This document shows, piece after piece, positions 1-64,000 of a stretch of DNA of 64,000 nucleotides. The stretch covers positions 13,578,001 to 13,642,000 of the forward strand of contig NC_086376.1 of the NCBI RefSeq assembly GCF_036588685.1, read 5' to 3'. Both the position numbers and the translations under genes were made by a program. The stretch is from Mytilus trossulus. Lineage: Eukaryota. Each line of letters begins with the position of its first letter. The stretch's first letter is position 1. The notes under the pieces were generated by a model. The model worked only from the letters and a program-made list of their open reading frames with translations. It was not told the DNA's origin and made no database searches.

Positions 1-738
1 GAACCTGGTTGTCAAAATATTTTTTTTTATATTAAAAAAAACTTTAACCTCACAACATATTTTAAATATGTTAGGATTCTAGTCTGTGGTTGTCTTATAT
101 GTCTAATCTTCATTTTGTGGTTATTTGGAGAATTTAGATTTGATGACAGATACTTGATATTTCCTGTTTAATGTATTCACATCTCAATTGAGTCAGACAC
201 ATTGTATTGAGACAATTTTTTGGATAAATGATTTGTTTTTTTTCGATTTTTTAACAAAAAAACCTGCATAAAAGCTTTATATTAAATGGAACACTTATAT
301 TTGTGGGTAACCCCAACCCACACAATAAGTATCCAACCAATAATGCTTAATTTAAAGTAATACATTCTACTTTACATTAACATATACTTTGTATGGATTG
401 CTTTTTTTCTTATAAAGAATTTTTGTTTTTGTAAGTGACATAGTGATCTGTTGTCGAGTGTTGACTAACAAAAACTATTTCTTGATCTTAAAAATATTTA
501 TTATATTCAATGAAGGTTTAACTAAGTTATTAATCTTCACAATCACAGACTGACGATTAATGTTGATGTAATTGATGATGGAATGTAGGATTGCCATGCC
601 TTTCTCTGCAATTTTCTGAAAACAAATAGAATTTAATCTGACACTCTATGCAAAAGGTGAAAAATGTGAAAAACCAGCCATACAATCTGAACCTACCAGT
701 ATATAATTACTGAAAAAAACTTTGTAACAATCCTTTAC

Positions 739-846
739 CTGCTTCTGTTTCCCCAAATCCACTGGCACAAACTGTACTCCAGCCTTTGTTCTTGTGATAT
801 ACTTCAACCATACCATTACTTCTATAGTTCCCTCTCATTAAACGCA
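739..846 (-). CDS. Exon 20, N-terminal third of SRCR17 (absent from ORF track)
   Basis: VRLMRGNYRSNGMVEVYHKNKGWSTVCASGFGETEA; tttgtag acceptor, G|GTAAAG donor. Confidence 0.82.
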
Positions 847-3800
847 CTACAAACAAACATACAACCTTTATTATATACATTAAACTGATTGAAAGTACTT
901 TTTATCTAACCATATACAAAAAGAGCAGTACAATGGCATTTTTTCTTACTTAATATTTTTTTTACTTCTTATCTGATACCCATGATAATTAAAATTTTAC
1001 CAAAAAAGTAGAGTTAAAAATAGTTTTCGTTTCATTCTATTCAGACTTGGTAGTTATGGTTGAGCAGTTAATATTGTCAGGTTGTATTGACTTCTGACCT
1101 TTTGAATTAACCTTGGAAAAGGGGTATTTTTGCATTTACAGTAAACAGAGTTAATATATAATTTTTAAGTAAAATGGAGAGTAGGAATGGCGAATGTGTC
1201 AAAGAGACAACAACCAAAGAGATGAACTAGATTATTAATTTTTCATATACATAAAATTATTGACTACCCTTTTATTCACCTGATTTGAAACAGACAACTC
1301 CAGCATCATTGCCATGTGTACATCTTTGTGTCTGAGCAGGATACCATGAAGCTTCACACTGTAGGAAGTTTGTCTCATTCCCCATACACTCCACCCTTGT
1401 CATCCAAATATCCTGATCATTAGTGCCTACTGTTGTAGGGTTAGTCTGAACTCCTCCTACAAAGGGACCTAACTGTCGACAGAAGACCTCAGCATCAACA
1501 TCATCCCAGTAAACATTACAAACAGTACCCCATCTACCATTTAAGTAAATCTCTGCTCTGCCACTTCCTTCATATTCCTCACCAATTCTAAACTGCACAC
1601 CCTCTGTAAACAACAATAAATTATATAATTAGACAACAGTTAGGCAACATCTTCTGTTCCAATGAGTGATTTTTAAAGTATTTAGGAATTATTATGCAGA
1701 ATGGTTCATTAATTAATTATATCATTTATCCATCACTGGCATCTTCTTATTTTGATTTTTTTGGCAAAGATAAGCCATTACAAAAGTGACAATAATAAAC
1801 ACGTCGAATTCATGTTAACAGCTGAGTTCAGCAAGTTTTCCATATAAATGATAGGTTTATGATGATATGAACAGTACCTGCTTTCTTTGAGCAAACAATA
1901 GCAGCCCTAGAAGATCTTTCATTACATTGATGGTCCTCTCTGAAGGTTGCCATGGGACACCCATGCAATGTCTTCTCTGTACCAGTACAATTAACATGCC
2001 CAAATAATGTAGGCACATGTCTGAGGACTGTTCCCCTGGTGGCATTACCACCAGCAAAACCTAATTCCCGACAGACTACTTGTGCATCATCATTATCCCA
2101 TCCTACATCACAGATTGATCCCCAGATTCCATATCGCTGCACCTCTACATTACCAAAGAATAATCCACTGGGCCTGGTAACATGGACAGCTGGAAAACAA
2201 AAATAAAATGATTAAAAACTTCACCACCTAGAAGAATGAGGTAATGGAAGTAATGTTTCCTCTTTTTCAATGTTAGAATTATGATAATTATATTTTTTAT
2301 TTATATGTTCTGTTCATTATTTTTTTCTTCCTCTGTAATGTTAATTTCTTTTTTTTTACTGGTGTTTTGTCCATCACTTTTTCAAGCAACTTACAGTGGA
2401 GTTGGACATGTTTATTTCTTAGCTTGCAAACACTGATGATAACATATCCTTTCAATCTCAGGAAACCAGAGTAAAAATATCTCATTTTATTTGCATGTTA
2501 ACTTAAACTTTGTACTTACAATATTTAGTAGCATCAGAATCTGTACAAGCCACAGACACATAATGTTTTGATGGACATGAATCCTCTTCATGTGGACAAT
2601 CATTGAACTTCTCTCTGCCAGTACACTGGACATTAGTAATTCCTATTGGACGAGAAGTCAGCCATGTTCCCTGAGCAGAACAACACTGGGCCCTGCCATC
2701 TGTATATCCCATTGACTGGCATGCCACCTTAGCATCAGTATCATTGAAGTTTTCATCACAAACAGAATACCAGGAATCTTTCTTAAATACCTGAAGTTGT
2801 CCATAGTTGGCCAGTCCAAGTCCAGACAATCTGACTGAAAAGGTTAAAATAAATTTGATAATTTCAACTATGAATATTTATACTATTCAATAAAAAAAAA
2901 TCTCCTATAAATTACATTAATAACTGTAATGTTATATTATGACTATAGGCGGCAACAAGATTCAAAACTTGATCCTTCAGTCTTAAAAAAGGGAAAACAT
3001 AAAAAAACAAAGCTATAAAAAGACACAGTGTTAATTTGATATCATTTTAATTGCCAATCAATATCATTCTAAGCATTTATGAAATCAATAGTTTTTATTG
3101 TTAAGTAGCTATAAATGCCTCTGGTGGAGTTGCTCATTTGCAATCAAACCACATCTCCTTATTTCTATAATGTTCATCCTTGACATTTGTACACATTTTA
3201 TTTTTATAATGTACATCTTTGACATTTGTACACATTTTATTTTTATAATGTACATCTTTGACATTTGTACACATTTTATTTTTATAATGTACATCTTTGA
3301 CATTTGAACATATTTTATTTTTATAATGTACATCTTTGACATACACATTTTATTTTAACATCCTTATTAACTTACCACTTGCATAACATTTAACCCCAAT
3401 ATCTTTCTCGTGTGCTGCACATGCTGTGTCTGGTTTCTCAGCAAGACCTACTAACTCACAGTCCAGTATACTGCTCTCATTACCGTGACAGTAGGCTCTA
3501 CTGATCCACACGGGACCAGTGGTGTTGCCATAGGAATGGTTGACAACATACACACCATACATAAATCCTCTCTGACGACATATCACTGTGGCAACCTTGT
3601 TTGTCATATACCATCCACATATACTTCCCCATGTGCCATTGATTTTGACCTCTACAAGACCTTCAGATTTGGACTTTCCACCAGTTATTCTCAACTCAAA
3701 GCCAGCAGTCTCTGTAAATACATATATGTCATGAACTATATGTCTAAACAATATACTTGATTTATAAGCAGGATTAGAATACAGCTGTAGAATAAAAATG

Positions 3801-6800
3801 GCAAGGTGTCTGCAGACAAAAATATTAAGAAAGGGTATTTGTGGAAATTTAAAGCATAAAGCTATGCTAATACAGTAGCATCAAAATCTATTTTCAATTT
3901 CTTAAAATATATATCTTCAAACATTATAAAATTACAAGAATATTCACAGAAGGAAAAAAATCTAATGGATTAGAAGATGTTAAAAAAACTGATAGGTTTT
4001 ATATCAATTATAGTTGAATAAGATAAAGTAGTTTTTACATATTTTGTACAATACCTTTAGTTTTATAACAGAATGCAGCAGCAGAACTACTGATAGAACA
4101 ATTATCTATCTGACCCCAGGCTAATGTTCCACACTTGTCTAAGTTACTCTCAGCTCCAGTACAATTCAGGTTGTTTAACCATCTGATATCATCAGTCCGT
4201 GATCGAGGTACATGTGGTAGTACATCATGGCGATATTTGTAACCAAATCCTCCCAGAAAGCCTTTCTGTCTACATGCAACCATAGCATCATTACTGTCGT
4301 AGCCATTTGTACAAACCAAACCCTCATGGTTATAGTAGTCTACCCATAGCTTGCCAAAAGTTCCATTCTCAAATCGGAGCTCAAACCCTGAAAGATATGT
4401 CATATCACAATAACAAATGAAAAAGGATTTCTACATTGTAGGGAAATATCCCTAGCTTATTATACGGTATGTGTCAAACTATAGAGTAGACTAGAGAAAA
4501 ATAGCTATGGTATACTTATTTCTTCCTCTTTCTGTGTTTAAGTAATGTTATCATCACTCTGATTATTATTAGTCAGTTGTTAAAAAAAAATTGGAGTTAT
4601 ATCCTAGATTCTATGTAAATTTAAAGTGAGTGTTGAGAAAATTGTCAAAAACATTTAATTTGGAGCTAAGGTAAATTGAAAGGTTTATATCTTATAAGGA
4701 TTATGGCATTTAGATGTGGCGGCCAGATTTTATGAGTGGAAGAGGTAGTATGAGTGTCCGTAGAAAATCATCGACCTTCCATCAGAAAGCTGAGTGGGGG
4801 TTCCAACTGACAACCTCAGTGTTGAATGGTTAGTGATCACAGTAGTAACTACTTAGACCACTCCGCCACAGAGTCAACAACTAAATATGGAAGCTATGTA
4901 TATTTATAATCCTAGAAGAGAAGTATTATTATATAATGATAATAGATGAAAATGGTTATGCTACAATTGTCCAAAATTGGAAAAAAAGTTCCACACATAA
5001 AACAAAATTTTCAATTCTGAATTGCCATATAATGTGGTCAATTATAGATAATGAAACACAATCTCACTAAGTGTGAGAGTTTTGGGGAATTCTCCAAGAA
5101 ATGATTAAGCTGACCTTTTTATGACCAATCAATCAGATTGTGACATGTGGGGCAGGATCTGTTTCCCCTTCTGGAGCAAGTACCTGAGATCAACCCCAGT
5201 TTTTGATGGGGTCTGTGTTGATTAGTTTTTCTTTTTCTATGTTGTGTTTTGTATACTGTTGTTTGTCTTTTTCTTTTTTAGCCATGGCATTGTCAGTTTA
5301 TTTTTCAATTTATGAGTTTGAATTTCCATATGGTATCTTTCGCCCGTCTTTTGTTCCTTCTTATATAAAGCAGTGAATCAGTGACTGGTACCTACCTTTA
5401 TGTGATGGTTCCTTGTCAGTACAGACAACTGAGGCATATTTTTTACTAGCACATCTCTGAAGTCCATCTATAGCTTTACAGTCATTCAGAGTAGGTTCAT
5501 TACCAAGACACTGTAGACCCGTTATTGATATTTGATAATCATGTGACCCAAATGCTGAGCAACATAGACTTTTCCCATAAGCATATCCCATATCTCGACA
5601 GGCTACCTTGGCATCATTGTCATCAAAGTTATCAGAACAGACCATTGTGTAGACCTTGTTCGACCAAATCTGGAGAGCACCATAATCATCTCCTGGACTG
5701 GTATTCACTAAAGGAAAACAGAAACAAATAACATTTATTAATATATTGTTGAGATTTTATCTTCTATAGTGAAGCAGAATAGTGCATACTATTCTACAAT
5801 TTAAAAATTTATAATTGTAGGTCTTAATAAACTTACATACATGACATAATTATACATCTCAAGTAATATTTAAAGTGTACTTAAAACTTTGAAAACACAA
5901 GTCATACAGACTCTTAATACATTTCCAATTTATTGTCAACATGGTCAAGTTAATAAACATTGTTGAAGGTTGTACAATGACTTATAGTTGAAAGTTTCTG
6001 TATCATTTGTTCTCTTGTGGAGAGTTGTCTCTTTGGCAATCATACCAAATCTTCTTTTTACATAATACAAAAATAACATAATAAATTCAATATAGTATTT
6101 AAAATATGGTAGCTCTAATTTAAGCATTGCTGAAAAAAACAAGTCAATCTTTGAATTCCACTATACCTCTTCTAGAACATGTGACTCCTGCATCAGTCAT
6201 ATGCTGAGTACAATAGGACTGGACATTACCCCATCCACGACTAGGACATTCCAGTAAACTAGACTCAGTACTGTCACAGAACATTCCAGATAGGTATACA
6301 TTTCCAGAGCCTGATCCATGATAAGAACCTTTGTAGGCAGTACCATCAGGGTACCCCAGCTGTTGACAGAGAACCCTGGCATCATACTTGCTCCAGTCGT
6401 AATCACATACTGTACCAGAAACTCCATCATAACTAATCTCTACTCTACCATAGTGTTTCTTTCCATCAACAAGCTTAATTTCTACACCTGAAATCAATGT
6501 ATTGAACATTAACACTTTCTGAAATTCTCTAATATTTACAAGTCTCTTACTACAGATTCATTATTATTTATTGAACACAAATTGTTGTGGATTCATGGGA
6601 ACAGGTTATCCATGAATTCAAATGTTCAAAGAAGAAAACATTTTCTTTAGGCTTTGTATGCAGAGATTGGTAAAACAAAGAAAATGAAATATCAACAAAA
6701 ATGCAAGTATTCCTCAATTCATGAACATTGGTAAACACAAAAATAAATTAATCGACAGTGTATGCTTAAGAAAGCCAAAATTTGTTTTGGCCTTCATTTG

Positions 6801-9800
6801 CAAAACATTTTTTTCAATATTTCATATCTATCATGTGCATTTTTAAGTTTCATAAAATGCAAAGCTTGAATATAATAAATCTAAAAAAAAAGTATATGGT
6901 TTTCTGCTCTAAATGTATTTGCTTCAAATCATCACTTACAACTTACTGGTTGTGTTTAAAATGAATTGTGATAATTTTAGGTGGTACGTAACACTACAGG
7001 GAGATAACTCTGTAAAATCAGCAGAACGTTTTAATTAGGTTGTGTTCATAAGGGAATATCAGGCTTCTCAATGATCAAAATAAGTGTTTGTCAAACTGTT
7101 ATATAACCAGTGTAATTTTTCAGATAAAACGGTTGTTTCAAATTTTTTGAAATTTTTATATTTTTGTCCAAGGGTCAAAGTAAATACTTTGTCAAAATTT
7201 AAAGAAAAATAAACGAGCCAAATTAATTTTAGTTAAAGTGTTAGGTACCACCTTAAAGACTTTTTTTTATATCTGATTCTTTTAATTTGTTTAAATAAAT
7301 TATTTCATTTCAATCTTAAATCCAAAAATATATTATTACATTTTGGAAATGTACACCTGTAGAATCTTGCACAGTTCTTACCTGTAGAATTGTAACACAG
7401 TACACCAGCATTCTTAATGGACCTTACACAGTCTAGTGATACATGTGGACTAGCATCACATTCTGCTGGAGAAGACTCTGTTCCGGTACAATTGAAATTT
7501 GTATACCAAACTGGCATTGACCTAGAATACACTTCTTGAGGGCCAAAGACCACACCCCCTTTATAACCAACCATGTGACAGAAAGCATTGGCATCCTTGT
7601 CATCCCAGCCTTCAGTACAGATTGTACCATTCATACCATACTGCTCCGCCAAAACAGAACCATGGTAACCATCTGATATATAAAACTTCTTCTCTGAAAT
7701 AGAAATTATTGAAATAATGTTTGAGTATAATGTTATAGTATATCATAGCACTAAATAAAAACACTGATAGTACTTTTTCCATTTAGCAAAATGCAATTCA
7801 AATATTATAAATTCTGAACTTTTATTGTGGATTTATTGCATTATTCAAACTTCAACTGCCATGAAAGTGATTTATGAAAAAAATAATGAACAATATTTCA
7901 TTAAAGGAGGCATGTACAAGAAGACCAAACATTTCATTAAAGAAGACCATACATTTGATTCATAAATACATAGTTTAATATTTTAATTGTAAATATCATT
8001 TACTGTTCCCTGAAGGAGTATTTAAAACAAAAGTGAATTTATTTGTGTACTGTAAGAATACAATTACAAGTTTTATCCAATACAATTGTATGTTTTTCGA
8101 CTAGAATTGTATGTTTTTTCAATGTTAGTTCGTGTATATGTTTAGGAGTTTAGTATGACGTCCATTTTCACTGAGCTAGTACACATTTTTTATTTAGGGG
8201 CAAGCTGAAGCCTATCAAAGGTTCTGGATTACCCGCTGTGTTGAAGACCCATTGGTGACCTTTGGCTGTGTGTTTTTTTAACTCTTTGGTGAGGTTGTTG
8301 TCTCTTTGACACATTTCCCAATTCCATTCTCTAATTAATAAAATACTTACCAGGTTCAAAGCCACTATTCTTTATACACAGTAGACTAGCATAGTTAACA
8401 GTAACAGAGTTACATTTAGTTGTCACCGTCATCTTACATTCATCTAAGGTCAACTCAGATCCTTTACAGTCCATATTATAAATAGTACCAAAGGATTTGA
8501 GGAATCCAAATGATCCAGGTCCCAGAATCCTAGCTTTATCAAAGCCTATATCTCGACAGACCACATCAGCACTAGCCTGGGTAAAGTTGGTGGCACAGAT
8601 ACTGTACCATTTGTTTTGATTTAGAACTTCTACTCTTCCCGTTATGTAACCTGCTCCTTTCTTACCCTCTAACAGTTTTACTAAATAAATAACAAAAAAT
8701 TAAAAAAATTGATAGCTGTACTTTGACATATAATTGTTAATTTTTATACATTGTGACTTGGATTGGGACTTTGGGAGTTGTCTGATTGGCACTCATACGA
8801 CATCTTTTTATTTATATTGTTTTGAAATAAGAAATATTATTGTATAGCAATATACAGTAATATTTCCCACAGCAAGCAACCAAAAGTTAGCGTGCAATAA
8901 ATTCCAATATTGCACTAGTGCAATAAATCTTCAAAAATTCATGACGTCATCAACGTCAAAATCTAGCTTAAACTAATTTTTACTTTAAATATTATATTGC
9001 TATACAATAAAAGGGTTATTGCATGAATATTGGGGAATATTGTCCCTCGTAGAACATATATTGCACTCGCAAGCTCGTGCAATATAAGATTCTACTCGGG
9101 ACAATATTCCCCAATATTCATGCAATAACCCTATATTACAAATCACTAAAATGTTATCACAGAAATTATTTGAATTAATATGATTTTAGGTCACTTGTTG
9201 AATTTTTTTCATATTTGAATTCTTCCATATTCATCAGCTATTCATTTTATTACATTTTAATTAAAATAACACGAAAAATGAAGAAAGTGCAAAAGACACA
9301 CTTTCACTAGTTAACTAAATTAATAAGGCAGATATACAAAATATTTTGAAACTAAAACTGTAAAAGCAACTACGCTATTCATAATTTTGGATGTGCCGTA
9401 TGTGAGAAATGATGCAGGTAAATCCAAACAGACTTTCTACAGAAAAAGGTTATACAGTATAAAGGGTTTCATGTGTAAAATAAACATTCCTCTTAGCTGA
9501 CATTTATATTTCTGTGGTTTATCTTGAATAGAATGATTCAGAAAGGCAAGGCAAAAGCAAAATCTTAAATTGTAATACCAAATGGCTAATGAAGAATATG
9601 GATTTTCTACATTGTTCCTATCCAATTTTTGTCAGCACTATTTTTCAAGTTTTGAAATATAAAAAAAAGAACTACATTTTGTACCTGGTATTACTTATAA
9701 TTGAGAAACATGTCAATCTTGGTTACTGTTATCATCTATCTTATAATTGAGGAGATTTTACGTATTTTCATAGTACAATGTAACTTTTATATCCTAACAG

Positions 9801-12800
9801 CATTCACTTTTCCCTTAATAAAAAAGAAAATCAAATGTATATTACCATTTTTCCAGCAATAGACCCCAACATGATCTTTACAATCTGGTATATTGAGAAC
9901 TCTATAGCCATAACTAGAACATCCCAATAGTGAGGTTTCAGTTCCAGTACACCAAATGTTAGACAGGAAAGCAGGCTCATTACCAGGCTTTACCCTAAAA
10001 CGTTAAGTTGACAATAATATTATTATGTTACTACAATAATTATCTACATATTAGATTTGACAAAAAATGACATTATAATCCAGTTATTATTAAAAAAAAA
10101 TCTTCTAAATTATTTCACTTTTCCCTAACATCCTTAGTTCTAAATATAAATTTCTTAAAGTAATTCCAGTGTCTTGTAGTTTTTGGTCATGGTGATTCCA
10201 ACAGTGAGAAGATGAACTATCATTGCTATACAATTTATTACTTGTCTTCATGACAAAAAGGTCAAGAAAATAACATCAAAGTTAGATTATCCTTAAACTT
10301 TAAATATTAAATGATGATATATATATGTGCTAAGTGTCTACAACATTTTACAATCTTCTTATATGTAACAAATATGTGTATAGTAATTCTATCATGCTTA
10401 TCACTAAAATAATTGGAAAACAAAAACATGTGATAAGACAGAATCTATAGGTTTAAGAATTGGAAGTCACTGAAACATGAAATTGGGGTCAGGGACAACA
10501 AAAAGATACCAGATGGGAATTCATTTTATTCACTTGTTGACTCTTTCAATTAGAGTTTTTGTCTCCTTTTACATGTTGCAAGATAAAACATAAATTACAA
10601 TATAAGAAAAAACAAAAAGTCTGACAGAATGAACACTTACGCCATAGGTTCTCCAGAATTATATCCCATACTCCTACAAACTACTGTAGCCTCTTGTTGA
10701 CCCCATTTATTGTCACAAACAGATCCTATTTCCTCGTCTATACGGATAATAACTCTACCGTAGTTATCACCTCCGTCTCTCAACAATGTATGAGGTGCTG
10801 AAATTGAAAAATGATAAATACATGTACTGACATAATACTTATACCATGTAAACAATGGTAAACTGGCTAACATGACTTTTTCATTTTGTAATTTCTCTAC
10901 CAGAAATCTAGAAAAACAAACCAACATGAAATTCCTATAACTGATTTTAAAGTACAATTCTTGTTTTCACAATATGTTAACAAGGTTTTTTCCATACTCT
11001 GTTTTTCTTTCTGTATCAAGTATCATTAGGACAAATCTGAGGATTTGATGATCACTAAAAATATTGTTATATCTCACACTTCTTCTTGCAGATAGATTTC
11101 TTTCAAAATAAATGTATTTCTTAAAAATATCTGCCAATTAATTTTCTTTTGAACCCATTTAAACATTTCTTTAGTATTTTACATGTTCTGTGATAAAAGC
11201 TAAGTTATTGAATTATCAATCCATATATCATATATATATATAGGATTCCTAAAAAAAACTCATCATTTATTGTTCTTTGATATTTTGTAGTAAAATAGTG
11301 ATCTGGCAATTGATATTAAATTAACCATAAAATTAATCATTCTTACCAAAACTATTATAACAAATGGCCCCTGCCACTGATGAACTATAACATACACCAG
11401 TATCTCCTTTACATTGGGAGAAATCACTTTCATTCCCAAAGCAATGGTACTCCGACACCAGTACAGGAACAGATGAAGGCTTGTGATAGACAGTAGCCAC
11501 CCCTCCTGCAAACTTCTTTGTCTTACACAGAACATTAGCTGCTTTGTCGTCCCAGAAGGAAGAACACACTTGACCCCATGTGTTGAAGGCTCTGACAGAA
11601 ACAACACCAAAACTGTGTACACCACCTTCTGATTCCGATCCTCCTATGTTGACCTTTACCACTAAAAATATAAATATAATAAGTTAAACGTACATATATA
11701 TTTTTTTTTAATTCTAAAATAACATTTCTTTATCGCCTGTTCAGATCTGTCAAATTTATTCAAATCCACGGTATGAAATCAAACATAAGTTGAAAAATGT
11801 TCATTATAAGATTTCATGTGCTTGGCGCTTTATTTACATTTATGTTTATATTGGTTTTATAAGCCACTGTCATTCTTTGGAGGTAATCTTGATGAATAAT
11901 TAATTAAATGTTGTCTTTTCTTAAATACACAAATAATGTTGATCTGTTCATTGTCTTTTTGTGTCGGGATGTATAAGTACCCGGCCACGTCCACTTTTAT
12001 TTTTGTCTATCTGCTGAGTTAAGCCTTTTTCAACTGATTTTTATAGTTCCTTCTTATGTTGTACTGTTATACCACTGTCCCAGGTTAGGGGAAGGGTTGG
12101 AAACCCGCTAACATTTTTAACCCCGCCACATTATTCATGTATGTGCCTGTCCAAAGTCAGGAGCCTATAATTCAGTGGTTGTCGTTTGTTTATATGTCAC
12201 ATATTTGTTTTTCGTTCATTTTTCTACATAAATAAGGCCGTTAGTTTTCTTGCTTGAATTGTTTTACATTGTCTTATCGGGGCCTTTTATAGCTGACTAT
12301 ATGCGGTATGGGCTTTGCTCATTGTTGAAGGCCGTATGGTGACCTATAATTGTTAATGTTTGTGTCATTTTGATCTTTTGTGGATAGTTGTCTCATTGGC
12401 AATCATACCACATCTTCTTTTTTATATCGATACATCCTAAAATATAAAGATTTCATCAACATTCTTTATATTGCTTACCTGTATCAGAACTTCCATTGAA
12501 ACAACTGACAGCTGCATATCCAAAATATTTGTTACTGCAAACTTTTTTTGTTTGGAATTGACATTTAAATATAGAATCTTCTGTTCCTTTACAGCTTATC
12601 TGTGTTAAAGGATACTTGTTGTATTTTCCAAAACTTCCCTGTGGCAACACTGTTCCGTTATTATAACCTAGCTCCTTACAAACAAGCCGTGACTCAAACA
12701 ATCCAAATCCACTCAGACAGATGTCAAACCAGCTTTGTTCAGAGGTGACAAAGATATTTACTACACCATTGTCAGGTCTTATGGACTGTAATAATCTGAC

Positions 12801-15800
12801 TGAAAGTAGTAAAGGCAGAGTAACAACTATACTAATCATTTTAACGTTATATTGTGTTTTAATGCATGGACAATTTTAAAAAAAATCAAAAAAAATCAAA
12901 TCAATCTGCAGAATCTGAATTGTTTCTTAATATAAAACAAAAAATGGTTGACATGAGAGTCTTGGAAATCAACTCTGTAAATATGGAAACTATTGCGTGC
13001 ATTTATTATTGCAATTTATGAAGACTGAACAAAAAATGTCAGAATAATTATTGCTTTTTCAGGAAAATTTTCATGCAAATAAATGTGTTTGATATTAGAT
13101 TGCAAGTTGTTGTTATGGCGATACACATCAAATCCCATTATTAGCATTAATAAAAATATTGCAATAATTTTGGAATTTACAATAGGTCATCAGAGAAAAA
13201 GAAAATAAGAAAAAAGAAAATGAACATTGCACATCAACCAGCAGCAGATGGCATTCATTTATTTCAATTGAAGGGTCAAAAGAGGTATAGCATTTTTACT
13301 TTACAAGTTATATGGTCAATTCCGTAATGAACAACATAATGTTGAGTGGCTGTTGTTTGTTGATGTGGTTCATACATGTAAGTGTTTCTTGTTTTTTTAT
13401 ATATACATGTAGATTAAACCGTTGGTTTTCCCATTCATACGATTTTACACCAGTCATTTTTATAGACCCTTAATAATTTGCTGTTTGGTGTGAGCCAAGG
13501 CTCTCTGTTGAAGACCACACTTTGACCTACAATGGTTAACTTTTACACATTGTAACTTGGATGGAGAGTTGTTTCATTGCCACTCATACCACATCTCCTT
13601 ACATCTAAAAACATACCATCTGTATAACACAATACTTCTACATCTCTTTTATGATTAGAACAATCATTGTCAGCCACACCCCATCCTGAATTGTTACACA
13701 TCAGGATGGATTTCTCTAATCCAGTACATATAACACCACTGAGGAAGATATTTCCTGTTCCACCGTTCCCTAAGTTTGTTGTTTCTCCGTCAGCAAAGCC
13801 CTTCTCTTTACACAGAACTTTAGAATTGGTCTTAGACCAGTATTTATTACAGACTGACCCTTTCTGTCCATCGTAAGTTATCTCTACACGTCCTGTCTGG
13901 CCACCTCCTACAATACTCATTCTAGGGGCTGAAATAACATAATGAATTATTTAAACATATTCATCAATAGAGATGTGTAATCTATAATACATTGTACATG
14001 TATATGACCCACTCTTTAAAAAAACTATGTCTTTCATTAAAAGTAGGCGCTAGTACATACAATTTTCACATTCCAATAATACTATACATATATTAACTAT
14101 CAATCAATTATGGGTCCTTTTGCTTAAATTTATTTATCAGTTCGATTCATTTTGCTTTGCTGCATGTGCACTAAACTACTTTCAATCATTCCTATATCAT
14201 GTATATGCTTGCTTTGTCTTCTTCACGAAATACATATTGAGATTAGAATCTTTGATGATAAACTTAACTTTACCACAGTGGCGGATCCAGAGGGGGGGTT
14301 CCGGGGGTCCGCACCCCCCCTTTATTTTGGCCGATCAATGCATTTGAATCGGGACATATGTTTGCACCCCCCTGCACCCCCCTTTGCCCTGGGCTAGCAC
14401 CCCCCCTTTCGAAAATACCTGCATCCGCCACTGTACCATGTTTACTTTCATGACTTAAGGTACATGTAAAAATAAAATAAAAACATTTTTTTTTGTAGAA
14501 ATTTGTTTTTTACCACAACAGGTATAGTAAATTTGTGTATAACTTGATGCCACTAGTTTTTAAAAGATATGTACATGTATGCAATAATCTATGAAACATT
14601 TGTAAATATATTCTAAGTAACTTTGAGGGTCTCAGTTTATGACATTTCCTTGTTGTGTTGAAGAGCTATTGGTGACCTTAAGCTGTTTTCTGCTGTTTGG
14701 GTTGTTGTCTCTTTGACATAGTCCCCATTTCCAATTCTCAATTTTATATATGTGTAATTCGCTATTAAAAATCTACAAACTGTGCAATTTTTCTACATGT
14801 ATATGACTGTCATTTGTGTATTCGTTCACCAAGCCTGAGGGAGTATAGAACCATTATAGATTATGAAATATGATCACATAACATAAATCAACATGATCAA
14901 TATGATATCTTAATTATTACAGGTTACTAGCACATATACATGTACATGTAATTATATGTAATAAAAGGGTAACGTCCATAAGATAATACATGTCATAGTT
15001 ATCATTTCAGGATTTCTTAGTTCAAGGTTCATCTGAGGGTCTCCATAAAAAAACAATACAGCAATTATTAATCGTGTGAAAGTATAATAAAAATTATATG
15101 TATTAGCAGTTATTACCATGATTGCAGTAATAAAACCTATCACATATCATGCATATACATGTACATCAAGAACATACATGTACATGAATTTTGTATAAAA
15201 TCAATTAAACCGTAGTTCCATGTATCTTCAATTAATTTACATTTTTATGTTCTTAGAGCCAATACAAAAAAAAAATCTTTTAGATGATTAAAAATGATTA
15301 AATTTCCAAATGGTCTTAGGACCAAAATTAAAAATATGTTCACCAAAGCACCTGGGCAAGCAGTGTTTAATAATTTTTGTCATTATACATTGTACATTTT
15401 TGTAAGTGATGAACCATTCTTTAAGTCTTTTGTTGGAGAAGATGGAACTAAGTTGAAAAACTTGTGTCTAATCCATTTGTTTTGTACAATAAAATATGTT
15501 TAAACTAAGTCGTTTGTTACCCATTATTGAAGACGGATAGCCAGGATAAAATCATTAATAAAACATGAATAACTAGTCTTAAATTCTGGTTCACTGTCCA
15601 AAGGAATCAGAAATAATGCTTAAATCTCACACTAAACAAAGACTAAATTTCCATGTAGCAATGTTTGCAGCACAGAAAAGAGTTAACTTGTTGTTATTTG
15701 TTAACAATAGGTTGCCCTCTTTCCGTTAAAAATTAATACAAAAAAACACTGTTTCTAACGACATGAATGCCCCACTTTAGCTTTGCAATTTTCCAAGTTA

Positions 15801-18800
15801 ACAAGGTCATTACTATAGAACAGTAAATGACTCACAATTTGAATTCAAACTCTGTCTGGCTGTTGTGGCTACAGCATTGTGCATGTTGTGTATTAGTTTC
15901 ATGACATATATGGATGGGACAAATTTATGTTAAATTGTGGAACTTAAATGGGACAAACAGACAGAGGGTGAAGGGTAACAAGGCAACAGACACATACACT
16001 TTGTCATGTTTGTATTGATAACATAACATAAATGGATGTCAGTAGCCTCATTTTAAAAAGATAAAATCAAATTATTTTACTGGTTTCAGGCAAATACTTT
16101 TAAAAATACTTTTATGTATATTCATACTCAATGATACTATTCGATTCCTGATTTAATATTGAACTTATGTGACATGCACTCAATGTAATCCTACACCATT
16201 CAATGTTCTAGCTTGTATGCACATGTAAACCTGTTGCCATTGGCAGTTTAAGACCATAATAGACCACAAACTAGGATGTACCGGGTAAGTACAAATGATG
16301 TACAAGGTTTATCAACTAGTTTAACATTAGTCACATCATCACATGACAGTATTAATTACTAGTGAGACAGGAACTGTTTCAATAACTCCAATTTTGTAAA
16401 ACATTTTGTTGGTCGTCTAACTTTTTTGTGAAGTGTATTATTAACAACTGTTTCTTTTTCAATAGGCTTTTTACTTCAGTTAATTATAATTTCAGCTAAA
16501 ATTGTAATCTTGATTGGTCCCTTTGGTCATGTTGGCTGTGTTTTATATGGTATATTCATCAATTTCCTTGTGTCTTTTATTTAGTTCAATTCAACATACA
16601 AACAAAATCTATCATATAATGTTGATCATCAAGATATTCCTACAAGATCATAAGCTAAAGCAATAATAGGTACAAACCTTCCTTTTTATAACACAGCACA
16701 GAGACAGCAGGACACCAGAAAACAGGATGAAACCAAGAAGAACTTTTACAGTCGAAAAGAGATGTTTCCTTTCCTGTGCACTTCAAACCACTGACCCAGG
16801 CAACTTTATCTGGTTGATGTTTGGTACCAAATACTACTCCACCAATGAATCCTTTACTCCGACAAACTACTGAGGCTTCAACATTGGACCATTCATAAGA
16901 GCAGGCATGACCCCACACGCCAAGGTGTTTTACTTCAACACGACCCCATGCATCCCCACCATCTACAATTCTTACATCAAAATCTGAAATACAGTGTGTA
17001 TTATGTATATTTTCATACAAACCACAAAGCAAAACATAAAAAGACTATATAATAAGTTAAGTAATCTATACATGCTATATAAATAGAAACAGTTTTTTTT
17101 AACTTATTTGTTAATTGATAGCACTTGAAAAATACATTAATGACTTCTGTAAATTCATACGTCTACAATTATCTCCAAAAAGGTGATGAATAATCTTAAC
17201 AATTTTACTATTCAGATCTTTGTGATGAAAATGAAATGTTTTCAGTTGATATGGAAGTCTGCCATGAAAATTGAACTTGTTATCAGGACAGAGAACATGG
17301 AGAAGGTTTCACCTTTGAAAGTGTTCATAATTAAAAGGACTGAGTAATAGCTTTACATGTATGTCAATCTTATTTTGATTATTTACATATATCTTTAAAC
17401 CATTTAACCATTATGCTTATTTTTGGAGACAACTTACTCATGTCAATATTACTTAATGATGTTTCATAGCACACAGCTCCAGCTAAACTTCCTTCAACAC
17501 AGCTCTGCCAATAATAGTCGGAGAAAGAGCAATTCAACAACCTACTCTCTTTTCCTGAGCAATTAAATTTGTAGAAGGCATCAGAAAATCCCAGAGACAT
17601 TCCAATAGATCCTCTGGTTGCATTTGTTATTGCTTTACCAGAGACATAACCCAGTTCTCGACAAACGACGCCTGCATCAATATCGTTCCATCTGTGATGA
17701 CACACCTCTGACCAACCCTTTGGTCCACTAACTTCCACCAGCCCAACATTTGGTTGATTTTTGGCATAGCGCAACTGTGCTATCAGTAAAATAATAGAAA
17801 AAAAGAAAATAATAATACATTGTACATGTTTTAAATACATGTATAACAAAAATCTGTCCCCAGTACACAGACCCCCATTTGCACTATCATTTTTTATGTT
17901 CAGTGGACTGTGAAAATTGGAGAAAATCTCTGATTTGGCATTAAAATTAGAAAGATCATATCATAAGTAACATGTGTACTAAGTTTAAACAGTTTAGATT
18001 CCTACCAATATAAAAAAGAAGATGTAGTATGATTGCCAATGAGACAACTATCCACAAAAGACCAAACTGACACAGACATTAACAACTATACATTGTAGGT
18101 CACGGTACAGCCTTCAACAATGAGCAAAGCCCATACTACGTAGTCAGCTTTAAAAGGCCCTGATAAGACAATGTAAAAAAATGTACACTTATTTACTGGC
18201 AATTTGAATAATAACAATTTTATATTGTCTCCAGATACACTGATTCCTGACACTAAGCAGAGTTGTTGCCAAGGAGACCAATAAGTGATTTTATGTTAAT
18301 TTCATTTGTACAACCAGGGATGGATCAAGATATTTTTAAAAGGGGATGGATGAAACCTCTCAACCATATGTCCCTATTTAAGAGAATTGATCTACATGTA
18401 TGGTTTTACAGACAAGACTTTTAATAAAAATGTATTTATCTGTCTATTTCTATTTTATAGCATGCTCAGGAGTAATTTCATCTGTTATTCATTTTCATAA
18501 ATCAGGCATTGCATCAGTAGTCATCATGGTCATACCTAAATGTCTACGTCAGGCATCAGTAACTGAGTAAGCAGACTAACAAAATTAACATTAATAGTTA
18601 CAAAGAGAGAAAAGTGAAAGATAAAAATAAGGGGCATCACACACACACAACCATTGACAACTGTTATCTGGAATAGTGTACTGCTGGTTTTGATCATGGA
18701 GGCAGCCAAGGAAAGGCCTCATGCTTATAAGAGCAAGAGTCATTATACACTCAAGAACTGAAGAGTATGACTCTGTATTGAAAGAAGGATAGTAGGAACA

Positions 18801-21800
18801 CTTAACGAAATTTAAAAAATATTTGTATACATATATAGTTAAGAAAAAAGGTCCATTCACATATATACATGTAAGTGCATTTGGTAGTCCTTTAAATCTA
18901 GTCCGAGATTACTCTGACGTCCAAAGGCTGTTTGGCCAGACAAGCTGGGGCCGTGAGATCAGAGCTTGTCCCATATCAAAAAGTGGATATTTGCCCACCC
19001 AAAATAGATGCGCTAATTTGTTGCTTCTGGAGCCGACTGAGGGCCTTGGAATTATATATAAATCGGGCATCAATCTCTTCTTTTTCTCATTTATCTCTTC
19101 ATTTATGTAAGTTTCACCTACCTGCCAACCTTTATTTTTCTATATTTTAACAGTTTTCACAGAGACCCGTCGATTTAAACATTTTGACTTTCACTTTCAA
19201 AGTTTATCACGTGACCACGAGAAAACAGTGCAAATGACCAAAATGTAACACCTCGTTCATTTACGATGCAAGTTAACTAAATGTCCGAGAGCTTCCGATT
19301 GCTATCGTGGTCGGAACTAAATGCTAATTACCAATCTCCTGTAAAGGGGGTAAAAAAACGTGGTTGCTTCTAAATGTTAATCATTGATAACCTCGTCGGA
19401 CGTCAGAGTAATCTCGGACTATTTAAATCTTACTATCATGGCTATAGCCTATACTCTAGGGGTAATGTCATGCTCATTGTTGAAAAATGTACAGTGACCT
19501 TTATGTTCTAACATTTATGTCATTCAGTCTCTTGTGCATAGATTTATCATAGGCGTAACATAAAAATAAAGTGAATACAGTTTTGTGAATTTTCACACTT
19601 ACAATTCAATTTTTATACGTGACTTCTCACTTTTCTTCATGTTTGTCAATTTTAAAGAACAATTTGTCCTACAATTTTCTTTTCCGAGGAACAACATGCC
19701 AATTAATCAGTTATGTGCAAATTCAATCTTAAAAATAGCTTTAAATTTTCCGCCCTGAGATTTGTTTTTTACCGGAAGTAAACAAAACAAATAAAATAGG
19801 GAAACGGTATCCGTTTTATTCCGGAATTGTAGCAAATCAAGTTTAACTTGAAAAAGTCCCATTTCCAATCGACAACAAAAACATATCGAAAAGCAAGAAA
19901 ATATGATTTTAGCGTGACGTCGATCAATATTTGTAATCATTAACTTTATAGTGGTTTTTTTTATAATTTGAAATGTTTAAAGTTTTAGTATTTATGGATT
20001 AGGAGAGTACTGGGAGACGATATGAGAGACAATCCTTATGAATAATATAAATCAAATGAATATACAAATATATGTATCAGCAAAAGACATATCAAGCGAA
20101 AGTCGCAAAAAAACCCAACAAACAACCAAAAGACAGCGTTCTAGACCTTGTAACAGGTGTGCATGCAAGCTGTCACCATATGCAAATACCAAAAACAAGA
20201 ACGATCTTTAAAAAAGATATATCCGACCAGAGACATATATACACCTGTGTATATATGTCTCTGATCCGACGTATTTAAATTTGAGTATTATGTTTAAAAC
20301 TATCATTTCGATAACCTTCAGAAGCACAATGACTAAATGATGTAGGACCTCTTTAAAATCTCCATCTGCATGTAACTACAAGAAATTATTAAGTCTGGTT
20401 ATATTAAGGCAATAATATATAAGAATATTGTGATGATACCTAAAAGTTTATTTGTCAAAAAATCCAGTGCAAATAAAAAGAAACAAATATACATTTACTA
20501 CTGTTTACATTAAACTTAATTCATGGTTAACAAAGCTAGAAACTATTGGTAGTATAAGTAGTATCTTTCTGTTTACATTCACCCAAAACCCCGCGGAAAT
20601 CTTACATGCGTAGGTGCGTTCCCAAAGGTACAACAAAGTTTACATTAAAAATTATATATTTGTCCCGAATAAACAGCTGTCATGGATGCAAAGAGGTATT
20701 GGAGAAACAATTATTTTAATAAAAATATAAATCTTTGTAAGATCTAGTTCAAATATTTATAGTTTTTCACTTGCTTTCCATCACGATATAATTTTCGATA
20801 CGTTTTTTCAAACACAACCAAATCACCCACCGTGACAGCTTTTTGTCCAATCACAGAAAGGATTTTCGAGCGTATTCTGTTGCCATAGTGAAGCGTCTTT
20901 AAGTTCAAAGGGCACAAACCGAAACTATACCGACTACGTCGGAAAAAGACCGCGGACCACAAAGGAAGCCGCCGTGTGATTTGACTATAAAAGACAACCA
21001 AGCGATTCTGAATTTTGACCTAAACACAAACCAACATCAAATTAACGCCAATGATAAGATATACTCTTCGTTTCAAATCCCGAAAGGCTTGAAAATACTG
21101 TAGAACAGACTGTTGATTTTACAACAATATTCGAACATTTTATTAACTAAATGAATACCTACAAGTAACGTTGAAACAGGAGACGCCAGCATCTTCCTGG
21201 TGGTTGCAGTTGTGTACTCCCCAAGGATTGGTCAGACATTCGTCCAGCGATGTCTCATGTCCTTTACAAATAACTTCATCTAAATAGATCTGACCTTTGC
21301 CTTGACCAAAATGGGCTAATGAATGCCCTATCTGAAAATATCACAAACAAATATATCTATAATACTAAAATTACGAGGTCCAATTTGTCAGCTGTCATCA
21401 CGTAAAAACGACGAATCAAAGAATTCAACTTTATATATAACTAATATAGTACAAAGGTATAGATTAAAAATTACACCACTCCAGGCCCTTTTGTTTTCCA
21501 CGTAATTTGTATTGCCAATAATTAAGAAGTTCCGGGTCGATTCCGATACCGATACCAATAGTATATTTACCTGTTACCTATTACCTTATCTGTACGTTCC
21601 GCATCTGACAGGCGCACCACCAAACGGTGTATTCAGGATTAATATGCTATATACACGGGTCATAATCACAGGGTAACGTTGACACTACTGAATTGTCAAA
21701 TTGTTACCTATTGTAGTGTTTTAATCAGTAAGACTTTCTAAGATAACAATACGAATACTAAAAATCTGTACTGAAAATAAGGCGCATAGGTACGGGTTTC

Positions 21801-24800
21801 AATTTGTTAGCGGGCATGACGTAAAACAGCAAATCAAAGAATTCAACTTTATTTATAACTTATATAGGACAATGCTGTTGATTAAAAAATACTCCATTCC
21901 AGGACCTTTTGTTTTCCAAATAATTAATATTACCAATAATTGATAAGTTCCAGTTCGACGGGTTCCAACAGAAAGATTTGAAAGCAGAGAAAACTGTGTA
22001 TCTAATAAATGGCATGACTTTATCAGACGACAAAACTAATACTAAAATAAGGCTTGCGCATAGTTCTACACTTTAATTCAGTCACGGACCCGCGATATCA
22101 CGGGTGTGTTCTAGTAATTCTAAAAGGTTCAAGCATCGGTTTTCAGTTTCCAAAATACACCAATACTTAGTACCCGTCGAAAAAGATTCCGCAACGTACA
22201 ATACTTGTAATAACTACTTTAAACTTGAAATTAGTCATAGATTAAACAAAATTTTAATACATGTGCTATAAATGTTCTGTTGGATCTTCAATGCTTTTTC
22301 ACGGTTATCAGAGAATAAGACCTTGTCATGAACACTCTATAGATGAATATTCACAGCCATACAAGTACACCTTGCAATAGTTCATACACCAACCTATACC
22401 CCAACGGACTAAACCCCAAACACTTCACATAGACCATTGAACCACGAACACGAGTTCAAGGCTTGATTTATTCTTCAATAATAATTTACGAATTAAACAA
22501 TTACGACAGACAGCAACTAACAACAACCGGTGACCTAAAGACTCCTTTCTTATGACAGGTACATAATGAAGATGACAGGGTTTAACATGTTTGTGAATGA
22601 TGTATATACCCTCCCCATAGAGTGAATGATGTATATACCCTCCCCATAGAGTGGGAAAGTGGTGTAACCCTACATCGTACGAATAAAGTGTAAACTTCAG
22701 TTATGATGTATATACCCTCCCCATAGATTGAGAAAGTGGTGTAACCCCACATCGTACGAATAAAGTGTAAACTTCAGTTATGATGTATATACCCTCCCCA
22801 TAGATTGAGAAAGTGGTGTAACCCCACATCGTAAGAATACAGTGTAAACATCAGTTATGATGTATATACCCTCCCCATAGATTGAGAAAGTGGTGTAACC
22901 CCACATTTGTTTGTGAATGATGTATATACCCTCCCCATAGGTTGAGAAAGTGGTGTAACCCCACATCGTAAGAATACAGTGTAAACATCAGTTATGATGC
23001 ATATACCCTCCCCATAGATTGAGAAAGTGGCGTAACCCCACATCGTAAGAATACAGTGTAAACATCAGTTATGATGTATATACCCTCCCCATAGATTGAG
23101 AAAGTGGCGTAACCCCACATCGTAAGAATACAGTGTAAACATCAGTTATGATGTATATACCCTCCCCATAGATTGAGAAAGTGGTGTAACCCCACATCGT
23201 AAGAATACAGTGTAAACATCAGTTATGATGTATATACCCTCCCAATAGATTGAGAAAGTGGTGTAACCCCACATCGTAAGAATACAGTGTAAACATCAGT
23301 TATGATGTATATACCCTCCCAATAGATTGAGAAAGTGGTGTAACCCCACATCGTAAGAATACAGTGTAAACATCAGTTATATGATGTATATACCCTCCCC
23401 ATAGATTGAGAAAGTGGCGTAACCCCACATCGTAAGAATACAGTGTAAACATCAGTTATGATGTATATACCCTCCCCATAGATTGAGAAAGTGGTGTAAC
23501 CCCACATCGTAAGAATACAGTGTAAACATCAGTTATGATGCATATACCCTCCCCATAGATTGAGAAAGTGGCGTAACCCCACATCGTAAGAATACAGTGT
23601 AAACATCAGTTATGATGTATATACCCTCCCCATAGATTGAGAAAGTGGCGTAACCCCACATCGTAAGAATACAGTGTAAACATCAGTTATGATGTATATA
23701 CCCTCCCCATAGATTGAGAAAGTGGTGTAACCCCACATCGTAAGAATACAGTGTAAACATCAGTTATGATGTATATACCCTCCCAATAGATTGAGAAAGT
23801 GGTGTAACCCCACATCGTAAGAATACAGTGTAAACATCAGTTATATGATGTATATACCCTCCCCATAGATTGAGAAAGTGGCGTAACCCCACATCGTAAG
23901 AATACAGTGTAAACATCAGTTATGATGTATATACCCTCCCCATAGATTGAGAAAGTGGTGTAACCCCACATCGTAAGAATACAGTGTAAACATCAGTTAT
24001 GATGTATATACCCTCCCCATAGATTGAGAAAGTGGTGTAAACCCCACATCGTAAGAATACAGTGTAAACATCAGTTATGATGTATATACCCTCCCCATAG
24101 ATTGAGAAAGTGGTGTAACCCTACATCGTAAGAATACAGTGTAAACATCAGTTGTGATGTATATACCCTCCCCATAGATTGAGAAAGTGGTGTAACCCCA
24201 CATCGTAAGAATACAGTGTAAACATCAGTTATGATGTTTATACCCTCCCCATAGATTGAGAAAGTGGTGTAACCCCACATTTGTTTGTGAATGATGTATA
24301 TACCCTCCCCATAGAGTGAGAAAGTGATGTAACCCCACATCGTAAGAATACAGTGTAAACATCAGTTATGATGTATATACCCTCCCCATAGGTTGAGAAA
24401 GTGGTGTAACCCCACATCGTAAGAATACAGTGTAAACATCAGTTATGATGTATATACCCTCCCCATAGATTGAGAAAGTGGTGTAACCCCACATCGTAAG
24501 AATACAGTGTAAACATCAGTTATGATGTATATACCCTCCCCATAGATTGAGAAAGTGGCGTAACCCCACATCGTAAGAATACAGTGTAAACATCAGTTAT
24601 GATGTATATACCCTCCCCATAGATTGAGAAAGTGGTGTAACCCCGCATCGTAAGAATACAGTGTAAACATCAGTTATGATGTATATACCCCCCCATAGAT
24701 TGAGAAAGTGGTGTAAACCCCACATCGTAAGAATACAGTGTAAACATCAGTTATGATGTATATACCCTCCCCATAGATTGAGAAAGTGGTGTAACCTTAC

Positions 24801-27800
24801 ATCGTAAGAATACATTGTAAACATCAGTTGTGATGTATATACCCTCCCCATAGATTGAGAAAGTGGTGTAACCCTACATCGTAAGAATACAGTGTAAACA
24901 TCAGTTATGATGTATATACCCTCCCCATAGATTGAGAAAGTGGTGTAACCCCACATCGTAAGAATACAGTGTAAACATCAGTTATGATGTATATACCCTC
25001 CCCATAGATTGAGAAAGTGGTGTAACCCTACATCGTAAGAATACAGTGTAAACATCAGTTATGATGTATATACCCTCCCCATAGATTGAGAAAGTGGTGT
25101 AACCCCACATCGTACGAATAAAGTGTAAACTTCAGTTATGATGTATATACCCTCCCCATAGATTGATGTATATACCCTCCCCATAGATTGAGAAAGTGGT
25201 GTAACCCCACATCGTAAGAATACAGTGTAAACATCAGTTATGATGTATATACCCTCCCCATAGATTGAGAAAGTGGTGTAACCCCACATTTGTTTGTGAA
25301 TGATGTATATACCCTCCCCATAGATTGAGAAAGTGGTGTAACCCCACATCGTAAGAATACAGTGTAAACATCAGTTATGATGTATATACCCTCCCCATAG
25401 ATTGAGAAAGTGGTGTAACCCCACATTTGTTTGTGAATGATGTATATACCCTCCCCATGGATTGAGAAAGTGGTGTAACCCCATATCGTACGAATAAAGT
25501 GTAAACTTCAGTTATGATGTATATACCCTCCCCATAGATTGAGAAAGTGGTGTAACCCCACATCGTAAGAATACAGTGTAAACATCAGTTATGATGTATA
25601 TACCCTCCCCATAGATTGAGAAAGTGGTGTAACCCCACATTTGTTTGTGAATGATGTATATACCCTCCCCATAGAGTGAGAAAGTGATGTAACCCCACAT
25701 CGTAAGAATACAGTGTAAACATCAGTTATGATGTATATACCCTCCCCATAGGTTGAGAAAGTGGTGTAACCCCACATCGTAAGAATACAGTGTAAACATC
25801 AGTTATGATGTATATACCCTCCCCATAGATTGAGAAAGTGGTGTAACCCCACATCGTAAGAATACAGTGTAAACATCAGTTATGATGTATATACCCTCCC
25901 CATAGATTGAGAAAGTGGCGTAACCCCACATCGTAAGAATACAGTGTAAACATCAGTTATGATGTATATACCCTCCCCATAGATTGAGAAAGTGGTGTAA
26001 CCCCACATCGTAAGAATACAGTGTAAACATCAGTTATGATGTATATACCCTCCCCATAGATTGAGAAAGTGGTGTAACCCCACATCGTAAGAATACAGTG
26101 TAAACATCAGTTATATGATGTATATACCCTCCCCATAGATTGAGAAAGTGGCGTAACCCCACATCGTAAGAATACAGTGTAAACATCAGTTATGATGTAT
26201 ATACCCTCCCCATAGATTGAGAAAGTGGTGTAACCCCACATCGTAAGAATACAGTGTAAACATCAGTTATATGATGTATATACCCTCCCCATAGATTGAG
26301 AAAGTGGCGTAACCCCACATCGTAAGAATACAGTGTAAACATCAGTTATGATGTATATACCCTCCCCATAGATTGAGAAAGTGGTGTAACCCCACATCGT
26401 AAGAATACAGTGTAAACATCAGTTATGATGTATATACCCTCCCCATAGATTGAGAAAGTGGTGTAACCCCACATCGTAAGAATACAGTGTAAACATCAGT
26501 TATGATGTATATACCCTCCCCATAGATTGAGAAAGTGGTGTAACCCCACATCGTAAGAATACAGTGTAAACATCAGTTATGATGTATATACCCTCCCCAT
26601 AGATTGAGAAAGTGGTGTAACCCCACATCGTAAGAATACAGTGTAAACATCAGTTATGATGTATATACCCTCCCCATAGATTGAGAAAGTGGTGTAACCC
26701 CACATCGTAAGAATACAGTGTAAACATCAGTTATATGATGTATATACCCTCCCCATAGATTGAGAAAGTGGTGTAACCCCACATCGTAAGAATAAAGTGT
26801 AAACATCAGTTATGATGTATATACCCTCCCCATAGATTGAGAAAGTGGTGTAACCCCACATCGTAAGAATACAGTGTAAACATCAGTTATGATGTATATA
26901 CCCTCCCCATAGATTGAGAAAGTGGTGTAACCCCACATCGTAAGAATAAAGTGTAAATATCAGTTAAATGGGCTTAATTGATTAACAGATCTGTGCTAAG
27001 AGATCTACTTTATAACAAGAACACAAAATACACCAAGTATCTAGGATTATCTATGTAAGTTAATCAGAATGATAGTTGTATGTGTGAGTGTATCAAGTGG
27101 GAGAGAAAGGCTTTTTATTTTTACTTTGTGTGATTAAAGGCTTGTTATGAGCCCTATGATTAGGAAATAAAATATCTTTATCTTACTATGTAAGGGAACT
27201 CACAGTTACTGAAAGCGAGTTCAAAGCCTAATGTCAACGAACAAATAAAGCTTGTTTTCCAGGACTTGCATATCAACGGATATAGTATAACATAAATAAA
27301 AGAATGCTTAATAATTTTGTTTATGTTTTTGTGTATTTTCATTTAACCGTTTCTAAGCATTAAAAGTCTTCTTTTAGATGTTCGTGGTGGTTGCACTAAA
27401 TGTAAATCCAAGCTGTCGATATTCGATGGTAGCTGTTGATAAAGAGTATAATGGAACATTTGGGATACACTATATACCATCATAGATGTAATAGTTGGGT
27501 ATTACATATATGATACCATGTATACTTACACCCCATGTAAATCCAAGCTGTCGACATACAACTGTAGCAGCATCATTATCCCAGAAGTCATCACAGATTG
27601 TTCCCCAATTAGCTTTATCTTTGGAAATTTCTACTCTCCCTGAACTCGTCGTTTTTCCATCTTTTAACCGTACATAAAATGCTAAAATAGAAAAATACAC
27701 ATGTGTTTGTTTTGGAGTTTAGTTAGACGTCCATTTTTACTGAACAAGTACTATTCTTTATTATGTGGGCAGCTTGGAAACCCATTGGTGGTCTTTGGCT

Positions 27801-30800
27801 TTTATCTGCTCTTTGGTCACGTTGTTGTCTCTTTAAACATATATATTCCCCATTTCCGTTCTCAATTTTATTGTGAATATGTTATAAATACGTGTTAATA
27901 CTTTTTTGGAGGATTTTCATGAATACATTAAATTAGTATGGCGTTCATTATCACTGAACTAGTATATATTTGTTTAGGGGCTAGGTGAAGAACACCTCCG
28001 GCTGCGGGAATTTCTCGCTACATTGAAGACCTGTTGGTGACTCGGTTTGTGACCTAGCTTCTGCTGTTGTGTTTTTCTATGGTCGGGTTGTTGTCTCATT
28101 GACACAATTTCCCCATTTCCATTCTCAATTTTATTATTATAACATAATTCCTTTGTAATCTAGGTTATCGCAAAAGAGATACTTTGAAGAAACGTTGTGA
28201 TCTGAACGATCTAGATTTCGTTACAAATAATTCTAATGACAGAATTATCTGAACGAGCTACATTTAGATATACGCGAAGGTGAAGGTTGCACAAATTCAT
28301 ATTCAAGAAAGTTACAATAATTTGTGAATATACAGGGCGTATATCTATACACAATGTAATTTGAATGGGGATATGTGTACCGAAAAACATGGATATATAT
28401 TTGAATGATATATGTTCCCCGGCTATAAATAATAAAGATAATGCAGCCATCGATCATGTTCAATTATGTTGATTACTAACTTATACATTAAATAAAATGT
28501 CAACGGAATGCAAGTTGAATTTTAATTTTATTGCCTTTGTGTTAGTATTACAAAACAATACACCGACTCGCGTACAAATGCAATCTTTAATAAATCTTTT
28601 TGCCATAAAATACAATATTCATAGAAAATGCAATTTCACTATCATTATCATATGTCATATTAGTTATAAAAGAAAAACTAATTTGTTTATGAGGTAGGAG
28701 TTCAAAGTATAATGTTTCCGTCAATGGAATGAATAAATTGTCTAGTAATGTTTATATATTAAAGGTCAAAACTAAAATTTCCAAAGATTTTAATTTAGTA
28801 AAAACTGCAATAATTAAAGTAAGCAACAAGAGGCAATTGTCTCTTTAAAAGATACTTATAAACCTTAATGTAACATATTTTCAGAGATAAATGAAAATGT
28901 AAGCAATGTTCATTAATAATCATAGAAATAAGTAAATATATATATATTATGTAAAGTCATGCACAGTGTAATACATGTTATTGACGAACTTGTTACATTA
29001 AAAGTCTAACTATGTGTAATTGCATACAAGGAACACGAGCCATTGATGATATATACCAAAAACCATACAGCAGCAATTATTGCACACGTTCATACACTCA
29101 ACGGGAACACACAAAAGCAGTACAAGAATGAATTTGCTATAAACGGATAAAATGCAAGCGCGCTTCGGATAATAGGAAAATCTTCATTAAAGGGCACACA
29201 TTTTAATAAGGAGTCGTTGATGATTTGGGTTATGTTGAATCATTAGTAGATCTGGCCTTGCTGGTCATTTTTGATATTTGAAGTTTCTGTCTTTCTTTGA
29301 TATTTTTCGAGATAATTGACCAACATTTAAAAATATGGTTAAAATTGGTTATTTAAGGACAATTACTCCCGTAAAAAGTCTTCTCACAGTTTTAAACGTA
29401 AATTCAAAAGAGGTAGAACACAGCATGCTAAAAATTTTGGCCCTGTAATTTAAATATATAAGAGGGGAATATTTTTGTAAAAATTAACAGACACCGACGG
29501 ACGCCAAGTGACATAAAGGGCTCACTTAGCTCTTTAGACAAATGTTAAATCAGGCTAACTAAAATTTATTTGCTCTTATATACTTAACTTAAGTTTTGGT
29601 AACCTCAGTATTTTGAAAAAAAGATACACAAGGCGGTTGAGTGTCAATTTCCGCTGTATTTGACTCACGAGCAGGGTCAATATCATAAGTTGTTATAAAT
29701 TGATTGAATAATGATTAGATATCAAGGAGTCTATATCGTATCTTAAAACATTCATTAAAAACATTGTTCATAACTATTTTTACATATTTTTATAAAAAAA
29801 AGTATAGTGACTAAGTAATATTCAATGCTTGATTTGATCACCTTGCCATAACATTGTAATCAAGAAATTTAGTTGGTGATTATCCATGATATTGATACTT
29901 AAAATAGTTACTGTACTTCAAACAAAAATAGTTTCGTACATTGTATATATATATTTTCAAAGAGTTTAATAACTTGTTACATATATATTCTAAAGCAGAA
30001 AAAAAATTCAACGAAACAACCGTTCTTTTATTATGAAAATCAAAGATGGAATACTGTACAACGTTCAATAAAAACCCCAAGTTCTATTTCTGTATTAAAA
30101 GATATGTGCTTTGATTAAATATCAATGTACATACTGTTTACATGTAACTTGTATTATTACATGTGCCTGTATAAATGTGATGTATATTTATTAATGATCT
30201 AATTATGCCATTATGATTTATGAATTATTAATTCATTTGTTTATGTTGTTTCGAGGACCATATTGATAGTAATTAAGTTTCTAACTAGTATAAAACAAGA
30301 TGTGGTATGATTGCTAATGCGACAACTACATATCCTAGAGAATCCAAATGAAGGCAATGTAAGCAACTACAAGCATGTTTTCACCCCCGAAATTAAGATA
30401 ATTCATTTGATGAATGTAATCTTTAACTTAACGTTGAAAGTTTCACTAAGTATTCAGAACATCGTTAATGTAATTAATTGAACATGGATAATGGGAGTGT
30501 TTAATGACATTGGCCACATAAGTAAGTATCGCCTTGAACGCCTTGGTGTTCAAAACTGGTTGTGCTGGCGATAAGAGGTTGCATAACATTTGATAGACTA
30601 AATAAGTGTACTATAGGCCGGTAAAGTTTCGCCTAAATGGTATCCATTTGTAAGATATATAACGAGTGAATGGGAGACAGCAACAAATCGACAAAAAAAC
30701 TTAAAAGTCACATAGTATGCACTATGCAGGAGTAAGGACGAGCAAATAGGTCCGGGCATAGCAAGTTTCGAAGCATTATAACTGGTCCAACATCACAATA

Positions 30801-33800
30801 TAATCAAGGCGTTTTCACATATATATGTTATATGCACGTACATGTTTTGTTGAATACAGTTGAGACCAATTATCAAATTGACAATTACAGCTAGTGTAGT
30901 TTTTTCATCCAACATATCTTTTTTGTACAGATGAAAAGTACTGTATCTAGGTATCGTTGACTGGTGGAGCTGGCATTATTTGCTTATGTTGCCGAAACAG
31001 GTGCATACAGTCAACAGCCACACAATTATCATTCGAAGTAGGATTAGTTGAATATGCACGTTTTTGTTGAGTACTCATTCAGTTCTGAGTACCACCAGAT
31101 TGACATGCTGTACATAAGCGGATTTAGGGGGCAGGGGCCCGGTCACCTTTTTTTTTAAGGAAAACATTTGATTGCTTATATAGAGAATCACTGAAGCTTG
31201 ACTGGAGCGGGCCCCCTCTTATGCAGTCAGTGGACCCCCACTTATGAAAATTTCTAGATCTGCCAGTGCTGTAGAAGATTCCAAGAGTGTCTGGTTACGT
31301 GTTGTTGTGCTTTGGTATGGCTTTGCAATTAGTAAAGATAATCATTCAATCTGAACCATAAGCACGTAATTTTAAGTCAAGGAAATGCTGCATCCTTACA
31401 AAAAGGTTGACAAGTCGATAGGTTACACGTTTTTTTGGAAGATTTTGGAAAGTACATAATCTACAACCTTGTTGTGAATGTATAACATTGAGAATGTAAA
31501 TGGGGAATGTGTCAAAGAGACAACTCGACCAAAGAGCAGGACTAGGTACTTACCAGTCAACTCAAATATGAAATAATTCGCATTTAGTATTAAATAAACT
31601 ATTCCTTCGTAAACATCGACAATGGTCATTGCGATGCCTAAATTTTAGAAGAAAATTAAGATCTAATAAACTGAAGATAAAAGACAAAGTGGTTTTAACC
31701 ACGAACTAAAAAAACCTAAATTCATTTTCAGTTCAATTCAAAAGTGCATCACACCTTCGCATTGACAATTTAAATGCGATCGAACTAATTGTAGCGGTAT
31801 TAATTTATTGAACCGATACAGTTCTTTGCCCGTCTTGTTTTTCTAAGTTTGGAATTAGAAAGTCAGGGAAGACCATTACCGTAATTGTCTAGTTTCAATA
31901 TAGGAAGTAAGAGTTCATTTGTTCTATTTTGATCAATCAACACGATGAATTGCTTCAATATGCCAATCTTATATTCAAAATATATAAAATACTGTAAAGA
32001 TTAACCATTGCAGATGTAACTTTCAATCGCATTTTCGATGTTTAAGTAGATGCCGTGTCAAATTTCATGTGTTATAAGATTGAAAATCCAAAACTGACAA
32101 CAACATTTGTTTTTCATTTTGATGTTACTCTGTTATTATTAGAACTGTACTTCTTAGATCTTTACAAATAATTCATCTATAGTTTATAATGACGGGACTA
32201 AACTTTAAGAACTGGAACTTTTGGTAACAAATTTCACAAAGAATCAAAAGATAATAGTGTTAAAAGTAATATATAAATAAATACACAAGTACTCATCACA
32301 TCTGTTTCGAGAAGAAAAAGAAATTTTGAAATTGACCAATACATGAAATCAAATGGTGTGAAACATACAGTTTTAACAAATTGAACTGAAAAAATGCTCT
32401 CGAAACCCTATATAATTGTGTGTGTTACGTAATAACTACAGGAACTAAAATCTAAGAGTCAAACATACCAACCAATAAAACCGTCAGCTTCACAACTTAT
32501 TGGCGATCACAATTAAACAGTTTGATAAATTAAGTTTATCTGAAACGTACAAATGACCTTTCAACTAACTCCTATATTTGTCACATCATTTTGACAGTAA
32601 ATATGACGATTATAGGGACAACACAACCATAAAAGTGGTAAATATAAGTAGTCAGATACTATTTTTGGAACTCCAGTTTGTATAAATTTAACAACTACAA
32701 CAGTGGGTACATAATGAGTCCCCACATTGTTAAATAAAAGTATTTTGCAAAGTATGCAGAAAAATACACATAAACTGCTCATCGTTTGTCTAATGTAACC
32801 GTTCAGCTAAAGTGATTCTGGTGACCTGTATGGCTTGTAGCTATACATATACGTATCATAAATTCTGAGATATGTATCAGCCATGAAATACATTATCTTT
32901 TAACTTTAATGCGGCACCCACTGCTTTTACCACAGAAAACAAAACGTTCGATATAACCTCCTGTTTTGGTAAAATCGGCTGTAAAGCACAAAGCCAATGT
33001 TCTGATAACCACGATTGTAACTTGTGGTTTCACTGAACTTTGCCTTTTCATCACATGTGTGATTGTTTTGTCTACATCTTATTATTTCGTACCAGTGGTA
33101 ATATTCAATCGGATGACCTGTCATATATCTAGCAGAGAAAAACAAATGCGTATATGAAGTTAGAAAAGTGAAACATATTACTGATGACTTGTTACATTAA
33201 ATTGAGGATTCAATCTAAACAAGTATAAATAAAAGGAGGTGTGGGTTACAAGAAATCGAAACAGCAACTAAATTATACAAATATCGGGGGCTCCTCTAAT
33301 ATAAACCCTCCCCCCCCAAAAAAAAAATGGTCTTAATCTATACTGAAATATTTATGACAAACGAGTATTTTCTCACGTAAGAGTAATGTGAAATTAGCTT
33401 TGTGTCGTTGAAGAATTGGAGGCATGTATACAACCTTTCAAATACTATACACTCCGAATTTCAGTCTTTTCGGTTTCAATATTTGAAAGGAGTTTTAGAG
33501 ACTAATGTTTTTAAGTAGAATACAATATCGAAAGAACAACGATGGACGACAAACCTGCTATAATTTAAGTTCGCGTTGGTTCAACTTTATATTGAATATA
33601 TTTATAAAGAAAACTCAATCGCAATCGATTTAGTACATGCAATTTTCAAAACAGAAAAAAGGAAGATCTCGGTCGCTTATATCTAATTTTTTAGTTAATT
33701 TACATATTTGACATAATATTATGGTTTTGTGTATTCTACCTTAATTAGTTGCAATGTCATAGCATTATTGACCGGAAAGTCTGTATACAAACAATATTAC

Positions 33801-36800
33801 CCCCTACTGAGTTTCTATAACTGACAAATCAAAGTGATTAGCTTCCATTCTAAGACATTTGTCTATACTAGGAACTGTGTAATCCAGTTTCAATTGATTG
33901 TTTATGAATAAGCATCTAAACAATGCGGAATCGTTATAAAATATAAAATTTTGGTAATAAGCAATGAAAATAAAGCTCAATCATTCACAACTGAGTCATA
34001 TAAATGACGATAAATTACGGAAGAATTATTTATTTGACCAGACTGGTTTTTTTTCTTTCAATATGAGTGACACAATCCCAATGTACGTAATTCATGTTCT
34101 AGTATTTCCATGCGTGACAGTCAGTACCAACCACTTTTACAGGACCTAACGATTAGGATTTTCGAAGCATCCGGATTATTTTACCTCTTTAGTGCAATGT
34201 CCAATCGTATAGAATCATAATATCATGCATTCAAAAAATAAATAAAAATAAAATAAACATCTAACCATATTCATTGTCGTTCATTTGTTTGGTTAAATTG
34301 ATCGACGAATGACATTCTTTTTACTAAATTTTTTTTAAGAAATGATGTTAGAATCAATTGCTGGAAAAATTGTTTCAGATAAATTCAGGGGACATTGGTC
34401 AGATTCCCTTAATAGCTCTCAATATGTATTTCGTTGACAAAATAAATCATAAATTGAATGATTCGGTTTCTTTAAGATATATGACAATAGAAAAGTCAAA
34501 TGGAGTGTAGGTATATATACAGAAAATCCCACGTAAGGGTGTTTCAAAAAAATAATAATAACCAATTAAGCGAGAACATACAGTGCATAGTAAAACCATA
34601 TATACTCTGCAAAAGATGTAAAACATAACAGTAAAATTAAAAAAAATTATATTACATAAAAAACAAGACATACATTCCTACAACAACTGCGGTGTTTTCC
34701 TTTGAAACAATCAATAACATTTACAACAGTTGCGGTATATCATGTACATACAAGAATAGCTATCAGCTGTTTACCAGATTTGATTCATTATTATTTCTTT
34801 TCCTAAAAGGATAACATGTTTCCCCCGTCATAACAGTGACTGATTGCATAGATATAGACAAATTATTACTCATGATAATCACTTGTGTTTTCTGGGTGAC
34901 AGTAAAATCCCCACCAAACAACGCATTCAACCACATATTTAATTTTTCTACCAATCGGTTTATATTATTGACATTTTCATCGAAAAAAAACCAATGAAAG
35001 ATTAAGGTATTAGTTATTTAAAACTACATTTAAATTAATACATTTTGAATATTTGTATTATACAATGATTAGGTCCAAGCATATACTATTGCGATATATA
35101 GTCAAATGGCAGGGTTGAAAGAGAGAAGAAAAAATATGTTAGAATGCCAAAACCATGAAACCTTATGGTTGAACAGTAAATGAATAAAAAGTTAAACACG
35201 CTATAACTGCATGCGTTTTGAATACTCTGTACCATTTCCTATACAACAAAACTTAAAATCATCATTGACATACATCAAACTAAAATAATATCATAAAAAA
35301 GTCAATTTACTGCGGTTCTTCATCGGGCATTTTCGGCTATTCGTGGCAACATTGTATACCACTAGTAAGATTCAAAATTGAAGATTAGGGTTGTACAAAT
35401 GTATGTGTTGTTATTGAAAGACCATTAAAGGACCTGTTTACTATTATGTATGCTTTAAATCTATTTTTTTAGTATCGTAATGGTAAAACAAAATGAATGA
35501 AAAAATGTGAAAGTTTTCCAACAAAACGGGAGTTACGACACAAGTATTAACTGCAGTTTATGTTGTTGCTGCAATCTATGCATCAAACATGAGGGCACGT
35601 ATGACGTAATGATTAATGTAAAGATGATGGTGATGGATGATTATATAACGCGTCCAGCGGCAAATTACACGTATAGTCAGGCTGGTAACATGTTAAAGTA
35701 ATGTGAATATTAACCCTGCTTTGTACTGACATGCTGAGTCGGATATTTTAACATGCTAGTGTGAGCAAGGTGACAGCTCACAAGAATACTTGTCACCCTA
35801 ACCCGAGACAGTATTCTACACGACTCCGAGTTGTCTTTACTCGTACTCCTTAATGCCGCTTACTTAGTGGAGTAGCAGCACATTCCAATTTTAAAGTATT
35901 TAGGTTAACCCGGTCATGGTTCGAACTTATGATCCCCCGCACTCGAGGCATACACACGAGACCACCGGGATGGTTGTAATGTAAATTTGGGATACGGAAA
36001 TAGCACATAGTTTTGATATGTTACAATAAAACTTTTAATTAATAAGAATGTAATGTCATTGATTAGCAGTGGGCTTAATAAAAAATGTTAACTAATACTA
36101 ATAACACACTTCTTGTCTATTGAAAGAAACAGTTTTCGAAGTTCAGGTCTTGTCTTAATTGGAAAGTTCGCAGCACTACAAATACATAAACTGACGCATC
36201 CAATTAATAAATCCTTAACCAATATTAACATTACATTACAATTGTTAATTTAAAATGATTTAAAGATTTCCGTATGTATGTAAAAAAAAAAGCAACATAT
36301 TGATTCCATTAAAAATCGTTTATCGCAATCTTTTATAAAATTATAATCCTGGTAATTTTGATAACTATTATTAACGTATTCATACTAATTTGTACATGTG
36401 CGTCCAGTTTCTCTTTCCTTTGATTATAAACTTTACTAACTAAGTGCAAGTAGTTAGAAAACAAGTTTTGTACTTCGAGTACTGTTTAAGGTGTTTCATA
36501 ACCATGAGCATATGATCGTATAGTTTATATGGACATTTTTGACATCTGTCCAATAATAGAAAATAATTTACAAGTCATTAATTCCAAACTAGAACCAATT
36601 TTGTTATCATGGCCTTTTAAATTTACGAATGTTGATGAACTGCTCGCTTACTATGACCATTCTATATTTCTGTCGACCTTCTTTTACTGGAGAGTGGTAA
36701 TGTTTGACTAGATTTAACTTTACGAATAAACTCAGATAAGCATAGCAATAGCAGTTTGAGTTCAGTGTCAGGGCTTTGGATTTGTGACGGTATATGGCTA

Positions 36801-39800
36801 ATTTTTAAAGGTCCCTTCAGATAAAAAGAGCAACAGTTGTAAGAATTTTATATATAAGCAAATGAAGATCATAGTTCTTAAAAAAAAAGACACAATAAAA
36901 TTGAGAAAGGAAATGCGAAATGTGTCAAAGCGACAACAACCCGACCTTAGAGCAGACAACAGCCGAAGGCCACCGATGGGTCTTCAATGTAGCGAGAAAC
37001 TCCCGCACCCGTTCTTCGTTAAACAAATTTGTTTAAAAAAATAATACAAAAATAATAATGAGTACAAGTAATTCAAATTCCGTCTACATTAATAAGCGTT
37101 TCGAAATTCCAATCCGATGTTTCAATAAAGTTGAAAGCTGATGTGAATGCCTAATTATGATTTCGATTTATTTAAAGTAGTAAACGAATACATCTTTTGG
37201 AAGTATCAATTCTTATTCAGTATTGTAATTTATATTATAAACCATTATAGTCAATCACCAGTAAATATGCGAACTATGCTGAAACGACATGTCTGTTTTA
37301 ACATAAAGAAAAAATCGACATATCATTTAATTATTCTTCCTTTTCAGGGTTAATCAGTTTAATAAAATAGTATACCATACTAAAGTATACGAAAAGACAA
37401 CATTACTCAAAACTATGAACAACAGTCAGTCACTTTGATTTATAAAGATAGTCAGCCATATAATATGACAAATTAAGCTCGCTATCACTGATTACTTCAA
37501 ACACCCAACACCATTATCACAAATATAAAAGTTGTAAATAGACAAATTATTCATAAAAAGTAAGTGCTATATATATTCTAATTTTGTACAGTTAAAACAA
37601 CGGTGTTACAGTGATTGACAGCACCCAATCTTATTTTTTCCACATGTATGCATAACATTAATGTCAAGGTCATATTTGAAATAAAACGTCCTGCTTGTCG
37701 TCTTGTTCTTATGAGGCAGAATTTATACAGGAGCTTCTAGAACATTTAACGAAGTTATGTTCTGTTATATAGATGACAGTCTAGTGATTGTTGTGATTGC
37801 ATCTATCCAATTAAAATATCGGAGGAGAAGATACAGTTATGTTTACATCTCGACTTATATTAAGTAATCAATTGAAACCCTTATTAAAAAATGATTTGAA
37901 CAATCCCCGTTGTAAGCTTTCCACTCCTGTGTAGAAAAAAAATATTGTTCCAACACCTGAACATGTTTATTGGTATAGTGCCCCCAGATGATACGATATT
38001 CCCAGGCTAGGGGTTATTGCAAGATTATTACGGATATGTTAGACCTTTCGTTGCCACAATCCCTTCCTCTACCTCCCGATTGTTTAATTACAGAATAAGA
38101 TTATCAGTTAAATGCAATGACATGTGTCGCCATCGCCAGAGGAAAAAGAACTGTTCAACCCTAAGGATTAATTGAGTTTATGACCAGTTTTATTTAATCG
38201 TTTGTTCTCTCTTAAATATTAGTTTGTTTTTTCATCTTATTTTCATTTTGCCAATGGCGATGTCTGTATTTAAAGTGTTTCTGGGTTTTGTTGACTACTT
38301 TGGTACTTCTATTTATTTATATTTATCTCAATATCTAACATAATTAATCCTGTCTTCGCAAAACTAAGAAAATCTAACGGCAGAGGGGAATTATCGGCAA
38401 CAATACAGTTTGGCTTTTACTAATATCATCCTAAGTTAATAACACGTCTTACAACACATAAGTAGAAAATTGTGTTAAAGTGTCACGAACACCTAGAATT
38501 TGGTGTCATTAATGATTGAGAACAAGTGATTCTTAGACTCAATCTCTCTTTGGTTGATATATAGTGAAAAAAAGAAAAAAGAAATTGATGAAATATATAA
38601 TCTATCAACATAAAAAGAAAGAAAAGTTCCTATAGTCTGTCTGTCACCAACTACAAGAAGGGCGAACTATTGAATTTTTTTTGAACATTTAAAAAAATAA
38701 ATAAATAAAATGTGACTTTAATGCGACTATAATGTGACTATAAAACAAAAATAACCCCACCTGATTATGTTATTAATATGGATGCTTAACCGAGGGAAAG
38801 ATCTAATAGCAATGCACGAGGGGTGGAAAATGGTGGAAAATACCAAAGACTAACTGACAACGCCATGACCCCCTAGAAACGGCGAGATGACAAACAAAGC
38901 TCCATGCAACAGTTACAGTCTACAAAAATAATATCAATGGACACAATTTTACTAACACCAGTAGATTTGTGTATACAGAACAGGTGTAACAGAGAAAACT
39001 GTTTTCTTGTGTATGACATGTTCACTGACGTTATTCAACTGTCCTCTCTGTCCTTATATAAGATTATTACAATCAACAGATCTACTGGCAAAACGTGTCA
39101 AGGACGTCATAAATATTGCCATAAGGATAAGAAAATATCATGCCATATTTAACAGTAATACTGGCCAACTTAACAAATGTTGTATAATGGCATACAATTT
39201 ATATGTAAAGGTAAAGTACATGTTTTACAATCAGTTATATTGCTTAAACCAGATTTAACAGACGTTAACAAGCGTGTCCTCGTCCAACAGTTGAAGAATA
39301 TAAAGAATGCCTATAACAAAGTAGTTCATACAAGAAAGTAAAATACTTAACAGGTCCTAAATCTTAAAATGGGTCATTATTTTATAAAATGTAAAATAAA
39401 CTTTTTAAAATGAATATATTTGCAAAGGTAAAGCATGTCTCTATGTATGTCTATATTTTATTTTTATGGTAACGCAGTGATATTTTTTTTAGGTTCAACG
39501 TAAATAATACATAATTCAGGAAATAATTTATAAAAGTTTTAAACACCTTGAAAACATAAGAATGTTTTTAAAATGACAAATGAATTAAGTTTAAATGAAT
39601 CAGTAAAATAAATGATGCTGTATGTTTAATACAAAATAACTGTATTTGTTTACCAAAAATGTTTTATGTATAATGGCACACTGTCAAACATACTAAAAAC
39701 AGGCTTTGTAATATCAACGTCGTTAAACACAAGTTGATACAGGATGCACAACATTACAAGATAAACAATAAATTTTATGACATGCATTCTTCTTGTTTAT

Positions 39801-42800
39801 ACATCCAGAGTCATAGCTACAGGATTTAACCTAAAAGTTAAATGTCGTTAACTGATTTAAAAAAAAAACCACCATCCAAGAACATTTGAACCCGAGGCCA
39901 AATTCTAGACGGATAATCCTGTTGGTCCCAAACTCATTGCACAGTAGTTACAAAATAAAGAGGACAATCGCACCCTCGCCATACTTCACACACACAAAAC
40001 GTACATGATTCTAGTAACGATATAAGAGTTTTAGGAACATTATCATTTTTATTTCTTATTGATATATCTAAAGTATTGACCTGACACGACCTTCTACTTT
40101 TATGAACCTCCTCCGTGGGTATATCAGTCTGACTTTGAGTTTGGGATGTAGAATGTTTAATTGGTTAACAATACTAATACTCAAAACTTAGTCTTTGCTT
40201 CTACAATGAGAAATATGGTCTCCAACTAGCAATAGACGGAAAAAAAATAGTTAAATACCAGTTCAAAGGCAAAGAACAATTTTGACAGTATTACTAGAGG
40301 GTCCTAGAGGTACAAACTGTGAACAATAAATGTAGGCATATAGTGTTAGTCGTCTTACGCTGTTGAAAAATCATAAATTGAATCAACATATTACATTATG
40401 ACCACTCTGCAAACCAAACCAATATCAATCAAGTCCTTCGCTTACTAAACTAGAGGAACATAATTTCTTAACGATTTCATAAATGTCAAACCAAGAGTAC
40501 TAATGTATAGAAATGTTAAACCTTGGTATTATACCAACCGACATTAAAATCCTTGGTATTATACCAACCGACATTAAAATCCTTGTCAAAAATGGGCGTC
40601 TGTTCGGATGTGCGGGCTATGAGCACGTTGAACAACCAGGTACCGAAAGGCACATTTGCTGGCTCTATCTAACGTTTCCTAATTTCCTAGTGGTAGTCCC
40701 AAATTCTAGGTCGACCTTACTTGCCTATGATATTTATTTTTGATTGTCTTGTCCCGAACATACGTGTAATACTTGCAAATGAACGATTAACAAACGACAG
40801 TCGATCATCAACACTGGTTATTGTGATATTTTGTGATAAAACATACTAGAAATACAATAAAAGCCAATGGTGTAAAAGATTTTGCGAACAGAAAGAAGAG
40901 AAATCAAATATTTGAAACTGCTTTAGAACGCACGACACTGACGCGTTTTAGGTGTGAATGAGTTAAAAAAAAATGTTTTTGGAACAATGCAATATTTTCT
41001 TTCAAATACTGTTTCCCCAACTCATTCGCTTATATGCCATTTATCTGGGATATGGATATGCTACATGAATATGAAGTTTCTTTCTTGTTCAAGATCAAAC
41101 TATTGGAGTTCAACTTGAGGTGTTTAACCTGCAGCTTGGGTTATCCTCTGGAATTATTTTAATATATTCCACAAGTTGAGTGCAACATATTTGAGTCATG
41201 TATCTATCCACAATAGACCAATTAATCGTATATGAAACAATAGATATCAATAATCATCAATCATATAAAGATCTAATAACATAACTCCTTTGTATTGCTT
41301 TGGTTAGAATGTGTGCAAATACATAATAAAGGAAAATCAAGTGTAACGAACTTATTGTTGTAAAAGCGTAATTTGTAATGCGCTAGTTGTTGTAAGAATT
41401 GACTAAGAAATTGAATTCTAACAAACTTCAAAAGATATTCTTAAGTTGAAAGGAGGTACCAAATTTAAAATGTATCTGACCCTCTTCCATCAAATGAAAA
41501 CAATTGGTTTTTCTGCAAGTTTCTGCATTTTTCATTGTGTGCGTAATTGATTTTAAAATGACCACACATTCGTCAATTGGAAATCTTTTAAGAAGCAAGT
41601 TATAAAATTCTATAGTTTATGAACCGAGAAACACCTAAAGCAAAGATTCATCTATTAACCGTTGAAATGTGTCCTTAAACAACTTTTAAACATTTTTAAG
41701 TTTTGCTTCGTACTTTGAATGTTTTTCGACCATTCGACGGTTTGGTAAACAAAACACAAAGAGATAACTTAAATAACAGCATCGCATTAGTCTCTAAAAA
41801 TTTGAAACTTATCCCTGGCTTTCATACATACTTATTATTATTATTATTTGGGAAAGCGGGTGTTTAGACTTCTAAAGGTTCGGATTATGTAACTTTGTTA
41901 TAAATAACAGTCTGCAATGTTTTCTCAAAATTTGCAAGTAACATTCAATATTTCGACAGGGCAAATGCTTACATGTTATAAAATAATAGCTGTCAGTACT
42001 ATAAGGAATCCATCATAATATATAAATGTATATTACCATTATGAATATATTTGTCTGAAAACGTGTTTATTGAATCCATCTCGCTAAAATAATTTGCTTG
42101 TCCAAAACTCGTATTATGAAAACAACTATTACTAAATCGTTTAGTTTTAAGAACATACTCTGTTTGTTCACTAAAGATATTTACTGTAAAGAGAGATGCA
42201 GACTGGAGTAGGTTTTGGGAAACCTTGCCAACATTTTCAAAAAGGGTATTGATGTACAGTAGTTGTCGTTTGTTTATGTAATATATACGTGTTTCTCGTT
42301 TCTCGTTTTGTTTATATAGATTAGACCGTTGGTTTTCCCGTTTGAATGGTTTTACACTAGTAATTTTGGGGCCCTTTATAGCTTGTTGTTCGGTGTGAGC
42401 CAAGGCTCCGTGTTGAAGGCCGTACTTTAACCTATAATGGTTTAATTTTTAAATTGTTATTTGGATGGAGAGTTGTCTCATTGGCACTCACACCACATCT
42501 TCCTATATCTATTAACGTTAAAGTTGATTTTGTGTGTGACAGTAAACTTAACTTGCAACATACGATAAAGTAATCGTATTCATAGAACTGATAGCGGAAG
42601 TAGTAATAACATAGAATTATTAATGCGAAATCCAGTTATCTAATGCGTTTCATTAAACAGCTCCACATAAATTTAAAACAGTTGCTACTAAATGCATGAA
42701 ACAAGCTTAAGATATTCAAATGTGTTTTTTAAAATAACTTTGTTAATTTTTTTACCGTTTAAATTGTCTAACCTTAACAGTGTAAGAGTGCACTGAACAT

Positions 42801-43372
42801 ATGTATTTACCTACATTCAACGAAAAAACGAATATTTATATAGCATATTGGATATTCTTCGTCTTTGAATCAAGTTTCCATTACATCTATAAATACCTTT
42901 TGGTAATTAACATAGTGTAGCCCTCCCATGGAAGTATTCCTAATGTCTCTTTTGTGTAAAAAAAACCCAACATATGCAGATGCGAATCCAGGATTTTCAC
43001 AAAATGGGGAAAAGCTAATTTATATTTGTGGGGGAACAAGTAGAGTCTATGTATTACTTTATAAGCAGCTCAAGGAGGGGCGCCCCTAATCAGCCTCTGA
43101 TATTATTGTCTCCACTTCTATAACCCCCTCAACCGAATTACCAAAGTTTACATATACAATAAAGACAATTTGAGGAACGACGTTTGAGATATACAGGAAA
43201 GAGAAAGTTTCTCCAGCACCTCAACATGCATGATGCAAATATAAAACCGCAACTTAATAGGACATAATGTCTTACCTTGTGAAGAATTTTTAGCATTTGT
43301 ATTATGTAAAATAACTGTCAATACAATCACAATAACTAGTTGTACTCTAAACAAATTTGATGAGTAATCCAT
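739..43372 (-). CDS. Multi-exon SRCR-repeat (DMBT1-like / scavenger receptor cysteine-rich) protein: signal peptide + 16 complete SRCR domains + partial 17th; 3' end uncertain
   Basis: 20 exons joined by hand at GT-AG sites with consistent phases (mostly 1-1) give 5323 nt of open frame. Repeated G.VE...W..VC...W....A.V.C..LG...C.G.E..L..C...C.....V.C motif. Confidence 0.9.
1280..1603 (-). CDS. Exon 19, SRCR16
   Basis: 324 nt, phase 1-1, EGVQFRIG...DAGVVCFKS. Confidence 0.9.
1878..2189 (-). CDS. Exon 18, SRCR15
   Basis: 312 nt, phase 1-1, SVHVTRPSGLFFGNVEVQRYGIWGSICD...AAIVCSKKA. Confidence 0.9.
2520..2834 (-). CDS. Exon 17, SRCR14 (extra vicinal CC)
   Basis: 315 nt, phase 1-1, VRLSGLG...AQCCSAQG...YVSVACTDSDATKY. 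Confidence 0.9.
3163..3355. repeat. 39-bp minisatellite, about 5 copies
   Basis: Unit tttttataatgtacatctttgacatttgtacacatttta, starting 20 nt past the exon 16 donor. Confidence 0.92.
3376..3711 (-). CDS. Exon 16, SRCR13
   Basis: 336 nt, phase 1-1, ETAGFELRITGG...DIGVKCYAS. Confidence 0.9.
4055..4387 (-). CDS. Exon 15, SRCR12
   Basis: 333 nt, phase 1-1, GFELRFENG...AAAFCYKTK. Confidence 0.9.
4705..4873 (-). mobile_element. Degenerate tRNA-derived SINE
   Basis: Minus strand begins ctctgTGGCGGAGTGGtct (A box), with gGTTGtcaGTTGGAACC (B-box-like) downstream. Confidence 0.55.
5396..5707 (-). CDS. Exon 14, SRCR11 (extra vicinal CC)
   Basis: 312 nt, phase 1-1, VNTSPGDDYG...SLCCSAFG...YASVVCTDKEPSHK. 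Confidence 0.9.
6167..6487 (-). CDS. Exon 13, SRCR10
   Basis: 321 nt, phase 1-1, GVEIKLVDGKKHYGRVEI...DAGVTCSRR. Confidence 0.9.
6980..7252. mobile_element. MITE, Kolobok-like (TTAA target)
   Basis: TIR ggtggtacgtaacact / agtgttaggtaccacc (1 mismatch); flanks ttta and ttaa. Confidence 0.7.
7382..7693 (-). CDS. Exon 12, SRCR9
   Basis: 312 nt, phase 1-1, EKKFYISDGYHGSVL...NAGVLCYNST. Confidence 0.9.
8351..8680 (-). CDS. Exon 11, SRCR8
   Basis: 330 nt, phase 1-1, VKLLEGKKGAGYITGRVEVLNQNKWYSICATNF...YASLLCIKNSGFEP. Confidence 0.9.
8837..9132. mobile_element. Palindromic non-autonomous element with long terminal hairpin
   Basis: Perfect 18-bp inverted repeat 8837-8854/8993-9010, then a hairpin at 9012-9132 with a perfect 35-bp stem. 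Confidence 0.7.
9846..9994 (-). CDS. Exon 10, C-half of SRCR7 (absent from ORF track)
   Basis: 149 nt, phase 2-1, VKPGNEPAFLSNIWCTGTETSLLGCSSYGYRVLNIPDCKDHVGVYCWKN. Confidence 0.88.
10641..10797 (-). CDS. Exon 9, N-half of SRCR7
   Basis: 157 nt, phase 1-2, APHTLLRDGGDNYGRV...VVCRSMGYNSGEPM. Confidence 0.88.
11347..11661 (-). CDS. Exon 8, SRCR6
   Basis: 315 nt, phase 1-1, VVKVNIGG...VAGAICYNSF. Confidence 0.9.
11940..12427 (-). repeat. Near-complete copy of an abundant dispersed repeat (end motif gttgtctcattggcaatcataccacatcttc); partial copies near 3120, 6020, 8780, 13370-13605, 18010-18180, 30295, 42256-42511, 52150-52290
   Basis: Repeated alignable matches within the window, on both strands. 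Confidence 0.8.
12479..12799 (-). CDS. Exon 7, SRCR5
   Basis: 321 nt, phase 1-1, VRLLQS...YAAVSCFNGSSDT. Confidence 0.9.
13617..13928 (-). CDS. Exon 6, SRCR4
   Basis: 312 nt, phase 1-1, PRMSIVGGGQTGRVEI...DVEVLCYTD. Confidence 0.9.
14276..14433. mobile_element. GC-rich MITE with 5-bp TSD
   Basis: TIR cagtggcggat / atccgccactg; TACCA on both sides; degenerate relatives near 31113-31270 and 42976-43098. Confidence 0.8.
16678..16983 (-). CDS. Exon 5, SRCR3
   Basis: 306 nt, phase 1-1, FDVRIVDGGDAWGRVEV...VSVLCYKKE. Confidence 0.9.
17438..17779 (-). CDS. Exon 4, SRCR2
   Basis: 342 nt, phase 1-1, QLRYAKN...LAGAVCYETSLSNIDM. Confidence 0.9.
18899..19421. mobile_element. MITE, hAT-like (8-bp TSD)
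   Basis: Perfect 24-bp TIR tagtccgagattactctgacgtcc; perfect TSD TTTAAATC at 18891-18898 and 19422-19429. Confidence 0.88.
21163..21331 (-). CDS. Exon 3, C-half of SRCR1 (absent from ORF track)
   Basis: IGHSLAHFGQGKGQIYLDEVICKGHETSLDECLTNPWGVHNCNHQEDAGVSCFNVT; ttttcag acceptor phase 0, GTAGGT donor phase 1. Confidence 0.9.
21356..22114 (+). mobile_element. Non-autonomous Helitron
   Basis: 5' TC, 3' CTAG, inserted between A and T; subterminal hairpin acccgcgat/atcacgggt at 22088-22105; internal ~145-bp duplication 420 nt apart. Confidence 0.85.
22599..26966. repeat. 77-bp tandem satellite, about 57 units, intronic
   Basis: Unit gatgtatataccctccccatagattgagaaagtggtgtaaccccacatcgtaagaatacagtgtaaacatcagttat, with 60-bp and 79-bp variant units. 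Confidence 0.98.
27530..27681 (-). CDS. Exon 2, N-half of SRCR1
   Basis: AFYVRLKDGKTTSSGRVEISKDKANWGTICDDFWDNDAATVVCRQLGFTWG; tag acceptor, phase-0 GTAAGT donor. Confidence 0.9.
35750..35975 (-). mobile_element. tRNA-derived SINE (MetaSINE-like body)
   Basis: Minus strand has a tRNA-like head with GTTCGAAC B box, followed by aaaattggaatgtgctgctactccactaagtaagcggcattaaggag; family assigned from recall. Confidence 0.6.
40521..40580. repeat. Exact 30-bp tandem duplication
   Basis: ccttggtattataccaaccgacattaaaat x2. Confidence 0.95.
43276..43372 (-). CDS. Exon 1, signal peptide MDYSSNLFRVQLVIVIVLTVILHNTNAKNSSQ
   Basis: ATG, hydrophobic core and T-N-A cleavage-like motif; G|GTAAG phase-1 donor matches the phase-1 acceptor of exon 2. 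The link across a 15.6-kb intron is inferred. Confidence 0.72.
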
Positions 43373-43440
43373 AATGTCGATATATATTCATTAAACGGAT
43401 CCTTTTATGATTCTTATTCTCTCATTATCATTTGTCAATA

Positions 43441-43540
43441 ATCACAAACTATTCTTAATCTTTAGAAGTTTATAAATGACCATAGGTATACAGTTTTCAC
43501 CTGTAAACACGTGCTTTATCCAGGTGTGAATCAAAGCGGA
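43441..43540 (-). promoter_or_regulatory. Putative core promoter of the SRCR gene
   Basis: TATAAA (minus strand) at 43469-43474, about 100 nt upstream of the ATG; adjacent cluster CACCTG, GTAAACA, CACGTG, TTATC, CAGGTG, ATCAAAG at 43498-43536. Confidence 0.4.
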
Positions 43541-46500
43541 ACGTTTTAACTGTTATGTCCTTTTACGAGTATGTATATGTATCTTCACTTTTGATTCAAC
43601 AGAACATCCATATCATATTTGATAAAAGGAAACAGAAAATAAACAATAAAATAAAATAATTATGTGTTGAGTAGCTTTGTATTTTTCTTAAGAAGTAAGA
43701 ATGATGGTCGTAGCCTATAGCCGAGATGAACAGGGATCCATAAGACAACTGTCAAATACTATCAATCACTAAACTCGTCATGTTGGGCCTAAAGGCATTG
43801 TATTACGTAGTTTATCGCTTACCTTTAATACTCATAAATGATTTGATTGGAGAACTATAATATGTTTTATTTGATAATTAATACAAAAACAATAATATCG
43901 GACATGTACACTTGTAAAAAACGACATCTTTAGGGAACAGTATATTCCCACAGATAGCTTTTATTAAATACAAATACATGTACATGAAAACCAACTTGAA
44001 AGTGAAATCTATAATAGATACATGTTTGGATTGAGGCGAAGTATAATATGTAATTTGGGGGTGTGTCGAATTTTTAAGAAATTTTGTATGTATTTAGAAC
44101 TTTACTCTTTGAACAGCCAAAAAGGATAGATAAAGATAAAAACGAGAGAGTAAAAGTTTCGCGCAATGCGAATGTACCTGACGTAAAAAGAAATTTAAAA
44201 GTTCGAAGTTAAAGTAACCCAAATGGTAATATTATTTATACAGTAATTAAAATACATTTCATCATACATTACATCAAAATCTACTTTTATTCAGCAAGTT
44301 GATTGTGATGTTAATGTCTATTGCGTACTGTTGATATGTTCTAAAACCCGGAAAACAGACACAAGCATTACCCAAAATAAAAGAACAAAAGCAAAATGAT
44401 GCATACATATCACCCAAAAAATCAGAAAACATATTATATTCAGGCCACTAAAGGAGATATCTTATATACGCAATTGAAGAATACAGAATGACAGACAATA
44501 TAGAGGTGACATGCTTTCAATGGAAGCAATGCAGCATGATGATACAATAGACTGTTTAACAACAGTAAACTAAATTGATGAGACTGTCGTAAAGTGAGAG
44601 GTTTAGCGCTATAAAACCAGGTTCAATCCACCAATTTTTAGATTTGAAAATGATGCCTGAGTGTACCAAGTCAGGAATATGGCAGTTATTGTCCATTCGT
44701 TTGATGTGTTTTGTCATTTGATTTTGCTATTTGATTAGGGACTCTTCGTTTTGAATTTTCCTCGGAGTTCAGTAATTTTGTGATTTTACTTTTTACACTA
44801 ATGGTACATATTTTACTGAACAAGATGCGCATTCGGACAAAATGTCTCTAATTAGTGATGCTCGACATTAAAATATCAAACCACATCTTCATTTTGATAT
44901 TAATAAAAAAGAAAAAGAAAAAAGAAATGAGAAATAAAAACTAGACAAAAAAAAAAGCCTAAACCGGACAAGGAATCAAAGCTATGCACGAGGGAGAAAT
45001 ATTCCATAATTTAAAACAATTTCCAAAATTTAGTAACAGCAAATTTATAAATCACAAAATTTGTAATTTAATGTCAACACCGATTTGCTTAACTTGGCAT
45101 ACGTCTGTATCTATAGACGCTTACCCTGTCCAGGTAACCGTTCGCGCTGTAATTGGAGTCTATGCGATTTTCATAGATTTTTGAATGGTACGTTGGATAA
45201 AAAAAAAAATTCACACAATACTGAACTCCGAGGAAAATTCAAAACGTAAAGTCCCAAATTAAATGGCAAAATCAAAAGACAAATCACACCTAACGAATGG
45301 TAATTTATCCTTTCTGTAGAAAACCCTTAGTATTTGGAAGAAAATCAAAGTATTGCAAAGAGTTAATTAATAATTATGGCCATATCAATGATAATTCTTG
45401 TCAACACCGTGAAGTTTTAGCTGTTTGAATTATTCAATATCAAAATATTTTAATGCTTTACGCGCGTCTGGCGTACTAAATTATAATCCTGGCACCTTTG
45501 ATAACTATTTACCTGCTTTTAGCACCTACTTCTTGTTCCCGCTTTTAGAGACAGCTGTAAACTTGTACATGTTATCGAAGAATAATATAATATTACACAC
45601 ACATGTGAATAATCTAAACTTTTAAACCAGTGTCTGAGCCGAAATTGATGAACCAGGGGTATGTCACAGAACGTCTCGTCATTTTTTTCTCTCTCAAAAA
45701 AGCTCATGGGAAGAAATTAAGAACGTTTTAAAATATATTCCTATAAAAAAGAAGATAATCAACTTCACAAATAAAACAAGATGAACTAGAAGTATATATT
45801 CTAGGTGCTGATGTTGTTTATCTCCTTAAAAACGTTCTGGTAGTTTTTTACACTTGTCTTTGTTAAATATTATCTTTACGATTTAGTATATTTTTGGTAA
45901 CAACCATTTGACGTGGCTCGGTACTTATACATCACGTCATTGTACTATGGTATTTCTTTTTGTAATCTTGTCTTTCACTAATGTACTTTGTTTGCCGTTT
46001 TGTTTTTCTTTGTAAACTTCTTTGTTTGGTCTTATAGTGATTAGATTATAATACTATGTTGGATGCATTACCCTTATTCTTTTTTTTTTTTTTTTTTACC
46101 ATTTTACCACTTCGGATATCATGTATATCTACTATATGGTCATTTTATAAAAATGACTGTTCGCAAAAGTATGAGTTATCCTGAACAATAAGAATGTTCT
46201 TATCCCAGACAGAAAACCCTAACCGGATTGGTCACTACTTTTTGGAACTTTTGGTCCTCAGTGGCCTTCAACTTTGTACTTGTTTTGGCTTTTTAACTTT
46301 TTTAATCTGAGCGCCACTGGTTAGTCTCGTGGTCGAAACGCACGCCTGGCGTATTAATGTTTAAACCTGGTACCTTTTGGTAGCTATTATTCGTTTGTTT
46401 CTCTTTCCTATATGTTCTCCCATTTATTTGTATTGTAGTCCTGTCATGTAATGTTGTCATTTTAACATTGCCATAAAAGCGGGAGGTTGGCATGCCACAA

Positions 46501-47079
46501 CACCAGGTTCAACCAAGTCAGGAAAATGGCCATTGTTATATTATAGTTTGTTTCGGTGTGTGTTACATTTTAATGTTGTGTCGTAGTTCTCCTCTTATAT
46601 TTGATGCGTTTCACTCGGTTTTAATTTGTAACCCGAATTAGTTTTCTCTCTCAATCTATTTATGAACTTCGAACAGCGGGAAACTACTGTTGCCTTTATT
46701 TACCTATTTTGGAGTTCACACATGCATTGATTTAGACAACATTTATATCAGTGAGAGGTTAAGCTAGTATTTAAACCAGATTCAATCCACCACTTTCTAA
46801 ATAAAAAAAAATGCCTGTATATACCAACCAGGAAAATGACAGTTGTCATCTATTCGCTTGCTGTTAGTGAGCTAATGATTTTGCCATTAGATTACGGACC
46901 TTTCTACACTATAATTTATTAGGAGGAAAATTTAAAACACTTCAACAAAGACTTTATAGGAAACTGTCTACATCTCTTTGTTCGTTGTCTTGTATTACGC
47001 AGGCACTGTATGTGACATATATCTACAGAAAGACTTTAACCGTATAGAGAGCATACAACTACATCTAACTTCGCATCCA

Positions 47080-47460
47080 TGAAAGAATGCCCTTGAAGAA
47101 AGAAGTTTACCGCTTGTAGAAAGACGAGAACAGCGTCTGGTATAACTGTACAAAATAGTATACGACCTGGTAGCCATCACATCGAATTTAAAACTAGACT
47201 GTAGAGAACTTCAAACATTATACAACTAAAACTTTTATCAGCCAATTCTAACATTAATAAACTTTCATTTTTTCCCACTAACTATTATTGATTGGAATTG
47301 ATTACCAAACACTGCAATGCATTAAAAAACTGTAGAAAGATTTCATGCCGTTTTCTCGTTTCCAGTATTGTACAGATCAGACGTGTCAGCGTACTTGCAC
47401 ATCCCTCGCATCTGAAATGGAAGAACCACTCTGACGAGGACTATACTGCTGGTCTGAAGA
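47080..47460 (+). mobile_element. Decayed 3' end of a CR1/L2-type LINE
   Basis: Translates to LPLVERREQRLV*LYKIVYDLVAI and FFPLTIIDWN*LP, like the C-terminus of CR1-type ORF2. Confidence 0.55.
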
Positions 47461-48371
47461 TTAAAATGACTATATTTATATTCCCAAGTCACTTTGGGGA
47501 CTAACTGAACATTGATATAAAATATATATATAATACAATGGTACGTACAACTGTCACATTTGTAAACATACATTGAGAAAAAAGGATATGTAAAAAAAAC
47601 TATACATCGAAAGATGTACTATACCTACATGGACTATTGATACAGTAGCACTTTGATTTTTTTCTAATGAAGATATTATTCACCTCTTCAGAATGAAAAT
47701 ACACAGAACAGCCATAATTAGAGGATACTGTGAGAATTGAAAATAAAAAATGAAACAAAATACAATACTACAGAATACGGCTACCCTAACAGAGGAAACG
47801 AAAGTGGAATTCTTCGAGACATTAATGGTAAACTCTTTTAAATAAGAATTCACAATGCGAGGTGTTGTAAATATTGTAATAAGCTATCGACATTCTGAAC
47901 GCCTGCTTATATAAATTGGTTATCGCTACTACCATTGCACGCTAATATTAAGAGAACACGATATACATCATAGCATAGAAATATTTATTTTTGGGTATAT
48001 CTTACCTCTTAGGCTTGATGTTATTTTATTTGAAACAGTATTTCATCAAAGGAAATGTTATGGATGGAGAAAGAACTTTAAGAACAAACACCAGATTGGA
48101 CCTAATGACTCAAGCCTAAAACACTACTTTAACAGAAGATATAAAGATAAACATGGAAATTACACTGTATCAAGGGTCTTCTTACAAGCTGCAGACCCAA
48201 ATTTGAAATTGGATTGTCTGAAAGAGGGACAAAAGATACCAGAGGGACAGTCAAACTCATAAAACGAAAATAAACTGACAACGTCATGGCTAAAAATGAA
48301 AAGGACAAACAATAGTACACATGACACAACATAGAAAACTAAAGAAATTCCACCACCTCTGACTGGATGGA

Positions 48372-48906
48372 ACTGAAATTGATGTGTTCTTTGATCATGA
48401 AACCACCGGATTAGGTAAAAAGAGTGACATCATTCAGATAGCAGCACTGACCAACGTTAAAAAGTTCCAGAGATATGTTATTCCCCGAGTAGAAATAAAT
48501 CTTGGAAGCAAGTAAGGTAACTGGGATAACATATAGCCATTCCATAAACACAATGTACTTCAGATGTAAAAAGGTTCAACTGGTTACATTAGATAAAGCA
48601 CTTGTCGATTTCATTTCTTTTTTAAAAGAATTTAACCACCCAATTCTTATTGAAAATAACTTTTGCAACTTTAACATTCCAATCATTATTGATAATTTAA
48701 AAGAATGTAAGCATTTTGCAACATCTTCCTCTATTGCAAATGTATTCATTAAAACCTTGAAGGTTGCCAAAAAATATATTTCGAATACAGATATTCCTAA
48801 TTTTAAACATCAAACTCTTGTGAAGCATATTTTAGGAGAAACATATTTGGCTCAAAAGTCTATTGTGGATGCTCAATCCTTGCATAATTTGTATGCAATG
48901 AAATAG
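48372..48906 (+). pseudogene. DEDDh (DnaQ-like) 3'-5' exonuclease pseudogene
   Basis: VFFDHETTGL..SDIIQIAA..F.RYVIP, frameshift near 48502, then EASKVTGI..ALVDFISFL..PILIENN..FNIP..KTL..LGETYLAQ..VDAQSL; ExoII/III catalytic residues degenerate; no introns. Confidence 0.78.
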
Positions 48907-49401
48907 GTACGCCACATCGAATATGATATCTTTTTCTGCCTTTTTAACCACCAATATCTAGATTCCTCCGCTAATATTTTGAAGACCAAGGCAGTAAGCA
49001 GGGTATATTCATCTTAAACTGGCTGCCTCAGGAGATTGCAACGGATTCAAATATGTTTTTGAAGACCACAATGTTCCATTAAAAAGTGTGAAAGTCTGAT
49101 ATGAAAGATATCATTGTAGCATGAGTTCGAATAACGGCGAGGGAAAAACGTAAAAAAATTTAAAAGGTATTTTGGAACAGAGGGAAAGAATATTTCCTTC
49201 AGGGACAAATTAGCTGTAAAAACGTATACGTAGTAAATGCAATTAACTGTTCAAATTGCGAAAAACAGGTGATTCACTATTGAACTTTTCAAAAACTTGA
49301 ACAAAGAAAACAGACAACCAACCACTTCATTCAACATAATCATTCTTTGAAAAGACTAAAAGTTGCCGCCATAAAAAGAGTATTTGGAACAGACATTTAC
49401 A

Positions 49402-49445
49402 GCATCACTGAAGAGACATGTATTGTCGAAATGCGCATCTGGTGC
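49402..49445 (+). ncRNA. Minimal type I hammerhead ribozyme (retrozyme/Penelope-associated type)
   Basis: gcatca-CTGAAGA-gaca-tgtat-tgtc-GAAA-t-gcgc-aTC^tggtgc: complete core, 6-bp stem I, 4-bp stem II, 2-bp stem III with palindromic loop. Confidence 0.8.
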
Positions 49446-50294
49446 AAGAAAATTGGTACCGTTAATTTTATTACAGAAAAACTGAAGAAGTCTTTGACTT
49501 TGGATAAAAACTATAGAGCCTGAAGGACTCAATAAAATGTATGAACTCGGTACATGCATTTTCTTATATACTAAATGGTGGATCAAACCTGGTTTTATAG
49601 CTAACTTAACCTCGCAATTGTATGAAAGTGGGGCGAAAGAGAGGGACATTCAAACACATAGATCGAAAACAAACTTACAACGCCTTGACTAAAAAAGTAA
49701 AATAGACAAATAATTATTCACAAGACAAACTATAGAGACTTAACCAACACGAAACCCACCAAAAACTAGGGTGATCTCGGGTGCCCGGAAGGGACAGACA
49801 CTATTATATTGAAAAGGATGTGTGAATCAATATGATAATGCATTGAACTCAACTAACTCTAAAATATCCAAGAAAAGATAATTTCAAATTTTAATATCTT
49901 GGCCGATTTTAAGCTCTTAAATGTTTGTTGACGTGCCAACTTTGAATTTGAACTCAGCAGATGCAAGCACAGAAACTAAAGTAACTATTAACATGAGAAA
50001 ATGACGAGCTAAAATCAGAAATAGAAAAGCTAAAACTTGAAATTCAAAGGATAGACAATATTTGGATAAAAATATGCTTAAAATAGTTAAGTCAAGTTCA
50101 ATTAAATTATGGCTGCCTTAGAAGAGAATATATCAAATTCAGATGTTATAGTATTCGTAAAAGTGCATGGCAATTTAAAATGGATTTTAAATGAAGAGAA
50201 TAAGCAAGTGGGAAATATTCCGGAAGAGATGTTCTAACCATAGAAGCAATGTTAAACTATAATCTGAAAAGAAAACTTTACAAAAATCAATAAG

Positions 50295-50870
50295 AAGCGT
50301 CAAACCGCCTTTTAAAACTATCTTATCTGATTTAAAAACACCAGAATTTACCAACGATGTTAAGGCTCTATGTTTAATTTGCACATGATTTACATGTCCA
50401 TTATGGCATATTCTGGAGGACAAATCTATGAGCATAATAGGCATGAACACCAAATATCTTCAACTTACAAAGTTTTTTTATCCATGAATTAGATAATACT
50501 GACAATTTTATGAAAGGTCAATTACTACCGTTTAGTCAAGCTACTTTTATCGTAGAGGAACATATTTCCACATGTTAATTGGAATCGTCTGATGATGGCA
50601 TTGCCAAAACATATTTACAAGTGTTGTTTCTTTCCCATGGGAAACTTAGTAACACACTATTAACAAAAGATAATTTACCAGGTGGTAAACTTGTGGGAAT
50701 GGACCCTTCTGTTGTAGATAAGTTTAAATTTACTCTTAAAAATTAGCTGTATTGATGAAAGTGTATTTGGCCAATTAGACCATTGACTTGATGTAAATCA
50801 AATTTAAGTACATGTACGTTATCTGCCGAAGCTTTTTTGAATAACAAAGTTACTGGATAAACCAGAATTT
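50295..50870 (+). pseudogene. Decayed coding relic, probably transposase-like
   Basis: Interrupted frames read NRLLK/TILSDLKTPEF..VKALCLI..FTCPLWHILEDKSMSIIGMNTKYLQL and KDNLPGGK...ESVFGQLD; family assigned from recall only. Confidence 0.45.
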
Positions 50871-50945
50871 GAACGTATAATGCTAATGTATGAGGCCACA
50901 ACAGATTTTGATACAGTTTAAATTACAACAAAGAAAGGAGATTGC

Positions 50946-51859
50946 AACAAGAGGCTCTCAAGAGCCTGAATCGCTCACCTTAATTCTTATGGTTAAATCT
51001 CTCATCAATGATTATTTTGGCTTTTCAATTTATTTAAATGTTCTTTGGATCGTCCTATTTTCTTCAAAAGCCAAAAAAAAATAAAAAATTCTCCTATGTT
51101 CTATTTTAGCAATAGGAGCTATGTTTCTTGACATACAAGGAAATAAAATATAAAATTTATACTAGATACTCTGAAACTCATTTAGCCTAAGTTTGGCTGA
51201 AATTGATACAGCAGTTTCAAAGGAGAAGATTTTTTTTAAAGTAAGTCAACATGATGAACAAATTGTGAAAAAAAAGTCTTTAAAGGGCAATAACTCCTTA
51301 AGGGGTCAATTGACAATTTTGGTCAAATTGACAATTTTGGTCAAATTGACTTATTTATAGATCTTACTTTGCTGAACATTATTGCTGTTTACAGTTTATA
51401 TCTATCTATAATAATATTCAAGATAATAAACAAAAACAGCAAAATTTCCCTAAAATTATCAATTCAGGGGCAGAAACCCAACAACAGGTTGTCTGATTCA
51501 TCTGAAAATTTCAGGGCAGATAGATCTTGACCTGATAAACAATATTACTTCATGTCAGATTTGCTCTAAATGCTTTGGTTTTTGAGTTATAAGCCAAAAA
51601 CTGCATTTGACCCCTATGTTCTATTTTTAGCAATGGCGACCATGTTTGTTAATAGATCAAAAGTTCGGATACAATTTATAAACTAGATACACTAAGGAAC
51701 CTTCAGTTAAAGTTTGGAAGTATTTGGCCCAATAGTTTCAGAGGAGAAAATTCTTGAAATAGTTTATGACGACGACGGACGACGACAGACGACGGACGAC
51801 GACGGACGCCAAGTGATGGCATAAGCTCACTTGGCCCTTCGGGCCAGGTGAGCTAAAAA
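50946..51859 (+). mobile_element. Helentron-associated / pearl-like non-autonomous element
   Basis: Subterminal inverted repeat gctcacct (50973) / aggtgagc (51846); 5' hairpin aggctc/gagcct; two ~145-bp core repeats (51091, 51611); GAC/GACG microsatellite 51768-51808; 3' hairpin agctcacttggccc-ttc-gggccaggtgagct; degenerate relative ending near 29480-29550. Confidence 0.78.
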
Positions 51860-52374
51860 TGAGAGGAACTTCAGCAGGAGAAGATTAAAAGACAGGAAGA
51901 ATATACAAAATCGCGATTTGAGGCAAACTGCATTTGAAATGAAATTACACCATACAAGACAAAAAAAGATAAAGTTAACAATCTGAAACGCAGATAAAAT
52001 TCCGATGGATAACAACTGTCATATTTCTGACTTGGTACAGGTATTTTCGTATGTAGAAACTGATGGATTAAACCTGGTTTTAAAACTAGATAAACCTCAT
52101 TTGTATGACAGTCGCATTATACTGACAACAATGTGTGAAGTAAACTAAAAGGTCGTTAGTTTATTTCGTTTGAATTGTTGGCACATTGTAGAAAGCCGTA
52201 CGGTGACCTATAGCTGTTCATTTCTGTGTCATTTTGTCTCTAGTGAAAAGTTAATTAATTGAAAATCATACTATATCTTTTTTTCATATAGACACAATTT
52301 GTAAAATAACAAATATACAGCAGTGAACTTTATGTTATAATCTCAAGTCACTATAAAACAATTAATTTTGTCAA

Positions 52375-52980
52375 ATAAAGGCAACAGTAGTATACCGCGG
52401 TTCAAAACTCATTAATCCATGGACAAATAACAAAATCGGGGTAACAAACTAAAACCGAGGGAAACGCATTAAATATAAGAGGAAACACAACACCGAAACG
52501 CAACACACACAGAAACGGACCAAGCATCAGACATAACACCACGAGAATAACAAATATAACATGAAAACCAAATACATGAATTTGGGATAGACAAGTACCG
52601 TGCCACGTCTTATCTCAATATCTCAAACATAAGAGAAAACACAAACGACTCAACGTTAAAATACAACACACACAGAAACGAACAATAATATAACAATGGC
52701 CATCTTCCTGACTTGGTACAGGACACTTTTTAAGGGGAATAAAAGTGGTGGGTTGAACCTGGTTTTGTGGCATGCCAAACCTCGCACTTGAATGGCAAAG
52801 TTAAATATAACATTGAAATGACAACATAATATTACAGGACTACAATACAAATAAATAGGAGAACATATTAGACAAAGAAAAACATGATTAATAGATAACA
52901 AAAAGCATCAGGTTTACAATTCAATACGCCAAAACGCGCCTTGTCCACACAAGACTCACCAGTGACGCCCAGATATAAAA
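52375..52980 (-). repeat. Dispersed repeat carrying a degenerate hammerhead motif; inverted copy at about 46180-46700
   Basis: Reverse-complement match between 46300-46700 and 52375-52980. Confidence 0.75.
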
Positions 52981-53174
52981 CAAAGAAACGAAAGTCAAGA
53001 ATAAAAAAATAATAAATACCATCGCACGCAAAATAACACATTGACAGATGCAGTAGTACCGAGCCATGTTATATGAATATAGCCAAAAATAGACAACAGT
53101 TAAACAAAATTTGAATTGGCAATGGATAAATTTCATGATCTGGCTTTTTTGGCATTTCTTTTTGGACAAATGTC

Positions 53175-53255
53175 TGACGAAAATCATACGTAAATAAGAA
53201 GAGGTCGGCAAGGAGAGGCGCACAATTATTTTCTCTCCATAGGAATACCGACAAT
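53175..53255 (-). mobile_element. Penelope-like reverse transcriptase fragment
   Basis: VGIPM(G), frameshift, NCAPLLADLFLFTY. Confidence 0.65.
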
Positions 53256-53847
53256 AAGTTTGATAAAATTTGACAAATATATATGATGTTAATACGAACC
53301 CGCATTATATTATTCACTTGTTCCTCAGTGTTGCTTTTAATACATTATTTGTTCCCTTCCAACATACTATGCTGCATGGTATCCCAAAGGAATACATTTG
53401 TAGTGTGCTCTACTATTTCGATGTTTAAAACCATTGCAGTTGCCAGTTTATAATGTATAAACATTGAATGACAAAATTTTCTGACGTCGAACACGCGAAT
53501 CAATGTATGTGTTTGTAGATAAATGTTTTTGTGTTCTGTTAAATTGTTCTTTTTAAAAATTGTTACAAGATGATGACTGCTGTACCCATATTTTGACTAT
53601 TTTATTTATTATGTCTATTTAGTTCACGTATCATTGTAAATATAATGGAATTTTGATGAGACTGTCAACAAAGTGAGAGGTTTAGCGTTATAAAACCAGG
53701 ATTATGACAGTTCTTTTTTATTCGTTTTTGATGCGTTTTGTCATTTGATTTTGCCATGTGATTATGGACTTTCCGATTAGATTTTCCTCTGAGCTCAGTA
53801 TTTTTCTAATTTTAATTTTCACAATCAAAATGCAAACAAAGTCATAA

Positions 53848-54849
53848 CCCTTATGAAATTTAAAATGTTGCTGCAGCATTGCCGCAGCGTTGCGGCTTTA
53901 AAGCTGCAACCTAATCAGGTTGCCAGAGGATTGTTGCCGGAGTAGTGCCGGATGATGCTGCTAGCGGCATTGTTCTGGCATCATTGCAACACTAATTCCT
54001 TTCAAACTGAAATTAATTAGCACCACAATATAGCCAGAAAATTTGATGATGTCATTTCCAGCGTTTTTAGCCATTCCCTGTACTAGTGTGTTAGAAATCC
54101 ACCATGTTGCTTGTGATTATAATTGTATTGAAGAATTTGGTGTTCTAGCTGGGTTTTTTGTAAGATTTGAAGACTTAATAATTGTTGTAAGTAAAACTCG
54201 TATCAAGTAATTGCATGTATAGAAAAGATCAATCTTGCATTGTGTATTTCAATAACATGGCCTCATCTGACTTCACTATATACATGCATGTATCGGTGAA
54301 GTTTGTGTTGGGTTTTTTTGCAGCAGTTTAATTGCATACTTGTAGGTTGGTAAATAACACAATATTATTTGCTAAACTCAGGGCACATTAAAAATTTTCA
54401 TTATTTTTTATGCAGATACCGCTGACATTAATTTATGTGCCTGTGCATACAAATTTATAATGCATGAATGCATGTCATATATATGCATTGACAACTTGTT
54501 TTTGCCGGCACAATACATTTTATACAAAGCACGGCCTATTCGCATGTTTTGTCACTAAAAAGATGCAAGAATATAGCCGTATTAGCGCCGCAACAGCGCT
54601 ACAATCATAACGCCAGAAAACTAATTTGCATACGAAATACGCTATAGCCGCATCAGTGCCGCAACATGATGCCAGAATATTGCCGCAACGGTGCCAGAAT
54701 ATAGCCGCAATTATGGTGCCAGAAAACTAATTTGCATACGAAATATGCTATCGCTGCATCGAAGCCGCAACAGTTTGCAGCAACAAAGCCGCAGCATATC
54801 CATACTGCTGCCACAACTATGTGCCAGAGGGCTTATATTTCCATAAGGG
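53848..54849. mobile_element. Non-autonomous CACTA/EnSpm-like element
   Basis: CCCTTATG...CATAAGGG termini, 2-bp TSD AA, many subterminal (t)gccgca / tgcggc repeats in opposite orientation at the two ends. Confidence 0.65.
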
Positions 54850-56947
54850 AACTTGAACCATTTAATAAGATGGTTGTTCCTATGAATACTTAATATGCAG
54901 TGGAAAAATTCTGTATTTTGGGCGATACTGAGCGTTTATTATGAGTCCTGGTTATTTTATAAAACAGTCTTAAAACTTCTGAATATCCAAACTGCCTTTT
55001 TAAATCAAATATAATAGGATCAATTGATTAACATGTTTCTTCATTCAATCTTGAATATTTACTGTCCTGAAACTTAACTATAAACAAGATATCAATAATG
55101 ACTTACGCCCCTTTAGTTGTATATGATTGAAATCACATTTCCATTTGAAAGTCATTTCTGTATTGTTTTAATCTGAAAGCCTTTATGATTTCGGTTATTT
55201 CACAAAGGCTTCGACACTACTCAAGTTAAATGAGCTCATTCCGAATAGATTGACCAATACGACATGTCAGTATATCAACTAAATAACAATATCTTTTTGC
55301 TGCATTATCTTTATTCCCATAAAGCCAATGCATTACATTGTACAGAGATAACAAATACCAACAATAAATATTTACAATATGTAAAAATCAAGAGAGAGAG
55401 AGAGAGAGAGTTAATTACAAGCCAGGAGAAGAACATTTATAAGTATTTATATGTCTGAGATCCTTCAATGTCAATAGGTCGTTTTAAAAAGTGGTAATGT
55501 GGGGTCTGATCCATTTCCGTTAACAAAATGTATCGGTTTCTGCATCACGCATAATTAAATCTCGAATTCCTAAAAAAAAGTGCTTTGCAGAGATAGAGCC
55601 TTATCCTGATAATGCAACCGATAACACTACTCATGATGTTCATGCGATTCCCTTCATTTTTGTTTGTTGCCATGATTTTTCTAGCAATCGATTTACGAGA
55701 TTTGAACATGGGTAAACTACTGTCGCCTTAATTTGTATACTCTTGTTGTGAATTACAGTAAATGTTTGGCATACTATAATGAGACCGCAAGTAAACGACA
55801 TTAAATACGAATATATGTTTAAAAGGTCAACGATAAAATGTCAATACAATATATCAATCTTTTAATAGGTCCTGTGAATATATTTTAGGACTAAAATATG
55901 TCATTAGCAACTTATTCCCTGAATGACAAATCATAAGATCCATTACAATATACTGATGATGTTTATGACGTTGGTACAATTGAGCACACGAGCATATATA
56001 ATAGGATTAATCTAGTTAATGCATGCACCTGTAATAGTTCTCATCCTTTTAATCACAACAAATCGGATGACAAAAGGTAAATACAGATGAATAATAGATC
56101 AGTGCAGAAAAGTCTAAATATGGATACTTTGGTCTTAGGACAGGTCCCAAATTAATCACTTGTCAATAGGGACGTCTACTTGAATGGGGTGTTAAAATCG
56201 ACAGTCACGTCATGTGAGAATTACGACGTTGACAAAGAGTAAATTATCAGAAATAAGGGTACAGCAGTCAATATTGTGTTGTTAAACACTAAAAAAACAT
56301 GTCAACAAAGAAAACTAGAGACATAGCAAAAGCACATTAGCATAAGAAATTTACTATTGCACAATAACAGGGTGTACAAAGTACTGTGCCACGTCAAAGG
56401 GATAGTCTTAAAAATAGACTGAACAGTTCAATGTTATCAATATATTCCACTTAGTTGCATACATCTAAACTTGCATTATCATTTGTGTTTAATGACATTT
56501 TCACTCTGAGTGCAAACTTACTTGACAGGAGTGTCACACATTCATTTTAGCTTCCATTAAATCTTTTTCTTTCTTCCTTAAAGTATTTCAGTAAGACGAG
56601 AAGACGAAACTAAGTTGAAAAACTTGTTTCTAATCCAATTGATATTTTTGAATAATAAAATTGTTTAAACTAACTAAGATGAGTTTATCCCATACCTGCA
56701 TGATCATTCCTTCAACAAAATATGAGATTTTATCAAAAGTGAGAAATAAAGTTTATCTCTTATGGAAACTGTACACATATCAAGACAGTTATGTTCCAAC
56801 TAAGCTCAAGATGGTTATGTGTTTTTCTCTTTAAATTGTACCATTTTTGATAATTTCCTCGACTGAAATGTTTACAGATCATGGGCTGGGTGGCCTGTGT
56901 TAAGGCTTATAAAATATCATTTAAGAATACTCGCATGCATGTTGTAT

Positions 56948-57523
56948 GAGATGATTTCAGCTTTCCAATTGTAAACTTTCCATTCTAAGTAGCAACATTC
57001 CAGCAGCACCTGCATTCGGGGAATATATCTCCCAACTGATACCATATTCCCGTGCTTGCATTTCATATCATGAATTTTCTTGATAGAGGGTTGCTGCTAA
57101 CAAGGAAGCTATTAAACAAAGAGTTCCAAATTGTGAAGTTGAAATAATCCTTTCGTAAATTTACGGACGCCATCACGAGTTGGTTGACCGTTATGGAATT
57201 TCCGTTTCGCAAAAGATATCGGATATGTTCTTGACATCGTAACTACAATCCCCTTCCCTTTCATGAATGTAACCTACCAAATAAGACTATTTAGCGGATT
57301 TGTTATCACATAAGCAACACGACGGGTGCCACATGTAGAGCAGGATCTGCATACCCTTCCGGAGCACCCCTAGGGTTTGGTGGGGGTTCGTGTTAATTAT
57401 TCTTTAGTTTTCTATGTTGTGTCATGTGTACTATTGTTTGTCTATTTCATTTTTAGCCATGGCGTTGTCAGTTTAATTTCGATTTATGAGTTTGACTGTC
57501 CCTCTAGTATCTTTCGTCCCTCT
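56948..57523 (+). mobile_element. Penelope-like element 3' remnant (RT C-terminal region plus non-coding tail); tail copies at 5140-5355, 37950-38310, 48221-48346, 49625-49795
   Basis: DDFSFPIVNFPF/SSNIPAAPAFGEYISQLIPYSRAC...KFYGRHHELVDRYGISVSQ with frameshifts and stops. Confidence 0.7.
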
Positions 57524-58815
57524 GTTTTTCCACATACATATGTACTGCAAATTTAATACAAAAACACGAGTAAAATGAAAAACAAAACAAAACAAAGCAG
57601 TAGCAGTAGCATATCACAATGTTACTTGTTACATAAAACATGCAACAACCACTAAAAGTCCTTATATATTAAGTATTTCAGTTTACAACCTTAAGATGAG
57701 CAGTGTTTGTTTAACTAATGTCATAGAGAGAAAGGATATACCGTACGTAAATGAAAAATAGCGCAAGACCCCTGAATTTATATTTGTTTCTTTGAACTAA
57801 ATGTGCCGTCGATACCTAATACTCTCCACAGTATGCTCGTATACAAGACAGATTTCATCAAAAATAAAAGTGCAAAGATATTTCAGAATATATATGTTAG
57901 AAGAAGAACCTGTGGTAAAGTAAGACGTGTAATCTAATAAGTTGGGGATTATTTGATTAGCAATGTAGAAGACAGTCTCTAAATAGTATTATATACATAG
58001 TTACTTGAGACTTTCTTATTAATACTGTTCATTATATGGCTTTAGCTTTAGATTGATAATCAATCTCGTTTGATAAAGTGACAACTCTACAGTCTTCCAA
58101 CATAATTTTTTCATGTTACAATTGACGAATGCACGGATATGGTGGGTCAAATGAACTCCTATCAGGACTGATTGAACTAAAAATAAAACATGTGTATTTC
58201 TTGTTGATTAATTTAAGGATACCATTCAACTTGATTTTTGTGTTTTTTGTCAATATTTTTCTATGCAATACGGTTGATTTGATCCATCTGATTTTCGTCA
58301 TCACAGGCGCTCCCCTGAACAATGGTACCATAGTTAAAAGTGAACCTGTGAAAAAAAGCAATATTCCAGCACTGTTTTAAATAATTATAAACACTAATTA
58401 ATTCAATTACGAATAAAGCAATTAGTTCCTGTTTTTTTCATTTCCAAGAATATTTAATTTATATGAAAATAGCATAAATCGCCTGTTTCTTCTATTCTTT
58501 CCTTTCAAATTCAATTAAAAAAATGAATAAATCTGATTTCACACCTAATTGAAAAGAATGAATAATGTCAATAATAAAGTAGAAATCAGATCATCAATTA
58601 CAATGAGAAAGTTTTTCGGTCAACAGTTCTGATTTCATGCGATTATAATACTTAACCATAGAAAAGTCATTTTATTCTGAAATAATAAGAAAACACAAAC
58701 CTTTGAATATATTTAATTATCATATATGACAAAAGTTAAAGAGAGTTAAATAAGTTGACGAGTTCTTATATGGCCTTCTGCAACTTCAAATTACACCCCT
58801 ATTGCATATACTAGT

Positions 58816-59030
58816 TGCTGGTGGTTGTTCCACAGGGCAGTAGTACGCGTCTAGTGTGGCTGTTTTTTTTTTATAAAAAGCAGCTTCCGCTGGCTAGCCT
58901 ACATATGTAAGCGAAGAGAGAGCCGAGTGAGTAAGCCTCTCCTGCCAGTACACTGTCAAGACTTCTACAGTGCCTCCCCGCGACAGCACATGGTAACTGG
59001 GGTCTAGCATCTCAGGCTTTACTGTAGAGG
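58816..59030 (+). ncRNA. Candidate HDV-like self-cleaving ribozyme in the RTE 5' UTR
   Basis: P2 58962-58971 / 59021-59030; P3-L3 gcc-TCCCCGC-gac; P1 3' strand agcacat; GG; P4 ctgggg/tctcag; GC in J4/2. Confidence 0.55.
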
Positions 59031-59397
59031 ATCTTGGAGCAGCAAGGGCCCTAAAGATGCAGAGTGTAGGCCCACCGACGTGTGGACACGCCCTTACTCT
59101 CATTAACCTTGCCCCAACTATGGGTAAATAGCCGGTTAGATGAAAATCGTTAACCCAGGAAGGTAATTTATCTAGGAGAAAGAAACTCCAAAATAAAAAC
59201 GGGCAGATAATGGTTCGTCAGCCTTGGTAGGCAATTTATCTAAAGGAAGGAAACCTCGACGAAAAATCCCTGGCCCTCCAAGCAGGGGGTTTGGCATAGG
59301 GCCAACAACCCTATCCTATAAAAAGATTAAAGTTACGGAAACAGCAACAAAGGAATCAAACACAACCGCTTTACGAATAGGCCTTCAAGTAAATAGT

Positions 59398-62300
59398 ATG
59401 ATTGCCAGTGGTGAAAGCCGCAAGGAAGCTACTGGCAGGAATGAAGTGCTCAGCGCTAAAGCAAAAACCAGAATAGGATTCTGGAATGTACGTACTATGT
59501 ATGAAACTGGAAAACTCGCACAGGTCACATCAGAAATGATGCGGTATAACTTGCACATTTTGGGAGTTAGTGAATGCAGATGGACAGGTTCTGGTAAAAT
59601 GAAAACTGACACAGGTGAAACAGTTCTTTACTCAGGCAGAGAAGACAACCATCATTTTGAAGGAGTAGCCATCATCCTCAAGAAAGGCACTGAGAAGGTA
59701 CTTATTGAATGGAAACCTGTTAATAGTAGATTGATAACAGCAAAATTGAAAGGAGTACACACCAACATGACCCTTATACAATGCTATGCACCAACAAATG
59801 ACAGTGATGAAGCTGCAAAAGACACCTTTTACGAGCAACTTCAAGCAGAAGTGAGATTAGTACCACGTCATGATCTTCTAGTGGTGATGGGTGATTTGAA
59901 TGCCAAAGTGGGAAACAACAACACTGATATGGACAGAATAATAGGTGAACATGGATGTGGTACTATAAATGATAATGGAGAAAGATTAGTAGAATTGTGT
60001 GCAGCGTACAACCTGGTTGTAGGAGGAACACTTTTTCCACATCAAGATATTCATAAGTTAACATGGTGTTCTCCAAATGGAAGGGATAAGAACCAGATCG
60101 ACCACCTTATCATAAATGGTACTTGGAGACGTTCATTACTAGATGTCAAAGTTAAGAGGGGAGCAGATGTTGGCAGTGACCATCACCTTGTTACTGCAAA
60201 TATTAAAATGAAATTGAGAAGTACAGGACGCAAAACACTTGTTCCTACACGTTATGATATTGAAAAACTACAAGATCATAAAGTAAAGAATGCATTCATC
60301 CTTCAATTGAAGAATAAGTTTCAAGCTTTGACAGATAATCCTGACATGGTTCCATCAGAAACAACAGAAGTCAACACAAAATGGGATCAAATAAGAACAA
60401 TATATGAAACAACTAGCCAGGACTGTCTTGGTTTTAAGCAGGGCAAAACGATGAAGAAATGGATAACACCAGGTACTTGGAAGGTTATAGAAGAAAGACG
60501 CCATATGAATAAAAAAATACTGGACACAAAATCAGAAAGGCTACAAGAAAGACACAAAGCAGCCTATAGAGTTTTAGACAAGAATGTTAAGCGAATGGCT
60601 AGAGCAGACCAAAGAGCTTACAGAAGACCTTGCTAAACAAGCAGAAGAAGCAGCTGAAAAGGGTGAACAGGGAAAAATTTACAAGATAACAAGAGAAATC
60701 TGTGGTAAATTTCGAAGCAATAATGATGTCCATATAAAAGACAAAAATGGAAGGCTATTGACAACCGAAGACGAGCAAAAAGGCCAGATGGGCAGAACAC
60801 TTTCAAGAAGTACTCAACAGACCAGCTCCAGATGAAGAAGCAATTATAATTGAGGCACTTCAAGATTTGGAAATAAATACCAACTTACCAGAAAGACAGG
60901 AAATAATAACAGCAATAAAAGCATTAAAAAATGGGAAATCACCAGGGCAGGACAATCTAAATGCAGAACTTTTCAAAGTCGACCCAGAACTTGCAGCTGA
61001 AATTCTTCAATCTCTATTTACTTCAATATGGAAAGGAAAAATTATACCTGACGATTGGACAAAAGGCATAATAATAAAGTTAGCCAAGAAAGGAGCTCTA
61101 AGTGATTGCAACAACTGGCGAGGTATAACTCTATTGTCAATCCCAAGTAAGATCATGGCCAAAATTATTATCCAAAGAATAATAGATGCAGTTGACAAAC
61201 AGCTAAGAGAGGAACAAGCAGGATTCCGTAAAGGTAGAGGATGCATAGATCAAATCTTTGCTTTACGCAACATCATTGAACAATGTACAGAATGGCAAAG
61301 GCAGCTTTACATCAACTTTGTGGATTTTAAGAAGGCTTTTGACAGTATCAACAGAAAGACCTTGTGGGGAATACTCAGATCATATGGAATTCCAAAAGAA
61401 ATAATTGAGCTCATTAAAAGTTTCTACAACAATTTCACTTGCAGTGTAGGGCAAAGCAACATCTGGTTTGAGGTAAAAACAGGAGTTAGACAAGGCTGTG
61501 TGATGTCTTCCCTTCTTTTCAATTTCGTCATTGACTGGGTAATGAGAAAAACAACGGAAGATGCTCCAAGAGGAATAAGATGGAACCTTTCAGCAACATT
61601 AAAAGATCTTGATTTTGCTGATGATCTTGCTCTTTTATCTCATACCCACCACCATTTACAAGAGAAGACAAACCGCCTTAACACTTTTGCTAGTCAAGTT
61701 GGACTAAAAATCAGCCAAACCAAAACTGAAGTCATGACGCTTAACATCAATAACCCAACTCCTATCCTAGTAGATGGAAAAGATCTCCCCATCACAGAAA
61801 CTTTTACATACCTAGGAAGTACAATAAGAAACGATGGAGGTGCAGGAAATGACATAATGAATAGATTGAACAAAGCAAGGAATATATTTAGATCACTTAA
61901 CAATGTATGGAAATCATCCCAGTATAGTAAGAAGACCAAACTAAAACTGTACCAGAGTTGTGTACTATCTACTCTGCTATATGGATCAGAATGCTGGAGG
62001 ATGACAGAGGTCGATCTAAACAAACTGTCGGTTTTCCAAACCAAAAGCTTAAGAAGAATCCTGCGCATTTTCTGGCCAAACAAAATATCTAATGAAGATC
62101 TTCTAAACCAGTGTCAGCAAGATAGCATGGGTACAATATTAGTGAGAAGGCGTTGGAAATGGATTGGACATGTCATCAGAAGAGATAGTAATTCCATCAC
62201 TAGAACAGCATTACATTGAACCCCAGAAGGAAGGCGTAAGCGAGGAAGACCAAAAAACACATGGAGGCGTACTGTAGAAGGAGAACTGAAGACCATGAAC

Positions 62301-62399
62301 AAAACATGGGGAACAGTAGAAAAGATGGCCAAAGACAGACAGAAATGGAGAACCTTTGTTGCTGCCCTACATGCCGATGGCATACCGGGCAGTAAGTAA
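59398..62399 (+). pseudogene. RTE AP-endonuclease + reverse transcriptase ORF with 2 frameshifts and 1 nonsense codon
   Basis: APE motifs WNVRT, GVSECRW, MGDLNAK, QIDH, SDHHLV; RT motifs QAGFR, FVDFKKAFDS, GVRQGC, FADD, YLGS; frameshifts near 60620 and 60780; TGA at 62217 interrupts ALH(W)TPEGRRKRGRP; native stop at 62397-62399. Confidence 0.9.
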
Positions 62400-62714
62400 G
62401 TAAGTAAGCACATACTAGTAATCTATTATTATCAAAATACAACAACCGGTTTAATGCAGTAAAATTCAATACCGCTTGTGATTGGTCGATTCATAGTTCA
62501 TTGGGTCATTCAAAAGTAAAAGGTCATCCCACTCTCTAGATTTTGCTTTAATCATTTGTGACTGTTTAGACTTTAGATACGCTGAGGGTAAATACAATGC
62601 ATTTTACCCGAAAGAAAAACTTTTCATGAATCGAATAGTGTATATAACAAGAAATTTGAAAATGAAATGACAGAGAAATAAGGGTTTCAATCGGAGAGGT
62701 GGTGAAAAAAGTAG

Positions 62715-62850
62715 TTTGGTACCTTCTCGTAAATAAGCTTTGATAGTGGATCTTTTTATTGATAAAATCAAGTGCATGTGTATCATAGGCGAGACCAAAC
62801 TTGACGAAACGTTCAGGGATGGTGAATTGCAAGTAGAAAACTTTAATTTG
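62715..62850 (+). mobile_element. Short LINE AP-endonuclease fragment
   Basis: IVDLFIDKIKCMCIIGETKLDETFRDGELQVENFNL resembles the ETKLD...F...Y APE N-terminal block. Confidence 0.5.
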
Positions 62851-63629
62851 AGGAGTTTTAGTTTCCACATGATTGCATTGACGTTGTCAAATTTTACACA
62901 TTCTGAGAAAACGTATTTTAGCAAAATTAAGAAATTAATTTTTTATTTTAGTACAATGTAAATACACTTAAGTTGACTAAAAAAAACAGTAACCAATTTG
63001 CGCCATCATTTCAAAATTTTGCGACTTTTACTGCCCATATAGCAATTTTCTAGCTGAAGCATTTTCATTGTATGAAAATTGCAATATAAAAACTTTCAGT
63101 CCCTTTAGTTGAAACGTAGCTGTCTTGAAATGTGTAGTTTCCATAATATACTTAATTTATTTCTCCCTTTTTTTGATAAAACCTCACATTTTGTTGAAGG
63201 AATAATCATGCAGGGATGGGATATACTCATCTTAAAAAATTTCTGGCAGAATCTAACCCGACATCAATTACTGAAAGCGCTTTGAGGAAGAACGAAAGAG
63301 TTGAGAGGACAGCTTAAATGTGTCACACTCCTGTCATGTAATCTTGCACACAAGAGTGAAAAAGTAATAAGTACAAATGTATGCAACTTAGTGATATATA
63401 TATATATATATTTGTTTTACATGATCTAACTTTAACTTTTAGTCTTATTTTATTACTTTCACGTGGCTCGGTACTTATTCATCCTGAATTTGCGTAATTG
63501 TGCAATGGTAAATTTCCGTGTTTTTTTCTTTAGTTTATGCTTATGTGCTTTGGCTATGTATTTTTAGTTTTCCTTTGTGACATGTTAATTTGTTTAATAG
63601 TGATTAATATATCACAATAAGTACTGATG

Positions 63630-63952
63630 TAAAATTGAGAATGGAAATGGGGAATGTGTCAAAGAGACAACAACCCGACCAAATAAAAAAACAACAGCAG
63701 AAGGTCACCAACAGGTCTTCAATGTAGCGAGAAATTCCCGCACCCGGAAGCGTCCTTCAGCTGGCCCCTAAACAAATATATACTAGTTCAGTGATAATGA
63801 ACGCCATACTAATTTCCAAATTGTACACAAGAAACTAAAATTAAAATAATACAAGACCAACAAAGACCAGAGGCTCCTGACTTGGGACAGGCGCAAAAAT
63901 GCGGCGGGGTTAAACATGTTTGTGAGATCTCAACCCTCCCCCTATTTTCTAG
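63630..63952 (+). repeat. Abundant dispersed repeat (aaaattgagaatggaaatggggaatgtgtcaaagagacaac); copies near 1170, 8125-8335, 14645-14745, 27705-28135, 31485, 36895
   Basis: Multiple alignable copies on both strands. Confidence 0.8.
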
Positions 63953-64000
63953 TACCTTTATTTCTGTTAATTTACTTTTAGTCGACGTCGTAATTATCAC

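What the first reader, a model, noticed from the sequence alone, without database searches (positions are those of the whole stretch)
739..27681. SRCR domains form a hidden 3-domain super-repeat (X-Y-Z)5-X-Y
Seen: domains 1,4,7,10,13,16 are canonical (mostly C...W, G.G..[WYF]L, [HD]..D.GV.C) and join the next domain with almost no linker. Domains 5,8,11,14,17 have F instead of W after the first Cys; 5,8,11,14 also show a GSFG/CSAFG-type loop, a Y[AV][AS]..C end and a longer linker, and domain 2 fits only partly (GSIG, long linker). Domains 3,6,9,12,15 share [FY].GG after the second Cys. Inference: the gene grew by old duplications of a three-exon cassette, and the triplet may be the folding or ligand-binding unit. 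This differs from the near-identical single repeats of vertebrate DMBT1.
Basis: partly seen in the sequence, partly recalled or inferred. Interest (0 to 1): 0.75.

Follow-up and report, generated by a model that had tools for sequence, protein, structure and literature searches.

The report
Ancient three-domain-repeat SRCR receptor
This bivalve gene encodes a chain of scavenger-receptor (SRCR) domains of three alternating kinds, an order shared with snails, a lamp shell and a ribbon worm; the repeated part has lost the usual calcium-binding residues and is predicted to form a stiff stalk that likely carries the ligand-binding domains at its ends.

Summary
The period-3 pattern is real: 17 SRCR domains on the minus strand, same-phase domains more alike than chance (p=0.0002), diagonal at about 319 aa. 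Public contigs join the modelled exons. The window holds only the front of the gene. Full-length relatives in a limpet and a nemertean read signal peptide, canonical domain, (Y-Z-X)8, canonical domain, stalk, membrane helix, tail; a freshwater mussel has the same 26 positions, and a brachiopod keeps the order. So the triplet duplications predate the split of these phyla. The idea of a closed folding or binding triplet is not supported: AlphaFold2 places seven domains confidently across triplet borders (pTM 0.74; no control array folded). The canonical Ca2+ ligand triad survives in 6 of 280 family domains against 54 of 70 controls, and in the window only in domain 1. Best reading: a continuous, semi-rigid three-interface SRCR stalk with binding heads at its ends, on a likely endocytic receptor. 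Multi-domain SRCR cassettes are known (WC1/CD163). I found no description of this family in six literature searches. New variant of a known kind; ligand unknown.

The parts
43276..43372 (-). Likely first coding exon (signal peptide, 32 codons, phase-1 donor matching the D1 acceptor)
   Evidence: Only candidate in a scan of the minus strand upstream of 27681; its splice to D1 was not tested with reads
27530..27681 (-). SRCR D1, first exon (canonical head domain; only window domain with the full Ca2+ ligand triad)
21163..21331 (-). SRCR D1, second exon
17438..17779 (-). SRCR D2 (Y, divergent)
16678..16983 (-). SRCR D3 (Z)
   Evidence: a 306-nt gap of matching size in contig X2 record 12
13617..13928 (-). 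SRCR D4 (X)
12479..12799 (-). SRCR D5 (Y)
11347..11661 (-). SRCR D6 (Z)
10641..10797 (-). SRCR D7 (X), first exon
   Evidence: the two D7 exons sum to the 306-nt gap in X2 record 12
9846..9994 (-). SRCR D7 (X), second exon
8351..8680 (-). SRCR D8 (Y)
7382..7693 (-). SRCR D9 (Z)
6167..6487 (-). SRCR D10 (X)
5396..5707 (-). SRCR D11 (Y, vicinal Cys-Cys, 8 Cys)
4055..4387 (-). SRCR D12 (Z)
3376..3711 (-). SRCR D13 (X)
2520..2834 (-). SRCR D14 (Y, vicinal Cys-Cys, 8 Cys)
1878..2189 (-). SRCR D15 (Z)
1280..1603 (-). SRCR D16 (X)
739..846 (-). SRCR D17 (Y), first exon only; gene continues past the left edge of the window
   Evidence: contig X1 record 1 carries 913 more letters beyond the D16 end; homologues have 22-26 domains

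Best explanation
The window holds the first 17 domains of an SRCR array built from three alternating domain kinds, likely part of a 26-domain type I membrane receptor whose middle 24 domains are predicted to pack into one continuous, semi-rigid stalk that would hold calcium-binding domains at its ends. Steps. (1) Shown: three subtypes in the cyclic order X>Y>Z, with position-specific orthology across molluscs and a nemertean, so the triplet was duplicated and the copies had diverged before these phyla split. (2) Shown: each junction type has its own linker length, and the middle domains lack the acidic triad that binds Ca2+ and ligands in SALSA/DMBT1. (3) Predicted: the three junctions are three fixed interfaces, so gain or loss of one or two domains would break the packing, which would explain why the order persists. 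(4) Inferred from homologues: membrane helix and NPxY tail, so likely ligand capture by the canonical end domain(s) followed by endocytosis, working like CD163. The ligand is not known; a polyanionic microbial or dietary ligand is the most likely class by analogy.
For: Order: 240 of 257 neighbour pairs follow x>y>z>x when classes come from an unsupervised tree of 312 domains; 489 of 554 in 35 proteins by class profiles, plus 18 head/tail junctions. Tree labelled by position only (102 rows): 6 label changes against a shuffled mean of 55.9; Y one clade (SH-aLRT 88); cross-phylum clades for positions 1, 3, 18, 20, 22 and 24. Architecture: Patella P0130 and Tubulanus P0263 read C(YZX)8C; Potamilus P0267 has 26 domains with position 2 scoring as Z by profile but grouping with Y in the tree; Pinctada P0010 matches the window domain for domain. 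Linkers from last Cys to next first-strand Leu: X>Y exactly 5 in 48 of 61, Y>Z 11-15, Z>X 9-12. Ligand triad (mapped from PMC7043408): 4 of 77 X, 2 of 103 Y, 0 of 100 Z against 54 of 70 control domains; only D1 in the window, only D1 and D26 in Tubulanus. AlphaFold2: X-Y-Z-X pTM 0.78; Y-Z-X-Y-Z-X-Y pTM 0.74, pLDDT 90, where a lone rigid triplet would give about 0.48-0.57 by my block model. The arrangement fits no solved multi-SRCR chain (rmsd 10-34 A), so it is not a copied template. In three scallops Y11 has lost one Cys of its Cys-Cys pair and Z12 has gained one, which suggests a Y-Z contact. NPxY in 15 of 23 homologue tails.
Against: No control SRCR array was folded, no coordinates or PAE were available, and the alignments were shallow (24 and 30 rows), so the pTM reading rests on my own rough block model. 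A linker as short as X>Y also occurs in an ordinary non-periodic array (P0042). The scallop cysteine swap is one evolutionary event. The 23 and 35 proteins were chosen because they showed the pattern, so the transition counts measure regularity within the family, not how common it is. A shorter paralogue lacks the canonical head (starts at Y5, ends at X19 or Y20) and persists, so middle domains probably bind something too. The site-1-like acidic pair is kept in 57 of 100 Z domains. Patella P0130 D26 lacks the triad. The window's own C-terminus, membrane helix and tail lie outside the window. 8 of 23 tails lack NPxY. No ligand or tissue data.
Confidence: 0.58

Rival explanations
1. Closed triplet modules: each three-domain unit folds as a compact pseudo-trimer with a composite, non-canonical binding site, and eight such units give avidity or breadth.
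For: Several short forms contain whole Y-Z-X units: scallops (YZX)5, Mytilus P0123 (YZX)2. A near-identical three-domain duplication sits in Lingula P0125 (97, 98 and 88% over the three domains; may be an assembly artefact). Class-specific surface motifs exist: Cys-Cys only in Y (54 of 110, against 0 of 94 X and 0 of 108 Z) and a W-D-D-x-D acidic patch in Z.
Against: pTM 0.74 over seven domains exceeds what a closed triplet gives. The Y-Z-X border would fall on the shortest, most invariant linker. Nine homologues end after Y and two start at Z. Patella's recent period-3 copies cover Y and Z only (97 and 79%; flanking X under 45%).
Confidence: 0.2
2. Historical relic: an early triplet duplication left a phylogenetic echo; domains now fold and act independently as beads on a string, and the order persists only because rearrangements are rare.
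For: Duplication of several domains at a time is the usual way repeats grow (PMC1553488, passages). Other SRCR arrays in the hit list show periods of 2, 3, 4 or 5. Within-class identity is low.
Against: 26 positions kept in a limpet, a freshwater mussel and a nemertean; junction-specific linker lengths; class-specific residues kept; high multi-domain pTM.
Confidence: 0.17
3. Structural or adhesive role: the array is a surface or mucus scaffold (cell adhesion, particle sorting, shell or mucus matrix) rather than an endocytic scavenger.
For: Ser/Thr-rich stalks of up to 275 aa in some homologues. SRCR-repeat proteins occur in limpet adhesive mucus, though with a different architecture (PMC7333891, passages).
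Against: Membrane helix in 23 of 24 examined homologues and NPxY in 15 of 23. This rival is compatible with the rigid stalk and differs only in the last step.
Confidence: 0.12

Closest known systems
CD163 / WC1 / CD163c-alpha (vertebrate group B SRCR receptors)
   Same: Type I membrane proteins with an ectodomain of SRCR domains only. WC1 has a repeated multi-domain cassette, a-b-c-d-e-d-b-c-d-e-d' (PMC2906472, passages). CD163 is a calcium-dependent, multimerising endocytic receptor (search listing and abstract starts). Top Foldseek hits.
   Different: Six-cysteine domains here, lacking the group B pair; period 3 repeated eight times instead of five domains twice; predicted domain arrangement does not superpose on CD163 (rmsd 13-34 A); found only in lophotrochozoans.
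DMBT1 / SALSA / gp340
   Same: Long tandem SRCR array; databases name many homologues DMBT1-like; D1 keeps the SALSA cation-site residues.
   Different: No near-identical repeats, no long interspersed linkers, no CUB or ZP domain in the homologues' Pfam lists, membrane-anchored, ligand triad lost from the inner domains. DMBT1's own architecture is recalled, not from a call.
Invertebrate poly-SRCR expansions (sponge, sea urchin)
   Same: Single-exon SRCR domains and growth by domain duplication; one- and two-domain replication units reported in sponge (PMC10855680, passages).
   Different: Those are lineage-specific and variable. This array has three old subtypes and a count kept across phyla. 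The passages seen mention no three-domain unit.
Titin and nebulin super-repeats
   Same: Higher-order repeat of diverged domains in fixed order, tied to a scaffold or ruler role (search listing only; the ruler role is partly recalled).
   Different: Intracellular, different folds, periodicity matched to a filament partner; no periodic partner is known here.

Membership tests
SRCR superfamily, group A | Match to the SRCR domain profile and fold | tested here: met
   14 of 14 single-exon domains above the PF00530 cut-off; single domains of the Pinctada model align with MARCO, SCARA5 and SCARA1 at Z 15.7-16.4, rmsd 1.6-2.0 A over 97-103 residues
SRCR superfamily, group A | Six conserved cysteines, without the group B C1-C4 pair | tested here: met
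   14 of 16 complete domains have 6 Cys; D11 and D14 have 8 through an extra adjacent Cys-Cys. Group definitions from PMC2906472 and PMC7043408 passages
SRCR superfamily, group A | Acidic cation site used for ligand binding (SALSA site 2) | tested here: not met
   Present in D1 only, absent in 15 of 16 window domains; 6 of 280 family domains against 54 of 70 controls. Residue mapping inferred from the paper's numbering and the control columns
DMBT1/SALSA | Group B eight-cysteine, near-identical repeats | tested here: not met
   6 Cys; pairwise identity 19-43% among complete domains
DMBT1/SALSA | C-terminal CUB and ZP domains, secreted (feature recalled) | tested here: not met
   Tested on homologues only: SRCR-only Pfam lists and a membrane helix after the last domain in 23 of 24; the window's own C-terminus is outside the window
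CD163/WC1 | Group B domains in a b-c-d-e-d cassette | tested here: not met
   Period 5 not significant, period 3 significant; 6 Cys
CD163/WC1 | Type I membrane topology with an endocytic tail | tested here: inconclusive
   Signal-peptide exon candidate in the window; helix in 23 of 24 and NPxY in 15 of 23 homologues; not visible for this gene
CD163/WC1 | Calcium-dependent multimerisation and ligand uptake | not testable with these tools
   Needs biochemistry

The most novel reading that the evidence does not exclude
SRCR domains have been co-opted as the building blocks of a solenoid or zigzag rod with three domains per repeat: a fixed-length extracellular ruler of eight repeats, kept since the common ancestor of molluscs, nemerteans and brachiopods, that sets the distance between a calcium-binding head and the membrane. 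It would be a quaternary arrangement of SRCR domains unlike any solved one.
Probability: 0.4. Interest if true: 0.7.

Novelty: new variant of a known kind. Interest (0 to 1): 0.52.

Why it matters
Invertebrate poly-SRCR genes are usually treated as fast-changing, lineage-specific arrays and annotated as DMBT1-like. This one is an old, orthologous receptor with a conserved count and order of domains across at least two phyla, and a conserved order in a third. It splits labour visibly: canonical binding residues at the ends, three derived domain kinds in between. If the stalk is rigid, it shows SRCR domains used structurally and gives a direct test of why multi-domain repeats keep their period (delete one, two or three domains). 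It also gives mollusc immunology and feeding biology a defined conserved receptor, in place of a misleading DMBT1 label.

Tried and rejected
No whole genome is held, so exons 17b onward could not be read. BLASTP self-comparison returned only the main diagonal; the diagonal was measured with three-domain global alignments instead. BLASTN self-comparison of 700-18000 gave 44 hits, 0 between exons: no recent duplication at DNA level. Two genes in the window (break before D5, where the short paralogue starts): rejected, since one contig spans D2-D9. Complex prediction of X13-Y14-Z15 with X16 gave no verdict; the alignment was not used; not counted either way. No sequencing run is on record as RNA (no RNA holder listed); the contigs laid are intron-free across the joints, but depth and tissue cannot be read. 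The third named-homologue search did not run (query too long), so no full-length Mytilus-type long paralogue over 2550 aa was sought there. The profile search of representatives failed on size and ran with a single protein. The window-only tree did not resolve X from Z. Literature searches found no description of this triplet family; the library lacks most subscription journals, and no supplements were read (those of PMC10855680 list SRCR genes of Lingula and Crassostrea and may include members). Earlier scan findings: none. No covariation analysis was run (too few independent sequences).
Full report
OBSERVATION. Six-frame translation and a profile built from the window's own segments found 19 SRCR-coding exons on the minus strand between 27681 and 739. 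Spliced at GT-AG sites they give an open frame of 1741 aa: 16 complete domains and the start of a 17th. All inter-domain introns are phase 1. D1 and D7 carry an extra internal intron, and D17 is cut by one. A single candidate signal-peptide exon with a matching phase-1 donor lies at 43372-43276. Contigs of public runs (coded X1, X2, X3, X12; guessed to be RNA) run straight across the modelled exon ends, to within the 1-2 bases that fit on both sides of a joint. One 3400-nt contig spans D2-D9, others D11-D13 and D14-D16 (table 8; most rows were not shown). No genome is held.

The period is real. Among the 16 complete domains, mean alignment score peaks at offsets 3, 6, 9 and 12, and 0 of 5000 shuffles reached the period-3 contrast; periods 2, 4 and 5 were not significant. 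Three-domain windows peak at about 319 aa and its multiples. The signal is old and weak: 27-34% identity within class, 25-29% between, same-class best hit for 12 of 17, no exon-exon DNA similarity (0 of 44 BLASTN hits).

WHAT IT IS. Searches with exon D11 and with a freshwater-mussel hit returned 124 proteins. I took 23 whose domains hit the window's Y and Z domains in order: bivalves, gastropods, one unnamed record and one whose cluster is Lingula anatina. Pinctada P0010 matches the window domain for domain (48-67% at D13-D16). An unsupervised tree of 312 domains (those of at least 88 aa and 6 Cys) fell into three groups of 110, 108 and 94, and 240 of 257 neighbour pairs followed x>y>z>x. A search of cluster representatives added 11 of 134 new proteins passing my order filter, one of them doubtful; they include Patella, Lottia, Lymnaea and the nemertean Tubulanus. 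Patella P0130 and Tubulanus P0263 read signal peptide, canonical domain, (Y-Z-X)8, canonical domain, Ser/Thr stalk, membrane helix, tail; Potamilus P0267 also has 26 domains. The Pinctada model stops at the start of a 23rd domain, so it is probably truncated. A tree of 102 domains labelled by position alone needed 6 label changes against 55.9 for shuffles. Y is one clade (88); X, the end domains and outside canonical domains stand apart from Y plus Z (97, with one X misplaced); positions 1, 3, 18, 20, 22 and 24 group across limpet, mussel and nemertean (quick method, few columns, most forks open). So the array was assembled before these phyla split, which by recalled dates is Cambrian or earlier.

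ANATOMY. X is the least derived class. Y has Phe for Trp after the first Cys, Tyr for Asp before the last strand, a short last loop and often an adjacent Cys-Cys (54 of 110 Y, 0 of 202 X and Z); 5 of the 5 single-exon Y domains also hit Pfam SRCR_2, 2 above its cut-off. Z keeps a W/F-D-D-x-D acidic patch and a G-G-V-A strand. Linkers are junction-specific: 5 residues in 48 of 61 X>Y joints, 11-15 for Y>Z, 9-12 for Z>X. A non-periodic Mytilus array has equally short joints, so shortness alone is not special. SALSA binds ligands through cations held by D1019, D1020 and E1086, and mutating them abolishes binding (PMC7043408, passages). Mapped by cysteine spacing, this triad is in 54 of 70 control domains but 4 of 77 X, 2 of 103 Y and 0 of 100 Z (32 of the 312 dropped for irregular spacing). 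In the window it is only in D1; in Tubulanus only in D1 and D26; Patella P0130 has a near-canonical D1 and no site in D26. 23 of 24 homologues examined have a membrane helix and 15 of 23 an NPxY in the tail (its role in endocytosis is recalled).

STRUCTURE. AlphaFold2 on homologue stretches gave pTM 0.78 for X13-Y14-Z15-X16 of Pinctada (24 rows) and 0.74 for seven domains Y8-Y14 of a scallop (30 rows). By a simple block model, a lone rigid triplet in seven domains gives 0.48-0.57 and about five ordered domains are needed. The prediction is therefore a chain ordered across triplet borders, not hinged triplets. Single domains match known SRCR structures (Z 15-16), but the multi-domain arrangement fits none of CD163, CD6, LOXL2, Pit54 or CD5L (rmsd 10-34 A). 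Limits: no coordinates or PAE, no control array, shallow alignments; whether the chain is a coil or a zigzag is unknown. Independent hint: in three scallops Y11 has one Cys in place of Cys-Cys and Z12 has gained one, suggesting a new Y-Z disulfide; this is one event, and a few isolated odd-Cys domains occur elsewhere.

MECHANISM. Shown: three subtypes, fixed order, conserved count in three full-length relatives, junction-specific linkers, loss of the canonical site inside the array. Predicted: three fixed interfaces forming a continuous stalk. Inferred: canonical end domains bind polyanionic ligands through Ca2+, and the tail drives uptake. Against a purely passive stalk: the short paralogue has no canonical head, and Z keeps an acidic patch, so inner domains may bind too. 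Rivals are closed triplets (0.2), a historical relic (0.17) and a non-endocytic structural role (0.12).

COMPARISON AND NOVELTY. It is a group A SRCR protein. It works most like CD163 but is not a member of the CD163/WC1 or DMBT1 families: cysteine pattern, period and C-terminus all fail. Multi-domain duplication is the common mode of repeat growth (PMC1553488, passages), WC1 has a five-domain cassette (PMC2906472, passages), sponges show one- and two-domain units (PMC10855680, passages), and other arrays in my hit list show periods 2-5. A super-repeat alone is thus ordinary. What is unusual is its age, its three diverged subtypes, the conserved count and the confinement of the ligand site to the ends. 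Six searches found no description; subscription journals and supplements were not seen. CD163 structure papers and titin/nebulin papers were seen as search listings only; PMC7333891 as passages.

VERDICT. Observation confirmed; interpretation partly supported; new variant of a known kind; interest 0.52.

Noticed in passing
   Followed up: no
window 59197-62216 (+): LINE-type retrotransposon: endonuclease ORF then reverse transcriptase ORF in different frames.
   Followed up: partly
window 47915-48259 and 48499-48903 (+): Two stop-free frames of 115 and 135 aa with no Pfam hit; the second resembles a decayed exonuclease domain (recalled likeness, untested).
   Followed up: partly
window 3159-3356: 39-bp tandem repeat, 5 copies, in the intron between D13 and D14.
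   Followed up: no
P0001, P0002, P0004 domains 7 and 8: Scallop Y11 has a single Cys where relatives have Cys-Cys, and the next domain has gained a Cys: possible inter-domain disulfide.
   Followed up: partly
P0001, P0002, P0004, P0005, P0009, P0011, P0020, P0028, P0074 (position 16): In the short paralogue the domain at position 16 has only 4 Cys, having lost one disulfide pair.
   Followed up: no
P0125 domains 8-13; P0127 domains 11-15 and 3-8 vs 19-24: Near-identical internal duplications: a Z-X-Y triplet in Lingula, a period-3 Y-Z copy and a six-domain block in Patella; real or assembly artefacts.
   Followed up: partly
P0059, P0069, P0102 (period 4); P0013 (5); P0044, P0056, P0076 (3); P0094, P0108, P0119 (2): Other SRCR arrays among the hits show their own super-repeats, judged from score peaks by offset.
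   Followed up: no
cytoplasmic tails of 11 of 23 homologues: A conserved D-G-S-x(3-4)-N-x-L motif upstream of the NPxY position, in both long and short forms.
   Followed up: no
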